DNA from: an uncultured Bacteroidales bacterium
GTDB lineage: Bacteria > Bacteroidota > Bacteroidia > Bacteroidales > VadinHA17
DNA: 64,000 nt
Assembly: GCA_963838215.1 (NCBI GenBank)
Contig: CAWIQG010000005.1
Location: forward strand, 83,310-147,309
Reading direction: 5' to 3'
Shown here: positions 1-64,000 of the stretch, piece after piece
How positions within the stretch are numbered: the stretch's first letter is position 1
Layout: every line of letters starts with the position of its first letter
The notes under the pieces: generated by a model
Told to the model about the DNA's origin: nothing
Databases searched by the model: none
The model's input: only the letters and a program-made list of their open reading frames with translations
Position numbers and translations under genes: made by a program

Positions 1-943
1 CTTTATATCCTTTATCCATAAAAGCTTTTGACATGACAGAAGCATTCTTTTTGACTCTTACCTGATATTCTCTGAACTTTGGATCGAGAGCTTCCCAAAA
101 AGATACTGCTTTGGAGGCAATTATATGTTCCAGCGGTCCTCCCTGTATCCCGGGAAACACAGCTGAGTTCAATAAAGATGACATCATTCGTACTTCGCCC
201 TTCGATGTAGTTATACCCCATGGATTGACAAAGTCCTTTCCCATAAGAATAATACCGCCTCTCGGTCCCCGAAGGGTTTTATGAGTGGTGGAAGTTACAA
301 TATGAGCAAATTTCAACGGATTCGTGAGAAGTCCGGCAGCAATTAATCCTGCCGGATGTGCCATATCGATCATTAATATTGCACCTATCATATCTGCAAT
401 CTTACGCATTCTTTCATAATCCCATTCACGCGAATATGCCGATGCCCCGCCTATTATCATTTTCGGTTTCTCTTTCAGGGCAACAGATTCCATCATATCA
501 TAATCAACTAAACCGGTTTCCTCTTTAACACCATAAGCGACAGGTTTATAAAACATACCTGAGGAATTGACAGGAGACCCATGAGAAAGATGCCCTCCGT
601 GTGCCAGATTCAACCCCATGAAAGTATCGCCAGGTTTAAGCACAGTCATGAACACTGCCATATTTGCCTGGGCTCCCGAATGAGGTTGTACATTAGCATA
701 TTCAGCATCAAATAGTTTTTTAAGCCGATCGATAGCAATCTGCTCTGATTGATCGATAATCTCACATCCGCCATAATAACGATTTCCAACATAACCTTCA
801 GCATATTTATTTGTCATTACCGACCCCATGGCTTCAAGTACCTGGGGACTGACAAAATTCTCTGATGCGATTAACTCAATTCCGTTTAGCTGGCGTTGAC
901 GCTCCTTCTCAATAAGGTCAAAAATTAGTTTATCTCTTTCCAT
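1..943 (-). CDS. glyA: Serine hydroxymethyltransferase, N-terminal ~314 codons (3' end runs off the window)
   Basis: Absent from the ORF track because it is open at the window edge. Hand translation from the ATG (complement of 941-943) gives [41 protein letters not shown]... The in-frame PLP-lysine motif [14 protein letters not shown] lies at ~254-295. Track ORF 12..221(-) is in another frame. Confidence 0.9.
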
Positions 944-963
944 AATATATTAGTTTAGAACAA

Positions 964-2739
964 TTACTCTTCTGAAAACTCAATCAGCAACTCACGGTAT
1001 GTAGCATAAATCCTGGATTGGGAAATGAATCCGACATAATATCCGTTATCAAGGACGGGAAGGTTCCATGCGCCAGTTTCCCTGAAAGTAGTCATTACCG
1101 TTTCGATGTTTTCCCTCTTATCAATGTATGAAGGAGGTATGGTCATCAAATCTTTTACAAATATGGTTTCGTACAATTCGTGCTGGAACATAATCTCTCG
1201 TACGTCATCGAGAGATACGACTCCTTCAAGAATATTGTATTCATCGACAACAGGAAACAGGTTTCTTTTGGATTTTGAAATAATCTTAATTAAATCTCCA
1301 AGCGTATCTGTTCCCCGTACTTTTAAAAGATCAGTTTCGATCTCCTTTTTCCAGTCCATAAAGGTCATTACTGCCTTATCTTTATCATGAGTTATCAATT
1401 CTCCCCGCTTAGCGAGTTGTATGTGATATATTGAATGTTTTTCAAAGCTCCTGGTTGTAATAAAAGCTACTGTTGATGTAATTATAAGAGGTATAAGCAG
1501 ATAATAACCGCCGGTTATTTCAGCTATCAGAAATATAGCAGTAAGTGGTGCATGCATAACACCAGCCATGGTACCTGCCATTCCGACCAGAACAAATCTG
1601 TTATCGGGCAGATTTAAGTGTACAAATTTCTTAAGCAGACTTGCAACAAGGTATCCATTAATGCCTCCGATGAACAACGTGGGCGCAAATATACCTCCCA
1701 CTCCACCTGCTCCATTTGTTGAACTGCTTGCAACAACTTTAAGCAGTACCAGTCCAGACATGAATAAAGCAATTACTAAGAATTTATCAGAAAACTGACT
1801 AAAAATACTGTTACTGAATACTGAACCGGAATTACCCTGAAGCAGCGACATAATAGTATCATACCCTTCGCCGTAGAAAGGAGGAAAAAGATAAATCAAC
1901 CCACCAAGAACTATTCCTCCAAGAATCAGACGCAAATAAATATTCCTGATTTTTTCATAGCTGTTTTCGAGGAACAGGGTCGTTTTTGAAAAATATAGAG
2001 AAATTAATCCTGAAGCAATTCCCAGTAGTACGTACCAGGGAATATTAGAAATATTAAAAGATTCAACGATATTAAAAGATAATAAAACCTTGTTCCCCAT
2101 AAGAAAATAAGCTACCGTAGCAGCTGTTACCGAAGAGATTAAAAGCGGGACAATCGACGAGATGGTCAGATCTAGCATCAGTATTTCAAGAGTGAAGACA
2201 ATTCCTGCAATGGGAGCTTTGAAAATTCCCGAAATAGCTCCTGCAGCACCACATCCTATAAGTAAAGTGATATTTTTATAATTAAGCTTGAAAAAGCTGC
2301 CAATATAAGAACCAATAGACGATCCCGCCAACACAATTGGAGCTTCGGCTCCAACAGAGCCACCAAAACCTATTGTGAGAGTGGCTGCAATTATAGAACT
2401 CCACATGTTGTGAGGTTTCAGACGACTTTTCCTCTTTGAAATTGCATAAAGGATCCTGCTGATGCCATGTCCGATATTATCCTTAACTACATATCTTACA
2501 AACAATAACGTAAGGAACATTCCTATAAGCGGATATGCCAGATAGAGGTAACTTCCGGATTCTCTTGTGATCCCGCCTGTAAGTACATGCTGTGTATAAT
2601 GGATCGCATTCTTTAGAATTGCTGCAGCAAGTGCACTAAGCAATCCGACAATAAGACTGAGTAAGTAAACTAACTTAACCTGATCAATGCTAACAAGTCC
2701 GGAATGAAAAATCTTCCTGAAATAACTACTTCTGAACAT
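964..2739 (-). CDS. ClC-family chloride channel/antiporter with C-terminal CBS pair
   Basis: 591 aa and highly hydrophobic. ClC-type motifs GSVGAEAP and GGIFAPTLFIGG are present. The C-terminal ~140 aa carries two CBS-like units (PVVDEYNILEGVVSLDDV; LPVLDNGYYVGFISQSRI). Confidence 0.85.
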   Translation of the reverse strand: MFRSSYFRKIFHSGLVSIDQVKLVYLLSLIVGLLSALAAAILKNAIHYTQHVLTGGITRESGSYLYLAYPLIGMFLTLLFVRYVVKDNIGHGISRILYAISKRKSRLKPHNMWSSIIAATLTIGFGGSVGAEAPIVLAGSSIGSYIGSFFKLNYKNITLLIGCGAAGAISGIFKAPIAGIVFTLEILMLDLTISSIVPLLISSVTAATVAYFLMGNKVLLSFNIVESFNISNIPWYVLLGIASGLISLYFSKTTLFLENSYEKIRNIYLRLILGGIVLGGLIYLFPPFYGEGYDTIMSLLQGNSGSVFSNSIFSQFSDKFLVIALFMSGLVLLKVVASSSTNGAGGVGGIFAPTLFIGGINGYLVASLLKKFVHLNLPDNRFVLVGMAGTMAGVMHAPLTAIFLIAEITGGYYLLIPLIITSTVAFITTRSFEKHSIYHIQLAKRGELITHDKDKAVMTFMDWKKEIETDLLKVRGTDTLGDLIKIISKSKRNLFPVVDEYNILEGVVSLDDVREIMFQHELYETIFVKDLMTIPPSYIDKRENIETVMTTFRETGAWNLPVLDNGYYVGFISQSRIYATYRELLIEFSEE

Positions 2740-2786
2740 AATTATGCAAATATAAAAACAATACTAAAGCTTCATTAATTTTTATT

Positions 2787-2794
2787 TAAGTTTG
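2787..2794 (+). promoter_or_regulatory. Candidate Bacteroidota -7 promoter box (TAAGTTTG, consensus TAnnTTTG) for the M16 peptidase operon
   Basis: Exact TAnnTTTG match about 63 nt upstream of the ATG at 2857, in an AT-rich divergent intergenic region. Confidence 0.35.
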
Positions 2795-2856
2795 TCAAGG
2801 GATAATTTTTTCCAAAAAGATTCTCCTAACGGCGATAAAAACTTGATCAAGCAGGA

Positions 2857-4104
2857 ATGGTAAAATACAACAGGTTCTCACTTGAAAACGGGCTACGGGT
2901 TCTGATACACGAAGACAAATCCACGCCACTCGTTGCAATGAATATTTTATACGATGTTGGTTCAAAGGACGAAGATCCCGATATGACTGGAATGGCTCAC
3001 CTGTTTGAGCATCTTATGTTCGGAGGATCAGTGAATATTCCTGAATACGACATGCCCCTGCAAATGGTTGGTGGAGAAAATAATGCATTCACAAATAACG
3101 ATTTCACAAATTATTATCTTACTCTTCCATCTGACAATATTGAGACCGGGTTCTGGCTTGAATCGGACAGAATGCTTGAGCTGGATTTTTCACGGAAGAA
3201 TCTCGATACACAAAAAAATGTAGTCATAGAAGAATTCAAACAACGATATCTTAATCAACCTTATGGCGATGCAATACTCAAACTGAAACCTCTGGCATAT
3301 AAAGTACATCCATATCGGTGGCCAACAATCGGTATGGATATCAGCCATATTGAGAATACTGATCTTGAACAGGTTAGAAGGTTCTTCTTTTCACACTATG
3401 CCCCTAATAATGCCATCCTTGCCCTGACAGGAAATATTACTTGTGATCTTGCCATTAAGCTTACTGAAAAATGGTTTGGTCCGGTTGAAAAGAGGATCTT
3501 AAAATCAAGAGAACTGCCAGCTGAACCGGCACAGAATGAAGAAAGAATCCTTACAATTGAAAATGATGTTCCCGCAACTGCAATTTTTAAAGTATGGCAC
3601 AGCAGTCCCAGGAAAAGTCAGGATTTCTATACTCTCGATCTGATAACAGATATCCTGGCCGGAGGAGAATCTGGCAGGTTGTACACAAAACTGGTTAGAG
3701 AGAAGAAATTGTTCAGCGAAATAAATGCTTATATAACTTCAGATATTGACCCCGGACTAATTACTTTTCATGGCAAATTAATGAAAAATACTGACATCCA
3801 ACTTGCTGAAGATGCTGTAAATGATGTAATTAAAAGTCTGCAAAATGTAAATATAATTATTGATGAGATGGAAAAAGTGAAGAATAAATTTGAATCCTCT
3901 TCTGTCTTCGCTAATACCAGTATCCTGAATAAAGCCATTAATCTTTCATTCTATGAACTGCTTGGAAACGCTGAATTGATAAACCAGGAGGTTGATGCAT
4001 ACAGGAAAGTAAGCCGTGAAATGGTTACTGACGCCACAAACAAATACTTTGTTCCTTCGAATTGCAGTACATTATATTACAAATCTACTCGAAAGGATAA
4101 ATGA
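2857..4104 (+). CDS. M16 (pitrilysin/insulinase) family zinc peptidase, catalytic subunit
   Basis: 415 aa. The HxxEH zinc motif is present as HLFEHLMFGG near the N-terminus, with typical M16 length. Confidence 0.85.
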   Translation: MVKYNRFSLENGLRVLIHEDKSTPLVAMNILYDVGSKDEDPDMTGMAHLFEHLMFGGSVNIPEYDMPLQMVGGENNAFTNNDFTNYYLTLPSDNIETGFWLESDRMLELDFSRKNLDTQKNVVIEEFKQRYLNQPYGDAILKLKPLAYKVHPYRWPTIGMDISHIENTDLEQVRRFFFSHYAPNNAILALTGNITCDLAIKLTEKWFGPVEKRILKSRELPAEPAQNEERILTIENDVPATAIFKVWHSSPRKSQDFYTLDLITDILAGGESGRLYTKLVREKKLFSEINAYITSDIDPGLITFHGKLMKNTDIQLAEDAVNDVIKSLQNVNIIIDEMEKVKNKFESSSVFANTSILNKAINLSFYELLGNAELINQEVDAYRKVSREMVTDATNKYFVPSNCSTLYYKSTRKDK

Positions 4105-5384
4105 TGGATAACCTGCAAAGAAAACAACCGCCTGTTTTCCCTGCCGAAAAATTAGTTATTCCTGAAACAATAACTTTCAGACTGAATAACGGAGTACCGG
4201 TGTATCTGATCGAAGCGGGAACAGAGGAGATAATGCGGATTGAGTTTATATTCAGAGCCGGGCAGGTAAATGAATATTTGCCGCTTCAGGCATCTACTAC
4301 CAACATGATGCTTACGGAAGGATCGCAGAATTACAGTTCTGAAGAGATTAGCAGGTTACTTGACTATTATGGGGCATTTCTGAATTTGTCAGCTGAAAAA
4401 GATTGTGCCGGGATTGTAGTATTTTTTCTTAATAAACATATTGATAAAGTTCTGGAGCTAAGTCGAGAGATCCTTTTCCGTCCTGTTTTTCCTGAGACAG
4501 AACTCATCTCACTCATGAAAAAACGGTTCCGCTGGTACATGGTGAACAGGGAAAAAGTTCAGAATCTTGCAATTGATCAGTTTTTCGAATCTGTCTTTGG
4601 AAAACATCACCCTTATGGACGTCAGGCAGTTGAGCAGGATTTTGAAAGAATGAATCCCTCGATTCTTAGGGATTTTCATTCAAAGTATTATACCACTGAT
4701 AAAATGGCAGTTATAGTATCAGGTAAAATACACGAAAAGACAGTTGATCTTCTTAATTACTATTTTGGAGACATTACTTCAAAGAAAGTATATATTGAAG
4801 ATCCGGAAAATGTTCTAAAGGGAGAAAAAAGAAAAAAAATCTATATTAATAAATCCGGCTACGTTCAGACTGCAATAAGGATTGGATCTTCAACTATAAA
4901 TAAACGACATCCTGATTATCCCGGATTAAAGGTTCTTGATTCAATCCTTGGCGGGTATTTCGGTTCGCGTTTAATGAAGAACATTCGCGAAGGAAAAGGC
5001 TACACCTACGGAATAACCTCATCAGTTTCTTCTCTTGATCTTACAGGTTACAAAGTGATTTCTTCTGATGTGAGTCAGAAAAACTGTCAGAAAACAATCG
5101 ATGAAGTTTACAAAGAGATAAAGATTCTGCAAAGTGTACCGGTTAAGAATGAGGAACTGGAGCTTGTACGTAATTATATGTCAGGTGAAATGTTGAGGAT
5201 GTTCGATGGTCCATTTTCTCTTGCAGAAAGCTTCAGATCAATCTGGGAATTTGGGCTTGATAACAGTTATTATTACAGGCTGGCTGAAAAAATAAAAACA
5301 ATTGAACCTGACGAAATAACTGAACTTGCGCGAACGTATTACAATATTGGTGAACTTTATGAAATCATAGTAGGCTCGAAATGA
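4101..5384 (+). CDS. M16 family peptidase-like protein, non-catalytic partner
   Basis: 427 aa. ATGA start/stop overlap with the upstream M16 gene. M16-like C-terminal half (GYFGSRLMKNIREGKGYTYG) but no HxxEH motif. Confidence 0.75.
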   Translation: MMDNLQRKQPPVFPAEKLVIPETITFRLNNGVPVYLIEAGTEEIMRIEFIFRAGQVNEYLPLQASTTNMMLTEGSQNYSSEEISRLLDYYGAFLNLSAEKDCAGIVVFFLNKHIDKVLELSREILFRPVFPETELISLMKKRFRWYMVNREKVQNLAIDQFFESVFGKHHPYGRQAVEQDFERMNPSILRDFHSKYYTTDKMAVIVSGKIHEKTVDLLNYYFGDITSKKVYIEDPENVLKGEKRKKIYINKSGYVQTAIRIGSSTINKRHPDYPGLKVLDSILGGYFGSRLMKNIREGKGYTYGITSSVSSLDLTGYKVISSDVSQKNCQKTIDEVYKEIKILQSVPVKNEELELVRNYMSGEMLRMFDGPFSLAESFRSIWEFGLDNSYYYRLAEKIKTIEPDEITELARTYYNIGELYEIIVGSK

Positions 5385-5388
5385 AGAA

Positions 5389-6894
5389 ATGGAAAAATGG
5401 TATTTCAATATTATCCCGATATTTTTTATTTTTTGTCCATACAATGCTCATTCCCAAATAAATTGCACTGTCCCTTTACCTCCCGTACTTACACTTGTAT
5501 CGCTACAACCTGAAACAGGCAACACCGAATTAAACTGGACTTTGAGTCCTTCTTCAGATATTTCAGCATATATCATTTATTCGTACAAAGATGGAGACGG
5601 AACACCTATTGACACTTTGTGGAACCCGGCAGCAACAAGTTATACTTATTCCAGCACAGCTTATAAGTACTTCAGTGTATCATATGTGGTTGCAGCATAC
5701 AGGCTGCCTGCAATTCCCGGAATGCCGGGTTGTCCAAGTCCACTTTCAAATGTTTTGACCACTGTTTTTTGCAGCTCAGAAATTGATACCTGTAAAAAGA
5801 AGATAAAAATTAACTGGAATAATTACACAGATTATCCTGAACCTGTTTTGGGATACAAGATATTTGTTTCTGAAAACTATAGTCCTTTGTCAGAGACTGA
5901 CAGTGTTAATAACCTGACAGACACTTTAATAATTTCTGATTTTGCTGCAGATTCCAATTATTGTTTTATGGTAGAAACTGTTCTTGAAGACGGATCGGTG
6001 TCCACTTCAAATAAAAGTTGCCTTTCAACAAAAATGCAAAGAGTTCCCCAATGGATTAATGCCGATTTTGCCACTGTAGATATCAACAATAAAATATCTC
6101 TTCAGTTTTCCGTTGATCCGTCATCTGAGATCACCCATTTCAGTCTTGAAAAGAAAACCGGAACATCAGGCACTTTTCAGGAGATTGCTCAACCTGAATC
6201 AGTTAATGCATCAGTGGCATTTACTGATGATCAGGCAGATGTCAACACAATCAATTATTACAGGCTCACAGCTATTAACAACTGCAATAACCCGGTTACA
6301 GTTTCTAATATATGTTCAAACATAGTACTTTCATTAAACACGGCAGGTAATAATTTAAATCTGACGTGGAATTCCTATAAAGAATGGCTGGGAGCGATAT
6401 CGTCGTATGTGGTATTTGTCAATACAGGCAAAGGATTTGAAGAAAAAGCAGTATTACAACCTTCTGATACAGTGTTCACCTTAGCGTATCAGGAAATAAT
6501 GTACGAAGTCACAGAAAATGAAGTCTGTTTTCATATAACAGCCTCAGAAACAGCTAATCCTCATGGTATTACAGGACAAACAACTTCATCAGGTATATGT
6601 ACGGCACCTATTGAAATAATTACAGTTCCCAATGTTTTCACACCCAATAACGATATGGTGAATGATTTATTCAGACCGGTGCTGTCCTTTACTCCTGTTT
6701 CTTATCACCTGGTTATCAGCGACAGGCAGGGCAATATATTGTTCGAGTCAAGAGATTCCAGTGCAGCCTGGGATGGTTCTAGAAACGGGAATCCTCAGCC
6801 GCAGGGAGTCTATCTGTGGTTTTTGAAAGTGACAACACCAACAGGAAAAAACATTTCAAGGACCGGAACGATAACTTTAATCCACGACAAGTGA
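5389..6894 (+). CDS. Exported Ig/FN3-like repeat protein with T9SS type-B (gliding-motility-associated, CHU_C-like) C-terminal sorting domain
   Basis: 501 aa with a signal peptide. The C-terminus reads VPNVFTPNNDMVNDLFRP...VISDRQGNILFES...AWDGSRNG...GVYLWFLKV, the type-B CTD signature. Confidence 0.8.
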   Translation: MEKWYFNIIPIFFIFCPYNAHSQINCTVPLPPVLTLVSLQPETGNTELNWTLSPSSDISAYIIYSYKDGDGTPIDTLWNPAATSYTYSSTAYKYFSVSYVVAAYRLPAIPGMPGCPSPLSNVLTTVFCSSEIDTCKKKIKINWNNYTDYPEPVLGYKIFVSENYSPLSETDSVNNLTDTLIISDFAADSNYCFMVETVLEDGSVSTSNKSCLSTKMQRVPQWINADFATVDINNKISLQFSVDPSSEITHFSLEKKTGTSGTFQEIAQPESVNASVAFTDDQADVNTINYYRLTAINNCNNPVTVSNICSNIVLSLNTAGNNLNLTWNSYKEWLGAISSYVVFVNTGKGFEEKAVLQPSDTVFTLAYQEIMYEVTENEVCFHITASETANPHGITGQTTSSGICTAPIEIITVPNVFTPNNDMVNDLFRPVLSFTPVSYHLVISDRQGNILFESRDSSAAWDGSRNGNPQPQGVYLWFLKVTTPTGKNISRTGTITLIHDK

Positions 6895-6959
6895 CAAAAT
6901 CGTTGTTATAAATCATTTTAACTATAGAAGATTACCTAACAACTTTAATCGGGAAAAGT

Positions 6960-6967
6960 TATCTTTG
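6960..6967 (+). promoter_or_regulatory. Candidate -7 promoter box (TATCTTTG) for relA/spoT
   Basis: Exact TAnnTTTG match 34 nt upstream of the ATG at 7001. Confidence 0.35.
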
Positions 6968-7000
6968 TATCCTGTTTAGAAAGAGCTGTATTGTTGTTTT

Positions 7001-9247
7001 ATGGGGAAAAAGGATATTTTTGATGATGAAGATAAAAACCGTATTCAGGCTGAATATGATAGTCTTGTAAATAATCTTCTCAGGTGCAACAAACCAGGTG
7101 ATAAAGAGCTGATAGACAAAGCATTCCAGATTGCAAATGAGGCTCACTGGAATATGCGCAGAAAATCGGGCGAGCCATATATTATTCACCCAATATCAGT
7201 TGCCAAAATAGTGAATCAGGAGATTGGTCTCGGGGCAAAGTCCATTGCCGTCGCACTTCTTCATGATGTAGTTGAAGATACTGAGTATTCACTGGAGGAT
7301 GTTGAAAGGGATTTTGACCCAAAGATAGCATCGCTTATAGATGGACTCACCAAAATATCAGGTACTTACAATAAAGAAAACTCATCATCCCTTCAGGCTG
7401 AGAACTTCAGGAAGATGTTGCTTACCCTCTCCGACGATCTGAGGGTCATTCTCATTAAAATTGCGGACCGTTTGCACAACATGAGAACGCTCGACTCTAT
7501 GCCTGAACATAAGAAGATGAAAGTTGCAGGAGAGACGATTTTCCTATATGCTCCTCTTGCTCACCGGCTCGGATTGTATGCTATAAAAAGTGAATTGGAG
7601 GATCTTAGCTTCAAATTCAGACAGCCGCAAATCTACAGCGAGATATCTGTAAAACTTAAGCATAGCGAGAAAAAGTATGTTGCTCTCATCAATAAGTTCT
7701 CCTTACCTTTAATTGAAAAGCTCACAGAGGCCGGGTTTAAGTTTGATATAAGTGGAAGATCAAAATCAGTCTTTTCCATCTGGAAGAAAATGCAGGCGAA
7801 AAATGTTCCTTTTGAAGAGGTTTATGATGTTCTCGCAGTAAGGATCGTATTTGAACCCGTAGCAGGAATTCCTGAGAAGACACAATGCTGGAATATATAT
7901 TCTATCATCACAGATTCGTATCTGCCTAAACCTGACAGACTTCGCGATTGGGTAAGCCGTCCAAAACCAAACGGTTACGAAGCTTTACATCTGACTGTTA
8001 TGGGACCTGAAGGCAAATGGGTTGAAATTCAGATAAGAAGCAAACGGATGGACGAGATAGCTGAAAGAGGTTATGCATCACACTGGAAATACAAAGGAGA
8101 CGAGGCCCCTGAGAGTGAGCTCGATAAATGGATAAAGAAGATACGTTTGATGCTTGAGAATCCACTTGAGGACCCTATAGAGTTCCTCGATGAGTTCAAA
8201 ATGAACCTGTTCTCCTCAGAAATAATGGTTTTTACTCCTAAAGGATTTCTTGTCAGCCTTCCTAAAGGGGCATCAGCTCTCGATTTTGCTTATGAGATAC
8301 ATACCGAAGTAGGGAATAAAGCAATTGGTGCCAAGATTAATTATAAACTTAATCCTATTAGCTCAATACTCATGAGCGGTGACCAGGTGGAAATAATCAC
8401 CTCTGATATAGCAAAACCTGATAAGGAATGGCTCTCTTTTGTAAGAACCTCAAAAGCAAAGGAGGCAATTAAAAATGCATTAAAGAATGAGTCGAAAGAT
8501 AGTATTCAGAAAGGGATGGAGATTCTTGACTCTAAACTAAAAGAACTTGGACTTACAGCTAACAATGAAATTCTTAAAAAGCTTCTGCTATCTTATGAGG
8601 CTCTGAATAAAGACGATCTCTATTCGGGAATAGGGCTTGGCAGAATCAACCTTGATGATCTGAAAAAGATAGTAAATAAGAACCAGCCTAAAAATGTTAT
8701 TAAATACTGGGAATTAAAACTTATTGGATCAAAGAAAGAGAAAAAAGAGGCTGAAGTTTTACAAACAAAAATTGACAATAACGTCCCATTTCTTCTTAGA
8801 GAGAATATTGATAGCACCGAACAGTCTTATGAGATAGCAAAATGTTGTAACCCTATTCCCGGCGATGAGGTTACAGGTTACCGATCACCTGAAGGGGCAA
8901 TTGTTATTCATAAGCCAAAATGCCCTGTTGCCATCAGGATCATGTCTAACGAAGGCAACCGGATTATAGCTGTAAAATGGGCCATTCATAAGCTTGTCTC
9001 ATTCCTGGCAAGAATAAATATGACGGGTATTGACAGAATCGGGCTCGTAAATGATATTACAAATATTATCTCATCCGAGTTAAAAGTCAACATGACTAAA
9101 ATTAACATTTCTGTCAAGGACGGTATTTTTGAGGGAACGATTGATCTGTATGTTCACCATACAAAAGACCTGAATAATCTGATTTTGAAGATTTCAAATA
9201 TAACTGGTATTGAAAATGTCAAAAGGGTTGAGGATTTTTCAAAATAA
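7001..9247 (+). CDS. relA: Bifunctional (p)ppGpp synthetase/hydrolase (RelA/SpoT homologue)
   Basis: 748 aa. Contains an HD hydrolase motif (LLHDVVEDT), a synthetase region (RSKSVFSIWKKM...YEALHLTV), then TGS-like and C-terminal ACT-like regions. Confidence 0.92.
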   Translation: MGKKDIFDDEDKNRIQAEYDSLVNNLLRCNKPGDKELIDKAFQIANEAHWNMRRKSGEPYIIHPISVAKIVNQEIGLGAKSIAVALLHDVVEDTEYSLEDVERDFDPKIASLIDGLTKISGTYNKENSSSLQAENFRKMLLTLSDDLRVILIKIADRLHNMRTLDSMPEHKKMKVAGETIFLYAPLAHRLGLYAIKSELEDLSFKFRQPQIYSEISVKLKHSEKKYVALINKFSLPLIEKLTEAGFKFDISGRSKSVFSIWKKMQAKNVPFEEVYDVLAVRIVFEPVAGIPEKTQCWNIYSIITDSYLPKPDRLRDWVSRPKPNGYEALHLTVMGPEGKWVEIQIRSKRMDEIAERGYASHWKYKGDEAPESELDKWIKKIRLMLENPLEDPIEFLDEFKMNLFSSEIMVFTPKGFLVSLPKGASALDFAYEIHTEVGNKAIGAKINYKLNPISSILMSGDQVEIITSDIAKPDKEWLSFVRTSKAKEAIKNALKNESKDSIQKGMEILDSKLKELGLTANNEILKKLLLSYEALNKDDLYSGIGLGRINLDDLKKIVNKNQPKNVIKYWELKLIGSKKEKKEAEVLQTKIDNNVPFLLRENIDSTEQSYEIAKCCNPIPGDEVTGYRSPEGAIVIHKPKCPVAIRIMSNEGNRIIAVKWAIHKLVSFLARINMTGIDRIGLVNDITNIISSELKVNMTKINISVKDGIFEGTIDLYVHHTKDLNNLILKISNITGIENVKRVEDFSK

Positions 9248-9289
9248 AAATTCGTTCAGCTTTAGTCTCTGATATTTAGTAAAAATGTA

Positions 9290-9297
9290 TACTTTTG
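9290..9297 (+). promoter_or_regulatory. Candidate -7 promoter box (TACTTTTG) for fur-like gene
   Basis: TAnnTTTG match ~24 nt upstream of the ATG at 9322. Confidence 0.3.
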
Positions 9298-9321
9298 TTA
9301 TTATTTTAAATTAGACCAGAT

Positions 9322-9771
9322 ATGATTAGTGACGATACCAAATTAACAGTAAAGAAGATCTTCACTGAATATCTTGAAAAGAAAGCTCACAGGAAAACAC
9401 CTGAAAGGTATGCTATCCTTGATGAGATTTATTCCCGTACGGGCCATTTTGATATTGAGTCGCTCTATATTTTCATGAAGAATAAAAATTATAGAGTAAG
9501 CAGGGCAACTTTATATAATACAATTGAATTGTTACTCGATTGCAACCTGGTTATAAAACATCAGTTTGGAAAGAATATCGCTCAGTTTGAAAGAGCATAC
9601 CAATGCGGACAGCACGATCACCTTATTGATGTTGAAACGGGACAGGTTGTTGAATTCTGCGATCCGAGAATCCACGAAATAATAAAGACAGCAAGTGAAC
9701 TATATAACTTTGTTCCGCAATATCATTCACTATATATTTATGGTAATATCGATAAAAAAACCAAAGAATAA
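9322..9771 (+). CDS. fur: Fur-family transcriptional repressor
   Basis: 149 aa. N-terminal winged-helix region ([13 protein letters not shown]...[13 protein letters not shown]) followed by the HDHLI metal-site motif. It sits between relA and purA, as is common in Bacteroidota. Confidence 0.75.
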
Positions 9772-9850
9772 TAAGTTCAGTCCTAATAACTATAAGCCTG
9801 ATCAAAATATCATGTAAACAACTTATTCAGGCAGTTTGTTAAAATAATCA

Positions 9851-10729
9851 TCAGAATTTAAAAACCATATCCAGAAAAGCAGGTATTCCGATCGGGAAGA
9901 TTTTAATTATATCCTTGCTGTTTATTAATCCTATATCAATAGAAATCTTTTCTCCCATAAAACGAAGTCCGTAAGAAAAAACCGTATAACCAGGTATGAT
10001 CCAGTTTTCGGTTATCAGGGCTATTCTTCCAGATACTCTTGTCATTCCGCTTAAAGTAATAACTGGTTTCTTTGACCAGTCGGATCCAACAAATCCCCAT
10101 CCGACTCCAAGCGATGCATTGCTGTTTTCATTTCCGACTGTCACAGATCCATAACCTATTCCTAAACCACCTTTTTTAAGGCCTCCAAGGGAACTCAAAT
10201 TTACATATAAGATCCCTCCTCCTAACCATAAAGATTTTGTGACTTCAAATCCTAGTTTTGGCATTAAAATAAAAATAGGATGCCCACTTAATGTCGAATA
10301 CAACTCGACTCCACCTCCTATGCTAAAGAAATTAGTAATGCCATAACTCACCGTGTTGGCGAACAAATCCACATTCTGATAATATCCATCTCCTTCCTTA
10401 AGCTGTATTGCCGGCCCTATAAAATACCTGGAGTAATTTGGATTAGGAAACCAGTATTTCCCTTTTTTGAAGTTTGTTGAATCTAATTGAACAATAGATT
10501 TAAACTGATCCTTTTTTATAGTAATAGTTCCGATGTTTTCCGTTGCCAGACTTATCTCCTGTTGATTTTCAGAAACAATTGTCCCTTGCACAGTGGAACC
10601 ATCTTTCAGGGTGATCAGATATTTTTTTGATAGATTATCAGATGTTTTAACCTGAGAAAAGACAACTGTCTGTCCTATAACTATAAACAGAACAATTGAA
10701 AAGAAACAGATCCGATCATTTTTTTTCAT
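9851..10729 (-). CDS. Hypothetical exported/membrane protein
   Basis: 292 aa with an N-terminal signal-like hydrophobic segment and a Gly-rich, beta-strand-like C-terminal half. No recognisable motif. Confidence 0.5.
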   Translation of the reverse strand: MKKNDRICFFSIVLFIVIGQTVVFSQVKTSDNLSKKYLITLKDGSTVQGTIVSENQQEISLATENIGTITIKKDQFKSIVQLDSTNFKKGKYWFPNPNYSRYFIGPAIQLKEGDGYYQNVDLFANTVSYGITNFFSIGGGVELYSTLSGHPIFILMPKLGFEVTKSLWLGGGILYVNLSSLGGLKKGGLGIGYGSVTVGNENSNASLGVGWGFVGSDWSKKPVITLSGMTRVSGRIALITENWIIPGYTVFSYGLRFMGEKISIDIGLINSKDIIKIFPIGIPAFLDMVFKF

Positions 10730-10974
10730 ATTTATATGTTTTATAGCAGAAAAACCTATTCTTATTCAAAACTAAAACTATTATTACTAAAAAAAAAATA
10801 AAACTTTATCTGACGCCGGATGAAGACATCCATGCCTCACATTGCTAAGTCTGCTTCGCCCGGTCAAAAATGACCTGTTTTAACGAGTATTTGTGATTTG
10901 GTTCAAAGATGCGGGTTTCAAATAATTATTTGTACCTTGTAAAGCATTTTATTAAACTATGTAATTTATCTAAT

Positions 10975-12240
10975 ATGAACATTGACATACTGTTAGGACT
11001 GCAATGGGGTGACGAAGGAAAAGGAAAAGTTGTTGATGCGCTAAGTCCGGATTATGATATTGTTGCCCGTTTTCAGGGAGGACCAAATGCAGGACATTCT
11101 CTTGAGTTTAATAATGTTAAACATGTACTTCACCTCATTCCTTCAGGTATATTCCATCCTGAGAAATTAAATATAATAGGAAATGGAGTAGTTATTGACC
11201 CTGCTGTCTTTAAAAAAGAAATTGAAGAGTTGGGGCCGTCTGTCAGTGAACTTACAAAGCGACTTGTAATTTCCAACAGGGCAAATCTTATTCTGCCAAC
11301 CCACAGAGTGCTCGATACTGCTTATGAACTTCAAAAGGGAAATACAAAAATAGGATCAACTCTTAAAGGCATTGGTCCGGCTTATACGGATAAAGCAGGT
11401 CGTAACGGATTAAGGATCGGAGATATACTGCGAAAAGAGTTCAGTGAGATGTATGATGATCATCTTAAGAACCACCTGACTATTCTTAAAAACTATGATT
11501 TTAAATTTGATCTGAAAGAGTACGAAAAAGGCTGGTTTGAAGGAATTGAGATATTGAAAAAATTCCGGATAGTAAATACGGAGTATCTTATTAATGACCT
11601 TGCCGGAAAAGGGAAAAAAGTGCTTGCAGAAGGTGCACAGGGAACAATGTTAGATGTGGATTTTGGTTCATATCCTTTTGTCACATCTTCCAATACAATC
11701 AGTGCAGGAGCATGCACAGGATTAGGTATTTCACCAAAGATTGTCGGAGAAGTTTTTGGGATTTTTAAAGCATATTGCACCAGGGTTGGAAGCGGCCCAT
11801 TTCCCACTGAACTGAATGATGAAACAGGAAATACTCTGAGAAACACGGGACGTGAGTTCGGATCTACTACTGGCCGGCCCCGCAGGTGTGGATGGCTCGA
11901 TCTGCCTGCACTGAAATATTCAATAATGATAAATGGAGTTACCAGGTTATTTATGACTAAAGCTGATGTTATGTCGGGGTTTAACGAAGTAGAAATTTGT
12001 ACAGAATATAAAGTTGATGGGAAAAAATGTCCGGAGATCCCGTTTTACAACGAAAGTGTCATTGAACCTGTTTATACCTCCCTGCCAGGTTGGGATGAAG
12101 ATATATCCGGCATAAGGGAATTTGAAAAGTTGCCTGAATCGCTTAAAAGGTTCGTAGAATTCATAGAAAAACAGACCTCCGTTCCGGTTACAATGGTTTC
12201 AGTAGGAGCCGACAGAAAAGAGACAATATTCAGAAAATAA
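10975..12240 (+). CDS. purA: Adenylosuccinate synthase
   Basis: GDEGKGK P-loop (LLGLQWGDEGKGKVVD), GGPNAGH and TTGRPRRCGW motifs. The start is taken at internal Met23 of the track ORF (MNIDILLGLQWGDEGKGK). The upstream 22 codons look like a non-coding extension. Confidence 0.93.
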   Translation: MNIDILLGLQWGDEGKGKVVDALSPDYDIVARFQGGPNAGHSLEFNNVKHVLHLIPSGIFHPEKLNIIGNGVVIDPAVFKKEIEELGPSVSELTKRLVISNRANLILPTHRVLDTAYELQKGNTKIGSTLKGIGPAYTDKAGRNGLRIGDILRKEFSEMYDDHLKNHLTILKNYDFKFDLKEYEKGWFEGIEILKKFRIVNTEYLINDLAGKGKKVLAEGAQGTMLDVDFGSYPFVTSSNTISAGACTGLGISPKIVGEVFGIFKAYCTRVGSGPFPTELNDETGNTLRNTGREFGSTTGRPRRCGWLDLPALKYSIMINGVTRLFMTKADVMSGFNEVEICTEYKVDGKKCPEIPFYNESVIEPVYTSLPGWDEDISGIREFEKLPESLKRFVEFIEKQTSVPVTMVSVGADRKETIFRK

Positions 12241-12243
12241 AAA

Positions 12244-12717
12244 TCATTTTCTAATATATAACCAGGCATCTATGGAAATTGTGTCCTGGAACTCCTTTAG
12301 ACGGGCAATTGCTTTCATGAGATGCTCATGAGCTTCAACTGATACCAGTTGAAACCTGCTTCCTTCTATTTTAAGTATCCTTGCATCATAACCCTGTTTC
12401 CGGTAAACTTCTGCAAATCCCTTTGCATATTCAGGCGTAATGAAACTGCCCACAATGATATTATACTTGTATTTTTTCCCCCATGCCAGTCTCTCTGCAT
12501 CAGCTTTCCTTACAGAATCAAGTTTTGCATTTTCAATTGCCATCAGCTGGTCATGAACTTTTTTTATTGAATCGGCAATTCTTAAACTGTCTTGTCTTGC
12601 ATGCCAAACAGCCATAGTATCTGCTTTACTGCCAAACAATCCTCTACCCTTGAAATATTTACAGGAAGGAAAAACTACCAGAAGCAGTATTACAACAAAA
12701 GCTGATAAATTTCTCAT
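12244..12717 (-). CDS. SPOR-domain (peptidoglycan-binding) lipoprotein/exported protein
   Basis: 157 aa with a signal peptide containing Cys (FPSCKY). The C-terminal ~75 aa fits the SPOR pattern (YNIIVGSFITPEYAKGFAEVYRKQGYDARILKIEGSRFQLVSVEA). Confidence 0.6.
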   Translation of the reverse strand: MRNLSAFVVILLLVVFPSCKYFKGRGLFGSKADTMAVWHARQDSLRIADSIKKVHDQLMAIENAKLDSVRKADAERLAWGKKYKYNIIVGSFITPEYAKGFAEVYRKQGYDARILKIEGSRFQLVSVEAHEHLMKAIARLKEFQDTISIDAWLYIRK

Positions 12718-12896
12718 AATAAATTAATTAAGATTAAACAGAAAACTGGTTATTATTAATAATTAAAGTACCTTAATCAAAGATACAAAATATTGATAAC
12801 CAAACCAAACGATATTATTATACTGCCGGATGTCAAAATACCCCGGATTTTGTATATTCGTCAGGTGAAATTATAATAATCATAAAAACCTGACAA

Positions 12897-14810
12897 ATGA
12901 AATCCTTAATACAATTCTTTGAAGAAAGCGTTGAGAAGTTCAGCAATAATATTTATCTATGGGAAAAACCTAACGATAAATATGAAGGAACGACCTATGG
13001 AGAGACAAAAAAACAGGTTTACGAATTTGCAGCAGGTCTGATAAAACTCGGAATAAAAAGGGGTGACAGGCTTAGTCTTGTTTCTGAAGGCCGGAACAGC
13101 TGGGTTATCGGAGAACTGGGTATTCTGTATGCCAGTGCAATAAATGTTCCATTATCAGTAAAACTGAACCCTGATGAAATAAAATTCAGAATTAACCATT
13201 CAGAGTCAAGGATGATCCTGGTTTCTTCAATCCAGGCTCAGAAATTAAAAGAAATAATTGGAGAATGTTCCACGTTAGAAAAAATAATTCATTTTGATAC
13301 CCAGGAAGAATATTCCGCTAACGAGATTCATTTTAATGAGGTAAGGAAGATCGGAAGGGAGTGGCTTGAAATTAAAGACAATATGACAAAGTTCGAGGAA
13401 TTATCAAGGAGTCTCACTCCTGCTGATTTTGCAAATATCTGCTATACGTCCGGTACGACAGCCGATCCAAAGGGAATCATTCTGACTCACGGGAACTATG
13501 TTTCAAACGTGTATCAGGCTTATAGTCTGATAGATATCCCTGCATTCTACAAAACGCTCCTGATACTTCCGTGGGACCATTCATTTGGACATACTGGAGG
13601 AATATTCGCTTTTATGGGAAGAGGAGCAAGTATTGCATCAGTCAAAACAGGAAAAACGCCTATGGAGACCCTCAGAAATCTTCCGGTATGTCTTAAAGAG
13701 ATCAAACCAAATATGCTTATGAGTGTCCCTGCCATAGCAAAGAACTTCAGAAAGAATATTGAAAAAGGAATCAAAGAGAAAGGAAAGATTATTGAGATTC
13801 TTTTTAATCATGCACTTAAGATCTCATATTCATACAATAAAGAGGGCTGGAACAAAGGAAAAGGTTTACAGAAATTAAAAAAGCCGTTACTTGATCTTTA
13901 TGATAAGATTTTATATAGCAAAATCCGTGAAGGTTACGGCGGAGAACTCGACTATTTTATTGGCGGCGGCGCCTTGCTCGATATTGAACTTCAACGGTTT
14001 TTTTATGCTCTGGGAATTCCAATGTACCAGGGATACGGATTAAGTGAAGCTTCTCCGGTTATATCCTCCAATTCCGCTAGCAGGCATAAATTAGGATCAT
14101 CCGGCGTGCTTGTCAATAATATGGATCTGAAAATTTGTGATGATGATGGCAATGAAGTCCCAACAGGCCAGAAAGGAGAAATTGTAATAAGGGGAGGGAA
14201 TGTGATGCATGGTTATTGGAAAAATGATGCTGCAACAAAAGAATCTATAAAAGACGGATGGTTATATACAGGAGATATGGGTTACATGTCAGAAGATGGC
14301 TTCCTTTACGTACTTGGACGTTTTAAAAGTCTTCTTATTGCCGATGACGGTGAAAAATTCAGCCCGGAAGGCATTGAGGAAGCTATTTCCGAACAATCGA
14401 AATATATTGATCAATGCATGCTTTACAATAACCAAAGGCCTTATTCCGTAGCTTTAGTAGTGCCAAACCAGCATGCACTTAAATTATTTCTCGAAGAAAA
14501 GGATCTTACAGCTGACTCCGATGAAGGGAAAAGAGCTGTAATAACATTGATCGAAAGCGAGGTTAATGAATATCGTACTAATGGGAAATTCGGTAGCATG
14601 TTTCCTCAGCGATGGCTTCCTGTTGCTATAGGTATAATCGAACAAAGCTTTTCTGAAGATAATGGCCTTATGAACTCAACAATGAAAATTGTAAGGGGAA
14701 AAATAATGGACAAATACCAGGACCTGATTGAATACCTGTATACTCCTGATGCCAAGGCAGTGACAAACGAGAGAAATATAGAAGAGATTGAAAAAATGAA
14801 ACTTGGGTAG
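12897..14810 (+). CDS. Long-chain acyl-CoA synthetase (AMP-forming ligase family)
   Basis: 637 aa. AMP-binding motifs YTSGTTADPKG and GYGLSE, plus a C-terminal GWLYTGDMG region. Confidence 0.85.
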   Translation: MKSLIQFFEESVEKFSNNIYLWEKPNDKYEGTTYGETKKQVYEFAAGLIKLGIKRGDRLSLVSEGRNSWVIGELGILYASAINVPLSVKLNPDEIKFRINHSESRMILVSSIQAQKLKEIIGECSTLEKIIHFDTQEEYSANEIHFNEVRKIGREWLEIKDNMTKFEELSRSLTPADFANICYTSGTTADPKGIILTHGNYVSNVYQAYSLIDIPAFYKTLLILPWDHSFGHTGGIFAFMGRGASIASVKTGKTPMETLRNLPVCLKEIKPNMLMSVPAIAKNFRKNIEKGIKEKGKIIEILFNHALKISYSYNKEGWNKGKGLQKLKKPLLDLYDKILYSKIREGYGGELDYFIGGGALLDIELQRFFYALGIPMYQGYGLSEASPVISSNSASRHKLGSSGVLVNNMDLKICDDDGNEVPTGQKGEIVIRGGNVMHGYWKNDAATKESIKDGWLYTGDMGYMSEDGFLYVLGRFKSLLIADDGEKFSPEGIEEAISEQSKYIDQCMLYNNQRPYSVALVVPNQHALKLFLEEKDLTADSDEGKRAVITLIESEVNEYRTNGKFGSMFPQRWLPVAIGIIEQSFSEDNGLMNSTMKIVRGKIMDKYQDLIEYLYTPDAKAVTNERNIEEIEKMKLG

Positions 14811-14910
14811 CCTGATACACATATAAATACTATGATTAAGAACTGTGATCTTTTGTCAGGAATCATTTTCTATTAAATTAATCAATTCTGTCATCTTTAT
14901 TCAAAAAAAT

Positions 14911-16950
14911 ATGAAAAATATTATAATCAGAGCAATATTTTTGGTTTTGGTATTAAGTGTATCCTGTACACATAATAATGAGATCAATTGGAAGATTGCT
15001 GATAATCCGATTCTTACAAAATGGGCGTCCGATGTTGACCCATTAAAGCCATGGCTGCAATATCCCAGGCCTGACCTGGTGAGAACTAATTGGATAAATC
15101 TCAATGGTTTGTGGGACTATGCAATAACTTCCAGAGATATAAAACCTGAAAAATGGGATGGTAAAATTCTTGTCCCATACCCGGTAGAATCAGCAATTTC
15201 GGGCGTAAAAAGAAGAGTTTCCGAAAAAGAAAATCTCTGGTACAAAAGATTTTTTAAAATACCGCCGATTTGGAATAAAAAACATATTCTTCTGAATTTC
15301 GAAGCCTGCGACTGGGAAACGAACGTATGGATCGACGGGAAAAATGTCGGGAAACATTGTGGCGGATACGATCCTTTTACTTTTGATATTACACAATATC
15401 TTGGCGACAAGAAGATCCATGAGTTACTGGTTCGTGTGTGGGATCCCACCGATAAAGGAACTCAGCCACATGGGAAACAGGTTTCATCACCGGGGAGTAT
15501 ATGGTACACTCCAACAACAGGTATCTGGCAGACAGTTTGGATAGAACCTGTAAATGAATCATACATATCTTCATTCCGTACGATTACAAATGCCGATAAC
15601 GGGACCATCGTTTTTAAAGCTGATGTCAAAAATGCATGTGCAGACCTGCTGACATTCACGTTAAAAAAAGATGGAAAGAAAATTGCTACCGCGATCGGAA
15701 ATCCTGATCATGAGATCACTGTCAAAATTGAAAGCCCGGTGCTTTGGTCTCCTGAGAATCCTTTTCTATACGATATTACCGTTGAATTAAAAGCCGGAAA
15801 TAAAACAGTAGATAACGTGACTTCTTATACAGGTATCAGAAAGATCTCAATTGGAAAAACAGCTGACGGTTTTACAAGAATACTGTTAAATAATGTATTT
15901 GTATATCAGAATGGCCCACTTGATCAGGGATTCTGGCCAGATGGAATTTATACTCCTCCTACTGAAGATGCAATGGTTTTTGACCTTGAAATGATCAGGA
16001 AAATGGGATTCAACATGTTACGAAAACATGTAAAGGTTGAAAACAGGATCTTTTATCACTGGTGCGATAAAATTGGTATTCTTGTATGGCAGGATATGCC
16101 AAGCGGTGATAAGTATATAAGCGGCGATCAACCGGATATTGAAAAGTCGAAGGAGGCAACGGAACAGTACGAGTTTGAATTAAAGAGAATGATTGAGACA
16201 AAATTCAACCATCCCTCAATTATCATGTGGGTTCCTTTCAATGAAGGCTGGGGTCAGTTTGAAACAGGAAGAATTACTCAACTCATTGAAGATTATGACC
16301 ATACACGGCTTGTCAATAGTGCATCAGGTTGGACCAATCGAGGAACCGGCAATGTAAATGACATACATCATTATCCCGACCCTGCCTGTCCGCCGACAGA
16401 GGAGAAAAGAGCAATAGTACTTGGTGAGTTTGGAGGTCTCGGTCTTCCATTGCAGGGACATACATGGGAAAAGAAGAACTGGGGCTACAGGAATATGGAA
16501 GACACTCTACAGTTACTTTCCAGATATGAATCATATTATGACCAGATTCATAAGTTTGTGCATGAGAATGGTTTAAGTGCAACAATTTACACCCAGACCA
16601 CTGATGTTGAAACTGAGACTAACGGCCTCATGACTTACGACAGGAAAGTAAATAAGATGGGCGTCGAAAATGTTTTCAGGGCAAATAATAATATGATACC
16701 TCCCACCCTTGTTTCTCCTGTCAGAGAGTTTACTGATATCTATACAGCAGAACTTAAAAATAACAGGCCAGGCGGAAAAATTTTCTATACCATCGATGGC
16801 AGAGAACCTAGCGAAAATTCCAGTGTCTATTCCGGACCTTTTAACCTGTCGGAGACAACCACAATCAAAGCTTTCACTAAATGGACAGATGGACTGAGCC
16901 GGGTAATTACATATAAGGTCGAAAAGAAAAATGTGACTGGTACAGATTAA
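14911..16950 (+). CDS. Glycoside hydrolase family 2 enzyme, exported
   Basis: Start taken at internal MKNIIIRAIFLVLVLSVSC (signal/lipobox-like). GH2 sugar-binding region (ILLNFEACDWETNVWIDGKNVGKHCGGYDPFTFDIT; LVRVWDPTD). TIM-barrel region with NEGWGQ. C-terminal FYTIDGREPS...IKAF chitobiase-C-like tail. Confidence 0.8.
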   Translation: MKNIIIRAIFLVLVLSVSCTHNNEINWKIADNPILTKWASDVDPLKPWLQYPRPDLVRTNWINLNGLWDYAITSRDIKPEKWDGKILVPYPVESAISGVKRRVSEKENLWYKRFFKIPPIWNKKHILLNFEACDWETNVWIDGKNVGKHCGGYDPFTFDITQYLGDKKIHELLVRVWDPTDKGTQPHGKQVSSPGSIWYTPTTGIWQTVWIEPVNESYISSFRTITNADNGTIVFKADVKNACADLLTFTLKKDGKKIATAIGNPDHEITVKIESPVLWSPENPFLYDITVELKAGNKTVDNVTSYTGIRKISIGKTADGFTRILLNNVFVYQNGPLDQGFWPDGIYTPPTEDAMVFDLEMIRKMGFNMLRKHVKVENRIFYHWCDKIGILVWQDMPSGDKYISGDQPDIEKSKEATEQYEFELKRMIETKFNHPSIIMWVPFNEGWGQFETGRITQLIEDYDHTRLVNSASGWTNRGTGNVNDIHHYPDPACPPTEEKRAIVLGEFGGLGLPLQGHTWEKKNWGYRNMEDTLQLLSRYESYYDQIHKFVHENGLSATIYTQTTDVETETNGLMTYDRKVNKMGVENVFRANNNMIPPTLVSPVREFTDIYTAELKNNRPGGKIFYTIDGREPSENSSVYSGPFNLSETTTIKAFTKWTDGLSRVITYKVEKKNVTGTD

Positions 16951-16955
16951 ATATT

Positions 16956-17507
16956 TTAACCTTTCAATCTGTTATTAAAAGGAAGAAACGTCATAAAGTC
17001 GGCATGATGAACTATATATGCTTCTGTGGTCCTTTTTACCAGGTCACCCTCCTGCGCATGGGCCGCAATAATATGACAAACTTCCGGTGGTACACCGCAC
17101 TCCTCCGCCAATGATACTCCTGAAAACGGATGTCGCAGGTACTGCCCGTATTTCCCCTGAACAGTTTTTCCATCTTTATCAATCTCATATTCAAGTAATT
17201 TACCGACATCTGCCAGGATTGCGCCGGAAATAAGAACGTCCATATTCACAGGCAGGTTATTCCCGAAGAATTCGTTCATTTTTTCTCCGCTCGTCCTTGC
17301 AACATGTACCACACATCTTTTATGAGCCATGAAACTAACTTTCAGATCTGACCCGTATAAAAGTGTAAATGGGATCTTCTCAAGATCTTCAATGTCAAGG
17401 ATGCTCCTTTCAATCGCCAGTTCCCACGTTTTAGCCGTTTTTTCCCTTAGTGATTTGTCTTTTATCCACTCAAGTTCCGGCCATAATTTTTGAACCTTTT
17501 CAGTCAT
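16956..17507 (-). CDS. HD-domain phosphohydrolase-family protein
   Basis: 183 aa. His/Asp-containing segments typical of HD proteins (HKRCVVHVA; LISGAILADVGK; HIIAAHAQEGD). Confidence 0.6.
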   Translation of the reverse strand: MTEKVQKLWPELEWIKDKSLREKTAKTWELAIERSILDIEDLEKIPFTLLYGSDLKVSFMAHKRCVVHVARTSGEKMNEFFGNNLPVNMDVLISGAILADVGKLLEYEIDKDGKTVQGKYGQYLRHPFSGVSLAEECGVPPEVCHIIAAHAQEGDLVKRTTEAYIVHHADFMTFLPFNNRLKG

Positions 17508-17522
17508 ATAGAAAAGTTTTAG

Positions 17523-18719
17523 TTACTTTAATCTGGCTATGATAGCATCAGTCATCCTGATTGTAGAAGCAGCACCATTTTGAATAACATCGGGACTGCC
17601 TGTCATCTTCATCATATCATAAGTTCTGACTTTACCCTCCTCAATCACTTCTGCAATAGCCTTCCGGATTTTAGTTGAGATTGTTTTCTCTTCGATATAA
17701 TCAAGCATCATACAGGCTGATTCAATCATGGCAATAGGATTCACTATTGAAACCTCGTAACCGGCATATTTCGGAGCTGATCCGTGCGTTGGTTCAAACA
17801 CTGCAACACCATCGGAAGAGAACTGAGCGCTGCATGCAAAACCAAGTCCGCCTATAAGACCGGCAAAAGCATCCGATGCTATATCTCCAAACATATTGCC
17901 TGCAACAATAACTCCATAATCCTCGGGGTTTTTTGTCAGCCACATCATTTGTGCATCTATATTAGTATTCATCAGTTTAATTTCAGGGAAAGAATTTTTC
18001 TGTATCTCTTTAGCCAGCTTCCACATTAATCCCGATGTTTCTCTTATTACATTTGGTTTTTCGCAAACTGTGACTAACTTGTATCCATAATTCTTTGCAT
18101 ATTCAAAAGCAGCCATAAGGATTCTCATTGTTGCCTTTCTTGTAAAAATCCTTGTTGATATTGAAAGTTCCTCGACCGGCACTTTGCTGAAGTTTTCAAC
18201 AAATTTAGGATGAGTCAACAGGGCCTGATAAACCTGGATCGGAGGATTGGTCCACTCAACACCAGAGTACAAACATTCTGTATTCTGACGGAATATAACC
18301 ACATCAACAAGCGGTTCATCAATTGTAATTCCTTCTCCTCTTTTTACAAAATTAAGAGGATTGCCTTTGTAAGATTTACAGGGACGAACACAAATATCAA
18401 GATTAAATAGCTGCCTTAGCCTCACAATAGGACTTGAGTAGACATATCCTTTTCCTAGTAAATGAGGATTCAGTTCAGCTTTTGCTTCATCATCCGGCTT
18501 TGAAGTAATTGCTCCAAAAAGGGCAATTTTATGTTTCTCAATAAGATCTATTGTTCTCTGAGGCAAAGGATTACCCTCTTTGCACCAGAATTCCCAACCA
18601 ATATCTCCATGTATATAATTTGCCTCAAATCCTGCAGCATCGAGCACCCTGATGGCCTGTTTAAGTACAACTGCACCTATTCCATCGCCTGGTAGAGTAA
18701 CTATTGAACGTTTTACCAT
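17523..18719 (-). CDS. Isocitrate/isopropylmalate dehydrogenase family enzyme
   Basis: Start taken at internal MVKRSIVTLPGDGIG. NMFGDIASD and FEPTHGSAPKYAG motifs of beta-decarboxylating dehydrogenases. Substrate not assignable by eye. Confidence 0.8.
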   Translation of the reverse strand: MVKRSIVTLPGDGIGAVVLKQAIRVLDAAGFEANYIHGDIGWEFWCKEGNPLPQRTIDLIEKHKIALFGAITSKPDDEAKAELNPHLLGKGYVYSSPIVRLRQLFNLDICVRPCKSYKGNPLNFVKRGEGITIDEPLVDVVIFRQNTECLYSGVEWTNPPIQVYQALLTHPKFVENFSKVPVEELSISTRIFTRKATMRILMAAFEYAKNYGYKLVTVCEKPNVIRETSGLMWKLAKEIQKNSFPEIKLMNTNIDAQMMWLTKNPEDYGVIVAGNMFGDIASDAFAGLIGGLGFACSAQFSSDGVAVFEPTHGSAPKYAGYEVSIVNPIAMIESACMMLDYIEEKTISTKIRKAIAEVIEEGKVRTYDMMKMTGSPDVIQNGAASTIRMTDAIIARLK

Positions 18720-18871
18720 ATTTAGTCTGTAAATTTCATTTAATCCGAAGTTAAACGTAAAAATAGTTAAAAAATGACAGGTGCTCAAACTGAACATTAA
18801 ATTTACTCCTGAACAGGAAAGATGAAAAAAAGTAGTAAATTTGCGGCCAGTCAGGGATCATTTTATAAAGT

Positions 18872-20347
18872 ATGAGCGTTTTAAGTGAACTAAATCCAGC
18901 GCCAATCTGGATCTTCTTTGAAGAGATATGCAAAATTCCACGTCTGTCAAAGAACGAGGGGAAGATCAGACAATACCTTCTTGATTTTGCAAAGAAAAAC
19001 AATCTTGAATCTAAGGAAGACCAAGTTGGAAATATACTGATTATCAAACCGGCAACCGCTGGAATGGAGAACAGGAAAACTGTTGTTCTTCAGAGTCACA
19101 TGGATATGGTAGGAGAAAAGAATGCTGATTATCAGCATAACTGGGAAACAGATCCGATTATTCCGGTGATACAAGATGGTTGGGTAACTGCCAAATGGAC
19201 TACGCTTGGAGCAGATGATGGCATAGGCATTGCCTCTCAAATGGCTATCCTTACAGATAAAAATCTGAAAGCAGGAGAAATAGAATGCCTTTTCACCGTT
19301 GATGAAGAATCGGGAATGACCGGGGCAATTAATCTTAAGTCTGATTTGTTCACCGGCAAAACACTGTTAAATCTCGATTCAGAAGACGAAGGGATCCTTT
19401 TCATAGGTTGTGCAGGAGGAATGGATACGATTGGAACAATGAATTATAAACCGGTTCCGATAGTAAAAGGTTCCTTGGCGTTTGAAATTTCAGTAACCGG
19501 GCTGCATGGAGGTCATTCAGGCGATGAAATTCATAAAGGTTATGGAAACTCAGTAAAGATCATTAACCGGTTGCTATGGAATATTTCGAATCAGTATGAT
19601 ATTTCTGTTGCAGGTTTTGATGGAGGTAATCTGAGAAATGCAATACCAAGAGAAGCATTCGCAACAATTGTATTAAAAAAATCGGACAGTCAAGCGATAA
19701 AAAACCAGATTGATAATTACTATTTGACCCTGGTTGATGAATTTGGTGAACTTGAAAAAGAGTTAAAGATTTCCTTCACGGAAGTTGATCTGCCCGCTTT
19801 AGTTATGGATAAAGAGAGTCAGTCAAAGTTTCTTAATGCATTAACCTGTTGCCCCCATGGAGTGATAGCTTGGTCAAAAGAGATGGATGACCTGGTTGAA
19901 ACGTCTACCAATCTTGCATCTGCAAAGTTCTGCGAAAAAAATACAATTAAAATTGCTACTACCCAGAGGAGTTCCATCGAATCCTCAAAGTTTGATGCTG
20001 CATCAATGGTTGATTCATGTCTCAGGCTTGCCGGAGCAGAAGTTGTTCATTCTGACGGATACCCGGGATGGAAACCTAATCTTACGTCAGAGATACTTAA
20101 AATAACCCGCCAATCGTACCTTGAATTATTTGGCAAAGAACCGATGATAAGGGCAATCCATGCAGGTCTTGAGTGTGGTCTGATCTATGAAAAGATCAAA
20201 GGAATTGATATGATATCCTTCGGGCCCACAATCAGAGGGGCACATACTCCCGAAGAGATGATTGAAATAAAAACTGCGCAGATGTTCTGGGACCTTCTTA
20301 CGGATGTTGTAAAAAAAATGCCGCTGAAGCAGGTTAATCATAATTGA
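18872..20347 (+). CDS. pepD: Aminoacyl-histidine (Xaa-His) dipeptidase, M20 family
   Basis: 491 aa. [20 protein letters not shown] and [11 protein letters not shown] motifs, with PepD-like length. Confidence 0.85.
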
Positions 20348-20495
20348 GAAATTCATCTTTGGCTGCTCCACACACCGGACAAATGTAATCAGCAGGAAGA
20401 TCAGCGAATGGTATGCCAGGTTCAATTCCTCCGGCTGTATCTCCCTGTTCAGGATCGTAGATATATCCACAAATAACACATTTATACTTTTCCAT
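20334..20495 (-). CDS. Rubredoxin
   Basis: Start taken at internal [19 protein letters not shown]...[13 protein letters not shown], giving two CxxC pairs in ~53 aa. The 3' end overlaps the pepD 3' end convergently by 14 nt. Confidence 0.9.
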
Positions 20496-20503
20496 ATTAA
20501 AAA

Positions 20504-22063
20504 CTATCCCGATTTTATTTTTCTTACCACATCTATGATGGTTCCATCGACCCATTTAATTGCAGCAACAATATCGTCCTCAAACTGAGGTTTTTGTGGT
20601 TTTCCACATATTTCTTCGGCCTCATATTTAAGTTCATCAATGGTTTTCAAGGGAAGGCCACTCCCCTTAATGCTATTGATAAGATCCTGTCGCAATGGAT
20701 TTATTGCAATACCTCTTTCAGTAATAATTACATCAATGAGTTCACCGGGTCCGCATAGTGTTGTCACTTCATCAACTATCACAGGAATTCTGTCCCGGAA
20801 CAGAGGTATTGGAAGGATCACATTTCTTGCATGAAGGCAGTTCTGCCATCCACCTATACCATGAAGAAGATAACCATCGGAATGAGTGACAACATTGCCA
20901 TTGAAATTTAAATCCACCTCAGTTGCCCCCAATATCATAATATCCATTAAACTTGTCAGGTTTCCCTTGGAGTGATAATTATATGCATTGAATACTGAAT
21001 ATGCAATATGGCCAGAATTATTCTCAATTGACCGTACAGCATCAAGATCGAATGCCTGAGCATCAAGTATAAAACCCATCTGTCCTTCTTCAAGCATCTC
21101 TACCATATATTTTGTGCTGCCGCCAAAACCAAATTTCGATTTCCATCCATTATTCTTCAGAATCTGGTGTACGAACACAGCAATAGCGAGTGATGTACCT
21201 CCTGCACCTGCCTGAACAGTTACCCCATCTTTCAGAATACCCGACTTTTCAAGAAATGAAGCGGTTAATTCTGCAATTAACAATCTATCAGGGCTTTTGG
21301 TTATTTTTGTTGTGCCTGATACAATTTTTTCAGGTATTCCGATCTTATCCACCACAACTACGTAATCAACATAATTCCCCTCAATTTCCATCGGGAAACA
21401 TGGAAGATCAATTAAATTATCTGTCACTACAATAACCTTGTCGGCATACATCGAATCAGCTTTTGCATAACCTAACACACCGCATGCAGAAGTGCCTCCT
21501 GTTCCTTTTGCATTTCCAAACGAATCGGCTGTCGGTGCAGCGAGTATTGCAATATCAATCTTAACATCACCATCTTGTATTGCTTGAACGCGGCCTCCAT
21601 GCGATCTGAGTACTGCAGTTCCTTTCATCCTGCCTTCAGAGACATATCGTCCCAATGGTCCGTTCATACTTCCTTCAATCCTATTTATTGTACCATCATC
21701 CAAGTACCTGATAACAGCTTCATTGCAGGGGAAAGAAGCTGAAGGGAACCAAACCAGATCCTTCACTCCCATTGCAGATGCCAGTTCGAATACTTTATTG
21801 CTTATTAAATCGCCATCCCTTAGATGATGATGCGTTGAAATGGTCATTCCATCGCGAAGACCACATTTACGAAGCGCATCTTCGAGCGATGAAACCACCT
21901 TATTACCGTCATCCGGAAAGTCATAACATGTTGCTATCGGAGGCGAATGTTTGCCACCTTCCGGTCTGTGTTTTCCAACACCTTTATAAGGAATTACGGG
22001 CTTACCATTGATCTCCAGCGGCACTGACCTGCCGGCTGCATTAATTACCATTTTGATAGCCAT
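20504..22063 (-). CDS. citF: Citrate lyase alpha subunit (citrate CoA-transferase)
   Basis: 519 aa. CitF-like [16 protein letters not shown] and GATEVD segments. Sits immediately downstream of the citD::citE gene. Confidence 0.85.
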
Positions 22064-22080
22064 ATTTTTCTAATTCATCC

Positions 22081-23310
22081 TTAATTCTCTTCAACCTGAA
22101 TATTTTCGATCCAGTTGGCAGACATAAGACCCATACGCACAGCAAGATCGATGGTTCTGAGGGCTCTTGCCACAACCGGAGGATCAATCATTTTTGTTCC
22201 CAGTGACACCACTCCAAGACCTTCACGCCTCGCTGCTTCAAATGCCATTACAATCTTTTTCGATTTTTCAATTTCAGTTTCATTAGGTGCAAAACCCTGT
22301 CGTATTACCTTAATCTGCCTGGGATGAATACACCCCATACCTTCAAAACCTAAAGCTTTTGATTCCAGAACAGTCATCTTAAGCGCATCCATATCCCCAA
22401 CATCTGAGAAAACCGAATCTATAGGCTGAATACCTGCTGCTTTGGCTGCTACCACAAGTCTTGTTCTTGCATAAAACGATTCATTACCCTCCGCAGTTCT
22501 TGCGACGCCCAGATCAGCAGTATAATCTTCCAGCCCGATTGCAATTGCAACAATATTTAATGACGACCGTGCAATCTCATAAGAATTTTCGATACCTGAT
22601 GCGCTTTCAATAACAGGCATCAGGAATACCTGATTATTCAGATGAAATTTTGTCTTTATTGCTCTGATCTCATCCTCAACATTTAATATATAGCCGGCAC
22701 TCTCGCATTTAGGAACAATAATAAGATTCACGTTATGAGGAATTATAAAATGAAGATCTTCAAGTCCCCTTTCTCCCTGATTTATCCTGACCATCCTTTC
22801 AGCACCGTAGAAATCAATCTGACGTAAAGCATTTCGGACCAGGATCCTTGCTTCATCTTTTTTTTCAGGTGCTACGGAATCCTCAAGATCAAGAATAATT
22901 CCATCAGCCGAATGCAATCCGGCATTGATCATCAGACCCGGCGAATTACCAGGTACATATAGTCGTGAAAAACGGAATCTGTCACGGGTTGTGGAATAAT
23001 CATTATCCTTAATGAACGCAGGCAGATAATCAAGATCTGTATCAATCAATTGTTTAACTGTAGATTCCATACGGGCTGCAATTACAAATGGAAGAGCTCC
23101 TGAATCATTGATTTTTACCAGAGCGTTTTTTACTCCATAGTATTCCAGTATTCCAGAAATAAGGCTCTTAATTGATTCGCCATAGAGTGCTTTGACTTTA
23201 GAAACCAAATCAATAGAAATTCCCCCATCTGACTTTAGTTCAAGAGATATTTCGCAATCTGATCTGACCTTTGGCCCTGAATTACCGGCAACTGCTATTG
23301 AATTTTTCAT
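22081..23310 (-). CDS. citDE: Fused citrate lyase acyl-carrier (gamma, CitD) and citryl-CoA lyase (beta, CitE) subunits
   Basis: 409 aa. The N-terminal ~95 aa resembles CitD (AVAGNSGPKVRSDCEISL...INDSGALPFVIAARME). The remainder is HpcH/CitE-like (RSRLYVPGNSPGLMINAG...IILDLEDSVAPEKKDEAR). Confidence 0.75.
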   Translation of the reverse strand: MKNSIAVAGNSGPKVRSDCEISLELKSDGGISIDLVSKVKALYGESIKSLISGILEYYGVKNALVKINDSGALPFVIAARMESTVKQLIDTDLDYLPAFIKDNDYSTTRDRFRFSRLYVPGNSPGLMINAGLHSADGIILDLEDSVAPEKKDEARILVRNALRQIDFYGAERMVRINQGERGLEDLHFIIPHNVNLIIVPKCESAGYILNVEDEIRAIKTKFHLNNQVFLMPVIESASGIENSYEIARSSLNIVAIAIGLEDYTADLGVARTAEGNESFYARTRLVVAAKAAGIQPIDSVFSDVGDMDALKMTVLESKALGFEGMGCIHPRQIKVIRQGFAPNETEIEKSKKIVMAFEAARREGLGVVSLGTKMIDPPVVARALRTIDLAVRMGLMSANWIENIQVEEN

Positions 23311-23394
23311 TTTGCCTTCTGATATTAATTCTGTACAAACCTACTGATTTTTTCAAACATGAACCTTAAAAGGCAATCAAGTGATCCAATTCAG

Positions 23395-23814
23395 TTACCT
23401 GACCTGACTTTTTTTGTTTTCACATATCTCAATAAGTACACCTGAAGTTGATTTAGGATGGAGAAACGCAATATCAAGGCCCTCAGCACCTTTCCTTGGA
23501 ATACTATCAATCAGTTTTATACCCATTTTTTCTGCACGAAATAATTGCTCTTCAATTTTTTCCACAGCAAAAGCAATGTGATGAATTCCTTCACCCCTTT
23601 TCTCAATGAATTTCCCAATAGGACCTTCAGGGTCAGTTGATTCGAGCAATTCGATCTTTGTTTGTCCGACCATAAAGAATGCAGTCCGCACCTTTTGTTC
23701 AGTCACCTCTTCAATATTATAGCATTTCAGACCAATAACATTTTCATAAAAATCAATTGCAACTTCAAGGTCACTGACAGCTATTCCAATATGTTCAATA
23801 TGTGATGGTTTCAT
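23395..23814 (-). CDS. mce: Methylmalonyl-CoA epimerase (VOC/glyoxalase fold)
   Basis: 139 aa. IEHIGIAVSDLEVAIDFY...GEGIHHIAFAV...FLHPKSTSGVLIE is the typical epimerase pattern. Confidence 0.8.
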   Translation of the reverse strand: MKPSHIEHIGIAVSDLEVAIDFYENVIGLKCYNIEEVTEQKVRTAFFMVGQTKIELLESTDPEGPIGKFIEKRGEGIHHIAFAVEKIEEQLFRAEKMGIKLIDSIPRKGAEGLDIAFLHPKSTSGVLIEICENKKSQVR

Positions 23815-23862
23815 CAGTTATCAATATATGTAAAAAAATTAAAATTTAAATGATCAATCCTG

Positions 23863-25422
23863 TTAAAATGGGAACTCAACCGGAGTTTTTATTCCAGACT
23901 CCACATTTTCAGGTTTTTTTGCTGCAACATGGATGGCATTTCCGTCAACAAATATTGCTTTATAGGGAGCAGCAGGGCAGGCAAATTCACAATGGCCGCA
24001 TCCTATGCAGATTTCCTCCGTAACCTCAGGAATTACAAGGTTCTTTTCATAAGGAATCATCTGACAGGCTTTTGTGGGACAACTTTCGGAGCAAGCCCCG
24101 CAGGCAGTTTTCTCTGTCTTTACTATGCAGTTATCTTTAATAAATTTTGCTTTCCCAATCTGGGTAAGTTTTTTGGCCTCAAGCACCAGAGGGTGTAAAG
24201 CATTAGTCGGACAGATCTCAGTACAAACGTTACAATTATATGTACAGAAACTCTTATGATAATCCATTACCGGTTGCATAATACCTGTAATACCATACTG
24301 CTTAAAAGCTGGCTGCAGAACGCCGTTTGGACATGCGTTAATACACAACGAACAAGCTATACAGTTCCTGTTAAAATCTTCAATCTTTAATCCACCAGGA
24401 GGGCATACAGGGGAAGTCCTGTTTTCTTTTACTGTCGAATCTTTCTTAGGTTTGGGAACAGTTTTATTCTGCCCGTTTGAAATTCGCGATAATCCAAGTA
24501 ATAGCAGGATAGACCCTACAATGATCTTGCGTTTGTTCTCATCAGTCTCATGAACCTTTCTTTTCAATTTCACAATTCCATACGAAAGAGCTTTGTCCTG
24601 ACAAGTATTTATACAATTAAAACAGTCGACACAACGGGTAATATCAATGTCGTACTTAAGAAAGTCTATGCATGACGATTTACAACCCAGGGAGCATCTC
24701 CCGCATCTCGTGCAGGCAGTTTCATCAAATTTTATTCTGAAAAGCGATACTTTGGAAAGAAGGCCGAGAAACGTTCCTACCGGACATATCATGTTGCAAT
24801 ATAACCGGCCTTTTGTAAAGGACAGCGTTCCTACAAGAATAAAAAAAGCTGCAGGAATGGAATATACGATTAACTGGAATTTTTTAAGAGGAATATTACT
24901 AAGAGTATATACATCAAATTTACCCAGTATCCTGGCAAGAAGATTATTCGCAAGAATTACAACTGGCTTTGCAAAATAGGTCATGAACCTGCCAAAAACA
25001 CTGTAGGGATCAAGCAGGGTAATCATATATATACCCCAGATTAAAGTAACAATAAGGGTTGCAGCAAGAAGTGAGTATCTTAATATAGTGAATGGTTTTT
25101 TGAATCCATATCGTCTGAATTTTTTCTTAAAACGACCGCCGATCCTGCTGAACAGATCCTGTCCGATTCCTAACGGACATAAAAATGAACAATATGTCCG
25201 GCCCGTAAGAAAAGTCAATATCAGAACGATAATGAACCCGCTGGCAGCCAAAATTTGAACATCAAGAAACGTTAATACAGAGGGTATAAACTGGAAAAAC
25301 AACAAAATATTAATATAGTTTGACGGAACTACATACCTGAAATCGATAAAGACCAGTATAAAACAGATAAGAATAAGTGTTGAAAATACGATTCGGATTC
25401 TTCTTAGTAAAGGTGACCTCAT
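23863..25422 (-). CDS. Membrane-bound polyferredoxin (NapH/MauN-like 4Fe-4S protein)
   Basis: 519 aa. The N-terminal multi-TM region carries CSFLCPLG and CNMICPVG. It has several CxxCxxCxxxCP clusters (CTRCGRCSLGC, CIACSLCINACP, CNVCTEICP, CGACSESCP, CIGCGHCEFACP). Confidence 0.8.
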   Translation of the reverse strand: MRSPLLRRIRIVFSTLILICFILVFIDFRYVVPSNYINILLFFQFIPSVLTFLDVQILAASGFIIVLILTFLTGRTYCSFLCPLGIGQDLFSRIGGRFKKKFRRYGFKKPFTILRYSLLAATLIVTLIWGIYMITLLDPYSVFGRFMTYFAKPVVILANNLLARILGKFDVYTLSNIPLKKFQLIVYSIPAAFFILVGTLSFTKGRLYCNMICPVGTFLGLLSKVSLFRIKFDETACTRCGRCSLGCKSSCIDFLKYDIDITRCVDCFNCINTCQDKALSYGIVKLKRKVHETDENKRKIIVGSILLLLGLSRISNGQNKTVPKPKKDSTVKENRTSPVCPPGGLKIEDFNRNCIACSLCINACPNGVLQPAFKQYGITGIMQPVMDYHKSFCTYNCNVCTEICPTNALHPLVLEAKKLTQIGKAKFIKDNCIVKTEKTACGACSESCPTKACQMIPYEKNLVIPEVTEEICIGCGHCEFACPAAPYKAIFVDGNAIHVAAKKPENVESGIKTPVEFPF

Positions 25423-25428
25423 CAGGAT

Positions 25429-26349
25429 TTACATTTTAATTCTTTGAATTTTCAGAGAATCCAGATTCATGTTCCCTAAACCCATTTTATGTGCAATCGG
25501 AATATATTCGATTTTTTCAATATCTACACCCAGCATTTTTGCTGCTGCAGCGTCGCCAGCTACCCAATCAGTGGTAAGGATTTGAGATTTCATCGCAACA
25601 ATATCTTCTTTTGAAACTCCCTGCGGACCATGTTTAACCATAACATTATAGCAATCGATAATATTGAGTGCTGGCTTCTTTTCATATAATGCATAGTCGG
25701 CTATGCACTGGTTAAGGTCGTTCGAGTGCCAGTAACCCCTGTCCCACACTATACCCATTGTGTTTTTAAGGCAACATGTCATTCGGGTGGAATTATGATC
25801 TTTTAAAACCGGAACATTTATAAAAACATCAGTTTCGAGCAACAGCTGATGCACCTTAGCGCTTTTAAGTTTAATGCCACCCGGAATTTCAATCTGATGA
25901 TAATAGCTTTCTGAATTGGCAGGAACAATTTTAGCACCGGCTGCTTTGGCCATCTTCTCAATTCCGGAGTTTTTATAACAATTTACCCAGTTATCGCAAG
26001 TATGATCAAATACATAAACTTCTTTTGCCCCAGCTTTAAAACAGTGTTCTATAATTCTTTTTACCAGCAGCGGATTCGTATTAGCTGCCAGGTCAGGAAT
26101 GACATCCCAGCCTATATTAGGTTTAATGAGGACTTTCTGTCCTTTCTGAACAAAAGTACCCATTCCTCCAAGCTCCTGTATTCCAAGATCGAACATTGCA
26201 TCAGGATTTCCACCCATTACTGCAACCAAATCGTATTTTGTCGCTGCGTGCGTTGATGTCCAAAGTTTTCTGTACCCACCCAGGCTAAAGGCTGCTCCTG
26301 CTGCCAGGCCTGCGCCAACTGATGTTTTAAGAAAATCCCTTCTTTTCAT
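25429..26349 (-). CDS. Tat-signal DUF362-family protein
   Basis: 306 aa. Twin-arginine leader MKRRDFLKTSVGAGLAAGAA. DUF362-like core (GQKVLIKPNIGWD...VKRIIEHCFKAGAKEVYVFD). 6-nt gap to the polyferredoxin gene. Confidence 0.65.
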   Translation of the reverse strand: MKRRDFLKTSVGAGLAAGAAFSLGGYRKLWTSTHAATKYDLVAVMGGNPDAMFDLGIQELGGMGTFVQKGQKVLIKPNIGWDVIPDLAANTNPLLVKRIIEHCFKAGAKEVYVFDHTCDNWVNCYKNSGIEKMAKAAGAKIVPANSESYYHQIEIPGGIKLKSAKVHQLLLETDVFINVPVLKDHNSTRMTCCLKNTMGIVWDRGYWHSNDLNQCIADYALYEKKPALNIIDCYNVMVKHGPQGVSKEDIVAMKSQILTTDWVAGDAAAAKMLGVDIEKIEYIPIAHKMGLGNMNLDSLKIQRIKM

Positions 26350-26540
26350 ATTCCTAATAAACTGGTTAATTCAAACAAATAATGGATAAGAGCCGAAAAA
26401 TACAATTTTTTTTTATTATTCCGTAAAGATTGTAAATAGTATATTAGCAATGTAAAAATGCTTGCACTAGTTTAATTGAAATATTACAACATTATTCTTT
26501 TTTATTTGTTGGTATTTAACATAATCACATCATTTTTGAT

Positions 26541-27719
26541 ATGAAAATAATCTCTTACGATTGTTTCTCAGGTATTAGCGGAGATATGAATCTTGGTGCA
26601 ATGATTGATCTTGGCATTGACAAGTCATACCTTATCGGGGAACTAAATAAGCTCAACCTTCAAGGATGGGAACTTATTGCTCAAAAAGACCAGCGACATG
26701 GCATTACAGGCACAAAAGTCACTATCAGGCAGACAAAACATGAGCATGTACACAGGCACTTCTCAGACATTGAAAGAATAATAAATGATTCAAGTCTTAA
26801 CAAAAAAACGAAGGAATTAAGCCTGAAAATATTTTTAAAGATTGCGATGGCTGAATCGTTTGTTCATGGAATTCCTGTCGACGAGGTCCATTTTCATGAA
26901 GTTGGTGCGATTGATTCAATTATTGATGTAGTAGGCGCAGCAATTTGTTATAATGCATTAAAAGTTGATGGGGTGCATGTCTCAACAGTAGAACTTGGGA
27001 GCGGTTTCGTGATGTGCGATCATGGGAACCTACCTGTTCCGGCACCTGCAACCGCAGAGATCATTAAGGGTATTCCGGTTAAAAAAGGGGGAGTTGACTT
27101 TGAGGCAACTACACCTACGGGAGCAGCAATACTGGCTGCCTTGGTAACAGATTCCGGGTCCGATCTGCATATTAAAATTGAAAAAACAGCGTATGGAGTA
27201 GGACAAAAAGAACATCCAAATGTTCCAAACCTTCTGAGAGTATTCCTGGGAGAGCCAATAACGGGTTCAGAATCGGGTCATAATGCACTTCATATTGAAT
27301 GTAACATTGATGATATGAATCCTGAGTTCTTTGAGTACATCTCCGACAGGCTCTTTAAGGCCGGCGCATCTGATGTTTTCCTTTCAAATATAATAATGAA
27401 AAAAGGGAGACCAGGAGTTATGCTCAACGTTTTATGTGAATCAGAATTGGCTGATAGTGTTAAGAATATCATTTTTACTGAATCAACATCACTGGGTATA
27501 AGGACATTCCCTTTCCTGAAAGACACACTTGTCAGAAAAATCGAAACTCTCAGTACTATTTTTGGCAATGTTACTGTTAAACGATCATTTTATAAAGAAA
27601 AAGAAGTTTCCTGCAAACCGGAGTATGATGAATGCAGACGAATAGCAGCAGAAAAAGGAATTCCTGTTAAAGAGGTTTACAATAATATAATGGCTTTATT
27701 GATTCAAAATAAAAAGTAA
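26541..27719 (+). CDS. larC: Nickel-pincer cofactor biosynthesis protein LarC (nickel insertion)
   Basis: 392 aa. N-terminal FSGISGDMNLGAMIDLG and HFHEVGAIDSIID motifs of the LarC/DUF111 family. Single uninterrupted ORF. Confidence 0.85.
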   Translation: MKIISYDCFSGISGDMNLGAMIDLGIDKSYLIGELNKLNLQGWELIAQKDQRHGITGTKVTIRQTKHEHVHRHFSDIERIINDSSLNKKTKELSLKIFLKIAMAESFVHGIPVDEVHFHEVGAIDSIIDVVGAAICYNALKVDGVHVSTVELGSGFVMCDHGNLPVPAPATAEIIKGIPVKKGGVDFEATTPTGAAILAALVTDSGSDLHIKIEKTAYGVGQKEHPNVPNLLRVFLGEPITGSESGHNALHIECNIDDMNPEFFEYISDRLFKAGASDVFLSNIIMKKGRPGVMLNVLCESELADSVKNIIFTESTSLGIRTFPFLKDTLVRKIETLSTIFGNVTVKRSFYKEKEVSCKPEYDECRRIAAEKGIPVKEVYNNIMALLIQNKK

Positions 27720-27733
27720 AGAAAAGACAGAAA

Positions 27734-28537
27734 ATGACTGAAACAAAATCGTTGAAACTCAATTCGATCCTGAAAGAACTTAGTTCATTCGCAGTTGCCT
27801 TCTCAGGGGGAGTTGACAGTTCTTTCCTTTTGCACAGGGCACACTCTTTAAAAAAATCCGGATTAATTGCTGTCACTATAAGGACACCGTATATTCCCTC
27901 TCATGAAATAGATGAAGCAATTGAATTTACAAAAACCTTTGGAATAAAACATAGAATTCTGGATATAGCTTTTCCGGAAATTATAAGACAAAACCCGATT
28001 GAAAGATGTTATTTATGTAAAAAAACACTTTTTACTGAATTGCTGAATTTTGCAAGGGAAAACGAATATAAATATGTAATCGACGGGACAAATGCTGACG
28101 ATTTAAGTGATTTCAGGCCAGGAATGAAAGCTTTAAAGGAAATGGGAATCAGAAGCCCTCTCCTGGAATCGGGGCTGACTAAAAAAGATATCAGGGAACT
28201 ATCAAGAAGTGAAGGTTTGGACATCTGGGATAAACCTGCCATGGCCTGCTTGCTTACAAGGATTCCGTATGATACTGCGGTTGACGAAGGAACGCTCAGA
28301 ATGATAGAACAGGCTGAGAATATGCTACTTGAAAAAGGTTATCCCGGAACAAGAGTAAGAACACATGGCGATGTTGCAAGAATTGAGTGCATTCCAGGCT
28401 TTATGGAAAAAATGATCCGTAATCCCGACAAAGAACATATTATAACCAATCTGAAAAAAATAGGATTCAGATATATATCTTTGGATCTTGAAGGTTACAG
28501 GACAGGAAGTTCAAACCCCGAAAAGAAAGAAGCATGA
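27734..28537 (+). CDS. larE: LarE, ATP-dependent sacrificial sulfur transferase (PP-loop)
   Basis: 267 aa. PP-loop AFSGGVDSS plus the CYLCK cysteine region. Lies between larC and larB. Confidence 0.85.
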   Translation: MTETKSLKLNSILKELSSFAVAFSGGVDSSFLLHRAHSLKKSGLIAVTIRTPYIPSHEIDEAIEFTKTFGIKHRILDIAFPEIIRQNPIERCYLCKKTLFTELLNFARENEYKYVIDGTNADDLSDFRPGMKALKEMGIRSPLLESGLTKKDIRELSRSEGLDIWDKPAMACLLTRIPYDTAVDEGTLRMIEQAENMLLEKGYPGTRVRTHGDVARIECIPGFMEKMIRNPDKEHIITNLKKIGFRYISLDLEGYRTGSSNPEKKEA

Positions 28538-29283
28538 ATGTAAAAGAAGTTGAAAAACTGCTGAAGAATGTCAAAAATGGAGAGACAAGTATAGAAGAAG
28601 CTTTGGATCTGCTTAAAAATTTTCCATATACTGACCTTGGTTATGCAAAAATTGATCATCACCGCGAAATGCGGACCGGATACCCTGAAATAATTTACTG
28701 TGCCGGTAAATCAGTAGAACAGGTGAAGGAAATTTTCAGGGTAATGTCAGAAAAGGAGAATAATGTTATTGGAACAAGGGCAAACATAGAGATGTACGAA
28801 GCCGTTAAGAGTATTGCACAGAATGCAACATATTATAATGTAGCCAGGATCATTTCCGTTCAGAAAAAAAAACCGGAAACTTCCAAAAATCTGATTGCTA
28901 TAATAACAGCCGGAACTTCTGATATACCTGTTGCAGAGGAAGCGGCAGTAACAGCAGAACTCCTTGGAAATAATGTCTTACGGATATATGATGCGGGTGT
29001 GGCAGGAATACACAGGCTGGTTGACAAACTACCTGAAATCAGGAGCTGCAGAGTCGTAATTGTTATAGCAGGCATGGAAGGCGCCCTAGCGAGTGTTGTG
29101 GGCGGACTGGTGGACAAACCTGTAATAGCTGTACCAACGAGTATCGGCTATGGTGCAAATTTCGGAGGTATCTCAGCTCTTCTTGCCATGCTAACCAGCT
29201 GTTCGACAGGAGTTACAGTAGTGAATATTGATAACGGGTTTGGAGCCGGTTTCTCTGCCAGCATGATTAACAGAATGGAGTGA
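28534..29283 (+). CDS. larB: LarB, pyridinium-3,5-biscarboxylic acid mononucleotide synthase (AIR-carboxylase-like)
   Basis: 249 aa. IITAGTSDIPVAEEA and GMEGALASVVGG motifs. 4-nt overlap with larE. Confidence 0.85.
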   Translation: MNVKEVEKLLKNVKNGETSIEEALDLLKNFPYTDLGYAKIDHHREMRTGYPEIIYCAGKSVEQVKEIFRVMSEKENNVIGTRANIEMYEAVKSIAQNATYYNVARIISVQKKKPETSKNLIAIITAGTSDIPVAEEAAVTAELLGNNVLRIYDAGVAGIHRLVDKLPEIRSCRVVIVIAGMEGALASVVGGLVDKPVIAVPTSIGYGANFGGISALLAMLTSCSTGVTVVNIDNGFGAGFSASMINRME

Positions 29284-29294
29284 TTATTTTTGCG

Positions 29295-29900
29295 ATGGCA
29301 GGAAAAATATTGGTCTCTACGGCATATTTGCCACCAGTTGAATACTTCTCCGTAATTTCAAAGGCTGATGAATTACTTGTTGAAAGAGAAGAAAATTACC
29401 TGAAACAGACTTACCGGAACAGATGTTATATTCTTTCAGCTCATGGGCCCCAGCTTCTGTCGGTGCCGATTTATCATGGCAGTTTGCATAAAACTCCAAT
29501 AAAAGATATCAGGATAGATTACTCCAAACGTTGGCAGCAGGTTCATATAAGGGCTATGACTGCTGGATATAACTCATCACCTTATTTCAAATATTATTTC
29601 GAGAACATTGAAAAGATTATTATAAAAAATCATGTTTTTCTTCTTGATCTGAACATGAATCTTAATGAGTCAATTCTTGAAACGCTTAAAATGAAAAAGA
29701 AAATTTCCTATACTGCATATTTTGAACCTGTCAGTGATATAGAAAATGATTTCAGATACAGAATCAACCCTAAAGAAGAATCTCATTTTGTTTTAAGAAA
29801 ATACTTCCAGGTCTTTAATCTAAACAAAGGTTTTTCTCCAGTTCTGAGTATAATTGATCTGATCTTTAATATGGGTCCGGAGGCAGTCAATTATTTATAA
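29295..29900 (+). CDS. WbqC-family protein
   Basis: YLPPVEYFS...ENYLKQTYRNRCYI...GPQLLSVPI is the WbqC-like signature. The ATG at 29295 is preferred. The track start (GTG at 29280, GTGA overlap with larB) is an alternative. Confidence 0.7.
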   Translation: MAGKILVSTAYLPPVEYFSVISKADELLVEREENYLKQTYRNRCYILSAHGPQLLSVPIYHGSLHKTPIKDIRIDYSKRWQQVHIRAMTAGYNSSPYFKYYFENIEKIIIKNHVFLLDLNMNLNESILETLKMKKKISYTAYFEPVSDIENDFRYRINPKEESHFVLRKYFQVFNLNKGFSPVLSIIDLIFNMGPEAVNYL

Positions 29901-30033
29901 TAAGAACTCTGACCACAACCTGAAATGAGTTACAAAGAAACCGGATTATTGAGACGATAATGAGATCTGTTTACCACCAAGTTACTTCATGTTGTTTTAC
30001 TCATTACCGGAACCTTATTAGAACATTCTTAAC

Positions 30034-32001
30034 CTAGTTCACAGGGATACATATTCTAAATCCAATTGCATCCCCTGTTGATCCACTAATATTTGTGTTA
30101 GATCTGAATTTATTCCTTAAAGATTCTTTTGAACAAGTGAAATCTCCACCTCTGATCACTTTGGTGCTTCCATTTTCAGGGCCTTTGGGATTTTTAAGAG
30201 GCGATCTTTTGTAATAAGCTTTATCATAGAAATCGCTGCACCATTCCCAAACATTGCCTGATAAATCATAGATTCCAAATGCATTTGGCTTTTTTGTTCC
30301 AACATTATTAAGCCTTCCTGAAGAATTTTCCTTATACCAGGCTATTTCATTAAGGTCATCTGAACCACTATAAATATATTTATCACTTCCTGAAGCAGAA
30401 TATTCCCATTCAGCTTCAGTTGGGAGCCTTCCAAAGAATGTTTTACAAAACATGTTTGCCCCATTCCACGTGACTCCCGTAACAGGTAAATTCTCAGAAT
30501 CAACTCCAATTTTGAAAATACCATTGTCATAAATGATATTTTTATTCTTTGATAAATCAATGACTGATATATTATTTATTATTCCTGAAGCCGAACAATC
30601 AAATGCGTTCAAAAAGATAACAAATAACTTGTTGGTAATTTCTGTTTTACCTAGTAGAAATGAGTTTAGGCTGACCTGATGCTGCGGTTTTTCATCATCA
30701 TTACCATTATCATCACCCATGCCGAAAGTTCCTGCAGGAATGGATACAAGGTTTGGAGTAATGTAATTACTGGAAAGCTTAAGAATACATTCTTTCATCA
30801 TTTGCTTTGATTCCTGCTTTTTGGGGTCCAAAGTGACTGCCTCAGTTAAATACTTATGTGCTGTAATGTAGTCGTTCCCATTAAAAGCTTCTTTAGCTTT
30901 AAGAAATAGTTGATTCGTCTCACCAGCTGAATTCTTATTTGAATAGATGAAAAAGTACCATCCTGCCGCAATTAACAATAATACTATACCAAGAATCAAA
31001 AATATACTGAGTTTATTCTTTTGTTTTTTGTTTGTAGGATTATTATTTTCAGATGTACGGGTTTTAATCTTCTTCCCCCGTTTTTCCTGCGCTGTACCGG
31101 AAATACCTGTCTCATGATCCTTCTGACCTTCTTCCTGAATTCTTCTACGATTTATTTCAGAAAGGGTTATTATCGAGTTGAGGACATCATAAATGATAGT
31201 TCCGTTCTGTGGTCTTTCGTCAATATTTTTTTTCAGAGTACTCAGAATAAGACTCTTTAATTCTTTAGAAACTTTTATATCATCGGGAATTGGTGGTGGA
31301 GGTTCATGAACTACTTTATAAAGTGTGGCTGTAGGATTATCGGAATAAAAAGGAACTCTTCCTGTCATTGCTTCATACATAACGACTCCAAAACTATAAA
31401 TATCACTTCTTCCATCTATCACTTCACCCCTTGCTTGTTCTGGACTCATAAATTCAGCTGTCCCAAGAATTGCTCCACTCAAAGTCATTGTCTTATCCTG
31501 ATGAAAAGCAATACCAAAATCCATTAGTACTGGTCTGTCATTTGAAGAAATAAAAATATTTGAACTTTTTATGTCTCTGTGGATAAGTCCATTTTGGTGA
31601 AGGTGATTCAAAGCATCTGCAATCGGAGCCATATATTTGACTATTTTAAGCTCATCCAGCCGACCCTCCTGCCTTATTATTTCTGATAAATTTTTCCCCT
31701 GAAGATATTCCATTGATATATAATGCAATCCATCTTCTGTTCCAAAATCATGTATTGTTACAATATTTGGATGTGAGAGTGTTGCTAAATCTCTTGCTTC
31801 CCTATAAAACCTGGATATAGATTCATTATCATTTACCAGATTCGGGTGAATAATCTTCAGTGCAATTTCCCTTCCCAGATTAATCTGGGTTGCCTTATAA
31901 ACTGTCGCCATACCTCCAGCACCAATTCTCTTGGTAATCTCAAATTTTCCTCCTAAGATTTTTCCAATTAACGGGTCGTTTTCTAAATGATTATCAAGCA
32001 T
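30034..32001 (-). CDS. Transmembrane Hanks-type Ser/Thr protein kinase with extracytoplasmic FGE-sulfatase (SUMF1-like) domain
   Basis: 655 aa. Kinase motifs GAGGMATVY, ALKI, HRDIKSSNIF, DFGIA and SPEQ lie in aa 1-285. A Lys/Arg-rich linker follows, then TM LSIFLILGIVLLLIAAGWYFFIY. The C-terminal FGE-type domain reads IPAGTFGMGDD...KPQHQV...VTGVTWNGA...LPTEAEWEY...GNVWEWCSD...RGG...GFRI. Confidence 0.88.
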   Translation of the reverse strand: MLDNHLENDPLIGKILGGKFEITKRIGAGGMATVYKATQINLGREIALKIIHPNLVNDNESISRFYREARDLATLSHPNIVTIHDFGTEDGLHYISMEYLQGKNLSEIIRQEGRLDELKIVKYMAPIADALNHLHQNGLIHRDIKSSNIFISSNDRPVLMDFGIAFHQDKTMTLSGAILGTAEFMSPEQARGEVIDGRSDIYSFGVVMYEAMTGRVPFYSDNPTATLYKVVHEPPPPIPDDIKVSKELKSLILSTLKKNIDERPQNGTIIYDVLNSIITLSEINRRRIQEEGQKDHETGISGTAQEKRGKKIKTRTSENNNPTNKKQKNKLSIFLILGIVLLLIAAGWYFFIYSNKNSAGETNQLFLKAKEAFNGNDYITAHKYLTEAVTLDPKKQESKQMMKECILKLSSNYITPNLVSIPAGTFGMGDDNGNDDEKPQHQVSLNSFLLGKTEITNKLFVIFLNAFDCSASGIINNISVIDLSKNKNIIYDNGIFKIGVDSENLPVTGVTWNGANMFCKTFFGRLPTEAEWEYSASGSDKYIYSGSDDLNEIAWYKENSSGRLNNVGTKKPNAFGIYDLSGNVWEWCSDFYDKAYYKRSPLKNPKGPENGSTKVIRGGDFTCSKESLRNKFRSNTNISGSTGDAIGFRICIPVN

Positions 32002-32005
32002 GGTT

Positions 32006-32233
32006 TTACTGTTTAATGAGGTTAGTATTCAATGAATCCAAATATTTTTTACCAAGGCTCCGTTCCATCACCAGCAAAGCAAAAATACGCAAAATTCTGT
32101 TAAACTTGTCAGGTTTCTTTATCAAGTTGGCTGAGGCTATGGAAGTACCCAGGGAAATGATAACTTTTGATAAATTGAAAAGTAAATCCTTCAAAAGACA
32201 TATTATTATTTCGGCAATTATTTTCATTTGCAT
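32006..32233 (-). CDS. Possible small protein (75 aa) between PP2C and kinase genes
   Basis: The ORF fills an otherwise anomalous 222-nt gap in a tightly packed gene train. It overlaps the PP2C stop by 10 nt and ends 4 nt before the kinase ATG. There is no motif, and an antisense ORF of similar length exists (32016..32255 +). Confidence 0.3.
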   Translation of the reverse strand: MQMKIIAEIIICLLKDLLFNLSKVIISLGTSIASANLIKKPDKFNRILRIFALLVMERSLGKKYLDSLNTNLIKQ

Positions 32234-33404
32234 AATTTTTCAGTGGGCGTATTAACTGTTAAAGCAATATTCTTCTTAGAAAATGCATGCCATTTAAAAT
32301 CAGAACTCAAAGGCGTTTTCTGAACTGAAATCACAAATGTACTGCTATCTCCAGAAGATGATTTGGCAACAACTGGAGAAACATTATACTCACTCTTCTG
32401 AAATATCAGAAACAAAACTGTACAGAGAATCAATATCACAATAAATATCATGGCTGGGAAAAAGAAATTTCTGATCTTCCTGATTTTGTTGATAGACCGG
32501 ACCTTTCCGAATGAAATACATAACGCTGATATATTGTCATTCGATCCCTTTTCAAATGCGTTATTAATCAGATTTTTAGCAAATGTTTCAGGATCAGGAC
32601 CATTTTGATAGATCTGAAAAAAATCCAGCTCATCTTTTTTAACTGATTTGTCTGTAATTAATCCGTCCGAACAAAGCAGGAATATTTTTGGAGTTCGCAA
32701 ACTAAGATAGTCCCGATGCTCCGGATAAATGTCAGGTTTATCATTTCCTCCACTTACTGATCGTGTAATAATATGAGAAAACTGATTAAAATAATCCGTA
32801 TTTATTTTCTCCCCTGGTTGTTCTTTAATACTTCTTCAATATATGAATGATCTTTTGTAATTTGTTCGACGCCGTGTGAATCAATTTTATATAACCTGCT
32901 GTCACCAATATTTCCCCACACGTAAGAACCATTATGAATTAACAAGACAACAAGTGTCGTGCCCATACCTAAATGATCTATGTCTTTTTCAACTTCTTCT
33001 CTTACAGCGACTTGTGTTTTCAGGAAACCTTCTTCAAGAACAGATTTAAGCTGCGTCGGAAGAATTTGTTCATGAAATGATTCTTTTACATGTGATAAGA
33101 AAGTATTGACAGCCAGTTGGCTGGCAATCTCTCCGTGTTCATACCCTCCCATTCCGTCGGCTACAATAAAAAGATAGGTTCTGTCATCTATCTTCTCACA
33201 AAGAAATGAATCTTCATTATTTGATCGACGTCCTGTAATTGACTCCCCGTAATAAGTAATATTTTCTTCCAATAATGTGCTTATTAATATTGAATTCGTT
33301 AACCTTCCATTAATGTTAATAATTTTTAAATATGGTCGCGTCCGTAAATAAGATCTCCAGGAGTATTGATCAATATTGTTTTTGAAGTTTGATTGAAAAC
33401 CCAC
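32224..33404 (-). pseudogene. PP2C-family Ser/Thr phosphatase with C-terminal TM segment, split by a one-base frameshift (pseudogene or sequencing indel)
   Basis: Track ORFs 32802..33404 and 32224..32700 are the two halves. The first carries GRRSNNEDSF, VADGMGGYEHGEIAS, GTT and GDSRLY. The second carries LLCSDGL, GSNDNISALCISF, then TM FFFPAMIFIVILILCTVLFLIF. The -1 frame reads through the junction as GEKINTDYFNQFSHIITRSVSGGNDKPDIYPEHRDYLSLRTPKIF. One extra G in the GGGG run (plus-strand CCCC ~32811-32814) restores a ~393-aa protein. Confidence 0.85.
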
Positions 33405-34855
33405 TCAACGATAGCCCATATTACCAGAATTGCAGAAAGTGCATAACCATTAACCAGGTGGAATATCTTTAAATCGCGAAAAAAGATTATAACAATCAGG
33501 ATGTCAAAAATGGTGGCACCGGTATATGCTATTATAAGAGCTCTCAGATAAAATCTACGTACTATACCTTTATAAATACTTTGCAGGTCACTGTTCGATA
33601 AACCAAAGGCTTTAAAGGTTCCAAGGTTGGTTTTAATTTTATCGAGGTGCGTTTTTAAGAGATTAAAAATAAACAATCCTACACTTATAATACTGAATAT
33701 AAGCAGCATGGTTGCCATGGTCGTTGTAAGAATACTAATAGCAATAAAGTTCTTCTTGTCCTGAACTTTTGACATTTCAACCACAAGTTCATGTTCTTCG
33801 AAGAGAAATTTTTCGAATAATTCTACTCTTGTCAGGGATTTAAATGACACTGAAATTTTATCGTATGCAATGTTTATTTCAGGATTCTGGGGAAAAGGAT
33901 AACGGTAATACCTGTACAGTTTATTGGCAAAACCATTTAGTCCCGGTGACTTCAGTATTTTATTATAGATATTATCAAGCGAATCAATGTTCTCCGGTTG
34001 AGGGGAAAAAGAAATATCAAGTTGATAAGCATCAATATATGTATCGGAATTCAGAGATAAATCGACTAATGGGTCCTTTCCTTTTAAAACAGAGTCAGAT
34101 TTAAGGAACTTTTCTATACGTTTCTTTACTTCTAAAACCTCGTTTTTATCTTTAGTCTGTACAAAAATTGTTAAACTCTTGTAATCTTCTATGTTAAAAG
34201 GGTTATCCTGGCCAATGATCAACATTTTAAAGAAGAAAGGAGTGTACGCAAAATCAGAAACACCCGGTAATTCTTTTACCACTGCAATTATTGGAACAGG
34301 AACCTGATAATTACCGGAGTCTTTTTTCAGCATCTGCATTTGCACGAAAAGATCGCTCATTGAATAGCCAAAATCAGATAGGAATTTCTGCGTAACAATA
34401 ATGCCGCAATCTCTGTTGTCATAAAATTTGTTTCTTCCGACAATCTTATTTTTCTCTCCAAGGACCTGTTTCAGGATAGGGCTTCCTGGTTCAATAGATT
34501 GACCCTTAGCCGGTCTGAATTCATTTTTTTTAATATTATAAAATGTCCTGGGATACTCCACAACAGCGAGAACAGTATCATATAAAAAAGCTGACTTATA
34601 GATTTCGCTATTAAGATCCGTTTTAATAGATTCAACTTCTTTTGATTTGCTGTATGGAACATCTACATCAAGGTTTTGAACAAACGGATCATTCATTCTC
34701 AGACTGAGATATTCTATTCCTCCTTTCGATATTGCAATAGCCATAAATGTCCCAAAAAGAATACCTGTTAGGATTAAAAGGTTTTTTCTTTTTTTCCCGT
34801 TTATTTCCTCTATTTCTCTTTTGGTGAAAAGTTTCTTGAAATCTTTATTAATCAT
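33326..34855 (-). CDS. FtsX/MacB-type ABC permease (4 TM, large extracytoplasmic domain)
   Basis: 509 aa. One N-terminal TM (LLILTGILFGTFMAIAI), an extracytoplasmic region of ~300 aa, then three C-terminal TMs with an FtsX-like loop (KAFGLSNSDLQSIY). 2-nt gap from the ATPase gene. Confidence 0.75.
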   Translation of the reverse strand: MINKDFKKLFTKREIEEINGKKRKNLLILTGILFGTFMAIAISKGGIEYLSLRMNDPFVQNLDVDVPYSKSKEVESIKTDLNSEIYKSAFLYDTVLAVVEYPRTFYNIKKNEFRPAKGQSIEPGSPILKQVLGEKNKIVGRNKFYDNRDCGIIVTQKFLSDFGYSMSDLFVQMQMLKKDSGNYQVPVPIIAVVKELPGVSDFAYTPFFFKMLIIGQDNPFNIEDYKSLTIFVQTKDKNEVLEVKKRIEKFLKSDSVLKGKDPLVDLSLNSDTYIDAYQLDISFSPQPENIDSLDNIYNKILKSPGLNGFANKLYRYYRYPFPQNPEINIAYDKISVSFKSLTRVELFEKFLFEEHELVVEMSKVQDKKNFIAISILTTTMATMLLIFSIISVGLFIFNLLKTHLDKIKTNLGTFKAFGLSNSDLQSIYKGIVRRFYLRALIIAYTGATIFDILIVIIFFRDLKIFHLVNGYALSAILVIWAIVEWVFNQTSKTILINTPGDLIYGRDHI

Positions 34856-34857
34856 TC

Positions 34858-35676
34858 CTATTTAAGTTTTTTATGTAACAACTCCTTTAAATCCAGAATC
34901 TCATTTCCCTTAAAGTCAATCCATTTTCTTTCCTCATTTGTTCCAGTGGACCTGAAAATATTTTCCTCAAAGATTTCCCCATAGCTGCCATTATCTTTAA
35001 CCATCATTATTATCTGATCTGCAAATGCAAGCGAAAGATCAATATTATGAGACACAATTATTGAAGTTCTGTTCTTTTCCCCTAATGCCTTTTGTATTAC
35101 TCTCATTAGTTCAACAGAATTATTCTCGTCCAGATTACCAGTCGGTTCATCGCCGAAAAGGACAGAAAACTCAGGAGTTATTGCTCTTACAAATGCAAGT
35201 CTTTGTCGCTGACCACCAGACAATTCAGTCACATGGGCATCCCTTTTTATTTCCTGCAAACCTACCTGTTCCATAGCTTTCTCAACTTTCGATAACGCCT
35301 GTTCAATCTTTGCACCCTGAATCAGCTGGGGGATGCAGGCATTCTCATAGGCAGTGAAGTTATGCATGAGGTTTGTGTTCTGGAATATAAAACTCATGTG
35401 AGAGTTACGTACATCTGAAAGGAGCTTTTCTTCAGTCCACAAATCAGATAAATTATAATGCTTTTCTATTTGAGGCATGAATCTTATTTCTCCTTCAGCG
35501 ATTGTATTGTTCATTAATCCCAGGGTTTCAAGAATAGTGCTTTTACCGGCACCTGATTTTCCAATCATGACAACAAGCTGGCCGCCCATAATCACTAGAT
35601 GTTTAATCTTCAGTACCGGATTGATACCATCATACGAACAGACCACATTATTTAATTCATAAATAGCTTGGGGCAT
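34858..35676 (-). CDS. ABC ATPase of the MacB/LolD/FtsE type
   Basis: 272 aa. Walker A GKSGAGKST, signature LSGGQRQR, and Walker B with the family-typical GDEPTGNLD. Confidence 0.88.
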   Translation of the reverse strand: MPQAIYELNNVVCSYDGINPVLKIKHLVIMGGQLVVMIGKSGAGKSTILETLGLMNNTIAEGEIRFMPQIEKHYNLSDLWTEEKLLSDVRNSHMSFIFQNTNLMHNFTAYENACIPQLIQGAKIEQALSKVEKAMEQVGLQEIKRDAHVTELSGGQRQRLAFVRAITPEFSVLFGDEPTGNLDENNSVELMRVIQKALGEKNRTSIIVSHNIDLSLAFADQIIMMVKDNGSYGEIFEENIFRSTGTNEERKWIDFKGNEILDLKELLHKKLK

Positions 35677-35678
35677 AA

Positions 35679-37550
35679 TTATTTAAATTTATTATAAACT
35701 TCATACTTAATATTTGGATTCAGGGTATTCATCTTTCTGCAAAAGTTTTGAAGTTCTGATTCCCTGGATGTGTTGTTTGGATTGTTAAAATAGAGATAAA
35801 CCAAAATCTGGGTATTACTGGTTGCAAGCATCTGATTGACTCTTTCAATGAATTCCTTCAGGAAAAAAGACCTGCCTTCCAGTTCGGACCTATAAAAGTA
35901 ATCAGAAACATCAAAATGGATAGTAATCTTGTTTGTTACAACTTTGATTCCTCCCATAAGTTTGTTTTCCAGCCTGAGTTTATCATTAAACAGATCGGGA
36001 AGCAATGAACTGGAATTTCTCATCTGCCCGGTGATCTGCTCAAATCCTGTTTCTCCATTGGTTATTATCGGGTCAACCCCTGAACTATAGTAAATCATAT
36101 CGCCAACTTCGTTCGATTGATTTTCTGCCGTCCATACCTGTTTAAGATTCATATATAATCTTTTTATCTCAGCCTGAAGCTGATCATTACTTTTTTCTTC
36201 AAGAGGGGCGCTATGATCGATATAAAATACGCTATACTCTTTATAGGTATCACCTTTGATCGAAATTTTATTTGGTTTAAAGAGAGTTAATTTAGCTAGA
36301 ATATCCAAAGAGAGCATATTCTGAGGCAACCAATAATAACTGAGACCCGAAAAGAAATGAAATTTCTCCACCTCTTTTTCTGAAATCAGTTTTTCATAAT
36401 TATCCCCAAACGTTTTAAAATATGAATCAAAGTCAATATCCTTGATTTCACTAACAGGTGTCGTCTCCATACCTGAATACTCTGAAAAATCCAGACCAAG
36501 AGTATATCCCCATAATTCAGCAACATTCATCGATCTTATCTTCAGATTGTTTGTGTCGATATTCCGGCTTACAAAATATCCGAATAATTCAGATCTGAGT
36601 AATTCTTTTACAGGAGAGTCTTTTAATATCTTTGCAAAATCTTTAACCGCTGCAAACTGAATGTCATCCATAAAATTTGCTTTCAGAAACCTTGCATCTG
36701 CTAAATTCAGATATTGAGTATCCACTGCCAGAGCCAGTGGATTCAAAATTTTTGCTGTTCTCTGGTTATCATTTAAATAGAAAAAACCTAAATGGGCATT
36801 GTGCTTATAAATTTTCATTGCAGCTCTTGCAGTGTCATTAGCACTTGTTCTTCCCCTTTCTGAAAAAGTATAGAGCTTCTGTCCTTCTTCAACTTTCTTC
36901 CAATCAGGAACATACGCCCTGTTGCTGTATATGATGGTTATATCTGATAATTTCACCCAGAAAACATCATTCCTGGTCAGATTTTCATGAACAATATCGG
37001 TTACACTAAGCAGTAATGCATCAGTTTCCTGTTTTAAAACAAAATAAGCATCAAATACACTATCTGCAATTTGTTTATTTAACCCGGGCATATTTGACGG
37101 AAGATTTCTGTTATCCGGATTTTTCTTTATAAGAGCCCTAACAATTACCTTGTCAACACTGAGATTCCTCATTCCCAGAACCAGGTCCTGCTTTTTGACC
37201 CAACCTACTTCAATTGCACTTGCAGTAAATCTATAATTATTAGTTAGCAGTGCAGTTCCTCTTTTCTTAACAAGGCGGACTGCATCTTCAGTTTCATCCC
37301 ATACAGCAAAATACTGAAGAAATTTTTCAGTACCTTTCTGGTTCAGACACTCTTTGTCGCTGTAAACAGGTATATTGTCTTTTGCTGCCATAACATACCA
37401 CACATTTTCGCCTCTTTCATTTGACACAGAAGTGCTCATACCCGGATAAGGCGCTTCATACTTAAGAGGCATTTTTGGGAAAAAATCTCCTTCCTGACCA
37501 TACAAAAGTAATGGTAAAAGAATTCCCAATATTATAAGAATCTTTTTCAT
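35679..37550 (-). CDS. Exported protein, vWA-less paralogue of the two upstream vWA proteins
   Basis: Start taken at internal MKKILIILGILLPLLLYGQ (signal peptide). It shares the N-terminal module (P-M/L-x-Y-x-x-P, W-V...GWVKK...) and the internal SYYWLPQNML motif with 37561..39915 and 39927..42283. It has no DxTxS MIDAS motif and carries a unique ~185-aa C-terminal extension. Confidence 0.7.
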   Translation of the reverse strand: MKKILIILGILLPLLLYGQEGDFFPKMPLKYEAPYPGMSTSVSNERGENVWYVMAAKDNIPVYSDKECLNQKGTEKFLQYFAVWDETEDAVRLVKKRGTALLTNNYRFTASAIEVGWVKKQDLVLGMRNLSVDKVIVRALIKKNPDNRNLPSNMPGLNKQIADSVFDAYFVLKQETDALLLSVTDIVHENLTRNDVFWVKLSDITIIYSNRAYVPDWKKVEEGQKLYTFSERGRTSANDTARAAMKIYKHNAHLGFFYLNDNQRTAKILNPLALAVDTQYLNLADARFLKANFMDDIQFAAVKDFAKILKDSPVKELLRSELFGYFVSRNIDTNNLKIRSMNVAELWGYTLGLDFSEYSGMETTPVSEIKDIDFDSYFKTFGDNYEKLISEKEVEKFHFFSGLSYYWLPQNMLSLDILAKLTLFKPNKISIKGDTYKEYSVFYIDHSAPLEEKSNDQLQAEIKRLYMNLKQVWTAENQSNEVGDMIYYSSGVDPIITNGETGFEQITGQMRNSSSLLPDLFNDKLRLENKLMGGIKVVTNKITIHFDVSDYFYRSELEGRSFFLKEFIERVNQMLATSNTQILVYLYFNNPNNTSRESELQNFCRKMNTLNPNIKYEVYNKFK

Positions 37551-37560
37551 TGATATGATT

Positions 37561-39915
37561 TTAGGGTAAATAGCTTTGCGGTATCCAATACCAGGCTCTG
37601 TCATTTGAAAGAAAAAGGAATTCTTTGTTACCCGACAAGCGATTAAGGTCATCTCTCTTCTTTTTAATATTGTTAACTATATCATCAAATTCAGAATCTG
37701 ACACTACATTGAGATCACTCAAATCGTTCATCTTGTATTTCTGTAACAAAGGGTTCAATGATGGCAAGCCTGTTATTAATCCCATAAGTTCAGCCAGATT
37801 TTTATTAGCAATTTCATCCGGAGTGACCCCATAGTTGGCCCTGAGTATTTCCATCCAGCTCTCCCTTAACTTCTCTCTTCGTTTAGACTGTGTCTGATTC
37901 GGATCATAAATTTTATCAAGAGTTACCCTTAGATCATCGAACTCAGGTTGATCCAGAAACAAAACATAGTTATAAAGAGGGGTTACCATGCTGTCAATTC
38001 TTACAGGTGTATGGCCTCTAAGCATAAACTGATAATTCTTCTGCCTTATAATATTGATCTGGTCCACTGTAAAACCGGCTTTCATTAAAAGTTGAATGAC
38101 TTCCTGTGAAAATCCTGATTCCTTGCTTAAGTCTTCCGGAACAACATTCAGCAATTTTCTTAGCTCAGAAATCAGGCTGTCATTTCTGCTGTTAGTTAAA
38201 GTGATCATTCTTTTCACTAACTTCTGAGCCATATCTGCAGGGATTTGATGACCCTGGGTAACGTATTGCAATTCACCGTTTACAGGGCTATACTGAAGTG
38301 TAAAAAGGGTTTTGTTTTCCTTATCCTGTACCCAGCGAGGCCGGCTGTTGAGAGAGGTCAGATTAAGTGTTCCATATTTTTGTTTCAGGATTTCTGATAT
38401 TCCTTCAGCATTTTTCCTTCCCAGTTCATTTAGCTGTGTAATAAAATCCTCGTAGGATATATCCTTTTCATGATGCACCTGTATGCACAGAATGCCACAA
38501 CTGTATTTTTTAATTAAAGGAATTACATCTGATTCAGTAATGCGGCCTTCTCCTTCACGATCGCCTGAATCTCCTATCACTATAATAATATTAGTCTGTT
38601 GTTCAAATCCTCTTAAAACGTTGTCAACTTTTTTAAGCCCGAGATACATTCCTTCCGATGTAGTATTATCCCTGCATGCAGGCTCATCAGCGTCAACGGT
38701 AGCCATAAACCTCACAAATTGATTATAATCAGATAATTGATGAACTAAATAGCAACCATCATCTTCAGGTTTTTCATAATCGCGATATACCACAGCTCCA
38801 TATTTGAAACTATTTTCCGAATTCTGTACTGCAGCGGCGCTCTCCAACACAGCCTTACGTACCGATTCAAGATATGGGCCCATGGATTCGGTACCATCTA
38901 GAACAAAAACCAGATTAATATATCGTGATCTGGCTATCTGTTCGTTTAACATTCTCTGGATGTCAAGCATCTGGTCATTTTTTACATGCGTTCCATTTTC
39001 CTGAACCAGATCACTCACAACAGCCGTTTCAACTAAATTTCCTGCTTTTCTGAGAACAGGAAGGCGTTTCCAGTAAGGGCTATATCTGACGGTATAACGA
39101 TCATCGTTCCAAAAAGCAGATGATCCATCCCGTGTGGAAACAAATAGTTTTGCCTTTGTTGAATCGGTAAATAACGAACTTTTAATATTTAATTTAATCC
39201 GCTCTGCAGCAGCCTCCTTATCCCAGTTTGGTTCCAGTGCCTGACGCTGGTCCCAAACCTGCACACTCGATATATCCACCCAACCATTAACATAGTCGGC
39301 TAAGTTTCCGCGCGAGATATTATCCTTCTTACTGACCAGATACCTGTTACCTTCTTTCTTAAGAATGAAGAAGAATTCAAAAAGAGGAGTTTCTTTACTA
39401 TTCGGTGAGGCTGCAGCCGGAGAATCATAGAAAGCAAGCTTTTTTGCACCCTCCTTTATCCTTTCCATTTCGTGTTGCATCATCTCCGGGGTTGTAATGG
39501 TCATTACCTTAAGTCTGAAATTGGTTTTAGAACTATACAGTGTGCTTGGTGACAAGACACAGAAAGCTTTATCAACCCAGCCAAAATCATTTGGTTCCTG
39601 CATAAATTCTCCTACGCTTGCGCTGAAGGTTCCATCGTCACTTACAATATGAATCATTTTATCTTTCTCTTCCACAACCAGGAAACGATCCAAAAACTTC
39701 GGTGTTTTACCATTGCTTGTAGTTACACCTGCCCTGTCAATCCAGACGCTCCAATTCTGATTGCTGAGCGTGTTTGTACTATTAAGATCAGCAATCGACT
39801 CGAAGTTTGGTTTCAGATATTTAACCGGCATTCTGAGAGGTTGCTTCCCGGCAAATGGTTGCCCCGATAATGTGAATGGGCAGATTAGTAGTATTAAAAC
39901 GAATAGGTTTTTCAT
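37561..39915 (-). CDS. Exported von Willebrand factor A (vWA/MIDAS) domain protein with N-terminal SH3-like repeats and conserved C-terminal module
   Basis: 784 aa. Signal peptide MKNLFVLILLICPFTLSGQ. MIDAS-type LVFVLDGTESMGPY...IIIVIGDSGD. Ends in DRAWYWIPQSYLP. Confidence 0.8.
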   Translation of the reverse strand: MKNLFVLILLICPFTLSGQPFAGKQPLRMPVKYLKPNFESIADLNSTNTLSNQNWSVWIDRAGVTTSNGKTPKFLDRFLVVEEKDKMIHIVSDDGTFSASVGEFMQEPNDFGWVDKAFCVLSPSTLYSSKTNFRLKVMTITTPEMMQHEMERIKEGAKKLAFYDSPAAASPNSKETPLFEFFFILKKEGNRYLVSKKDNISRGNLADYVNGWVDISSVQVWDQRQALEPNWDKEAAAERIKLNIKSSLFTDSTKAKLFVSTRDGSSAFWNDDRYTVRYSPYWKRLPVLRKAGNLVETAVVSDLVQENGTHVKNDQMLDIQRMLNEQIARSRYINLVFVLDGTESMGPYLESVRKAVLESAAAVQNSENSFKYGAVVYRDYEKPEDDGCYLVHQLSDYNQFVRFMATVDADEPACRDNTTSEGMYLGLKKVDNVLRGFEQQTNIIIVIGDSGDREGEGRITESDVIPLIKKYSCGILCIQVHHEKDISYEDFITQLNELGRKNAEGISEILKQKYGTLNLTSLNSRPRWVQDKENKTLFTLQYSPVNGELQYVTQGHQIPADMAQKLVKRMITLTNSRNDSLISELRKLLNVVPEDLSKESGFSQEVIQLLMKAGFTVDQINIIRQKNYQFMLRGHTPVRIDSMVTPLYNYVLFLDQPEFDDLRVTLDKIYDPNQTQSKRREKLRESWMEILRANYGVTPDEIANKNLAELMGLITGLPSLNPLLQKYKMNDLSDLNVVSDSEFDDIVNNIKKKRDDLNRLSGNKEFLFLSNDRAWYWIPQSYLP

Positions 39916-39926
39916 ATTTAAATTTG

Positions 39927-42283
39927 TTAGGGCAAATAACTTTGAGGTATCCAGTAATATGCACGATCGTTAGACATAAAGTAAAATTGCTTATTCCCGG
40001 CAATTTTTGATAATAATTCACTTTTATCCTGAATGTCCTTTAATATCTGATCAAACTCCATATCAGGAAGCCTTGTAATGTCAAGGATATCTTTAAATGT
40101 ATATTTCTTAAGGATCGGGTTCGGTGAAGGGAGCCCTGATATCAGGTTCATTACATCAGAAAATGATTTATTTTGAATTTCTTCCCGGCTGACTCCATAG
40201 TTCGCCCTTAATACTTCAAACCATGCATCTTTAAAGCTTTGGCGACGCTGATAACCGGTAAGTCCCGGTGTATAAATTTTGGTAAGAGATATAATCAGAT
40301 CATTCAATTCTTCTGCGTCAAGAAAAATATCAAACTTATATATCGGGTTGGTAAGTTTTTGCACTTCAAATGATGTATACGTTTTCAGAAGAAACTGATA
40401 ATTCTTCTGAGTAAGGATAGAAATCTGTTCATTGGAATATCCTGCATCTTTCAAAAACAATTTCACTGCCGGGGAGAAAGAACCTATTTTTGTAGGGTCT
40501 ATTACAGTGATACTGTTTATAAGATTATCCACTGTCCTCAATAATGAGTCGGTCCTAATGTTCATGTCGTTGATCATTTTTTCAATGATCTTGCTTGTAG
40601 TGGCTTCTGTTAAGCTTTTTCCTAGAGAGACATACTGCAAACCTCCGGTCAATGGGCTGTTCTGAAGAGTATAAAAACCAATATCCTCATTGTTTTCATG
40701 CTTCCACCTTGGCCTTGCCGAGGCAGAAAGTACCTGCTGATTTCCAAATGCCTTTTCATTCTCTTCAGCAATTTGTATCGAAGTTCTAAGAATCATATCA
40801 GGTACCTCGATAACAAAATCTTCATAGGACTGGTTTTTAGGGTGATGAACCTGAATCGCAACCATATTGATCCTGTTTTTTACCAGGTTGGGATAACATC
40901 AGATTCTGTAACACGTTTTGGTCCTGGCCGATCCGCAGCATCACCTATCAGAATGATAATATTTGTTTCTTTTTCTTTACCACGGAAAAGGGCTCTGGCT
41001 TTATTTAATCCAAGGTATAATCCCTCTGAGACTGTGTTGTCAAAACATGCAGGATCATTTGTATTGCAGGCTCCGAGTTCAGCACAAAACCGATCAATAC
41101 TGTTACCCAGGGGTATTGTGTTATAGCATTTATCATTTGCAGGGTCATCATAGTCTCTGTAAACAATTGAACCGAACTGAAAACTGTTATCAGAATTATA
41201 TAATCTTGTTGCACTGTTTTTTACAGCATCCTGCACCGATTTGAAGTATGGTCCCATGCTTTCTGTACCATCAATCACAAACACAACATTAATGTTGCGT
41301 TTTTTTTCGTGAAGATCAGTTTGAAGGGACTGAAGCCCTCTATAGGATTCTTCAGTAATTTTCTTTCCCGATTCATTAACCAGATCACTGACAACTGCTG
41401 TTTCGATAAGGTTACCGGTCCGGTTGAAGACCGGGAGTCTTTTCCAGTTTGGACTAAATTTCTTTTCAAATGGATCATCCGCCCAGAAATTCCTTGTTGT
41501 ATCCCCGCTATTTCCATAGTTCAGGGCTTCTTCACTTGTTTCGAATAAAGCTGCCGGTGTTTTATTCTGTCTTCTCTCTTCACTCGAAACCTTATCCCAA
41601 TCAGGTTCAAGAACCTGACGCATCTCCCAGAGCTGTACCTTCGATTCATCAACCCACCCCATAAGATAATAACCAGCATTTCCTTTGGAAATATTATCCC
41701 TCCGACCTAATAATAAACGGTCACCTTCCTTTTTAAAGACGTAAAATATCTCAAAAAGAGGTAATTCGTTAATATTCTCATGCGTTGTAGTCGGATTAGA
41801 GAAAAAATTCATTTTTTTGCCTTCAGCTTTTATACGTTCAAGTTCGCCCTTCATTTGTGAAGGGGTTGTTATAGTCATTACCTTTATCCTGAAGTTGGTT
41901 TTATCGCTATACAAGGCAGTGGGCCATAATAACATATCAGACTTTGGCACCCATCCATAATCAGTTGGTTCACTAATAAATTCATCAGTTGCACTGTTGT
42001 AGCTTCCGTTCTCCATAACAATATGAATTCTGTCTGAAGCTTCCTCAACTACAAGAAAGCGGTCGGCAAAATTAAGTTGTTTGCCGTTCGAGGAAACTAT
42101 GCCCTCTCTGTCAGCCCATACAGCCCATATATTTCTTCCTGGTTTAGACTTTCCGATTTTTGTGGAGAGTTTTGGTTTTTCATAATCGGATGGAGATCTC
42201 ATTGGAGATTTTCCAACAAAGTTTTGAGAAGTTGCACACAGACTACCCGATAAAAATATGATCACAAGGAAAAGATTCTTCAT
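39927..42283 (-). pseudogene. Second exported vWA-domain paralogue, split by a one-base frameshift (pseudogene or sequencing indel)
   Basis: Track ORFs 40880..42334 (start better at MKNLFLVIIFLSG, 42283) and 39927..40865. The first ends ...TESDVIPTW* and the second begins MVAIQVHH. The intact paralogue reads ...TESDVIPLIKKYSCGILCIQVHH. The -1 frame reads NLVKNRINMVAIQVHH, so one extra C in the CCC run (plus-strand GGG ~40890-40892) restores an equal-length protein. MIDAS VVFVIDGTESMGPY is present. Confidence 0.85.
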
Positions 42284-42290
42284 TAATTCG

Positions 42291-43217
42291 TTAGTTGTTA
42301 ACAGTTTTCTTATCATAGGTGACCAATTGCACACTTGATATCTTTTTATTTGGATTAAGCTGAATTTTTACAGTTATACTCACTAACTCATAAGGATTAG
42401 ATTCAATCACTATTTTTCTTACAAAATCTTTAAACGATCCAGTTTCCTTACCTCCAATTGGTATCTCTCCATTGTTCAGGCAATAACTACAAACTTTTAT
42501 GCTAAGGTCCCTTTGTTCTTTTTCCTCAGTACCTGAAACAGTTTTATTAGCGAGAGATGTCAACCACTTGGAGAATTTATTATCATCTACCTGTTCGAGT
42601 ATTTTAATTGTTTTTGTATCAAATACTTTTCCTGAAGCCTTATCAATCAATTTTACCACGTATTGGCCAACCTCAGCAAAAGATACCTGACCAATTGTAC
42701 TTTCAGAGGTCGATTTACCTCCAAAATCCCAAACAACCGGATTAATAGCTTTGGTTGAATAACCTATTACATCGCCTGTATAGGCTATTACAGGCCAAAT
42801 AACAATAACAGGGCTTTTCTTTACAGTGTCTTTTTTGGCAGGCGCCTCTTTCCCGGCAACTATAGAATCGCGACGAACAATGGGCTCAGTTGAAGCCTCT
42901 ATAACAATTTTCAGATCCATTGAATCTGCTTGGTTCCCTTTTGCAGCTTTAATCATAGGATTGAATATGCCTTTCTTATTATAGATATGGATAGGATTTA
43001 ATTCTGTAGAATAGGAACCATCGCCAAAATCCCATGATATCTTGTCAAAATTTTTCGAAAGATTCTTAAACCGGACAGTATCTCCGACAGTGAATTGCCT
43101 TTTGTCTGGTGAAAAATCTGCTATGGGTTTTTCTTTTACTTTAGGCCTGCATGAGTTTAAACCAATGCCAAGCATACAAAGGATCAGAATGTGCAAAATT
43201 TTCTTAAAACTGTACAT
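42291..43217 (-). CDS. PKD-domain lipoprotein
   Basis: 308 aa. Lipobox LGIGLNSC. PKD signature VRFKNLS...WDFGDGSYS...HIY, and a second weaker PKD-like unit (WDFGGKSTS...GQYVVKL). Confidence 0.75.
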   Translation of the reverse strand: MYSFKKILHILILCMLGIGLNSCRPKVKEKPIADFSPDKRQFTVGDTVRFKNLSKNFDKISWDFGDGSYSTELNPIHIYNKKGIFNPMIKAAKGNQADSMDLKIVIEASTEPIVRRDSIVAGKEAPAKKDTVKKSPVIVIWPVIAYTGDVIGYSTKAINPVVWDFGGKSTSESTIGQVSFAEVGQYVVKLIDKASGKVFDTKTIKILEQVDDNKFSKWLTSLANKTVSGTEEKEQRDLSIKVCSYCLNNGEIPIGGKETGSFKDFVRKIVIESNPYELVSITVKIQLNPNKKISSVQLVTYDKKTVNN

Positions 43218-43228
43218 AATTTATAATT

Positions 43229-44665
43229 CTATAGTTTGAGATAATTAACATTTTTCTGGGTGTTACCCGTCCTTGATAATTTTTTAATCCCAATAGTAAT
43301 TCCGATTACTGAGAGGTTTATATTTCCCATTTCCGACATAATACTATTATAAACAGGACTCTTACTGGCGTCAGTTGTGTTTGGAGTTAATAGTGCTGAA
43401 CTCTTGACTTTTGAAGAAAAATTAAGAAAAGCCTGATTATAATTCACCCCTACATATAATTGATAGCTATTACGGAGTCTGAAAAACATTCCCAATTCAA
43501 TATTGCCGGATGCATTGATTGGGTTTATCGGAAGAGTACCTTTACCTGAATAAGTCTGATCATCATTGAAACCTAATGCAGGAATTTCCTGAAGTGTGAC
43601 ATTGTACTGAGGATAATATCCTAAACTTGAGTAATTGGTTTTAATGTTATAAGTTCCTTTATAATAAGATAATACTACCCCCGCATTCATATAGAATCCA
43701 TTGTTCTGACTAAACGATTTTTCATAATTTAACTTAACAGGGAAATTAAACCCGGTAATTGAAATATTTTCACTCAGAGCACTAAGGTTCATTATCTGAT
43801 AATATGTGTCTTTGTCCGCATCCGCTGTCTCTTCGGCACTTAAATACCCGACTGCAGAATAATTTGATGATAAATACGATATTCCCAAACCGACTGATCC
43901 TCCGATTTTATAAGTTTCAAAATTTTTGAAAAGATAACGTAGTTCACCCTCAATTCCAAATCCGGCTTTTGACTGCACTTTTTGTCCTGTGATTATACTT
44001 TCAGTCATCTGATTATTGAAACTGAAATTATCTAACCCGGCATTTAATGAAAGAATTTTTTCCCAGTGTGATATCTTTGTGAAAGGAGCCACATAGGTCC
44101 ACTTACTCTCTCCCGACTTAACTATTTCAGTAATAAGAGGATCGCAGGTAATAGTGTCATTAATTCTTAACCTGAGATCCTGGCAGGTTGAAGTTTCGTA
44201 CCTGGCGCCCGAGGAGTTTTTTGAATAAGCCTGTATCTCTTTTTTTATTCTTACAGAAACAACCAGACCTTTCTTATCAATTTTAATTCTGCCGTACAGA
44301 GTGCCGGCATCAGTCTCTGTAAGCCTGCAATACAAATTCATGTAATTATCGCTGATGTCTTTTACATAATCTGAAACCTTTTTTTGTTTTTCATTTATTG
44401 TTGTTTCATTATTGTTGATATAGTTCGGAGATATATCATCAAAAACTATAACGCTGTCGTTCAGGAAAAACTTAAGAAATTTATCTTTTTGATTTTCCGT
44501 TATTTTATTTCCTTCAGAGAGAGTGGAATAAAACTCATAGTGTCTTATCAGACTATCGATATTATGAAGGAGCAGAATTTGTTTTTCTCTTGATAATTTT
44601 ACAGTCTGACCAGGCAGCAAAACCCCGGAAACGGCTAACAAAAAACAAAATATAAGCTTTCTCAT
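43229..44665 (-). CDS. Exported hypothetical protein, C-terminal half beta-barrel-like
   Basis: 478 aa with signal peptide MRKLIFCFLLAVSGVLLPGQ. The C-terminal ~270 aa shows alternating hydrophobic/aromatic strands with G/S/N turns (GFGIEGELRYLF, GGSVGLGISYL, GFYMNAGVVLSYY, ELGMFFRL, LYVGVNYNQAF). The start lies 1 nt after the adhesin stop. Confidence 0.55.
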   Translation of the reverse strand: MRKLIFCFLLAVSGVLLPGQTVKLSREKQILLLHNIDSLIRHYEFYSTLSEGNKITENQKDKFLKFFLNDSVIVFDDISPNYINNNETTINEKQKKVSDYVKDISDNYMNLYCRLTETDAGTLYGRIKIDKKGLVVSVRIKKEIQAYSKNSSGARYETSTCQDLRLRINDTITCDPLITEIVKSGESKWTYVAPFTKISHWEKILSLNAGLDNFSFNNQMTESIITGQKVQSKAGFGIEGELRYLFKNFETYKIGGSVGLGISYLSSNYSAVGYLSAEETADADKDTYYQIMNLSALSENISITGFNFPVKLNYEKSFSQNNGFYMNAGVVLSYYKGTYNIKTNYSSLGYYPQYNVTLQEIPALGFNDDQTYSGKGTLPINPINASGNIELGMFFRLRNSYQLYVGVNYNQAFLNFSSKVKSSALLTPNTTDASKSPVYNSIMSEMGNINLSVIGITIGIKKLSRTGNTQKNVNYLKL

Positions 44666-44666
44666 C

Positions 44667-47600
44667 TTAATTGGAATTAACTATTATTTTCGCAATAGCT
44701 CTCATGTTACCCTGGATAATATCTATAAAGTATATCCCGGGTTTTAATTTCGTTCCCTGATTAATATCAGTACTTTGCACAGTCAATACGGTTCCCGATG
44801 TCATCTTTTGAACCGTGTTAGGATATGTCTTACCGAAATAATCTCGTACAAAGACCTGTATTGAGCTACTCGCTGTGAGACCATTTACTGTAACTGTGAA
44901 CTGGCCATTATTTGGATTTGGAGCCACTGTAACCGGGAGATTAAGCCCGGGGGAAACCGGAATGATTACTCCACCCTGTTCATAGTATACTTTTGTTGTA
45001 CACTCATTCTTATTGGTTGTTATAACCCAATATTTGGTCAAGTCTGACAGATCGGTCGGTATAAAATACTGTCCTGTTGCACCAGATATATTACCGGATG
45101 CGTCACCCCACTGATATTTTACGGAATCAGCATTTGTACAGATCAGAATATTATTCCCTTTCTTAAGAACAGCATCAGGTGGAGGCGATTTATCTACTGT
45201 TAGAACCGGTACATCCGACGACGTTATATCCGTTGTGACAGAATCACCCCGCAATACCTGATTATTGACGCTTACGAGGCTGTCTTCCAGAAATTTTGAT
45301 ACTATTTTGCAACTAAATTGATAACCATTGAATGTATTCAGTATACTGTCCAGAGACAAAATATTTGTATTTTCGCCATTATGTTTTAGAAACGGGGGGT
45401 TTGTTATATCTTTCCAGTCATCTGTCGTATTTTCACGATATTGCCATTCATATTTTTGAAATACCCCTGTTGAGCTGACAGAAAATCCGATATTGCTATA
45501 TTCACAGGACTCCTTGGAGGTGGGTTGTGAGGTAATTTCAATTTTCGGATAAACAATAAGGATACCTGTTGTATAGCTGATACTATAATTGTTATCTACT
45601 GGAGCAACAGGAAAATCAATCCAATAATCAGGTGCAGGAGGAATTATCGGAGGGCTCGAGGCAGTACAATTTGTTGTCAGATTTAAAGAAAAATCAAGAG
45701 TATTAATGTCACCAGGAAATTTAAGATCTGAAGTGACAACGTAAGCTTCCATATCAGGTAATTCGTCTCCCTGAAATTTATTAATGTTATGAATGGATAA
45801 CCTGAGGTTTGCCTTTGTAACAGTGAAGGTTCCATTATTATAATTAATGTCATAGTTCGAGGCTAAAAACCCACCTGTACCAGTTGCCATTGATGGGGTC
45901 ACAACAAAGGCAGTTCCGGCATCAGTAGCAGCTGAAAGACCTGCCGCATCAGGGGTAAGGGTTACACTTGTTACCAATTCACCAGGTACTTCTTCGCTAT
46001 TTGTCGTGAAATACGTCGTATTGGTTCCGGCTGTTAAAGCTGTCCCGTATTCTTTGGTTGGCCCAGTGGCAATGATCGTTAATGGTTTCTTTGCTACTAC
46101 ATCCTCGTAAGGTAAATAAGTGACAGCATAGTTGCTTTCAAGAAAGCCTCCGGTACCGGTTACCATTGATGGAGTAACAACATAGGCTGTTCCCGCTGGA
46201 GCTGTAGCTGAAAGACCTGCCGCATCAGGGGTTAGTGTAACGCTGGTTACTATCTCACCTGATATTTCTCCGCTGTGCGTAAAATTCGTTGTACTGGTTC
46301 CTGCCGTTAAGGCTGTACCATAAGTCTTTGCCGGTCCTGTGGCAGTTATAGTCAGATCTTTGGGGATAATATCAGCAGTTGTTGTTGATACACTTGCCAG
46401 GTAGTAGTCTGCAGCATCTGCACCGGAAAGGGAAGCTCCTGTTAAAGTGACAGTTTTTGTGGTTCCCACATCTTTGGTGTCGAACGTTGATGTTCCCCCC
46501 GCAAGTGTTACATCATCCGGTGAAATGACACCGTCGAGAGAACGCGAAAGTTCAATTGTGCCGGTGTTACCATCATATATCTTATTGTCAACGATAAAGC
46601 TCCCGGTGATAGACAATGGGGTAATGTCAGCCGTAGTTGCTGATACACTTGCCAGGTAGTAGTCTGCTGCATCTGCACCGGAAAGAGAGGCTCCTGTTAA
46701 AGTGACAGTTTTTGAGGTTCCCACATCTTTGGTGTCGAACGTTGATGTTCCCCCGGTAAGTGTTACATCATCCGGTGAAATGACACCGTCGAGAGAACGC
46801 GAAAGTTCACTTGTACCGGTGTTACCATCATATATCTTATTTTCAACGGTAAAGCTCCCGGTGATAGACAATGTGGTAATGTCAGCAGTTGTTGTTGGCG
46901 CACTTGCCAGATAGTAGTCTGTTGCATCTGCCCCGGAAAGAGATCCAGTTAAAGTGACAGTTTTTGAGGTTCCCACATCTTTTGTGTCGAACGTTGCTGT
47001 TACTCCGGTAAGTGTTACATCATCCGGTGAAATGACGCCGTCGAGAAAATACGAATGTACAATCGCGCTGGTGTTACCATCATATATCTTATTGTCAACG
47101 GTAACGCTTCCGGTGATAGACAATGGGATAATGTCAGCAGTTGTTGCTGATACACTTGCCAGGTAGTAGTCTGCTGCATCTGCACCGGAAAGGGAGGCTC
47201 CTATTAAAGTGACAGTTTTTGAGGTTCCCACATCTTTTGTGTCGAACGTTGATGTTCCACCGGTAAGTGTTACATCATCCGGTGAAATGACACCGTCGAG
47301 AGAACGCGAAAGTTCACTTGTACCGGTGTTACCATCATATATCTTATTTTCAACGGTAAAGCTCCCGGTGATAGATAATGTGGTAATGTCAGCAGTTGTT
47401 TCTGATACACTTGCCAGGGAGTAGTTTGCTGCATCTGCCCCGGAAAGGGAAGCTCCTGTTAAAGTTACGGTTTTTGAGGTCCCCACATCTTTTGTGTCGA
47501 ACGTTGATGTTCCACCGGTAAGTGTTACATCATCCGGTGAAATGACGCCGTCGAGAAAATACGAATGTACAATCGCGCTGGTGTTACCATCATATATCTT

Positions 47601-50600
47601 ATTTTCAACGGTAAAGCTCCCGGTGATAGATAATGTGGTAATGTCAGCAGTTGTTTCTGATACACTTGCCAGGGAGTAGTTTGCTGCATCTGCCCCGGAA
47701 AGGGAAGCTCCTGTTAAAGTGACAGTTTTTGTGGTTCCCACATCTTTGGTGTCGAACGTTGATGTTCCCCCGGTAAGTGTTACATCATCCGGTGAAATGA
47801 CACCGTCGAGAGAACGCGAAAGTTCACTTGTACCGGTGTTACCATCATATATCTTATTTTCAACGGTAACGCTTCCGGTGATAGATAATGTGGTAATGTC
47901 AGCAGTTGTTTCTGATACACTTGCCAGGGAGTAGTCTGCTGCATCTGCACCGGAAAGGGAGGCTCCTGTTAAAGTGACAGTTTTTGAGGTTCCCACATCT
48001 TTTGTGTCGAACGTTGATGTTCCACCGGTAAGTGTTACATCATCCGGTGAAATGACACCGTCGAGAGAACGCGAAAGTTCACTTGTACCGGTGTTACCAT
48101 CATATATCTTATTTTCAACGGTAAAGCTCCCGGTGATAGATAATGCGGTAATGTCAGCAGTTGTTTCTGATACACTTGCCAGGGAGTAGTCTGCTGCATC
48201 TGCACCGGAAAGAGAGGCTCCTGTTAAAGTGACAGTTTTTGAGGTTCCCACATCTTTGGTGTCGAACGTTGATGTTCCCCCGGTAAGTGTTACATCATCC
48301 GGTGAAATGACACCGTTGAGAGAACGTGAAAGTTCACTTGTACCGGTGTTACCATCATATACCTTATTGCCAACGGTAATGCTTCCGGTGATAGACAATG
48401 GGTAAATGTCAGCAGTTGTTGTTGGCGCTCCTGATAACAATAAGGTATAATTCCCTGCCCTGGCGCCTGAGAGTGATAAGTCAGAAAGGCTGACTGTTTT
48501 ACCTGTACCAGTATCTTTAGTATCAAACTCTGCTATATTTGCAAGGGTTACATCATCACTTCCTACTTTTCCGGCAAGGGTAAGGTTGTTTGTTATTATA
48601 GTTGCAGCTATTTCACGGTCATAAATTTTATTGGCAGCGGCGAACGAGCCTGTAACAGTGAGAGTATCTTTGGTCACGATGAAGTTGGCGGGATTGTATG
48701 TAAAGTCGTAGTTTTCAGCTACACCACCGGAAACGGTAATTGAATATGTTCCGACAGAAGTTGTATCGGTAACAGTTGTGCTGGCCGTTGGCTTGGTTGT
48801 CAAAACGGATTCGTCATCACCGTTCTGCCATCCACTATACGTGAAGGTCAACTCCGGATTAACCTGGCCATATACTTTAGTCTGAGCATTTGCGGTAACT
48901 ATCAGGGTCGGCCTGGTTACCGTGAAGTCTCCGGCTACATAGGTAAAATCATAGTTGTTGGCAATGCCTCCGGCAACGGTAATTGCTCCGGAATAAACCC
49001 CGACCGGAGTTGCATCATCAACGATAGTGCTTGCTGTCGGAAGAGTTGTCAACACAGATTCATTCTCACTGTTTACCCATCCACTGTATCCTAAAGTCAA
49101 TTCCGGGTTGGGGTCTCCGAATACTTTAGTCTGAGGATCTGCTGTAACGAATAACATCGCTTTGGTCACCGTGAAGTCAGCAGCCACATAAGTGAAAGCA
49201 TAGTTTTCATCCACTCCTCCGGAAACAGTGATTGCTCCGGTATAAACTCCAACCGGAGTTGTAAGGTCAACGGTCGTACCAGCAGTCGGAGGTGTTGTTA
49301 ATACTGATTCATCCTCACTGTTTACCCATCCGCTGTAAGAGAAGGTCAACGTTGGATCGGCTGCACCATATATTTTGGTCAGAGTATCGGCGTTAACTGT
49401 GAGGGTTGCTTTAGCTACCATTATATCTCTTGCAACATATCCAATTGTATAATTGCTGGCTGTAAAAGTTCCTCCTGTCGCAGCTGATGCAATCACTGAC
49501 CCGGTATATGTTCCTGCAGCATCTGTTGCAGCAGCGCCGGTGCCATAAGTAATGGTAACCGTACCAATAGTCTCACTGTTCTGCAAGCCAACAGATGTAA
49601 AGGCTGTTGAACCTGATCCACCTGTCAGTGTTTCACCATAGGTTTTTAATGCATTATTGGCCGTGACTGTCAATGTTGCTGTACCTACAATGATATCTCC
49701 AACCGTATAGCTAATTGTATAATTGCCGGCTGTAAACGTCCCTCCTGTTGCAGCTGATGCTGTTACCTGACCGGTATATGTTCCTACTGCATCTGTTGCA
49801 GATGCACCCGTACCATAAGCAATAGTAACCGTACTAATAGTCTCACCATTCTGCAAGCCAACAGATGTAAAAGCTGTAGAACCTGCACCTCCTGTTATGA
49901 GCGTACCATAGGTCTTATTTACATTATTGGCTGTAATCGTCAAGGTTACTGTACCTACTATAATATTCCCAGCTGTATAGCCAATTGTATAATTACCCGC
50001 TGTAAATGTCCCTCCAGTCGCAGCTGATGCAGTCACCTGGCCCGTATATGTTCCTACTGCTGCTGTTGCTGCAGAACCGGTGCTATAAGCAATAGTAACC
50101 GTACCAATAGTCTCACCATTCTGCAAGCCAACAGAGGTAAAGGCTGTAGAACCCGTACCTCCTGTTATGAGTGTACCATAAGTCTTATTTACATTACTGG
50201 CTGTGATCGTTAAGGTTGCTTTATTTACGGTAAACGAACCATTCAAATAGGTAATGTTGTAGTTTGTCAGACCAGTGCCTGCTGCTGCACTAGGTACGAT
50301 TGTATAGGGAGAACCAGCCACACCTGCTGTCGCGGCTGCTCCACCACTGGTAAGTGTCACACTGGTTACGGCATCTGAATTAACCAGACCAGAGGTAGTA
50401 AATTCTGTACCAAGGAAGGTAACAGCTGTACCGTAAGTCTTGGACTGGTTATTGGCTGTGATTGTCAAGGTCGCTTTAGCTACTATAATATTCCCTACTG
50501 TATAGCTAATTGAATAATTGCTGGCAGTAAACGTTCCTCCTGTTGCAGCTGATGCAGTCACCTGACCGGTATATGTTCCCACGGCATCTGTTGCAGCAGC

Positions 50601-53600
50601 GCCAGTTCCATAAGCAATAGTAACCGTACCAATAGTCTCACCATTCTGCAAGCCAACAGATGTAAAAGCTGTCGAACCTGTACCTCCTGTTATGAGTGTA
50701 CCATAAGTCTTATTTGCATTACTGGTTGTGATCGTCAAGGTTGCTGTACCTACTATAATATTCCCTGCCGTATAGCTAATTGAATAATTGCTTGCTGTAA
50801 ACGTCCCTCCTGTCGCAGCTGATGCAGTCACTGATCCTGTATATGTTCCTACTGCTGCTGTTGCTGCAAAACCGGTGCTATATGCTATTGTAACTGTACC
50901 AATAGTCTCACCATTCTGCAAGCCAACAGATGTAAAAGCTGTAGAACCTGCACCTCCTGTTATGAGCGTACCATAGGTCTTATTTACATTATTGGCTGTG
51001 ATCGTTAAGGTAGCTTTACCTACTATAATATTCCCAGCTGTGTAGCCAATTGAATAATTGCTTGCTGTAAACGTTCCTCCTGTTGCAGCTGATGCAGTCA
51101 CCGATCCTGTATATGTTCCCACTGCTGCTGTTGCTGCAGCACCGGTGCCATAAACAATAGTAACCGTACCAATAGTCTCACCATTCTGCAAGCCAACAGA
51201 TGTAAAAGCTGTTGAACCAGCTCCACTTGTCAGTATTGATCCATAGGTCTTATTTACATTATTGGCCGTGATTGTCAAGGTTGCTTTAGCTACTATAATA
51301 TTCCCTACTGTATAGCTAATCGAATAATTGCTGGCAGTAAACGTTCCTCCTGTCGCAACTGATGCTGTCACTGATCCTGTATATGTTCCCACGGCATCTG
51401 TTTTAGCAGCACCCGTACCATAAGCAATAGTAACCGTACCAATAGTCTCACCATTCTGCAAGCCAACAGATGTAAAAGCTGTTGAACCTGCACCTCCTGT
51501 TATGAGTGTACCATAAGTCTTATTTACATTACTGGCTGTGATCGTTAAGGTTGCTGTACCTACTATAATATTCCCAGCTGTATAGCTAATTGTATAATTG
51601 CCCGCTGTAAACGTCCCTCCTGTTGCAGCTGATGCAGTTACCTGACCAGTATATGTTCCCACGGCATCTGTTTTAGCAGCACCCGTACCATAAACAATAG
51701 TAACCGTACCAATAGTCTCACCATTCTGCAAGCCAACAGATGTAAAAGCTGTCGAACCGGTACCTCCTGTTATGAGTGTACCATAGGTCTTATTTACATT
51801 ATTGGCCGTGACTGTCAAGGGTGCTTTAGCTACTATAATATTCCCAACTGTATAGCTAGTTGTATAATTGCCAACTGAAAACGTTCCTCCTGTTGCAGCT
51901 GATGCAGTCACCGATCCTGTATATGTTCCCACTGCTGCTGTTGCTGCAGAACCGGTGCTATAAACAATAGTAACCGTACCTATAGTCTCACCATTCTGCA
52001 AGCCAACAGATGTAAAAGCTGTCGAACCGGTACCTCCTGTTATGAGTGTACCATAGGTCTTATTTACATTATTCGCCGTGATTGTCAAGGGTGCTTTAGC
52101 TACTATAATATTCCCAACTGTATAGCTAGTTGTATAATTGCTGGCAGTAAACGTTCCTCCTGTTGCAGCTGATGCAGTTACCTGACCGGTATATGTTCCC
52201 ACAGCATCTGTTTTAGCAGCACCCGTACCATAAGCAATAGTAACCGTACCAATAGTCTCACCATTCTGCAAGCCAACAGATGTAAAAGCTGTCGAACCTG
52301 CACCTCCTGTTATGAGCGTACCATAGGTCTTATTTACATTATTGGCTGTAATCGTCAAGGTTACTGTACCTACTATAATATTCCCAGCTGTATAGCCAAT
52401 TGTATAATTACCCGCTGTAAATGTCCCTCCAGTCGCAGCTGATGCAGTCACCTGACCCGTATATGTTCCTACTGCTGCTGTTGCTGCAGAACCGGTGCTA
52501 TAAGCAATAGTAACCGTACCTATAGTCTCACCATTCTGCAAGCCAACAGAGGTAAAGGCTGTAGAACCCGTACCTCCTGTTATGAGTGTACCATAAGTCT
52601 TATTTACATTATTGGCTGTGATCGTTAAGGTTGCTTTATTTACGGTAAACGAACCATTCAAATAGGTAATGTTGTAGTTTGTCAGACCAGTGCCTGCTGC
52701 TGCACTAGGTACGATTGTATAGGGAGAACCAGCCACACCTGCGGTCGCGGCTGCTCCACCACTGGTAAGTGTCACACTGGTTACGGCATCTGAATTAACC
52801 AGACCAGAGGTAGTAAATTCTGTACCCACGAAGGTTAAAGCTGTACCGTAAGTCTTGGACTGGTTATTGGCTGTGATTGTCAAGGCTTTCTTGCTGACTG
52901 TCCCGTTGTAAACATTATAAGTGACAGTATAGTTACTTTCAAGGAAACCTCCTGTACCTGTCGCCAATGATGGTGTGACAACATAAGCTGCTCCTGCTGT
53001 AGTGGTGGCTGAAAGACCTGCTGCATCAGGGGTTAGTGTAACGCTGGTCACTGTCTCTCCTGTTATCTCTCCGCTATGAGTGAAGTTCGTTGTACTGGTT
53101 CCTGTAGTTAAAGCTGTTCCATAAACCTTTGTCGGCCCTGTGGCCGTAACCGTCAAGGCTTTCTTGCTGACTGTCCCGTTGTAAACATTATAAGTGACAG
53201 TATAGTTGCTTTCAAGGAAACCTCCTGTACCTGTTGCTAATGATGGTGTGACAACATAGGCTGCTCCTGCTGCAGTAGTGGCTGAAAGACCTGCTGCATT
53301 TGGGGTTAGCGTAACACTGGTTACTGTCTCACCTGTTATCTCTCCGCTGTGCGTGAAATTCGTGGTGCTGGTTCCTGTAGTTAAAGCTGTTCCATAAACC
53401 TTTGTCGGCCCTGTGGCCGTAACCGTCAAGGCTTTCTTGCTGACTGTTCCATTGTAAACATTATAAGTGACAGTATAATTACTTTCAAGGAAACCTCCTG
53501 TACCTGTTGCTAATGATGGTGTGACAACATAGGCTGCTCCTGCTGCAGTGGTGGCTGAAAGACCTGCTGCATTTGGGGTTAGTGTAACACTGGTTACTGT

Positions 53601-54836
53601 CTCACCTGTTATCTCTCCACTGTGCGTGAAGTTCGTTGTACTGGTTCCTGTAGTTAAAGCTGTTCCATAAACCTTTGTCGGCCCTGTGGCCGTAACTGTC
53701 AAGGCTTTCTTGCTGACTGTCCCGTTGTAAACACTATAAGTGACAGTATAATTACTTTCAAGGAAACCTCCTGTACCTGTTGCTAATGATGGTGTGACAA
53801 CATAGGCTGCTCCTGCTGCAGTAGTGGCTGAAAGACCTGCTGCATCAGGAGTTAGTGTAACGCTGGTCACTGTCTCACCTGTTATCTCTCCGCTATGAGT
53901 GAAGTTCGTGGTACTGGTTCCTGTAGTTAAAGCTGTTCCATAAACCTTTGTCGGCCCTGTGGCCGTAACCGTCAAGGCTTTCTTGCTGACTGTCCCGTTG
54001 TAAACATTATAAGTGACAGTATAGTTACTTTCAAGGAAACCTCCTGTACCTGTCGCCAACGATGGTGTGACAACATAGGCTGCTCCTGCTGCAGTGGTGG
54101 CTGAAAGACCTGCTGCATCAGGGGTTAGTGTAACGCTGGTCACTGTCTCACCTGTTATCTCTCCGCTATGAGTGAAGTTCGTGGTACTGGTCCCTGTAGT
54201 TAAGGCTGTTCCATAAACCTTTGTCGGCCCTGTGGCCGTAACCGTCAAGGCTTTCTTGCTGACTGTCCCGTTGTAAGCAATATAAGTTACGGTATAGTTA
54301 CTTTCAAGGAAACCTCCTGTACCTGTCGCCAATGATGGTGTGACAACAAAGGCTGCTCCTGCTGCAGTAGTGGCTGAAAGACCTGCTGAATTCGGGGTTA
54401 GAGTTACACTTGTTACTGTCTCTCCTGTTATCTCTCCGCTGTGCGTGAAGTTCGTGGTACTGGTTCCTGTAGTTAAAGCTGTTCCATAAACCTTTGTCGG
54501 CCCTGTGGCCGTTATCGTAAGAGTCTCTTTATCTATAGTGAGGCTCTGATTTTTCTGTGGAGCCTGGTCCCAGGTTCCATCACCTGCCTGATCGGCATAA
54601 ATGGTAACAGTACCGGCAGCAACTATATGTACTTTATTGCTAACAATGGTTGCTATTTCAATATTGCTGCTCGAATAGGTCACCGTCAGACCCGACGAAG
54701 CAGTTGCACCCGGGTCGAAATCGGCATCGCCATAAGTTCTATCAGAAAGTACAGGAAAAGTAATAGTCTGACTTGATTGTGCGAATCCTAAAAGGGTCAG
54801 CAACAAAAAACATGCACCAATAGATAATCTTTTCAT
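44667..54836 (-). CDS. Giant (3389 aa) repetitive surface protein/adhesin with MBG-like and YDG-like repeat arrays and T9SS type-A C-terminal sorting domain
   Basis: Single uninterrupted ORF with signal peptide MKRLSIGACFLLLTLLGFAQS. It contains 6 x 91-aa units (ATGPTKVYGTALTTG...), 11 x 90-aa units (NKTYGTLITGG...GLQNGETIG...), 3 canonical MBG-like units (KIYGAADPTLTFSYSGWVNSEDESVL), 9 x 85-aa YDG units (NKIYDGNTGT...DDVTL...FDTKDVG...) and Ig-like modules. The last ~85 aa (VAPNPNNGQFTV...GIYFIDI...KIIVNSN) fits the T9SS type-A CTD. Confidence 0.9.
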   Translation of the reverse strand: MKRLSIGACFLLLTLLGFAQSSQTITFPVLSDRTYGDADFDPGATASSGLTVTYSSSNIEIATIVSNKVHIVAAGTVTIYADQAGDGTWDQAPQKNQSLTIDKETLTITATGPTKVYGTALTTGTSTTNFTHSGEITGETVTSVTLTPNSAGLSATTAAGAAFVVTPSLATGTGGFLESNYTVTYIAYNGTVSKKALTVTATGPTKVYGTALTTGTSTTNFTHSGEITGETVTSVTLTPDAAGLSATTAAGAAYVVTPSLATGTGGFLESNYTVTYNVYNGTVSKKALTVTATGPTKVYGTALTTGTSTTNFTHSGEITGETVTSVTLTPDAAGLSATTAAGAAYVVTPSLATGTGGFLESNYTVTYSVYNGTVSKKALTVTATGPTKVYGTALTTGTSTTNFTHSGEITGETVTSVTLTPNAAGLSATTAAGAAYVVTPSLATGTGGFLESNYTVTYNVYNGTVSKKALTVTATGPTKVYGTALTTGTSTTNFTHSGEITGETVTSVTLTPNAAGLSATTAAGAAYVVTPSLATGTGGFLESNYTVTYNVYNGTVSKKALTVTATGPTKVYGTALTTGTSTTNFTHSGEITGETVTSVTLTPDAAGLSATTTAGAAYVVTPSLATGTGGFLESNYTVTYNVYNGTVSKKALTITANNQSKTYGTALTFVGTEFTTSGLVNSDAVTSVTLTSGGAAATAGVAGSPYTIVPSAAAGTGLTNYNITYLNGSFTVNKATLTITANNVNKTYGTLITGGTGSTAFTSVGLQNGETIGTVTIAYSTGSAATAAVGTYTGQVTASAATGGTFTAGNYTIGYTAGNIIVGTVTLTITANNVNKTYGTLITGGAGSTAFTSVGLQNGETIGTVTIAYGTGAAKTDAVGTYTGQVTASAATGGTFTASNYTTSYTVGNIIVAKAPLTITANNVNKTYGTLITGGTGSTAFTSVGLQNGETIGTVTIVYSTGSAATAAVGTYTGSVTASAATGGTFSVGNYTTSYTVGNIIVAKAPLTVTANNVNKTYGTLITGGTGSTAFTSVGLQNGETIGTVTIVYGTGAAKTDAVGTYTGQVTASAATGGTFTAGNYTISYTAGNIIVGTATLTITASNVNKTYGTLITGGAGSTAFTSVGLQNGETIGTVTIAYGTGAAKTDAVGTYTGSVTASVATGGTFTASNYSISYTVGNIIVAKATLTITANNVNKTYGSILTSGAGSTAFTSVGLQNGETIGTVTIVYGTGAAATAAVGTYTGSVTASAATGGTFTASNYSIGYTAGNIIVGKATLTITANNVNKTYGTLITGGAGSTAFTSVGLQNGETIGTVTIAYSTGFAATAAVGTYTGSVTASAATGGTFTASNYSISYTAGNIIVGTATLTITTSNANKTYGTLITGGTGSTAFTSVGLQNGETIGTVTIAYGTGAAATDAVGTYTGQVTASAATGGTFTASNYSISYTVGNIIVAKATLTITANNQSKTYGTAVTFLGTEFTTSGLVNSDAVTSVTLTSGGAAATAGVAGSPYTIVPSAAAGTGLTNYNITYLNGSFTVNKATLTITASNVNKTYGTLITGGTGSTAFTSVGLQNGETIGTVTIAYSTGSAATAAVGTYTGQVTASAATGGTFTAGNYTIGYTAGNIIVGTVTLTITANNVNKTYGTLITGGAGSTAFTSVGLQNGETISTVTIAYGTGASATDAVGTYTGQVTASAATGGTFTAGNYTISYTVGDIIVGTATLTVTANNALKTYGETLTGGSGSTAFTSVGLQNSETIGTVTITYGTGAAATDAAGTYTGSVIASAATGGTFTASNYTIGYVARDIMVAKATLTVNADTLTKIYGAADPTLTFSYSGWVNSEDESVLTTPPTAGTTVDLTTPVGVYTGAITVSGGVDENYAFTYVAADFTVTKAMLFVTADPQTKVFGDPNPELTLGYSGWVNSENESVLTTLPTASTIVDDATPVGVYSGAITVAGGIANNYDFTYVAGDFTVTRPTLIVTANAQTKVYGQVNPELTFTYSGWQNGDDESVLTTKPTASTTVTDTTSVGTYSITVSGGVAENYDFTYNPANFIVTKDTLTVTGSFAAANKIYDREIAATIITNNLTLAGKVGSDDVTLANIAEFDTKDTGTGKTVSLSDLSLSGARAGNYTLLLSGAPTTTADIYPLSITGSITVGNKVYDGNTGTSELSRSLNGVISPDDVTLTGGTSTFDTKDVGTSKTVTLTGASLSGADAADYSLASVSETTADITALSITGSFTVENKIYDGNTGTSELSRSLDGVISPDDVTLTGGTSTFDTKDVGTSKTVTLTGASLSGADAADYSLASVSETTADITTLSITGSVTVENKIYDGNTGTSELSRSLDGVISPDDVTLTGGTSTFDTKDVGTTKTVTLTGASLSGADAANYSLASVSETTADITTLSITGSFTVENKIYDGNTSAIVHSYFLDGVISPDDVTLTGGTSTFDTKDVGTSKTVTLTGASLSGADAANYSLASVSETTADITTLSITGSFTVENKIYDGNTGTSELSRSLDGVISPDDVTLTGGTSTFDTKDVGTSKTVTLIGASLSGADAADYYLASVSATTADIIPLSITGSVTVDNKIYDGNTSAIVHSYFLDGVISPDDVTLTGVTATFDTKDVGTSKTVTLTGSLSGADATDYYLASAPTTTADITTLSITGSFTVENKIYDGNTGTSELSRSLDGVISPDDVTLTGGTSTFDTKDVGTSKTVTLTGASLSGADAADYYLASVSATTADITPLSITGSFIVDNKIYDGNTGTIELSRSLDGVISPDDVTLAGGTSTFDTKDVGTTKTVTLTGASLSGADAADYYLASVSTTTADIIPKDLTITATGPAKTYGTALTAGTSTTNFTHSGEISGEIVTSVTLTPDAAGLSATAPAGTAYVVTPSMVTGTGGFLESNYAVTYLPYEDVVAKKPLTIIATGPTKEYGTALTAGTNTTYFTTNSEEVPGELVTSVTLTPDAAGLSAATDAGTAFVVTPSMATGTGGFLASNYDINYNNGTFTVTKANLRLSIHNINKFQGDELPDMEAYVVTSDLKFPGDINTLDFSLNLTTNCTASSPPIIPPAPDYWIDFPVAPVDNNYSISYTTGILIVYPKIEITSQPTSKESCEYSNIGFSVSSTGVFQKYEWQYRENTTDDWKDITNPPFLKHNGENTNILSLDSILNTFNGYQFSCKIVSKFLEDSLVSVNNQVLRGDSVTTDITSSDVPVLTVDKSPPPDAVLKKGNNILICTNADSVKYQWGDASGNISGATGQYFIPTDLSDLTKYWVITTNKNECTTKVYYEQGGVIIPVSPGLNLPVTVAPNPNNGQFTVTVNGLTASSSIQVFVRDYFGKTYPNTVQKMTSGTVLTVQSTDINQGTKLKPGIYFIDIIQGNMRAIAKIIVNSN
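46365..48665 (-). repeat. Intragenic tandem repeat, 255-bp unit x 9 (YDG-like units)
   Basis: Antisense shadow ORFs start at 46447, 46702, 46954, 47209, 47719 and 47974, which gives a 252-255-bp periodicity. The shadows at 47209 and 47974 differ at 1 of 71 residues. Confidence 0.9.
49410..52634 (-). repeat. Intragenic tandem repeat, 270-bp unit x 8 + 3, interrupted by one 255-bp QSKTYG unit (~50220-50474)
   Basis: The 'ggtcttatttacatt...' motif recurs at 270-bp spacing (e.g. ~49911 and ~50181). The block QSKTYG unit plus the next two units is itself duplicated at a 2415-bp offset (ttatttacgg at 50221 and ~52636). Confidence 0.85.
52890..54527 (-). repeat. Intragenic tandem repeat, 273-bp unit x 6
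   Basis: The same motif (gctttcttgctgactgt...) recurs at 273-bp spacing, e.g. ~53158 and ~53431. The protein units are near-identical. Confidence 0.85.
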
Positions 54837-55204
54837 CAGATTAATTAGGTTTAGGTTTCACAGATTAATTGCTCGTGTTTAGCTTATCCATTACAATAAT
54901 ACAATGCTTTAATCGCTTATATTTATATTAAGATTAACACATAATGCTATATTTCTGACAATTTTCTATTTAACTGAATATATATATTACAGTAACAATT
55001 TCAGGTCATCACAGAATTTAAATTTTTTCAGTGAAATTATATAAAAAAAAGTAAAATAAGTTCACTTATGATACTGTTTTTTAATTATAATAAAGAAAAG
55101 TTAAAAAATCCTATCATAGTTTTGTGTTATTTCCCAAGGCAAACAAAGTTTCTGAACCTATGACAATTTCAGATCTTGAAATGAAATAATTGATCTTTCA
55201 ATGA

Positions 55205-57067
55205 TCAGATTTTTACGCCAATAACCAGTATATCGTCTGTTTGTGGTTGGTTAATATCAGTACTCTTTCTCCAGTATTCTATTGTCTGATTTAGTTTTTC
55301 ACATTGATCAAACAGGGATAATTCCTGGATTTCTTTAAGCAGGGCACAAAACCGGTAAGATTTAAATGTTTTCCCGTTTTCACCAAACTGGGCAACAAAT
55401 CCATCTGAGAAAATATAAAATGAATCTCCTTTTAAAAGAGGAATTTCTACAGTTTTGATCATCTTTTTTGCCTGATAGTAACTCAAACTACTGGAAATCC
55501 CTTTGATCTCGTTCATTTCACCTTTAGAAAAATAATAAAGAGGCCTTCCAAACCCTGAAAAACGTAGAATATTATTTTCAGTGTCAAGAGTACATACAGT
55601 AAAATCCATACCGAATTTATCGCAGTTGGAATGCTTGTCATATCTTAAAAAATCCCTGATCCTTGAAATTGTAAAATTCAGAATTTTAGATGGATCTGTT
55701 ATCTTTCTTGTTCTGACAGCCAGATCAAGACAATAATAACAAACTGATGACAGGATTGCTGCTGAAATACTATGACCTGTGCAATCGGCAACAGAGAGAA
55801 CAACATTATTATTTATTTCCGAAATATAATAGAAATCGCCCGATACAATATCTTTTGGTTTATTTAAAATGAAACTGTCGGGAAGGATTTCTTTAAAATC
55901 CAGAATTGAAGGCAAAAAATGGTTTTGCAATGCTTTACCATTGGTAAAAGCACCTTTTAAGTCTTCGATTGACAATTCAACCCTTTTTATGTCATATCCC
56001 AATTTTTGAATTATACTATCCGGCAAATTTGATTTCAGAAGACTTATTGATGTCTTTAATACGCTGATGCTACCCCAGTTTTTTTTCACATAAGAGATTT
56101 TCTCTGATACTTCCGGTGAAACTGGTACTGCAGCAAAACCAATATCTTTCAAAAGAGATGGTATCAGCTTTACTAAAATTCTATCCTTTTCTCTTTCTTC
56201 TTCCGGAAGGTTATCGAATGGAATAAGACAGTTGTGAAGCTTCTTGCTGTTATCTCTTTCTTTAGCATAAGTCCAACCCGACAATCTCCGTTCCCAGCAC
56301 CAACGATCATGCTCAATTCTTGCCATTGTCTCTATCTCATGTTTTGTCAGATCCAACAGAGGTATCTCAATATCTTTTTCGAATTTATACTGAATTTTAT
56401 ATCCTATCGAAAGCAATTTTGTAGGAATATGATAGGCGTTATCAATATTGGATAGCTTAATATCTTCACTGAGATCGTCGAATTTCGAAGCATTATTCAA
56501 CGCATTCGTTGATTTTCCAAATTTTGAATGAATAACCCGGGCAAGTTTTTCTGCAATTTCAATATTAATAAACTCTGCTTCAGACTCACGAATAATTTCA
56601 AAACCTGCATTCTTAAATATAATTGGAATAATATAGATAAACTCGCAGTACATAATCTTATCTTCCTGCGATAATTGTATAAATGGTGCAAAATCGTGAT
56701 ATTTTTCAACAAGAAGTTCATTATCCTGATATAATTCAACCACTTCCTCCAACCACTTATTATGAATAATTTCAGCCATTTCATAAACTTCGGCCTCGGT
56801 AATTATACAGGAGCGACAGTGTTTTGTAAACCGTTGAATTTTAATATTACTATGATCTAATATTAATGGAATCAATCGCGGAAAATTTTGTAAGGTCAAA
56901 GAATTTTCACTGACAAGTGACAGCTTTTTGACTTTATTCCTGATTCCTGATAACTCTTTTCTGAAAAGTTCTATAATGGACAAAGAAATTATTTTAACTT
57001 CATCATTGGTGATTTTAGAATTTGAAAAGAGTGATGCCGGGATGTTGAATTGTAATACACTTTCCAT
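55205..57067 (-). CDS. RyR-domain repeat protein fused to SpoIIE/PPM-type phosphatase domain
   Basis: 620 aa. The central region has a strong RyR-domain match (MARIEHDRWCWERRLSGWTYAKERDNSKKLHNCLIPFDNLPEEEREKDR) and two weaker upstream copies (AEIIHNKWLEE...LSQEDK; LARVIHSKF...LSEDIK). The C-terminal SpoIIE-like domain reads LQNHFLPS, SGDFYY, VADCTGHSISAA, FSDGF and DDILVIGV. Confidence 0.75.
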   Translation of the reverse strand: MESVLQFNIPASLFSNSKITNDEVKIISLSIIELFRKELSGIRNKVKKLSLVSENSLTLQNFPRLIPLILDHSNIKIQRFTKHCRSCIITEAEVYEMAEIIHNKWLEEVVELYQDNELLVEKYHDFAPFIQLSQEDKIMYCEFIYIIPIIFKNAGFEIIRESEAEFINIEIAEKLARVIHSKFGKSTNALNNASKFDDLSEDIKLSNIDNAYHIPTKLLSIGYKIQYKFEKDIEIPLLDLTKHEIETMARIEHDRWCWERRLSGWTYAKERDNSKKLHNCLIPFDNLPEEEREKDRILVKLIPSLLKDIGFAAVPVSPEVSEKISYVKKNWGSISVLKTSISLLKSNLPDSIIQKLGYDIKRVELSIEDLKGAFTNGKALQNHFLPSILDFKEILPDSFILNKPKDIVSGDFYYISEINNNVVLSVADCTGHSISAAILSSVCYYCLDLAVRTRKITDPSKILNFTISRIRDFLRYDKHSNCDKFGMDFTVCTLDTENNILRFSGFGRPLYYFSKGEMNEIKGISSSLSYYQAKKMIKTVEIPLLKGDSFYIFSDGFVAQFGENGKTFKSYRFCALLKEIQELSLFDQCEKLNQTIEYWRKSTDINQPQTDDILVIGVKI

Positions 57068-57144
57068 TAATATATGTTTTTAAACAGACTTTGAATCTAA
57101 GCTAATGGATCATTTTATAATGAAACAAACAATTATTTCTTTGA

Positions 57145-58578
57145 TTATACCAACCTTAATCCTAATACAAGTATATCATCTACCTGTTCGCGCTTCCCTT
57201 TCCAATCGAGGTGAACTTTACTGATAATTTCCTTTTGCACCTGCACAGGTTTATCCCAAATCTCCAGAAGCATTCCGCGATACTTCTTCGATAAAAACTT
57301 ATGTCCATGTTCTCCTCCAACCTGATCAGAATAACCATCAGTTGAAAGGTATAGCATATCTCCTCTTTTATATTCTAATCTTGTTTTCGAGAACGGAAAG
57401 GATTCTGTTGAATATCCAACCAAAAAGTTATCTGACCCGATGGATAAGATTTCACAATCTTCTTTAATATCAATCTGTACATTCCTTTCAAAATTAGTGT
57501 TGCTTTCCGGGTGAGTGGAAGGTTGTCTGAAGATATACATTGGAGGTGTAAAGGATCCGGAATACTCTATGATCTTATCATCAGGATTTATCGAAATTAC
57601 CATTATGTCAATATAGACTTTTGTAACAGCCAGCTCCTTTAGATCAAGTAATTCAATTAATTCCTTTCTCAGGTTTTCAAGGATACAGGCGGTATCAGTA
57701 ATTGATTTCCCTATAATAATATTATTGAGCAGTGGAATAGCCATAGCTGTCACAAAGGCACCCGGAACACCGTATCCGGGACAATCTGCAACAGCAATAA
57801 TGATCTTTGAGTCTTTTTTGCCGACCCAGTAAAAATCTCCGCTTACCAGATTTCGTGGCTCAGAAAAAATAAAATAGTTCTCTTTATTGAGAATCTCGTC
57901 TAACCTTTCTTTGGATGGAAGCAGTGCATCCTGAATCTTCTTCGAATAGGATATACTGGAAATCATGTCTTTATTTAATACTTCCACTGACACTTTATTT
58001 TCAATGACATTATTGAGGGTCTCGACAAACTCTATCCTGACCTTTTTATAAACCGATGGTTTAAGCATCTTTGAAGTTCTTTCCAGTTCGTCGAATTTTT
58101 GCATTATTTCACGACTCTCACCGGAACTTAATTTCTTCAGATACTTGCTATCATTAAATTGAATATTATTATCCTTACATAAATTCCGGATTTTATCCCA
58201 AAACTCAGGGTCCTCTAATTTAAAGAATTGGACTGAAATAAGATACGTTGGTAATTTTATTAATGTTTCTGTTATTATAAATCGCTGCGGATTTTCCTTC
58301 AAATTAAAAAATCTGTTGTGTTCTTCTTTAATCCACTTTGATTCAAGGTATTCCTTTTTAGTTCCAATGATAAAAAGTATTTTTGCCTCTTCTAAAGCTC
58401 TATCTATGCTATCAGAATAATTTGACTCCTTAACATCTTTGTCACTAAAAAAAGTTCTGACACCATAATTCTCAAGAAACTCTTTTAAGTCTTTGGCTAT
58501 TTGGGCATCTCGTGTAGGCTGATCATTTTCTTTTGCTTTAAAAGATATGAATACGTCGTATTTCTCAGAGGTTTCCAT
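57145..58578 (-). CDS. TIR-domain protein fused to SpoIIE/PPM-type phosphatase domain
   Basis: 477 aa. N-terminal TIR pattern YDVFISFKAKEND...GVRTFFSDKD...AKILFIIGTKKEYLESKWIKEE (SxW...E glutamate present). The C-terminal SpoIIE-like domain reads IQDALLPS, SGDFYW, VADCPGYGVPGA, STDGYSDQ and DDILVLGL. Confidence 0.78.
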   Translation of the reverse strand: METSEKYDVFISFKAKENDQPTRDAQIAKDLKEFLENYGVRTFFSDKDVKESNYSDSIDRALEEAKILFIIGTKKEYLESKWIKEEHNRFFNLKENPQRFIITETLIKLPTYLISVQFFKLEDPEFWDKIRNLCKDNNIQFNDSKYLKKLSSGESREIMQKFDELERTSKMLKPSVYKKVRIEFVETLNNVIENKVSVEVLNKDMISSISYSKKIQDALLPSKERLDEILNKENYFIFSEPRNLVSGDFYWVGKKDSKIIIAVADCPGYGVPGAFVTAMAIPLLNNIIIGKSITDTACILENLRKELIELLDLKELAVTKVYIDIMVISINPDDKIIEYSGSFTPPMYIFRQPSTHPESNTNFERNVQIDIKEDCEILSIGSDNFLVGYSTESFPFSKTRLEYKRGDMLYLSTDGYSDQVGGEHGHKFLSKKYRGMLLEIWDKPVQVQKEIISKVHLDWKGKREQVDDILVLGLRLV

Positions 58579-59094
58579 AAATTGTATGTTGTTTTTTGCA
58601 AATAGTCAGAATTATATCCTGTAACTAAGAATTATTATTTCAGAAATATTTTGAACGAATAGATGAACAGGGGCAGTTAAAGCGCGAGAAAATATAATAA
58701 AATAATTTGTTTCGCAGGTCATCTGTTTATTATTTAAACATTGCTAATTATCATTTAAAGTAAGATAACTATCCAATATTGAACTTTTTTGGATTTAACC
58801 TTAGTTACTCATAAAAGAAGAGGTGTGTTCTTCATTTACAATCTAATTTAGTTATACTTAAAGTGATTACACATTTAAAACCTTTAGTACAATAATAGAC
58901 AAAAAAAATGAGATTGCCACATCAGCACTTGACCTTTTTTCGAAAGAAAGTAAAAATGTTGAGCTTATTTTAGTAAACGATTTTCATGTTGTAATGTCAC
59001 AACTGTTTAACGAAATACACATAATCCTTTACCAGTAACGAATTTTGAGTCATGATACATGAGTTGCTATTTAATATATTTAAGAGATGATAAA

Positions 59095-59128
59095 TAAAAA
59101 AGAGGCTGTCTCAACTGAAACAACCTCT
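59095..59128 (-). terminator. Rho-independent terminator downstream of the FadL-like gene
   Basis: The minus strand reads AGAGGUUGU-(10-nt loop)-ACAGCCUCU, a 9-bp stem with one G-U pair, followed by UUUUUU. It begins ~22 nt after the stop at 59151. Confidence 0.7.
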
Positions 59129-59150
59129 TTCAGAGGAAGTCATCAAAGTA

Positions 59151-60647
59151 TTAAATTCCAAACTTGTATGCTAAAGTAACTGTAAACATATTCTTCATTG
59201 TATTGATACTTGCTGCTGCAGCATCAAAAGTACCATCCGATGGATATAAAATATATGACTGGGAATACTTGTAGTTAGTGTATGCAAAATCGATAGAAAC
59301 TTTCTGTGCTCTGAACCCTATTCCGCAAGAGATTGACCTGTAATCAAGGTTTGCATTATCATCTCCGGGTTGTAATGCTTTACCATAATAGCCATATCCT
59401 GCTCTCAGATACAAATCATTAAGTCTGACTTCACCTCCGATGCGTACGTTGCTTGTTGATTTCAGGCTGTTCTTTATATTCATGTTAGTCTGACTGTAAT
59501 CATAGCCGTCACCTGTATCAGAGAACCTGGCCGTACTATAATCAACAAACTCGTAATCAACACTTAGCAGAGCAATTTTTCTTATTTGAAGTGCGACACC
59601 AGCCAAAGCCCTGAAAGGTGTTGTAAGAGCGTAGCTGTATCTCATTGCGTCGCCCATAGCTTCATAATGACCTCCGTCAGTGAAGTTTGAAGTCATGCTT
59701 TCATAGAAGTATTCATTAATCCTGTAGTATGTTGGTGAATGAAATGCAAGACCTATACGAAGAATATCAATGGGTTTAAATATCGCTCCGAGTTTCAGGG
59801 AATAACCTGTTCCTAGATCCTGATAATGCTCAGTATAAGTAAAATTTTCGAATTTTGAAGGCAAATCAACAGTGGTTGATTCGAGCTGTTCATAGTCACT
59901 TGTATAATTCAGCGTGCTTATTCCAAATGTGGCACCGAAGAATATTTTATTTGAATAGTTGCCTCCTATTGAGAAAGCATGCTCACCCGTAAACCCCTCA
60001 TTTGAAATAAGACGTTGTATGGTCTGTCCGTAGACCGATGGAGGATTATCACCATAATTTGAATAAACCGTTCCATAATCAGTATTGTGACCTGATAAGG
60101 TATCGATAACCCATGTCCGGTTAGCTAAAGAAGCATCAGGAACATTATTTGCCAGTTCACCCTTTGAGTAACCCTTGCTGATTTCTGCCCAGTAATCTGC
60201 CATTGAGCTCGATCCCGGACCTTTGATGATTACACTCTGATTCAGATTATTTGTTTTATTGAATGAATATCCGACATTAAGAGTTATTAGTCCGGTTTCT
60301 TTATTATTTGAAATGATAGAGCTGACTATACCGGCCTGATTAAGATTGAAGTTATAAAGATTATCTTTAGATGCTGTTCCGTTTAATCCGGCAGTTGATT
60401 TAATCTGGAACAATTGTGGAGTAATTGTCAGTTCTGACGACCTGAAAACTCCTATTCCAGCCGGGTTCTGGCTTAAAGAAGAGATATCGCCTCCAAGGGC
60501 CGTGAATGCGCCTCCCATCGACATAAACCTGGCAGTTCCACCATAAAATACCTGTGAATACCTTAATGCATCGTCAACGTTCTGGGCAAAAAGACCGCAG
60601 AACAAAAACAATATTGCTAAAACTACTAAACTTATTCTTTTCATCAT
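59151..60647 (-). CDS. FadL/OmpP1/TodX-like outer-membrane beta-barrel protein (putative)
   Basis: 498 aa with a signal peptide. N-terminal GGTARFMSMGGAFTALGGDISSLSQNPAGIG is typical of this family. The protein is strand-rich throughout and ends in an aromatic residue pattern (LAYKFGI). Confidence 0.55.
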   Translation of the reverse strand: MMKRISLVVLAILFLFCGLFAQNVDDALRYSQVFYGGTARFMSMGGAFTALGGDISSLSQNPAGIGVFRSSELTITPQLFQIKSTAGLNGTASKDNLYNFNLNQAGIVSSIISNNKETGLITLNVGYSFNKTNNLNQSVIIKGPGSSSMADYWAEISKGYSKGELANNVPDASLANRTWVIDTLSGHNTDYGTVYSNYGDNPPSVYGQTIQRLISNEGFTGEHAFSIGGNYSNKIFFGATFGISTLNYTSDYEQLESTTVDLPSKFENFTYTEHYQDLGTGYSLKLGAIFKPIDILRIGLAFHSPTYYRINEYFYESMTSNFTDGGHYEAMGDAMRYSYALTTPFRALAGVALQIRKIALLSVDYEFVDYSTARFSDTGDGYDYSQTNMNIKNSLKSTSNVRIGGEVRLNDLYLRAGYGYYGKALQPGDDNANLDYRSISCGIGFRAQKVSIDFAYTNYKYSQSYILYPSDGTFDAAAASINTMKNMFTVTLAYKFGI

Positions 60648-60864
60648 AATATAATTTTGATTTTAACTGTATGATGAACCCCGAAGGGCTCGCCGAAGGC
60701 AAACCACGCATGATTGAATGTTATATTGTACTTGTGTTTGTCATTGTGGTCAATCATTTGGGTTTCATAAGATTTCATTTTTGTAACACTATCAGTGCAC
60801 TCTTTTTATAAGAATTTTTATAAGAATGAATTTTGTTTATAATCACTATTTATTCAGTTCCAAA

Positions 60865-62157
60865 TTATCTCCTTCTTGATGAACCACCTGAGGAAGAACC
60901 TGACGACCCAGATGAAGATGAAGAAGAACTTCTGGAGTCAGAACCGGAAGATCCGCTGCTATATGATGAGGAAGATCTGCTACCGCCTGAAGATGAATTA
61001 CTATATGAACCTGAAGATGTTCTTCCGGCTCCCATACTTCTTATTGTCGGAACAGAATACCCTGAAGATGAACCTGATCTTCTTTGTACACCATTATATA
61101 CAGAATTGCTTCTTACATTATAAGGATTCCAGTATGAACCATGTGTTGAAGGAGTTCGGACAGAACCAGAGTTACTATTATAGACCCTGTTTGAACCATT
61201 ATTCCTGTTAACCTCAGATTTAACTCTGCTATTATTATATGAAGGCCTCGAGCTCATCCGTGGATTACTATAACTGGGAGTATAAGTTCTGTTGACCCTG
61301 CTATATTCAGGTTTTATATTTGCTGAATTTCTCTGTCCTGATGTATTGCCGGTTGAATTAACTGCCTGTTGAGATTTGACATCATTTGAAAGCGATCTTC
61401 TTTGATCAGTGGCAATTGTCTGATTTCCTGAAATTCCGGCAGATAATCTCCTTGCAACTTCGGAACTTCCTCCGGATGAGAGAAAAGAGTTTCTTCTTGA
61501 AGAAGTGGAAAGAGACATACTACTGTTATATCTGGATGAAAGGGTGCTAGGCCTGTCTCTTCTGCCATAAGGGAAAGAACTCCTTCCTTCGTTATAACCA
61601 TAGTAACGGGGATAATATAAACCAAATCCACCATAAAAACCGCCATAAAGGCCATAGAGCCCACCATAAAGGCCACCATAATAGTCACCAAAGTATCCAT
61701 AACTATATGGATAAAAATAATTATAGGCATATGGGAACCCTCCAAAACCAAATCCCATCGATGGGTAACCCCAGTCAAAATAATACGGGTCTTCCCAATA
61801 AGGATTAAAATAATTGCCGTAAAACCTGCTCAGCCTTGCTGCATACGGGTAATTATCATAGTAATCATATCCTCCGCCATAATTATTGTCGACATCAGAA
61901 ATCGAATCGTTATAATCTACAGCATCTGAATACTGATCTGAAACAAGAGTGTCGGCTGCATATATATTATTATAGTAATTATCAGGTTTTAAGGTTACAG
62001 CTGCAACCTGCTCATTAGCAGACGGTTTATCTTTGGCTACCATTTTATCTGAACCCGAATAGTAAACATCATCGTACTCTGACCTGGTATAAAGGCTTGA
62101 TGTACAAGAGCCCAGTGTAAGCAGTGCAAGAAGTAATATGTGATATAATGCTTTCAT
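60865..62157 (-). CDS. Low-complexity lipoprotein: Tyr/Gly/Asp-rich core and Ser/Arg/Asn-rich tail
   Basis: 430 aa. Lipobox LLTLGSC. Core YGYFGDYYGGLYGGLYGLYGGFYGGFGLYYPRYYGY. The tail ends SSSSSSGSSGSSSGGSSRRR. Coding is assigned to the minus strand because of the signal peptide and the paralogue next door. Confidence 0.6.
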   Translation of the reverse strand: MKALYHILLLALLTLGSCTSSLYTRSEYDDVYYSGSDKMVAKDKPSANEQVAAVTLKPDNYYNNIYAADTLVSDQYSDAVDYNDSISDVDNNYGGGYDYYDNYPYAARLSRFYGNYFNPYWEDPYYFDWGYPSMGFGFGGFPYAYNYFYPYSYGYFGDYYGGLYGGLYGLYGGFYGGFGLYYPRYYGYNEGRSSFPYGRRDRPSTLSSRYNSSMSLSTSSRRNSFLSSGGSSEVARRLSAGISGNQTIATDQRRSLSNDVKSQQAVNSTGNTSGQRNSANIKPEYSRVNRTYTPSYSNPRMSSRPSYNNSRVKSEVNRNNGSNRVYNSNSGSVRTPSTHGSYWNPYNVRSNSVYNGVQRRSGSSSGYSVPTIRSMGAGRTSSGSYSNSSSGGSRSSSSYSSGSSGSDSRSSSSSSSGSSGSSSGGSSRRR

Positions 62158-62340
62158 TTTTCGTTCCCCCTATAGTTTTCTTTTTAACGTGCAAATATTA
62201 TACCAAAGAAACATATTTTTAGAACTAACTTTTTATAATTCAATAAATTTATCATCAATTCGAGGTTAATTATTGAAATATGAGAGATGCATCAAGAGGT
62301 CAATTAATTATCTTCTGGCTGATTTCTCGTTTGTTGAGGT

Positions 62341-63294
62341 TTACTTTGGCCTGGCAACTTTTGATTTATTTCTCGATGAAATTATTTTCCTTAGAGAAGA
62401 TAAAAATCCTGGTCTGGAAGAAGATGAGCTTCCTGATGATGAACCGATCTTTCTTCCAGGATCAGAACCTGCAACTGAAGACCCTGATCGTCTTACCGGA
62501 ACATTGTTATTTCCATGGTTTACTGTGCTCCTGTCATTACTATACACCTGCCTGTCATTATAAGTTTGCCTGGTATTTCTTCTTGTTCCATCAGACTGAA
62601 GACTTTTGTCCGATCTTTCTGTTATATTATTCCTGTTAACTGCAACCATTGATGAATTGACTGACGAAACATCTCTTCCCGAAAAATTCCCTGATGATGT
62701 GCCGGTAATGTTATCGGGTCTTCTTCGGGATAAGTTGTTTAAAGACGAATTACCTGAAAAAAGATGATTGTCATAATTTGTATGATAACCGCCTCTGTAA
62801 TTGTTGTAACCACTGTTATTCCTGTTCCAGCCGTAATAATTATCTGCCCATCTGCTCCTTATTCTTGCATCTGAATACCAGTAATTGAAATAAAATGGAT
62901 CATAGCCCCGGTAAAATGAACTTACAAAATAAGGATTGTACCATCCGGTATTGTAGCCGTAACCAAAATTATAAACCGGATAATTGAAAGGAAATCCGAA
63001 TCCGAATCCTAATCCGAAACCAGCTCCTCCATAAATGCTTATTCCCCATGAAAAAGGCCTGTAATTGTACCAGTATGAATCGGTAAAAAGAGGAGAATAA
63101 TAATCAAAGACAGCATATTGCCTGTGGAACCTGTTTATCCGCGATGAATAATAATAGTCATAATCGACATAATAATTATTTATCACTGTACCGTCATCAT
63201 TCCTGTAATCCTGCATATCGGTCATTTGGGCTTTTATTGTTGATCCGGTAAGAATAAGGACCGGTAGAATTCCTATGTAATGTTTTGCTTTCAT
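62341..63294 (-). CDS. Low-complexity exported protein, paralogue of 60865..62157
   Basis: 317 aa. Signal peptide MKAKHYIGILPVLILTGSTIKAQ. It shares YYVDYDYYYSSRINRF (vs YDYYDNYPYAARLSRF), an aromatic/Gly core (GGAGFGLGFGFGFPFNYPVYNFGYGY) and a Ser/Arg/Asn tail with a basic terminus. Confidence 0.6.
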   Translation of the reverse strand: MKAKHYIGILPVLILTGSTIKAQMTDMQDYRNDDGTVINNYYVDYDYYYSSRINRFHRQYAVFDYYSPLFTDSYWYNYRPFSWGISIYGGAGFGLGFGFGFPFNYPVYNFGYGYNTGWYNPYFVSSFYRGYDPFYFNYWYSDARIRSRWADNYYGWNRNNSGYNNYRGGYHTNYDNHLFSGNSSLNNLSRRRPDNITGTSSGNFSGRDVSSVNSSMVAVNRNNITERSDKSLQSDGTRRNTRQTYNDRQVYSNDRSTVNHGNNNVPVRRSGSSVAGSDPGRKIGSSSGSSSSSRPGFLSSLRKIISSRNKSKVARPK

Positions 63295-63365
63295 GATGAA
63301 CCTCCATTTATATTTTGAATAATAACTGAAGTTTTTAATTATTTTTGCGCAATCTATTTCTTTAA

Positions 63366-64000
<635 letters not shown>

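Follow-up and report, generated by a model that had tools for sequence, protein, structure and literature searches.

A gene cluster of TssR-like proteins, a type VII ABC transporter and a surface adhesin, conserved in Bacteroidota and apparently undescribed

Described systems with related components

The membrane complex of the T6SS-iii is formed by TssN-Q-O-P-R, and in B. fragilis the periplasmic domain of TssR pulls down TssP (PMC10781749). The gene cluster analysed here shares with this complex the TssR-specific Pfam domains, which are found in its vWA proteins, as well as a two-PKD protein encoded directly upstream of TssR, and both are restricted to Bacteroidota. However, TssR of the T6SS-iii is an SPII lipoprotein with a degenerate MIDAS, whereas the TssR-like proteins of the window (the whole 64-kb stretch of DNA analysed) are exported by SPI signal peptides and carry an intact MIDAS. 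Unlike the T6SS-iii, this cluster has a type VII ABC transporter for an inner-membrane partner, and genes for a T9SS cargo and a barrel mostly stand at its beginning. Searches by phmmer with TssN and TssO of locus L007 gave nothing significant in the window or in the ABC-linked loci, nor was there a match to the unnamed 163-aa ORF beside TssO in L007, which is possibly TssQ.

In the H1-T6SS of P. aeruginosa, the components of the TagQRST-PpkA-PppA-Fha1 pathway include PpkA with an extracytoplasmic vWA domain (PMC3224232) and TagR, TagS and TagT with COG assignments, TagR being COG1262 (PMC13584744). Its outer-membrane lipoprotein, FGE-type domain, LolE/LolD-like ABC pair, Hanks kinase and PP2C are all matched in the window, as judged from domain and COG descriptions. 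The COG1262 family of TagR we take to be the FGE/SUMF1 family. In TagQRST-PpkA the vWA domain resides on the kinase and the FGE-like TagR is free, whereas in the window the FGE domain resides on the kinase and the TssR-type vWA proteins are free. Also unlike the Pseudomonas pathway, the locus is devoid of a T6SS, its kinase and PP2C are optional and the host belongs to a different phylum. TagST acting on PpkA provides a precedent for a type VII ABC transporter that signals to a membrane kinase; BceAB-BceS, whose transporter is among the PDB matches of the permease, is presumably a second one. Judged by analogy of the parts, the closest functional analogue appears to be this T6SS threonine-phosphorylation pathway (TagQRST-PpkA-PppA-Fha) and not the TerY triad.

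The TerY-P triad of Anantharaman, Iyer and Aravind (2012) reportedly consists of the vWA protein TerY, a PP2C and a Ser/Thr kinase. Genes for a vWA protein, a PP2C and a Hanks kinase co-occur there and here; yet TerY is a cytoplasmic vWA protein, whereas those of the window are exported members of the TssR family, and both kinase and PP2C are anchored in the membrane and expose domains on its outer side. The sequence-only reading, a preceding inspection of the same DNA, had set the locus apart from the cytoplasmic triad, and this distinction is borne out by the signal peptides, the TssR domains and the lack of PP2C and kinase in most clusters.

Type VII ABC systems (MacAB-TolC, LolCDE, FtsEX-EnvC, BceAB-BceS and YbbAP) are similar in the ATPase class, the 4-TM permease, the large periplasmic domain and the MacB-like fusions, and they share with this cluster the principle of working on a partner in the periplasm. 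Unlike the known systems, this one is constantly paired with a TssR-like vWA protein and lacks LolA/B and EnvC; family searches for a MacA-type adaptor (HlyD/MFP) and a TolC-type duct (OEP) gave no match in cluster or window. The operon sprCDBF of Flavobacterium johnsoniae encodes a T9SS adhesin with its own outer-membrane partner (sprB with sprF). A gene for a giant repetitive adhesin, probably a T9SS cargo, beside an outer-membrane beta-barrel gene is likewise present in the window, and SprB repeats occur in the T9SS cargo of one sister locus. The adhesin of the window nevertheless bears a probable type A and not a type B tail, its barrel is OmpA/OmpT-like and not identified as PorP/SprF, and the cluster also comprises TssR-like proteins and an ABC motor. 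Finally, NTP-dependent conflict systems, where FGE-type domains are treated as ligand binders (Kaur et al. 2020, PMC7159879), include vWA-MoxR/iSTAND ternary systems that combine vWA proteins, NTPases and variable effector or sensor domains, FGE-type domains among them. The window contains neither MoxR nor iSTAND, its NTPase is an ABC transporter and its vWA proteins are periplasmic.

The gene train and its proteins

ORF calling in the 64-kb window placed every ORF from 54836 down to 30034 on the minus strand. The sequence-only reading had listed eleven minus-strand ORFs; the strand is correct, whereas the count is not, as the raw sequence of the train comprises 13 ORF pieces which give 11 genes only after bridging two single-base frameshifts that had been bridged silently. 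The genes are, from 54836 downwards:

44667..54836, minus strand: giant surface adhesin, 3389 aa, carrying a signal peptide, MBG_2 (16) and YDG (9) repeats and, at its C-terminus, a probable T9SS type A sorting domain (just under cut-off)
43229..44665, minus strand: exported barrel protein, 478 aa, with an N-terminal alpha/beta domain of ~190 aa and a small C-terminal outer-membrane beta-barrel
42291..43217, minus strand: PKD lipoprotein, 308 aa, with lipobox LNSC, two tandem PKD domains and a ~100-aa C-terminal domain
39927..42283, minus strand: TssR-like vWA paralogue 2, frameshifted, 785 aa when repaired, matching TssR N, TssR_VWA and TssR_C
37561..39915, minus strand: TssR-like vWA protein (paralogue 1), 784 aa, with SPI signal peptide and intact MIDAS
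35679..37550, minus strand: vWA-less TssR-like protein, 623 aa, exported, with TssR N-barrel and TssR_C regions and an additional C-terminal region
34858..35676, minus strand: ABC ATPase, 272 aa, of the LolD/MacB/FtsE/BceA class (ABC_tran 80 bits)
33326..34855, minus strand: type VII ABC permease, 509 aa, with 4 TM helices and a ~320-aa periplasmic domain between TM1 and TM2
32224..33404, minus strand: membrane-anchored PP2C phosphatase, frameshifted at 32820, 349 aa when repaired
32006..32233, minus strand: small ORF, 75 aa, putative gene with one hydrophobic segment
30034..32001, minus strand: Hanks-type Ser/Thr kinase-FGE, with kinase residues 20-265, TM helix 328-354 and an extracytoplasmic FGE-sulfatase (C-type-lectin-fold) domain 416-650

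When internal start codons are used, consecutive genes are separated by gaps of 1, 11, 7, 11, 10, 2 and 2 nt, followed by overlaps of 79 and 10 nt and a gap of 4 nt, which reproduces the junction lengths given before. The 79-nt overlap between permease and PP2C requires the GTG start at 33404; the sole alternative, TTG 33272, which the gene caller chose in locus L003, leaves a 53-nt gap. In the raw sequence, paralogue 2 is broken into 40880-42283 and 39927-40865 and the PP2C into 32802-33404 and 32224-32700. One base inserted at ~40888 restores the 785-aa paralogue 2 (break near 40866-40890), and one A added at 32820 restores the PP2C from TTG 33272. In L003, which originates from another assembly with a 99.95% identical contig, the PP2C is intact and paralogue 2 carries different indels. 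Each of the three indel differences is no more than 5 nt away from the centre of a CCWGG site, although a distance of up to 8 nt applies to only 3.1% of positions (P ~3e-5). Because the indels cluster at CCWGG sites and differ between the assemblies, both frameshifts are most likely base-calling artefacts. Scans of the train for promoters and terminators gave counts equal to those of shuffled sequence. From spacing and synteny, we infer that the train may constitute a single co-translated operon.

The adhesin is dominated by its repeats (MBG_2 462 bits, YDG 425 bits). Its sorting domain scores slightly below the thresholds, with 23.6 bits versus a cut-off of 27 for Por_Secre_tail (PF18962, residues 3306-3386) and 22.6 versus 23 for TIGR04183, the latter over the full profile length at the extreme C-terminus; the orthologues of L001, L002, L022 and L025 exceed the TIGR04183 cut-off. 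The neighbouring 478-aa protein has no Pfam match of its own, and its homologues match OMP_b-brl_2. Foldseek searches with its AF2 model (pLDDT 76) retrieved OmpA, OmpT, Pla, OpcA, Ail and Dot/Icm porins with E-values down to 4e-7 and low TM-scores of 0.2-0.5. The barrel gene is kept directly behind the adhesin gene in related loci.

The proteins previously taken for generic vWA proteins turned out to carry the Pfam domains TssR_VWA and TssR_C of TssR. The 784-aa protein scores 100.6 bits for TssR_VWA and 77.6 bits for TssR_C (cut-off 25.7), TssR_M (24.1 bits) and TssR N (16.6 bits) being each slightly under cut-off, and is 20% identical to an annotated Chryseobacterium TssR. Its MIDAS motif is intact (D340-x-T342-x-S344 ... 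D449). The two pieces of paralogue 2 are 48% and 42% identical to paralogue 1, the repaired full-length ORF 45%, and TssR N is matched with 27.6 bits. The 623-aa protein, which aligns with the 784-aa protein at both ends (BLASTP), matches TssR N with 30.4 bits and TssR_C with 24.9 bits, and is kept in the clade of the window (L001, L002, L008, L011, L022, L025 and L034). The multi-domain TssR architecture (N-barrel, M, vWA and C) is thereby present in the TssR-like proteins of the window, which are assigned, from these profile matches, to the TssR family as distant members, TssR being a component of the T6SS-iii membrane complex. The export that had been claimed for all vWA-family members is confirmed by signal peptides at the N-termini, whose cleavage site is followed by a Q. 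The proteins of the window and its clade have an SPI-type site followed by this Q and no conserved Cys, and are thus not lipoproteins, whereas the N-termini of T6SS-linked TssR proteins end in a lipobox (..ASC, ..TSC, ..YSC). Likewise, most of the TssR-like proteins linked to ABC genes retain an intact MIDAS, whereas the motif is degenerate in T6SS-linked TssR.

The PKD lipoprotein (PKD_4 48 bits) aligns with a T6SS TssP across both PKD domains in BLASTP. Profile comparison by hhalign aligned the N-terminal anchor and the two PKD domains with a probability of 99.6% and an E-value of 7.6e-24; the similarity resides in the PKD domain, a widespread one, and the C-terminal domain remained unaligned. 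The anchor is a lipobox versus a TM helix in TssP, and the order PKD gene then TssR gene is common to the window and to T6SS-iii loci. The protein thus seems TssP-like in layout and position.

The best NCBIfam matches of the ABC ATPase are LolD, FtsE, DevA and MacB, LolD ranking first, and its best PDB matches are BceA, LolD, MacB, YtrE and YbbA. The permease, with TM helices at 24-44, 369-402, ~437-460 and 464-483, matches Pfam FtsX with 20.7 bits, which is under cut-off, and a homologue fused to its ATPase exceeds this cut-off (26.6 versus 25.5). The permease has no PDB match by sequence. With its AF2 model (pLDDT 86), the top ~30 Foldseek hits in the PDB are all LolCDE, MacB, YtrEF, YbbAP, HrtBA or BceAB, the best being lipoprotein-bound LolCDE, and FtsEX follows lower. 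Hence, the ATPase matches and the permease fold both place the pair in the MacB/LolC/FtsX (type VII) class, in agreement with the mechanotransmission type suggested earlier. The permease family comprises 665 clusters at E<=1e-30, and permease and ATPase are fused, as in MacB, in L018, L024, L028, L031 and L033.

Towards its end, the train encodes an antagonistic PP2C and a membrane-bound Hanks kinase whose sensor domain is periplasmic. The kinase matches Pkinase with 180 bits and FGE-sulfatase with 169 bits, its FGE part also matching GldK/PorK, EgtB and GldJ. The PP2C is Stp1/IreP-like (168 bits), with PP2C_2 matched on the N-terminal half (55 bits), and has one TM helix (266-296) followed by an outside tail of ~55 aa. 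The extracytoplasmic location ascribed to the FGE domain and the PP2C tail is supported by topology: each protein has one TM helix, and both parts lie outside. The 75-aa small ORF has no family match and no homologue in related loci except the near-identical L003.

Conservation of the core and variability of its accessories

A TssR-like gene directly followed by the genes of ABC ATPase and permease was found in 22 distinct loci of several Bacteroidota lineages, spanning Cyclobacteriaceae, Flammeovirgaceae, Flavobacteriales, Bacteroidales, Chitinophagaceae, Cytophagaceae and Paludibacter MAGs; all carriers found are uncultured MAGs. Upstream of TssR-ABC, where covered, a T9SS-tailed surface protein and a small outer-membrane barrel are mostly encoded, frequently together with a PKD protein. 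The order T9SS cargo, OMP_b-brl_2 barrel, PKD, TssR and ABC-FtsX fusion is kept at <30% TssR identity, and the same order recurs with tiny or overlapping junctions at protein identities down to ~25%. Look-ups anchored on the permease detected a TssR gene upstream in 3/3 cases and a Por_Secre_tail protein in 2/3, L036 having an Ig_7 protein at this place. The first gene is strongly variable in size and domain make-up between loci; its T9SS tail exceeds the cut-off in the orthologous or analogous first genes of L001, L002, L022, L025, L018, L031, L037 and L038. In several loci (L037, L038), no PKD gene was detected. Because the gene order repeats in many distant loci, the train, as judged from comparative sequence data, is more than a chance arrangement. 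No publication describing this gene combination was found in a literature search, in line with the first impression that it is not a described system, and we apparently deal with a widely conserved but undescribed Bacteroidota gene cluster.

The synteny check suggested beforehand for the vWA protein, permease and kinase comes out in favour of the cluster: the first two co-localise across the 22 loci. The kinase is not part of the core. STK and/or PP2C genes occur in 6/22 ABC-linked loci, both of them in four; they are on the same strand in L008, L019, L022, L037 and L038. Between permease and PP2C, L008 and L019 encode an FHA protein, a domain with no match in any scanned ORF of the window. 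In L001, kinase and PP2C are absent and the next gene after the permease is groEL on the opposite strand. Other modules are found in place of the pair: Tubulin_2+trypsin in L023, L026 and L036, and an adjacent iSTAND+AAA_5 (MoxR) pair with a giant TssR protein in L002. A TPR+CHAT module occurs in L038. Kinase and PP2C, formerly considered integral members, are from this gene-content comparison an optional add-on outside the core, and cannot be essential to core function because they are absent from most homologous clusters. Just upstream of the cluster in the window, TIR+SpoIIE and RyR+SpoIIE phosphatases are encoded. The accessory modules of other loci are of the 'conflict system' type (Tubulin_2+trypsin, iSTAND+MoxR) and suit sensing or defence better than adhesin handling.

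Possible mechanism and alternative explanations

We give about even credence to the reading that the locus encodes an ATP-driven, envelope-spanning module tied to a surface adhesin, which is related to, yet separate from, the T6SS-iii membrane complex. The core genes encode, in this order, a T9SS-exported surface protein, a small outer-membrane barrel, a PKD lipoprotein resembling TssP, between one and three TssR-like proteins of the periplasm and, finally, ATPase and permease of the ABC pair. Whereas gene order, families and folds, export signals and the spread of the core over lineages are shown by the sequence data, we infer that the products form a physical complex, which way information passes through it and what it does for the cell, along the following lines. 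ATP hydrolysis in the cytoplasm would move the 320-aa periplasmic domain of the permease, as in MacB, LolCDE and FtsEX, and this domain would act on the adjacent TssR-like proteins, two of which have a metal-binding (MIDAS) vWA domain in intact form. The TssR-like proteins might in turn bind the PKD lipoprotein in analogy to the TssR-TssP contact of the T6SS-iii, an analogy which may not transfer because the TssR-like proteins of the window are not lipoproteins, unlike T6SS TssR. The PKD lipoprotein would provide the link to the outer-membrane barrel sitting with the adhesin. Thereby, cytoplasmic energy and signalling might be coupled to the assembly, anchoring or conformation of the adhesin, or the state of the adhesin might be reported inward. 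Several observations weigh against this reading: the PKD domain behind the likeness to TssP is widespread, the TM-scores of the barrel matches are low, the T9SS tail of the adhesin falls just short of both thresholds, kinase and PP2C are missing from most clusters, accessory modules elsewhere are of the conflict type, and the carriers found are all uncultured MAGs. In the window, the membrane Ser/Thr kinase with its periplasmic FGE/lectin-type domain and the membrane PP2C may add reversible phospho-control. From the exchange of vWA and FGE domains relative to TagQRST-PpkA, a contact between the FGE and vWA domains is therefore predicted.

As the TssR family is otherwise known only from the T6SS-iii, the cluster might alternatively serve as an accessory or regulatory module, similar to threonine phosphorylation, for a T6SS-iii encoded elsewhere in the genome; the TssP/TssR-like proteins and the ABC pair would then sense envelope damage or contact, and kinase and PP2C would trigger T6SS assembly in trans. 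The domain set corresponds to TagQRST-PpkA-PppA(-Fha), including FHA in L008 and L019, and T6SS-iii genes are often spread over several loci (PMC10781749). We nevertheless regard this scenario as unlikely. T6SS core genes were found in 0/22 loci of the ABC-linked kind, covered for up to +/-10 kb as far as the contigs reach, whereas each clearly T6SS-linked TssR locus has at least one. The 64-kb window is also free of T6SS genes: phmmer searches with TssE/F/G, VgrG and the 384-aa ORF between tssG and tssN of L007 (possibly TssK) gave no match, and Pfam scans of its ORFs >=100 aa, short nested ORFs excepted, revealed no TssB/C, Hcp, VgrG, TssE/F/G/K or ClpV. Moreover, the clusters mostly start with T9SS cargo and barrel, which have no role in a T6SS, most loci are devoid of kinase and PP2C, and the MIDAS state and signal-peptide type differ from those of T6SS TssR. 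Similarly improbable appears a surface-sensing conflict or defence system, in which the variable T9SS protein acts as receptor or decoy, the TssR/ABC core relays inward and variable cytoplasmic modules (STK/PP2C, TIR- and RyR-SpoIIE, Tubulin_2+trypsin, iSTAND+MoxR, CHAT) respond. The swapping of accessory modules between loci (L023, L026, L036, L002, L038 and the window), domains typical of NTP-dependent conflict systems (PMC7159879) and a first gene as variable as expected of a surface target under diversifying pressure speak for it; however, the core proteins match no PADLOC model, the match of the kinase to PD-T4-6 reflects generic kinase homology, many loci (L001, L011, L025, L034) have no effector-like gene beside the core, and the cluster of the window is not flanked by phage or mobile-element genes.

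The Lol-like features of the ABC pair, namely LolD as best family match of the ATPase and lipoprotein-bound LolCDE as best fold match of the permease, would also be compatible with a dedicated biogenesis or sorting system that extracts or delivers the PKD lipoprotein, or loads barrel and adhesin, once during assembly and afterwards has no lasting part in mechanics or signalling. A clear lipobox is present in the PKD protein, and operons of a T9SS adhesin with its own outer-membrane partner are known, sprB with sprF being an example. Yet, what invariably adjoins the ABC pair is the TssR-like protein, which is no lipoprotein, and not the PKD lipoprotein, whose gene escaped detection in loci such as L037 and L038. 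Regulated interactions, more than a single sorting step, are suggested by the intact MIDAS and by the repeated occurrence of genes for kinase, phosphatase and FHA protein; we rate such a role as rather improbable. A chance juxtaposition of unrelated same-strand operons for adhesin, ABC transporter and kinase/phosphatase would agree with the uninformative promoter and terminator scans and with the absence of the kinase/PP2C block from most loci. For the core it is contradicted by the recurrence of the order in 22 distinct loci of several orders down to ~25% identity, and we consider it highly improbable.

Returning to the adhesin-linked, ATP-driven module, we tentatively carry its relationship to the T6SS-iii one step further, to a reading that is possible but rather doubtful. 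The outer half of the T6SS-iii membrane complex might have a stand-alone sister, possibly even its ancestor, in this cluster, which would represent an unrecognised class of Bacteroidota surface machines, in which a MacB-type motor acts via MIDAS-vWA TssR and TssP-like PKD proteins on an outer-membrane barrel and thereby operates or monitors a T9SS adhesin, with plug-in signalling by Hanks kinase/PP2C/FHA, tubulin-like GTPase plus protease or iSTAND/MoxR modules. Bongiovanni et al. 2024 looked for the system that had given rise, by co-option, to the membrane complex of the T6SS-iii, but did not find one (PMC10781749). If true, the sister or ancestor reading would answer this question about the origin of the complex.

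Composition of the cluster and integrity of its reading frames

The proteins described as vWA proteins in the sequence-only reading are indeed exported and contain a vWA domain, but they are not generic, as they carry the domains of TssR, a membrane-complex protein of the Bacteroidota type VI secretion system T6SS-iii. The genes of the cluster, all on the minus strand, are in order:

Adhesin: 16 MBG_2 repeats, 9 YDG repeats and a marginal T9SS type A tail
478-aa protein: N-terminal domain and an OmpA/OmpT-like small barrel
PKD lipoprotein: lipobox LNSC
vWA paralogue 2 (raw ORFs 40880-42283 and 39927-40865): same TssR domains as the 784-aa protein
vWA paralogue 1 (784 aa): TssR_VWA (100.6 bits) and TssR_C (77.6 bits)
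vWA-less protein: TssR N-barrel and TssR_C
ABC ATPase: nearest to LolD, FtsE, MacB and BceA
Permease: below the Pfam FtsX cut-off and without PDB sequence match; type VII ABC by fold, periplasmic domain at residues 45-368
PP2C (raw ORFs 32802-33404 and 32224-32700): one TM helix, short outside tail
75-aa ORF
Kinase: Pkinase domain, one TM helix and an outside FGE-sulfatase domain (residues 416-650)

The MacB/FtsX-type nature of the ABC pair was borne out by the class of the ATPase and by a fold search with the permease, for which a PDB sequence search gave no match and the fold search alone was informative. The top ca. 30 PDB fold matches of its AF2 model (pLDDT 86, built from 51 homologues) are all type VII ABC proteins (LolCDE, MacB, YtrEF, YbbAP, HrtBA and BceAB), with FtsEX ranking lower. 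The model of the 478-aa barrel protein (pLDDT 76) gave Foldseek E-values down to 4e-7 at low TM-scores, and its homologues match OMP_b-brl_2. The predicted one-TM topologies of kinase and PP2C agree with the proposed extracytoplasmic location of the FGE domain and the PP2C tail. In all five non-lipoprotein exported proteins a Q directly follows the predicted signal-peptide cleavage site, which fits the Bacteroidetes "Q-rule". The T9SS tail of the adhesin scores slightly below both curated cut-offs, while those of its orthologues score above them. The adhesin gene region (46000-54000) has a GC content of 44-46% vs 34-38% in the flanks, and the gene consists of near-identical tandem units (spacing ca. 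255 nt, 91-94% identity among copies); its assembled length may therefore be unreliable.

In the ORF listing, minus-strand reading frames form a continuous run between 54836 and 30034, as noted before, and the junctions were reproduced (gaps of 1, 11, 7, 11, 10, 2 and 2 nt, overlaps of 79 and 10 nt and a gap of 4 nt), figures which use internal start codons in paralogue 2 (42283) and in the vWA-less protein (37550). The earlier count of eleven ORFs describes the same run, but paralogue 2 and PP2C are each split in two in the raw sequence. The 79-nt overlap holds with a GTG start but becomes a 53-nt gap with the sole alternative start, TTG at 33272. The 75-aa ORF is unsupported as a gene; no NCBIfam model matched it, nor the TssR-like, PKD, barrel or permease proteins. 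A promoter and terminator scan of 29500-45500 gave counts equal to those of shuffled sequence, Bacteroidota promoters lying outside the scan's coverage.

Each of the two paralogue 2 ORFs aligns with the corresponding half of the 784-aa paralogue. A one-base insertion at about 40888 (CCAACCTGG to CCAAACCTGG) restores a protein of 785 aa with 45% identity to paralogue 1 along its whole length, and one extra A at 32820 restores the PP2C frame. In L003, a 137-kb contig of a different ENA assembly with 99.95% identity to the window across 22.3 kb, PP2C is intact (349 aa) and paralogue 2 is also broken, with another indel pattern. The indel differences between both sequences lie in three of three cases within 5 nt of a CCWGG centre; positions within 8 nt of such a centre amount to 3.1% (P ~3e-5 for the clustering). 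Base-calling errors at methylated sites are thus the most likely cause of the breaks. True pseudogenisation of paralogue 2 and PP2C was judged unlikely because the indels coincide with CCWGG and are not the same in the two near-identical assemblies. The coincidence of all indel disagreements with CCWGG motifs (window 40883-40927 and 32813-32822) suggests that base calling in these long-read metagenome assemblies is subject to a systematic, methylation-linked error.

Conserved core and exchangeable neighbours

Only 33 relatives of the 784-aa protein were found in an index of 5.8 billion proteins. A pattern scan with one genome per species yielded 28 loci, all from Bacteroidota MAGs except that L028 is an unclassified bin and L035 a spurious vWA match from an alphaproteobacterium, and the window's proteins and a T6SS-iii reference set were mapped onto every locus. 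In 22 distinct loci the ABC ATPase and a permease of this family come directly after the TssR-like gene; in L018, L024, L028, L031 and L033 these two are fused to a MacB-like protein of 800-850 aa. The co-localization implied by the single-operon reading therefore holds for the TssR-like protein and the permease; kinase and PP2C stand outside the conserved core. Where upstream sequence is available, TssR is mostly preceded, in this order, by a large protein and a barrel of ca. 470-550 aa, in many cases then by a PKD protein and occasionally by a TssR-like protein that is small or lacks the vWA domain. The large protein has a T9SS tail in every tested ABC-linked locus. The same order is kept in Flavobacteriales and Chitinophagaceae loci whose TssR identity is below 30% and whose cargo domains differ considerably. 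In look-ups starting from permease homologues, a TssR gene lay upstream in 3/3 cases and a Por_Secre_tail protein in two, the third (L036) having an Ig_7 protein there instead. Carriers of the cluster include the complete chromosomes OZ271831.1, OZ271832.1 and OZ245789.1. The permease family profile recovered 665 clusters (50% identity level) at E<=1e-30 among 1.84 billion representatives, with fused forms common; the clusters are all unannotated and their named members are all MAG "hypothetical proteins".

Kinase and PP2C are not core genes of the cluster. Locus L001 stops at the permease, L037 has PP2C alone and L038 an STK-PKD fusion, both on the strand of the cluster, and in L022 STK and/or PP2C, again in the same orientation, precede the adhesin gene. 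The permease of L008 and L019, two distant sister loci, is followed on the same strand by an FHA protein, PP2C, a TPR or hydrolase-vWA protein and then STK; FHA, PP2C and STK together make a set resembling TagH/TagG/TagE of T6SS regulation. The FHA proteins (L008:16610-17563 and L019:16193-17212; 317-339 aa) bear the domain C-terminally; the protein between PP2C and kinase in L019 is an alpha/beta-hydrolase-vWA protein. Elsewhere, the permease precedes a ca. 420-aa unknown protein, an 830-aa Tubulin_2 GTPase and a trypsin-like protease (L023:14488-19486, L026:12717-17616), or a 130-aa unknown protein followed by Tubulin_2 and trypsin (L036:11584-15242). This Tubulin_2/trypsin module is an alternative add-on at the position of the window's PP2C and kinase. 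In the complete chromosome of a Cyclobacteriaceae MAG (L002:16583-22409), the genes after the permease encode iSTAND, a MoxR-like AAA_5 ATPase and a 1776-aa protein combining WG_beta_rep with the N, vWA and C domains of TssR; together they make a vWA-MoxR ternary-type system on a TssR scaffold.

The cluster flanks are devoid of mobile-element and phage genes, and the surroundings contain:

55205-57067 and 57145-58578, minus strand: two cytoplasmic SpoIIE-type (PPM) phosphatases, one with RyR and one with an N-terminal TIR domain
20504-29900, cluster flank: genes of ordinary metabolism and of cofactors (WbqC, citrate lyase subunits and a LarC-type nickel insertion protein); PP-loop and AIR-carboxylase-like proteins, possibly a lar cluster with the LarC-type protein
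5389-6894, plus strand: fn3 protein of 501 aa bearing a type B (CHU_C) T9SS sorting domain

Both phosphatase genes share the strand of the adhesin and immediately precede it (368-nt gap); they may help to regulate the cluster or form a TIR signalling pair unrelated to it; a TPR-SpoIIE protein is found close to the sister cluster in L018. With the CHU_C protein, the window encodes T9SS cargo of both tail types.

Relationship to known systems

The T6SS-iii membrane complex is formed by five proteins (TssN, Q, O, P, R). TssR, a lipoprotein with a vWA domain, pulls down the two-PKD protein TssP through its periplasmic domain (PMC10781749). The vWA and PKD pair of the cluster can be regarded as homologous to TssR and TssP, or at the least as their architectural equivalent. 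Identity with the complex itself was rejected, as TssN, TssO, a possible TssQ (the 163-aa ORF next to TssO in L007) and the core genes gave no match and the TssR-like proteins are not lipoproteins; no T6SS core genes are found across the 64-kb window. True T6SS-iii loci (L004, L007, L017, L021) contain TssO, TssP (PKD), TssR and then VgrG, and no ABC pair. Most ABC-linked TssR-like proteins have an intact MIDAS motif (D-x-T-x-S ... D), which in their T6SS-linked counterparts is degenerate; this suggests a metal-dependent ligand contact that T6SS TssR has lost. ABC-linked and T6SS-linked clades are interleaved in a neighbour-joining tree of TssR, which is effectively unrooted and unbootstrapped and was not used to call the ancestral context. 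Bongiovanni et al. sought membrane-complex genes outside T6SS loci for an ancestral system and found no complete complex (PMC10781749); the present cluster, a partial match with P/R-like proteins only, would fall outside their criteria.

Membership in the TerY-P triad, to which the sequence-only reading had referred, was rejected by feature tests, and a MacAB-TolC pump because adaptor and duct are absent. In its presumed working the cluster would be closest to the type VII ABC machines, with a new set of periplasmic and outer-membrane partners. In Pseudomonas the vWA domain resides on the kinase PpkA and TagR is an FGE-type protein, whereas the window's kinase itself carries FGE and the vWA domains belong to separate proteins; COG1262, the number given to TagR in a review, is presumably the FGE family. 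The vWA domain of PpkA is located outside (PMC3224232), and PpkA is activated by TagR (COG1262) in concert with the ABC pair TagS/TagT and the TagQ lipoprotein (review PMC13584744). Assignment to this threonine-phosphorylation pathway was withheld because the window contains neither an FHA protein nor a T6SS. The literature on TssR-like proteins outside T6SS and on T9SS+MacB+vWA systems yielded nothing relevant, in line with the sequence-only reading, which did not recognise the combination as a described system.

A possible envelope-spanning machine

In type VII ABC proteins such as MacB, LolCDE and FtsEX, ATP hydrolysis in the cytoplasm drives the movement of a periplasmic domain, which in turn acts on a partner in the periplasm, a mechanism consistent with the structures matched by the permease. 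The TssR-like protein would most likely be this partner, because it is the invariant neighbour. It might in turn contact the PKD protein, which has the position and two-PKD layout of TssP, as TssR binds TssP in T6SS; barrel and adhesin would complete a path between inner membrane and cell surface. The domain swap relative to Pseudomonas predicts that the FGE domain of the kinase contacts the free vWA domains. We infer complex, signalling direction and role, and favour, at about even odds, the reading that the cluster forms an ATP-driven envelope-spanning module which handles or monitors the surface adhesin under optional phospho-control. That it represents a distinct class of surface machines related by descent to the T6SS-iii membrane complex is proposed tentatively, as the less probable claim.

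A regulator acting in trans on a T6SS encoded elsewhere would account for the TssR homology and the TagQRST-like inventory, but we deem it improbable given the complete separation of ABC-linked and T6SS genomic contexts and the presence of T9SS cargo and a barrel. To a similar degree we doubt a surface-sensing conflict system: exchangeable TIR, CHAT, trypsin, iSTAND and tubulin-like neighbours speak for it (cf. PMC7159879), many loci without effectors against it, and none of the PADLOC defence models matched a core protein. PADLOC matches of the kinase (PD-T4-6/mad6) and the ATPase were dismissed as generic domain homology. A one-off Lol-like biogenesis factor appears slightly less probable still, and chance juxtaposition, contradicted for the core, highly improbable.

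TssR and TssP are currently taken as specific to the Bacteroidota T6SS, and PMC10781749 explicitly raises the question of where the unusual membrane complex of T6SS-iii came from. The present locus, with no fewer than 21 relatives, places a TssR/TssP-like pair in another setting, with a MacB-type ABC motor, an outer-membrane barrel and a T9SS surface protein. If one complex forms, it would be a new coupling in Bacteroidota of cytoplasmic ATP and Ser/Thr phosphorylation to a surface adhesin, and would join T6SS parts, T9SS cargo and type VII ABC proteins, usually studied separately. The locus also offers a concrete test of whether the FGE-vWA contact behind the post-translational activation of the Pseudomonas T6SS is a general sensing principle.

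Follow-up and report, generated by a model that had tools for sequence, protein, structure and literature searches.

Tandem TssR-type envelope-protein genes of a Bacteroidales bacterium stand beside genes for a predicted ABC transporter, a predicted giant surface protein, a kinase, and phosphatases, with no secretion-machine genes in view

The window, by which we mean the whole 64,000-nucleotide stretch of uncultured Bacteroidales DNA analysed here, carries at 35679-42283 three adjacent genes on the same strand (copies A, B, and C), which BLAST and hhalign identify as paralogues. They belong to an operon that runs in the order giant repeat protein, barrel, PKD lipoprotein, TssR-like copies A, B, and C, ABC ATPase, and permease, with coordinates leaving gaps of at most 11 nt between all genes from the giant gene to the permease. 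A PP2C gene and then a kinase-TM-FGE gene continue on the same strand after the permease (Table 1).

Table 1. Genes of the locus, with window coordinates, strand, and the evidence behind each assignment
Feature	Coordinates	Strand	Evidence
Ser/Thr kinase-TM-FGE-sulfatase-like	30034..32001	-	Pfam Pkinase 180, FGE-sulfatase 169 bits
PP2C phosphatase, membrane-anchored, frameshifted	32224..33404	-	Pfam PP2C_2 55.4 bits
FtsX-like permease	33326..34855	-	Pfam FtsX E 4.6e-4, 20.7 bits, below cut-off
ABC ATPase, LolD/MacB/FtsE type	34858..35676	-	Pfam ABC_tran 80.4 bits
Copy C, 623-aa TssR-derived type	35679..37550	-	Pfam TssR N 30.4, TssR_C 24.9 bits; similarity to A/B by BLAST and hhalign
Copy B, intact 784-aa TssR-like	37561..39915	-	Pfam TssR_VWA 100.6, TssR_C 77.6 bits
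Copy A, TssR-like with vWA/MIDAS, 1-nt deletion	39927..42283	-	Pfam TssR domains, frame analysis
TssP-like PKD lipoprotein, 308 aa, lipobox-like LNSC	42291..43217	-	Pfam PKD_4 48.3 bits
478-aa exported protein	43229..44665	-	Pfam matches of orthologues
Giant 3389-aa repeat protein, T9SS C-terminal sorting domain	44667..54836	-	Pfam
RyR-SpoIIE, PP2C-type phosphatase	55205-57067	-	Pfam
TIR-SpoIIE, PP2C-type phosphatase	57145-58578	-	Pfam

Pairwise alignments and hhalign agree with the first-pass annotation in treating the three proteins as exported tandem paralogues that share a layout and have duplicated and diverged. Once its reading frame is repaired, copy A is 45% identical to copy B over 785 aa (788 alignment columns, E=0). 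The resemblance of copy C to the other two lies in its N-terminal ~230 aa and its C-terminal module, with BLAST giving 26% identity to copy A over residues 1-225 (E 2.7e-14) and 27% to copy B over 135 aa of the C-terminal module (E 4e-4), and hhalign giving a profile-profile probability of 99.2% for C against A/B over the N-terminal 212 columns. The short P-(L/M)-x-x-P-x-x-Y segment pointed out at the outset is kept within each subfamily, as the consensus GKxPxRxPxKY in the A/B type (P30 and P36 invariant) and as invariant M27, P28, K30, and Y31 in the C type. The proposed common motif likewise stands: NDRAYYWIPQSYLP is kept at the terminus throughout the A/B-type family, and the internal SYYWLPQNML of copy C aligns to it. 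By eye, the signal sequences end in ...LSGSLCATSQ (A), ...LLICPFTLSGQ (B), and ...LLLYGQ (C), with Gln following the likely SPI site in all three and Cys residues in the signal regions of A and B, but no clear lipobox.

The family had been described as uncharacterised and its C-terminal module as unnamed, which Pfam contradicts: all three proteins match TssR domains (models PF17643, PF20780, PF20782, and PF20781), the C-terminal module being TssR_C (PF20781) and the rest the TssR N barrel, TssR_M, and TssR_VWA. By the refuting condition set at the outset, the module therefore counts as a named family, though its molecular function is undefined (PMC10781749). Besides the scores in Table 1, copy B reaches 24.1 bits for TssR_M and 16.6 for TssR N, both below the gathering cut-off of 25.7; copy A scores 64.4 for TssR_VWA, 56.7 for TssR_C, 23.6 for TssR_M, and 27.6 for TssR N; and copy C matches no further TssR domain. 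The TssR architecture of N barrel, second domain, inserted vWA, and C-terminal domain is present according to Pfam, in agreement with the AF2 model of copy B. On these profile matches, we assign copies A, B, and C to the TssR family, a Bacteroidota T6SSiii membrane-complex protein family. Envelope proteins of this named family are known solely as part of the type VI secretion membrane complex of Bacteroidota; here, judging by gene content, TssR-type genes lie in a conserved operon alongside those of a predicted ABC transporter, a predicted giant surface protein, and a kinase/phosphatase pair, without secretion-machine genes in view.

In copy B the signal peptide is followed by a pair of N-terminal beta domains, a vWA insertion, and the TssR_C module. 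Its AF2 model (pLDDT 84, pTM 0.74) reproduces the published TssR layout with the inserted vWA at about 332-550, and its Foldseek matches are vWA/integrin beta I-like domains. The DGTES and IGD(S/A) motifs noticed earlier are conserved in A and B, and the MIDAS residues are complete via the T-loop (D-x-T-x-SEG). In copy B these are D340-G-T342-E-S344, T418/T419 (DNTTSEG), and D449 (IGDSGD), with the motifs placed on AF2 strands E332-340 and E441-448; in copy A they are DGTES, DNTVSEG, and IGDAAD. The first MIDAS Ser is Thr throughout this clade, and sequence and model together predict a complete DxTxS...T...D variant, and with it a metal site, in A and B. The MIDAS is intact in this clade but degenerate in the T6SS-linked TssR members examined.

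Copy C combines the TssR N barrel and the TssR_C module, without the inserted vWA, with a ~185-aa C-terminal domain. A vWA domain had been reported absent from this copy, which holds for the canonical inserted domain, but a divergent vWA fold, its MIDAS degenerate, is predicted for the tail (about 435-617): AF2 models it with moderate confidence (pLDDT about 56-81), Foldseek relates it to the vWA folds of Rpn10, TFIIH p44, and integrin I (E 1e-4 to 1e-3, target TM about 0.5), and of the MIDAS only D445-H-S447 is left, D445-x-S447 being invariant. Nor is the tail unique, as had been thought, since it is homologous to standalone ~210-aa ORFs lying between tssP and tssR in other loci. Orthologues of copy C stand at the same position in L001, L002, L007, L009, L012, L023, L026, L035, and L039, which supports the C type as a conserved type of its own that no cassette of this kind lacks, rather than a duplicate that decayed recently, and fits the distinct role first suggested for it. 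The C-type protein, like the intact MIDAS, is clade-specific.

Upstream of the three copies, Pfam finds MBG_2 in 16 stretches and YDG in 9 stretches of the giant protein and a Por_Secre_tail match of 23.6 bits, below the 27-bit cut-off; from its sequence, the protein is predicted to be a surface or secreted fibre. A protein with a C-terminal sorting domain (CTD protein) is found at the same position in L001, L002, L007, L009, L022, L032, L039, and L041. The 478-aa protein has no Pfam match of its own, its orthologues in L002, L022, and L032 match OMP_b-brl_2, and it is probably an outer-membrane beta-barrel. The PKD lipoprotein, whose gene lies 7 nt upstream of copy A, is 28% identical to Chryseobacterium TssP (L003) over 172 aa (E 7e-10), and in the classical T6SS loci L003, L005, and L040 a PKD gene precedes the TssR gene.

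Downstream, the best NCBIfam matches of the ABC ATPase are LolD, FtsE, and MacB, all below their cut-offs. Hydropathy gives the permease TM segments at 25-43, 382-400, 440-458, and 464-482 and places the ~340-aa domain of the TM1-TM2 loop in the periplasm, so that permease and ATPase together have the predicted topology of a type VII ABC transporter. Permease orthologues are 30-32% identical, ATPase and permease are fused as in MacB in related loci (about 810-820 aa), and of 28 genome loci, 17 have an ABC gene immediately after the TssR-like gene. Type VII ABC transporters (MacB, LolCDE, FtsEX) perform periplasmic mechanical work, and a large or giant T9SS-CTD protein and a barrel gene head the operon in most loci; both points would suit a machine that assembles or anchors the giant surface protein, in which the kinase merely tunes. 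The MacB/Lol-type transporter would then work the periplasm through the TssR-like and PKD proteins, and the T9SS fibre would be inserted, anchored, tensioned, or released at its dedicated outer-membrane barrel. We consider this improbable, as the CTD protein differs in kind from locus to locus (it has MBG/YDG repeats in the window but Ig/PKD in L032 and L041, and its size is 1-7 kb), none was detected at the equivalent place in the TssR-ABC loci L017, L020, L024, and L027, and studied systems export T9SS cargo without such a helper.

The cassette turned up again in about ten loci from MAGs and metagenomes of uncultured Bacteroidota. Gene order is kept in L001, L002, L007, L009, L012, L023, L026, and L035, with B-type identity of 35-62%, and L039 was recovered via its C-type protein (64% identity). 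According to hydropathy, the intact kinase gene encodes a TM helix at 333-351 with the FGE domain in the periplasm, and the PP2C has a C-terminal TM segment. L007, L009, L020, L023, and L039 also have the kinase-FGE and PP2C genes (the kinase orthologues in the same operon), and an FHA gene, absent from this window, is present in L007, L009, and L020. The RyR-SpoIIE and TIR-SpoIIE phosphatases travel with the cassette: in L039 their orthologues come immediately after the kinase gene, at another position but next to the same cassette. Accessory signalling modules differ by locus (TIR/RyR-SpoIIE, iSTAND-MoxR, Tubulin_2-trypsin, and PGAP1 lipase-vWA): L024 and L027 add Tubulin_2 and trypsin, and L002 adds iSTAND and MoxR-like AAA_5 with a TssR-like fusion protein.

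Copy A had been taken for one intact gene, which frame analysis overturned: it is split into two ORFs, 40880-42283 stopping at TAA and 39927-40865 carrying on in another frame, because of a 1-nt deletion in CCA-AAC near 40888. The repaired peptide NLVKNRIN is identical to that of orthologue P0013, the orthologue in L007 is intact (784 aa), and the same split occurs in contig L037, an independent assembly that is 99.986% identical without gaps. Copy A is likely a pseudogene, an inactivated duplicate of the B type; of the two MIDAS-type vWA copies first reported, both indeed have the domain, but one is thus probably inactive. Their description as adhesion-type binders found no support, the proteins being predicted as periplasmic components rather than surface adhesins and one of the two binders being the likely pseudogene. 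The PP2C frame breaks near 32790-32800 (ORFs 32802-33404 and 32224-32700), and its orthologues in L007 (259 aa) and L039 (287 aa) are intact. These two frameshifts, the recurrence of that of copy A in an independent assembly, the missing FHA gene, the loss of the MIDAS in an A-type paralogue of a relative (P0016), and the split in the single vWA-type gene of L039 might all mark the locus in this genome as a decaying remnant without current function. This seems very unlikely to us, since B, C, the PKD protein, barrel, ABC ATPase, permease, kinase, and 10-kb giant ORF are intact and tightly spaced, and since L001 and L002, with a single vWA-type gene each, show copy A to be dispensable.

Among the ~40 large annotated ORFs of the window, Pfam detected none of the T6SS families TssB/C, Hcp, VgrG, TssE/F/G/K, ClpV, and TssN/O/Q, and phmmer with TssO, PAAR, and VgrG queries returned no match in it. 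TssO adjoins TssR genes in classical and intermediate loci. In the latter, the CTD-protein/OMP/TssP/TssR/ABC order comes with T6SS markers: L022 has two TssO genes and L041 has TssO, L018 has PAAR beside the module, and L032 has PAAR together with a pesticin-like toxin. The window might therefore hold the tssP-tssR part of an ordinary T6SSiii whose remaining genes (tssB/C, hcp, vgrG, tssE/F/G/K/N/O/Q, and clpV) lie elsewhere in the genome, with the ABC transporter, kinase, and phosphatase as the Bacteroidota threonine-phosphorylation switch that fires the T6SS. The Pfam TssR matches, the PKD-TssR adjacency seen in classical loci, and the intermediate loci all favour this, as do split T6SSiii loci, which are common: T6SSiii genes are often spread over several loci (PMC10781749), and Chryseobacterium L003 consists of TssO-TssO-TssP-TssR alone. 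We nevertheless find it doubtful, because no TssO, TssQ, or TssN was found beside about ten window-type cassettes although tssQOPR is usually contiguous, copy B is only 20-27% identical to T6SS-linked TssR, the C-type protein and intact MIDAS are clade-specific, and a pooled Pfam analysis of 16 related loci (115 flanking ORFs) gave no T6SS core family with at least two members.

Our leading reading, to which we give slightly less than an even chance, is that the cassette is an ABC-coupled, envelope-spanning module for sensing and signalling, an offshoot of the T6SSiii membrane complex or its sister and not the core complex, with the TssR-like proteins as its periplasmic scaffold. A core T6SS role is disfavoured because no annotated ORF of the window matches a T6SS family, no TssO was found beside the cassettes of this type, and the MIDAS is intact, while against the signalling reading the intermediate loci tie the CTD-protein/OMP/TssP/TssR/ABC module to TssO, PAAR, and toxin genes. 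By domain content and topology, the giant T9SS-exported repeat fibre and the outer-membrane barrel would form the outside layer; the TssP-like PKD lipoprotein, MIDAS-bearing B, and the C-type protein (TssR N and C modules fused to a small vWA-like domain) the periplasmic layer; and the MacB/Lol-type ABC transporter and the kinase with its FGE-like periplasmic domain the inner-membrane layer. From the observed family membership, architecture, synteny, and conservation, we infer all contacts and the direction of signalling. The metal-dependent vWA site of B would clamp an acidic residue on a partner protein, most plausibly the kinase FGE ectodomain, the PKD protein, or the barrel; the ABC transporter would drive periplasmic movement with ATP, or report the envelope state; and the surface or outer-membrane state would be relayed to cytoplasmic Ser/Thr phosphorylation by the kinase and PP2C, with FHA in relatives, and the TIR-SpoIIE and RyR-SpoIIE phosphatases. 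With frameshifts in copy A and PP2C and no FHA gene, this signalling branch may be decaying in this genome.

In Bacteroides fragilis, TssR comprises D1 (1-231), D2 vWA (277-558), and D3, and is a lipoprotein (SPII) that binds TssN, TssO, and TssP and is needed for Hcp secretion (PMC10781749); in the Bacteroidota T6SSiii membrane complex TssNQOPR, TssR makes up the outer part (Bongiovanni et al. 2024, PMC10781749). Shared with the window proteins are a length of about 790 aa, the N-terminal beta domains, inserted vWA, and C-terminal module, a terminal Y-W-(I/V/L) motif, which this clade extends to YYWIPQxYLP, and a gene directly after a PKD gene, TssP being the TssR binding partner in B. fragilis. 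Apart from the low identity, the missing T6SS core genes in 64 kb and adjacent TssO, TssQ, and TssN, and the intact MIDAS, the window proteins differ in signal peptides that look SPI-type (cleavage before Gln), not lipoprotein, and in being accompanied by the C-type paralogue and the ABC transporter.

The transporter resembles type VII ABC systems (MacB, LolCDE, FtsEX, BceAB) in its four-TM FtsX-type permease with a large TM1-TM2 periplasmic domain and in its separate ATPase, closest to LolD, FtsE, and MacB, but the FtsX score is below cut-off, the window permease has no MacB_PCD match, and the partners here are TssR-like proteins, with no MacA/TolC-type or LolA-type partner. Operons of vWA-kinase-PP2C and FtsZl1 (Tubulin_2)-vWA type (Makarova and Koonin 2010, PMC2875224) likewise couple a vWA protein to a Ser/Thr kinase, PP2C, and FHA; the Tubulin_2 genes of L024 and L027 are a further resemblance, as the MoxR-like AAA_5 of L002 is to vWA-MoxR ternary systems. 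FtsZl1 and the MoxR chaperones of vWA-MoxR ternary systems (Kaur et al. 2020, PMC7159879) are cytoplasmic, whereas the vWA proteins here are exported and go together with an ABC transporter as well as with TssP-like and outer-membrane proteins; 'ABC' does not occur in the main text of PMC7159879.

At the domain level, the cassette shares with TagQRST-PpkA-PppA-Fha1, the threonine phosphorylation pathway of the Pseudomonas aeruginosa H1-T6SS, a LolD-like ATPase (TagT) and LolE/FtsX-like permease (TagS), two periplasmic domains, of the FGE family (TagR) and of vWA type (on PpkA), a TM Ser/Thr kinase, PP2C (frameshifted here), FHA (in cassette relatives), and an outer-membrane lipoprotein. COG1262, to which TagR belongs, we take to be the FGE family. 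TagR, TagS, and TagT are COG1262, COG4591, and COG1136, respectively (PMC13584744), and the periplasmic vWA domain of PpkA interacts with TagR (PMC3224232). The cassette differs in phylum and in having FGE on the kinase and vWA on free TssR-like proteins, the reverse of TagR/PpkA, and the Pseudomonas pathway controls the assembly of a T6SS, none of which is in view here. Its parts list, by analogy, matches that of TagQRST-PpkA-PppA-Fha1 with vWA and FGE swapped, and the relay may follow the same logic.

The three adjacent genes of the window, here called A, B and C, belong to a protein family that is already known, so no new family is involved: Pfam places all three within four TssR families, B through TssR_VWA (100.6 bits) and TssR_C (77.6 bits), A through the N barrel (27.6 bits), TssR_VWA (64.4 bits) and TssR_C (56.7 bits), and C through the N barrel (30.4 bits) and TssR_C (24.9 bits). 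Together with four further proteins, TssR makes up TssNQOPR, the membrane complex of T6SSiii, the Bacteroidota version of type VI secretion. The B. fragilis TssR is a ~790-aa lipoprotein (D1 1-231, vWA D2 277-558, and D3 232-276 plus 559-790) that binds TssN, TssO, and the PKD protein TssP (PMC10781749). AF2 predicts this same domain layout for B (pLDDT 84, pTM 0.74). The C-terminal module that the first-pass annotation could not match to a named domain is TssR_C, and the units it described as SH3-like are the TssR N barrel and TssR_M; the SH3 label itself finds faint support in Foldseek searches with C, which weakly matched 9a7d, 3h41, and 6bim (ranks 1, 12, and 38), i.e., NlpC/P60-type proteins and a YrvJ-YacD model that we take to carry bacterial SH3 domains. 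Foldseek with B returned vWA and integrin beta I-like matches to the vWA part alone, with no solved counterpart of the N and C modules among the top 50, while searching the PDB by sequence with B turned up no solved relative and NCBIfam gave no match for A, B, C, the PKD protein, the barrel, or the permease.

Alignment confirmed that the three genes are paralogues, with similarity reaching well beyond signal peptides and low-complexity segments. C 1-226 aligns to A and B (E 2.7e-14 to A; hhalign probability 99.2%), C 288-413 aligns to B 653-783, including the common SYYWLPQ / YYWIPQ motif, and A, with one base restored, is a protein of 785 aa with 45% identity to B along its entire length. As sequenced, A is split: its first piece ends ...DVIPTW-TAA and the second resumes in another frame as NLVKNRIN-MVAIQVHH. 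Because the restored protein matches B at full length and its NLVKNRIN peptide is identical in the orthologue P0013, the lesion is a 1-nt deletion in CCA-AAC (giving CCAAC) near 40888 (40880-40900). A separately assembled contig (L037, from the Logan assembly of the run ERR10755942) aligns across 7303 nt at 99.986% identity, with 1 mismatch and no gaps, and shows the same two ORFs, so the frameshift is probably real. Programmed frameshifting and phase variation were rejected, since the site is CCAAC with no long tract and the orthologues of A are intact and in frame. That the locus as a whole is dead we consider very improbable. In a related locus, L039 (C-type protein 64% identical), gene prediction likewise breaks the one vWA-type TssR-like gene into two ORFs, and disruption of such genes therefore recurs in metagenome assemblies.

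A, B, and their close relatives conserve D-G-T-x-S-M, D-x-T-x-S-E-G, and G-D-(S/A)-G-D, which in the B model lie after strand E332-340, before helix H423-434, and after strand E441-448, respectively. The putative MIDAS first read from these two genes is thus complete as judged from motifs and model (DxSxS...T...D), with Thr replacing the first Ser. In the family alignment, the motif (DGTxS...T...D) is intact in the ABC-linked clade to which the window belongs, whereas it is degenerate in T6SS-linked TssR: Chryseobacterium TssR keeps DxSxS but misses the beta4 Asp, and P0024, a VgrG-adjacent protein, has DGSEW and IGSAGN. This contrast points to a putative, testable metal-dependent contact. P0016, an A-type paralogue of a relative, has lost its MIDAS (EGTEN, GQ).

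Around A, B, and C, the genes of the window are closely packed on one strand (see table). None of the ~40 annotated ORFs matched a T6SS core family in Pfam, queries for TssO, PAAR, VgrG, and FHA found nothing in the window, and PADLOC reported generic kinase, ABC, and TIR domain matches only, with known defence systems absent and a weak TIR match alone for the TIR-SpoIIE/RyR-SpoIIE pair. The giant gene (3389 aa) is built of long, almost identical MBG_2/YDG repeats, for which assembly collapse or expansion is a risk, and has a G+C of ~0.44-0.46 against ~0.35 in its flanks. With this T9SS-sorted protein heading the cassette, one rival explanation is that the whole is a fibre assembly machine, which we consider improbable. 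The PP2C frameshift lies near a GGGG/AAAA run and leaves ORFs of 200 aa and 158 aa; the orthologues are intact (259 aa in L007, 287 aa in L039). The three exported proteins at the window edge carry signal peptides, gave no confident Pfam or PADLOC match (the 498-aa protein reached UPF0164 below threshold only), and were absent from all related loci fetched; searching beyond the window with the 317-aa protein recovered only a 2.5-kb contig. The divergent operon on the other side is unrelated to the TssR-like cassette.

Coordinates of the cassette genes, their neighbours, and features of related loci
Sequence	Feature	Coordinates	Strand	Remarks
Window	Divergent neighbour operon	26541-29900		LarC-like nickel-insertion, LarE-like PP-loop ATPase, LarB-like AIR-carboxylase-like, and WbqC-like proteins
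Window	Kinase + TM + periplasmic FGE-sulfatase-like domain	30034-32001	(-)	
Window	Membrane-anchored PP2C	32224-33404	(-)	Frameshifted at 32700-32802
Window	FtsX-type permease	33326-34855	(-)	TM1, ~340-aa periplasmic loop, three further TMs
Window	LolD/FtsE/MacB-like ATPase	34858-35676	(-)	
Window	A, B, C together	35679-42283	(-)	TssR-like
Window	C	35679-37652	(-)	ORF; start taken at 37550
Window	B	37561-39915	(-)	ORF
Window	A piece 2	39927-40865	(-)	ORF; 312 aa
Window	A piece 1	40880-42334	(-)	ORF; 467 aa, start taken at 42283
Window	PKD lipoprotein	42291-43217	(-)	28% identity to Chryseobacterium TssP
Window	478-aa exported protein (barrel)	43229-44665	(-)	Orthologues match OMP_b-brl_2
Window	3389-aa protein	44667-54836	(-)	16 MBG_2 and 9 YDG stretches, T9SS sorting domain
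Window	RyR-SpoIIE + TIR-SpoIIE phosphatases	55205-58578	(-)	Upstream of giant gene
Window	Three exported proteins (498, 430, 317 aa)	59151-63294	(-)	Upstream of TIR-SpoIIE
L039	Split vWA-type TssR-like gene	7676-10044		ORFs of 276 + 478 aa
L039	SpoIIE pair	17458-20895		Directly downstream of kinase
L002 (= L013)	iSTAND, MoxR-like AAA_5, 1776-aa fusion	16583-22409		Follow the cassette
L020	PGAP1-like lipase-vWA fusion	18548-21001		818 aa; between PP2C and kinase
L024	Further ORFs	14512-19486		After the TssR-like gene and ABC pair
L027	Further ORFs	12729-17616		After the TssR-like gene and ABC pair

Relatives of B are few (33 in an indexed search). A genome scan yielded 28 loci, all from uncultured MAGs and nearly all Bacteroidota (Cyclobacteriaceae, Flammeovirgaceae, Flavobacteriales, Bacteroidales, Paludibacter, Chitinophagaceae, and Cytophagaceae), and the loci sort into three architectures. 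Classical T6SSiii loci include L040 (ClpV, TssG, TssN, TssF, TssE, TssO, TssP, TssR, VgrG), L005 (TssP-TssR-VgrG-Rhs), and L003 (TssO-TssO-TssP-TssR). Intermediate loci are represented by L022, with TssO-TssO, a T9SS-CTD protein, a barrel, TssP, a ~210-aa protein, and TssR; by L032 and L041 and, on a phmmer map, L019, in which the same core is followed after TssR by a fused MacB-like ABC protein of ~810-820 aa, L032 additionally having PAAR and a pesticin-like toxin; and by L018, with TssO-TssO, an unannotated TssO-TssP interval, TssP, the ~210-aa protein, and TssR directly followed by PAAR. The window type comprises a CTD protein, barrel, PKD protein, one or two vWA-type TssR-like genes, a C-type gene, ABC ATPase, and permease; this order is conserved in L001, L002, L007, L009, L012, L023, L026, L035, and L039, and TssO occurs in none of the window-type loci. 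Across the genome loci, an ABC gene immediately follows the TssR-like gene in 17 of the 28.

These architectures bear on whether the cassette is instead a core T6SS membrane complex whose other genes are encoded elsewhere. T6SSiii genes are often dispersed across several loci (PMC10781749), and the intermediate loci keep a T6SS link open. Among 115 flanking ORFs of 16 loci, aggregate Pfam annotation found no T6SS core family with at least two members, and we regard this rival as possible but rather unlikely. In L024 and L027, the size of the genes that follow the permease, which begin with ORFs of 409-423 aa and 126-131 aa, raised the suspicion of T6SS sheath, Hcp, and ClpV. This was rejected: the 423-aa and 131-aa ORFs of L024 have no Pfam match, and the next genes there encode a Tubulin_2 (FtsZl1) protein of 829 aa and a trypsin-like protease of 269 aa. 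For L027 the Tubulin_2 and protease assignment comes from the aggregate scan, with two members per family, the individual Pfam scan being that of L024; both loci recall the FtsZl1-vWA-kinase operons of Makarova and Koonin 2010 (PMC2875224). The downstream genes of L030 are ribosomal by Pfam.

Regulatory genes recur with the cassette in several related loci. FHA, PP2C, and kinase-FGE genes lie downstream of it in L007 and L009, and the same three genes occur in L020, but in a locus without a C-type gene; L023 has PP2C and kinase upstream, and L039 has consecutive PP2C, kinase-FGE, TIR-SpoIIE, and RyR-SpoIIE genes. The SpoIIE pair, upstream of the giant gene in the window and after the kinase in L039, therefore accompanies the cassette in two arrangements and, from gene order, appears to be functionally tied to it. 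The window lacks the FHA gene that L007, L009, and L020 have between permease and PP2C. The lipase-vWA fusion of L020 is a possible effector. In L002, the 1776-aa protein fuses WG_beta_rep to TssR N, TssR_VWA, and TssR_C, which on domain content is a predicted TssR-like vWA within an iSTAND-type ternary system.

C-type proteins (~590-640 aa) come after the vWA-type gene in every window-type cassette and are rare: of the 211 matches that their profile gave among 1.84 billion representatives, only ~20 are full-length C-type. The tail of C, initially thought unique, has homologues in the standalone ~210-aa proteins encoded between the PKD and TssR genes of L018, L019, L022, L032, and L041 (E 1e-16 to 1e-40, against a small set). 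For C in its entirety AF2 gave a poor model (pLDDT 55), usable only at ~50-125 and 435-620; the latter, of moderate confidence, matches vWA folds of Rpn10, TFIIH p44, and integrin I (Foldseek E 1e-4 to 1e-3, target TM ~0.5) and keeps an invariant D445-x-S447. We predict the tail to be a vWA domain on the basis of this fold, because comparison of its profile with that of the TssR vWA was not significant (hhalign probability 0.9%, E 0.06); the sole, non-significant alignment places DHS on DGTES.

To our knowledge, TssR and TssP are known solely from the membrane complex of Bacteroidota type VI secretion. Here, loci found only in uncultured Bacteroidota wire TssP/TssR-like pairs to a MacB/Lol-type ABC transporter, a barrel, a T9SS-exported surface protein, and a kinase/phosphatase set, while the intermediate loci retain TssO and PAAR, and this series of architectures allows a test of the complex's origin. 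As a tentative reading, which we rank as a distinct possibility, the cassette may be a T6SS-independent trans-envelope machine, made of parts resembling TssP and TssR on an ABC platform of the MacB type, that couples a giant T9SS surface fibre and barrel to Ser/Thr-kinase/PP2C/TIR signalling. The T6SSiii membrane complex may have been recruited from this system, which would then be its ancestor or sister. If so, it would be the membrane complex without a T6SS for which Bongiovanni et al. screened 1253 complete genomes without success (PMC10781749). In the available texts of PMC10781749 and PMC13584744 we found no description of a window-type cassette, nor did PADLOC report one, and "ABC" is unmatched in the main text of the vWA conflict-system survey PMC7159879; in these sources, as far as available, we found no description of the ABC linkage, the C-type fusion, the intact MIDAS, or the kinase-FGE module.

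Beyond the observed family membership, domain layout, membrane topology, conserved operon, and conserved MIDAS, the cassette proteins would form a trans-envelope assembly in which the TssR-like and PKD proteins link the outer-membrane barrel and surface fibre to the inner-membrane ABC transporter and the kinase with its FGE ectodomain. The Pseudomonas H1-T6SS switch has the same list of parts. We take COG1262, to which TagR of that switch belongs, to be the FGE family. In the available text of the 2026 T6SS accessory-factor review, TagT is COG1136, TagS is COG4591, and TagR is COG1262 (PMC13584744); PpkA has a periplasmic vWA that interacts with TagR (PMC3224232), and PppA and Fha1 are the remaining members of the pathway (PMC13584744, available text; PMC3224232). 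That text lists no such sensor pathway for T6SSiii, and the present loci suggest that T6SSiii or a relative can be governed by a TagQRST/PpkA-like envelope sensor. The cassette differs from the Pseudomonas switch in carrying FGE on the kinase and vWA on free proteins, a swap that is as expected if the FGE-vWA contact is the conserved signalling joint. Together, the match in parts and this swap favour, by analogy, a putative sensing and signalling role over the three rivals, and we hold it as our leading reading, one just short of likely.

Follow-up and report, generated by a model that had tools for sequence, protein, structure and literature searches.

A TIR-SpoIIE Protein and an Adjoining RyR-Phosphatase in an Uncultured Bacteroidales Bacterium: A Candidate Signal Maker and Signal Reader

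Introduction

TIR enzymes that convert NAD+ to signalling nucleotides are central to bacterial, plant and animal immunity. To our knowledge, all the bacterial receptors of TIR signals described to date drive cell death or growth arrest. In animals, the sensing of cADPR by ryanodine receptors has long been debated and is an open question.

Several described systems invite comparison with the locus reported here. Thoeris combines a ThsB TIR protein with an effector that carries a signal-binding domain, and types I to XI have been defined (bioRxiv 10.64898/2025.12.03.692087). In TIR-STING, TIR-SAVED/Cap and TIR-pAgo, the TIR shares one polypeptide with a second signalling domain and is the NAD-depleting output under a domain that senses nucleotides or nucleic acids. 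The SiaA/SiaB/SiaC and RsbU-type systems have the layout of an N-terminal sensor, a helical linker and a PPM domain (PMC7647112; PDB 6k4e, 6kko). According to two 2026 preprints, phage RyR domains bind 3'cADPR, 2'cADPR and cADPR (nM to uM) or hydrolyse them via H, W, H, K and D residues that recur in the locus described below (PMC13232231; bioRxiv 10.64898/2026.06.04.730250). These phage proteins, the anti-Thoeris glycosidase RyDEP and the RyR Tad sponges, are small and remove host signals by cleavage or sequestration. Having the RyDEP catalytic dyad is not predictive of hydrolysis; most dyad-bearing phage homologues are non-hydrolysing (PMC13232231).

The present locus lies in a 64,000-nucleotide stretch of DNA from an uncultured Bacteroidales bacterium, called the window below. 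By analogy, it resembles Thoeris in having two adjoining genes, one for a TIR with a putative catalytic Glu and one for a domain that binds TIR-made cADPR isomers in other proteins, and the domains on the TIR side vary among related loci (TPR, Sel1, STAND-WD40, PPM) as the ThsB sensor domains do. It differs in that the putative receptor is RyR (PF02026) and not SLOG, Macro or others, in that the output would be a PPM Ser/Thr phosphatase, with no nuclease, SIR2, transmembrane or protease effector, and in that the TIR protein itself carries a PPM domain that lacks a histidine. The window locus is also outside defence islands, with some related loci near defence or mobile genes. Like the TIR-STING group, it has a TIR and another signalling domain within a single chain, but that other domain is a phosphatase, and nucleotide binding would fall to the product of the adjoining gene. 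The sensor-linker-PPM layout is that of SiaA and RsbU-type proteins, but the sensor slot would here be filled by an enzyme, TIR, or by RyR as a nucleotide binder, the TIR-fused copy has lost the GHG histidine, and SiaB, SiaC, STAS, FHA, anti-sigma and RsbW/RsbV genes are all absent from the window. Taken as a pair, the TIR protein and the RyR-phosphatase look like an undescribed signal maker and signal reader feeding protein phosphorylation.

The TIR-SpoIIE Protein

The TIR-SpoIIE gene occupies positions 57145..58578 on the minus strand as a single open reading frame of 477 amino acids with an ATG start; translation of the plus strand of this interval is full of stops. The strand was absent from the initial annotation. 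The protein has three parts, a TIR_2 domain (amino acids 1-137) being joined by an extended helical linker to a SpoIIE/PPM domain of the SiaA type, and the AF2 model (pLDDT 89.5) shows an alpha/beta TIR-type fold at amino acids 9-136, two long helices at 143-219 and a PPM domain. Both domains had been proposed from motifs, and all of the motifs quoted were found, namely DVFISF (amino acids 8-13), FFSDKD (43-48), ESKWIKEE (79-86) and ADCPGYG (264-270). The profile search supported both above the gathering score, with TIR_2 (PF13676) matched at amino acids 9-122 (E 9e-11, 42.8 bits against a cut-off of 28) and SpoIIE (PF07228) at 256-476 (E 1.6e-12, 48.2 bits against a cut-off of 25). Together with the five-strand fold modelled for the TIR and the structural match of the phosphatase to SiaA-PP2C, this establishes that the two domain calls were correct.

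The TIR domain (58168..58578, minus strand) was modelled as a flavodoxin-like five-strand beta/alpha fold over amino acids 9-136 with a pLDDT of about 90, its strands lying at 9-12 (bA), 42-44 (bB), 67-71 (bC), 98-103 (bD) and 117-120 (bE). No TIR structural neighbour was among the best 50 Foldseek matches for the full protein, all of which were PPM structures. In phmmer alignments to PDB chains 7vu8 and 3ozi, the putative catalytic glutamate, E86 in the motif W82-x3-E86 (codon 58321..58323, minus strand), falls on the catalytic Glu that flax L6 has in "SKWCLMEL". Of the 149 nearest TIR representatives, 147 have a Glu at this position, and both E86 and W82 are invariant across the nine TIR-SpoIIE orthologs. 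The initial annotation had pointed to the ESKWIKEE glutamate as holding the position used by NAD-cleaving TIRs. The TIR is the best-conserved part of the orthologs (81-87% identity, versus 59-73% for the PPM domain). A search of the representative library returned 4408 TIR relatives at E<=1e-3, the nearest of which bear Sel1, TPR or LRR sensor repeats, as do signal-generating ThsB-type proteins.

The helical linker (amino acids 143-230; 57889..58152, minus strand) consists of two long helices, modelled at 143-169 and 174-219, and the alignment with SiaA starts at amino acid 200. It leads into the SpoIIE/PPM phosphatase domain (amino acids 231-477; 57148..57888, minus strand), which was delimited by Pfam, the SiaA alignment and Foldseek. 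SiaA-PP2C (6k4e) is the best match by both sequence (E 2.5e-24) and structure (E 3.9e-21, TM 0.91), and full-length RssB (REC-PP2C) was also among the Foldseek matches. The metal-binding motifs (GDF, xD-xx-G-x-G, TDG and DD) are present; the metal-site aspartates D248, D265, D414, D418, D467 and D468 are all in place and conserved, and G268 and G270 are kept. The exception is the DxxGHG motif, read here as D265-C-P-G-Y269-G270 (57769..57786, minus strand). The replacement of GHG by GYG had been pointed out before, and family alignment confirmed Y269 and extended the observation: nine of nine TIR-SpoIIE proteins have Y, S, T or V there, whereas the histidine is kept in 224 of 224 relatives (105/105 other SpoIIE proteins and 119/119 RyR-SpoIIE proteins). 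It is more likely that the TIR-fused PPM domain is a weakened or phosphoprotein-binding regulatory module than a full-speed phosphatase, and it would then be a natural case of a phosphatase fold turned NADase regulator.

Among 5.8 billion proteins, the TIR-SpoIIE architecture was found in nine clusters of near-identical architecture and one divergent member. Pattern scans with ortholog-derived peptides found no ortholog in 185,579 GTDB species genomes and none in JGI metagenome contigs, the matches in both being unrelated TIR proteins only. A homolog word-index search with the TIR and linker alone returned one protein and was superseded by an exhaustive search of representatives. One locus taken up as a candidate (L011) was rejected, as it encodes a 7TMR-DISM SpoIIE protein without a TIR. 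In the searchable literature, apart from one paper naming both "TIR domain" and "SpoIIE", neither a TIR-SpoIIE fusion nor a TIR/RyR-phosphatase pairing was found, and the terms RyR, SpoIIE and phosphatase are absent from the text and supplements of a 29-type Thoeris survey (bioRxiv 10.64898/2025.12.03.692087). The initial description of the architecture as uncharacterised holds, and the architecture is rare. In its PPM domain the protein falls among ordinary SpoIIE phosphatases of Bacteroidota, whose N-terminal sensors are of many kinds. The two TIR-SpoIIE lineages share 28% identity in this domain and are not obviously sister groups there, so the fusion may, on these alignments, have arisen twice or evolve fast.

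The Adjoining RyR-SpoIIE Gene

Seventy-seven base pairs downstream of TIR-SpoIIE, on the same strand, lies a gene for a 620-amino-acid protein (55205..57067, minus strand) whose Pfam matches are RyR (PF02026; E 5e-16, 59.1 bits against a cut-off of 27.4) and SpoIIE (E 8.5e-15). The RyR domain had been overlooked in the initial annotation. It is the best clue to the function of TIR-SpoIIE. The AF2 model of this partner (pLDDT 87.1, pTM 0.82) has Foldseek matches to 6k4e, 6uhi and 9ls7. Its RyR repeat region spans amino acids 165-310 (56138..56575, minus strand) by Pfam, family alignment and structure matches, and matches Repeat12 of the animal ryanodine receptors (RyR1-3) at E about 1e-16 as well as RyR structures from B. 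thetaiotaomicron. The canonical PF02026 repeat, amino acids 242-301 (56165-56344, minus strand), holds H253, W256, H278, K294 and D295. Among 81 members of the RyR-SpoIIE family, H253, W256 and K294 do not vary, and conservation is at least 90% at H278 and D295; the residues and their spacing correspond to H75/W78/H100/D117 of RyDEP and H129/W132/H154/K170/D171 of RyR Tad. The PPM domain of the partner (55208..55885, minus strand) has the canonical histidine intact, in the motif DCTGHS with Ser at the last position in this copy, and SiaA-PP2C is again its best match in sequence and structure. In every one of more than 100 family members, RyR repeats are fused via a long helix to an intact GHG-bearing PPM domain.

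The partner and the phage proteins RyDEP and RyR Tad thus belong to the same Pfam family and have the same ligand residues, H / W(+3) / H(+25) / K(+41) / D(+42). The phage proteins are small, whereas the partner is chromosomal, has 620 amino acids and repeated RyR units, is fused to a PPM domain and adjoins a host TIR gene. On these grounds its RyR region is, by analogy, more likely a native reader of the TIR signal than an anti-defence protein. A scan of viral contigs with the RyR-SpoIIE alignment gave PPM-domain matches only. RyR Repeat12 also binds ATP analogues (9ls7), so the ligand of the partner could, by the same kind of analogy, be a general adenine nucleotide.

Recurrence of the RyR-NADase Pairing

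Seven RyR-SpoIIE contexts were inspected from a family of more than 900 proteins, and in five of the six informative ones the RyR-SpoIIE gene directly adjoins a gene for a TIR or TIR-like NADase. In the clade of the window, TIR-SpoIIE precedes RyR-SpoIIE. The order is reversed at a related locus (L010), whose TIR is 41% identical to that of the window, and at two more (L047 and L048) RyR-SpoIIE is followed by a TIR-TPR gene, the TIRs being 23-26% identical to the window's with the W+4 Glu kept. In a further context (L053), RyR-SpoIIE precedes a DUF4062-STAND-WD40 gene; three 2026 preprints describe DUF4062 as a TIR-like NADase. The remaining context (L050/L051) had no TIR gene within a flank of 5.5-10 kb; at L050, a SiaB-SiaC fusion adjoins an RyR-SpoIIE gene whose product is 38% identical to the window's.

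The linkage extends outside the RyR-SpoIIE family. At L012, a TIR-Sel1 gene is followed 4 bp on by one for a 105-amino-acid RyR protein, an Arcobacter plasmid has an operon of NAD-binding, RyR and DUF4062 genes, a Priestia plasmid has RyR and TIR protein genes 1.4 kb apart, and there are further RyR-NADase linkages at L039 and L028. In an unbiased sample of about 35 unrelated TIR loci, reused from the GTDB and JGI scans, three had RyR genes. Two other arrangements were sought and discarded: no single-protein TIR-RyR fusions were found among the TIR relatives, and no SpoIIE genes beside the unrelated TIR loci.

The Neighbourhood of the Locus

A terminator-like hairpin with a 15-bp stem and a T run (59098..59131, minus strand) ends the gene upstream of TIR-SpoIIE; this hairpin and the 572-bp spacer indicate that TIR-SpoIIE is the start of a transcription unit. 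There is no terminator-like site between the TIR-SpoIIE and RyR-SpoIIE genes. The initial annotation placed TIR-SpoIIE directly upstream of a kinase/PP2C cluster. The directness did not hold, as the next gene is RyR-SpoIIE and the Hanks-type kinase and PP2C genes are about 24-27 kb downstream on the same strand, but the linkage has some support from relatives. The cluster comprises a Hanks-type Ser/Thr kinase fused to an FGE-sulfatase-like domain (30034..32001), a PP2C gene that is frameshifted in this assembly (approximately 32485..33275), and genes for an FtsX-like protein, an ABC ATPase and three TssR-like VWA proteins (33326..42334), all on the minus strand. The apparent frameshift in PP2C is at about 32830, and a TssR frameshift shows at about 40890. 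In three relatives (L007, L008 and L009; 72-77% identical), TIR-SpoIIE lies 18-72 bp after the kinase gene, and in L007 the same FtsX-like, ABC ATPase and TssR-like VWA set is upstream of it. The kinase linkage is confined to one close clade (70% identity or more), being absent from L047, L048 and L053, and could be inherited synteny.

The other neighbours in the window are housekeeping and cell-envelope genes. PADLOC called no system in the window, with weak single-domain matches only (including SAVED_TIR, E 1.5e-5), and Rfam gave no match there. A defence-island location was rejected in view of the housekeeping neighbours, and an anti-phage role is therefore not established for this locus. 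Recent horizontal acquisition was likewise rejected, the GC content of 34% being equal to that of the flanks. Membership of a Bacteroidota T6SS-iii was considered on account of the TssR-like VWA paralogues and rejected, as these occur without the core genes (sheath, Hcp, VgrG and baseplate); the Pfam scans for T6SS covered open reading frames of at least 120 amino acids in 1..45000, minus two overlapping frames and a 3,389-amino-acid adhesin, and larger frames beyond, and matched no other T6SS family.

Proposed Mechanism and Alternatives

The reading with somewhat the better chance of being right, judged from sequence, is that TIR-SpoIIE and RyR-SpoIIE form a Thoeris-like pair of signal generator and receptor whose output would be protein dephosphorylation and not cell killing. 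From the domains, residues, conservation and gene linkage described above, we infer the biochemical steps as follows. The long helical linker and PPM domain would keep the TIR dimeric or oligomeric, and E86 would cleave NAD+, yielding a nucleotide derived from ADP-ribose, either ADPR or an isomer of cADPR. In the partner, the RyR repeats would bind that nucleotide via H253, W256, H278, K294 and D295, with slow hydrolysis as a possible further step. Binding would be relayed via the helical linker of RyR-SpoIIE to alter the activity of its SiaA-like PPM domain, and this phosphatase would target a phosphoprotein made by a partner kinase. The candidate for such a target system here is the linked cell-envelope cluster of Hanks kinase, PP2C, TssR-VWA and ABC genes, and in a distant relative it would be the SiaB-SiaC partner-switch fusion. 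The TIR-fused His-less PPM domain may gate the TIR, or dock TIR-SpoIIE to the partner phosphatase or its substrate. The initial annotation had suggested that NAD cleavage is placed under phospho-signalling control; the conserved TIR/RyR-phosphatase pairing argues that the reverse flow, from an NAD-derived signal to a phosphatase, is backed at least as strongly.

It is unlikely that the TIR is instead an NAD+-depleting abortive-infection effector, comparable to TIR-STING, TIR-SAVED and TIR-pAgo, with the PPM domain as its sensor or switch and RyR-SpoIIE as a regulator or an independent protein, and with no diffusible signal. E86 is of the catalytic type, PADLOC gave a weak SAVED_TIR match, plain ADPR is the reported product of NAD+ hydrolysis by the DUF4062 partners of RyR-SpoIIE, and L048 is near AbiEii and a resolvase, all of which would suit such an effector. 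Pure depletion, however, leaves unexplained why RyR recurs beside four different NADase architectures; the window has no defence island or PADLOC system, the GC content of the locus is that of its flanks, and the nearest TIR relatives carry the Sel1, TPR and LRR repeats seen in signal-generating ThsB-type proteins. A very improbable alternative makes the TIR a non-enzymatic interaction or oligomerisation module in the variable sensor slot of an ordinary Bacteroidota partner-switch SpoIIE phosphatase. The PPM domain does group with Bacteroidota SpoIIE proteins carrying diverse N-terminal sensors (REC, TPR, HAMP and 7TMR-DISM), TIR and REC are both flavodoxin-like, and RssB was matched at full length. 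Yet no region of the protein is better conserved than the TIR, where E86 and W82 do not vary; it is from the phosphatase domain that a catalytic-site histidine, invariant in the family, has been lost; and the pairing with RyR is left unexplained.

The remaining alternative concerns the partner, whose RyR region might be a RyDEP-like glycosidase or sponge that removes the TIR product and so serves as an off-switch, or as an insulator against self-activation, the true receptor being elsewhere. The equivalents of the RyDEP dyad, H253 and D295, are conserved, and standalone small RyR proteins without an output domain adjoin a TIR (L012) or DUF4062 (the Arcobacter plasmid), but most phage homologues that bear the dyad are non-hydrolysing. 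More than 100 family members invariably show RyR repeats, helix and intact PPM domain, the usual order of sensor, linker and phosphatase, which would be hard to account for if RyR did no more than degrade a signal. A degrading or sequestering role is doubtful, and the receptor role of RyR in a signal generator and receptor pair is preferred.

Significance

If the signal generator and receptor reading is true, RyR would be a new receptor domain, and phospho-signalling a new, non-lethal output, in TIR biology. The probable host targets mimicked by the phage RyR sponges and glycosidases would be identified, and there would be a tractable bacterial model for cADPR-family sensing by RyR Repeat12-type domains. 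A broader proposal, put forward tentatively, is that host RyR domains are native receptors for TIR-made ADP-ribose nucleotides, and that the Bacteroidales axis is a non-suicidal second-messenger route by which PPM phosphatases adjust how far envelope or partner-switch targets are phosphorylated on Ser/Thr. Should host RyR domains indeed be such native receptors, the link between cADPR and RyR would be an ancient bacterial signalling pair, and protein dephosphorylation would join the outputs of TIR signalling.

The TIR-SpoIIE gene and its domains

The gene at 57145-58578 is a single ORF of 477 aa with an ATG start. The initial annotation had placed it correctly but without a strand, which is minus; the plus-strand translation of the same interval contains many stops and is not open. 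The proposal that this one ORF joins a TIR domain to a SpoIIE phosphatase domain was borne out by Pfam, PDB sequence alignment, AlphaFold2 and Foldseek, and every motif quoted for it was found in the protein. Pfam assigns aa 9-122 to TIR_2 (E 9e-11) and aa 256-476 to SpoIIE (E 1.6e-12), both above the gathering score. When searched against PDB sequences, the N-terminus aligns to the plant TIR NADases L6, ROQ1 and RUN1, with E86 falling on the catalytic Glu of L6 in SKWCLMEL, while the C-terminus matches 6k4e (E 2.5e-24). In the AlphaFold2 model (pLDDT 89.5), aa 9-136 fold into a TIR-type alpha/beta domain with five strands, aa 143-219 form two long helices, and a PPM domain follows; the PPM domain superposes on SiaA-PP2C, 6k4e, in Foldseek (TM 0.91, E 3.9e-21).

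A survey of this architecture, suggested at the outset, found it to be rare. Among 5.8 billion clustered proteins the full form occurs only in P0001-P0009 (identity at least 68%), all of metagenome origin. Searched exhaustively with HMMER, the TIR domain by itself returned 4408 TIR relatives, just four of them below E 1e-30, and added one divergent TIR-SpoIIE protein, P0125, whose TIR is 41% identical to that of the window. No ortholog turned up when 185,579 GTDB species genomes and JGI metagenome contigs were scanned by pattern. The nearest TIR relatives are mostly fused to Sel1, TPR or LRR-type repeats, which makes a SpoIIE fusion exceptional within this clade of TIRs. Among the orthologs, identity is 81-87% in the TIR, 61-71% in the linker and 59-73% in the PPM domain; W82 and E86 do not vary, and 147 of the 149 nearest TIR representatives have Glu at the E86-equivalent position. 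The closest TIR relatives outside the SpoIIE fusions, P0122 and P0123 (51-52% identity, about 400 aa), consist of a TIR, a hydrophobic segment of transmembrane type (judged by eye) and a C-terminal region that no Pfam family covers.

A lost histidine in the TIR-fused phosphatase domain

The metal-binding Asp motifs of the PPM domain are all retained (D248, D265, D414, D418, D467 and D468). The loss of the GHG His, already remarked in the initial annotation as GYG, is shared by the TIR-fused domains: the DxxGHG His is present in 105/105 other SpoIIE relatives and 119/119 RyR-SpoIIE proteins, and all nine TIR-fused PPM domains, divergent P0125 included, have Y, S, T or V in its place. The variable residue at this site suggests relaxed constraint. 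His62 of human PP2C-alpha is a general acid, and by analogy a domain without the His is predicted to have weaker or changed catalysis. A rough neighbour-joining tree of PPM domains places that of the window protein among ordinary SpoIIE phosphatases of Bacteroidota (about 44% identity) and the RyR-SpoIIE domains in a separate clade; that of P0125 is strongly divergent, with at most 31% identity to anything. The His-less domain is probably regulatory; its role might be to hold a phosphoprotein or to dock with another PPM domain.

The RyR-SpoIIE neighbour

The RyR-SpoIIE gene (55205-57067, minus strand, 620 aa) lies 77 bp downstream. Ahead of TIR-SpoIIE lie a 572-bp spacer and a strong hairpin resembling a terminator, and no terminator-like site was found between the two genes, so they probably form one transcription unit. 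Pfam recognizes RyR (PF02026, E 5e-16) and SpoIIE domains in the product, and the structure model is confident (pLDDT 87.1, pTM 0.82). By Foldseek, its PPM domain matches SiaA-PP2C, and its RyR region resembles both 6uhi, a B. thetaiotaomicron/human RyR chimera, and 9ls7, human RyR3 Repeat12 with AMP-PCP bound; the RyR region also matches Repeat12 of animal RyR1-3 in sequence (E ~1e-16).

RyR-domain proteins of phages are reported either to bind or to hydrolyse signals made by TIR enzymes (2'cADPR, 3'cADPR and cADPR), RyDEP being an anti-Thoeris glycosidase. Six of eight RyDEP homologues tested bound such signals, and two were characterised as nanomolar sponges (PMC13232231, 2026 preprint); RyR Tad binds 3'cADPR with an affinity of 43 nM, and also 2'cADPR and cADPR, through H129/W132, K147/H154 and K170/D171 (bioRxiv 10.64898/2026.06.04.730250, 2026 preprint). 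H253, W256, H278, K294 and D295 of RyR-SpoIIE have a spacing (0, +3, +25, +41, +42) identical to that of the phage ligand residues. In the 81 family members compared, H253, W256 and K294 never change, and conservation of H278 and D295 is 90% or higher.

Pairing of RyR-SpoIIE with NADase genes

The RyR-SpoIIE family is large, with 941 proteins matching at E <= 0.001; both domains are present in all 120 of the best-scoring matches listed, and members named by a source come mostly from Bacteroidales MAGs. Seven contexts of RyR-SpoIIE genes were looked at. In the clade of the window, TIR-SpoIIE precedes RyR-SpoIIE. The order is reversed in the divergent pair at L010 (18 bp apart), and RyR-SpoIIE is likewise followed by a 369-aa TIR-TPR gene in Bacteroidales MAG CP070687.1 (L047, 62 bp), a 678-aa TIR-TPR gene at loci L048/L049 (27 bp) and a 1368-aa DUF4062-STAND-WD40 gene at L053 (18 bp). 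The TIR-TPR proteins are 23-26% identical to the window TIR and retain the W+4 Glu; DUF4062 is described as a TIR-like NADase in three 2026 preprints. A TIR-superfamily NADase gene thus immediately adjoins RyR-SpoIIE in five of six informative contexts, with four NADase architectures and both gene orders; one further context, L052, ends at a contig edge and was left out. Because TIR genes are, by our estimate, a tiny fraction of bacterial genes, this adjacency is far beyond chance, although the sample is small and the contexts are partly related by descent.

At L050/L051, RyR-SpoIIE has no TIR gene within 5.5-10 kb of flanking sequence, and a DUF6272 (SiaB-like)-SiaC fusion lies upstream. In Bacteroidales MAG JALHSP010000026.1 (L050, 4529-5434) this 301-aa protein, encoded directly upstream, combines a SiaB-like kinase domain (matching 6kko_A) with a SiaC phospho-substrate domain (matching 6kko_C), which suggests a RyR-controlled partner switch of SiaABC type.

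RyR genes near NADase genes in other settings

A custom RyR-region HMM was run across every fetched locus. Of about 35 loci selected solely because they matched TIR peptide patterns, three (L012, L039 and L028) turned out to carry RyR ORFs. In Oscillospiraceae MAG WRAB01000006.1 (L012, 9992-12079), a 590-aa TIR_2+Sel1 protein is followed after 4 bp by a standalone 105-aa RyR protein (Pfam E 3e-35) with the H/W/H/D ligand residues, a minimal host-encoded TIR+RyR pair in a Firmicute. At L039 (295-4453), a TIR gene (2127-3014) sits between two proteins with C-terminal RyR-like regions seen by the custom HMM only. The protein at 295-2139 carries two transmembrane helices at its N-terminus as well as a Rossmann/RCK-like segment; a RyR-domain membrane protein beside a TIR recalls the animal cADPR/RyR-channel idea. 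The 1013-aa protein of a Brocadiaceae MAG (L028, 16515-19553), with a TIR gene 6 kb away, begins with a RelA_SpoT nucleotidyltransferase, ends in a RyR domain and has a GG-rich segment that looks SLOG-like by eye.

Plasmids carry related arrangements. On Arcobacter plasmid CP146529.1 (L059, 3712-7435), an operon encoding an NAD-binding protein, a 166-aa RyR protein and a 728-aa DUF4062 protein adjoins a type I restriction enzyme and recombinases, and resembles a form of the RyR+NADase theme set in a defence island. Priestia aryabhattai plasmid NZ_CP128553.1 (L063, 590-8799) encodes a 94-aa RyR protein directly 3' of an adenylate/guanylate cyclase gene; a Pycsar-effector-family gene belongs to the same cluster, and the gene for a 743-aa TIR protein lies 1.4 kb away in divergent orientation. 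On a Methylobacterium plasmid, a 910-aa RyR protein is encoded close to a SIR2 protein of 2082 aa. Five further RyR-bearing annotated plasmids are phage-like, fitting an anti-defence role of small RyR proteins.

The kinase cluster and genomic surroundings

The initial annotation had put the gene directly upstream of a kinase/PP2C cluster; in the window that cluster is about 24-27 kb off and non-adjacent. Downstream of the pair on the minus strand come a 3389-aa MBG/YDG adhesin, two small genes, three TssR-like VWA genes, an ABC ATPase, an FtsX-like gene, PP2C and a Hanks kinase fused to an FGE-sulfatase-like domain. In three relatives, L007 (18 bp), L008 and L009, TIR-SpoIIE is directly 3' of the kinase gene, the last running kinase, TIR-SpoIIE, then the start of RyR-SpoIIE, so the kinase and TIR-SpoIIE stayed linked through a rearrangement. 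The linkage is limited to one clade and absent around L047, L048 and L053, and is therefore only moderate evidence for a phospho-signalling tie. No STAS or SiaC-type substrate genes occur in the 64-kb window. The remaining genes are housekeeping (RelA/SpoT, PurA, Fur, Icd, citrate lyase and Lar genes), and on these neighbours a defence-island location was rejected; the GC content equals that of the flanks.

Several other features of the window were recorded. The PP2C gene (32485-33275, minus) is split by a frameshift near 32830, where tblastn with the intact 294-305-aa orthologs of L007 and L008 jumps from frame -3 to frame -2; the gene is a pseudogene or the assembly has an indel here. One TssR-like VWA paralogue (39930-42283, minus) is in two ORFs (484 and 312 aa) with a frame change near 40890, next to an intact 784-aa paralogue at 37561-39915; no other T6SS genes are in the window. 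The giant 3389-aa protein (44667-54836, minus), with near-identical MBG_2/YDG repeats and a T9SS (Por_Secre_tail) C-terminus, separates the TIR/RyR pair from the TssR/kinase cluster and has a GC of ~45% vs ~35% in its flanks. Adjacent minus-strand genes at 60865-62157 and 62341-63294 encode signal-peptide proteins of no Pfam family, low in complexity and extremely rich in Tyr, Gly, Ser, Asn and Arg; downstream of both is a beta-barrel-like 498-aa protein (59151-60647) with a weak UPF0164 hit.

A proposed signalling pair

The best-supported reading, in which the functional steps are ones we infer, runs from TIR signal to RyR reader to PPM phosphatase. The TIR domain would cleave NAD+ to an ADPR-type nucleotide, which the RyR repeats of the neighbouring protein would read and perhaps turn over; the signal would then be relayed to the SiaA-like PPM domain of RyR-SpoIIE, and this phosphatase would reset phosphoproteins made by a partner kinase. 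Were the TIR a pure NAD+-depletion effector, or an inert scaffold, or the RyR domain only a terminator of the signal, a smaller share of the conserved pairing and of the residue pattern would be accounted for; each of these readings may hold but is less probable.

The initial annotation was aware of no characterised TIR-SpoIIE protein, and this is not contradicted: the terms RyR, SpoIIE and phosphatase do not appear in the text and four supplements of a survey of 29 types of TIR system (bioRxiv 10.64898/2025.12.03.692087). The TIR/RyR-phosphatase pairing is also missing from two large surveys of NAD/ADPR and conflict systems by comparative genomics, and among the papers found only the two phage preprints link PF02026 to TIR signals. 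The pair has a logic like that of Thoeris but falls outside that group by its effector type and genomic context.
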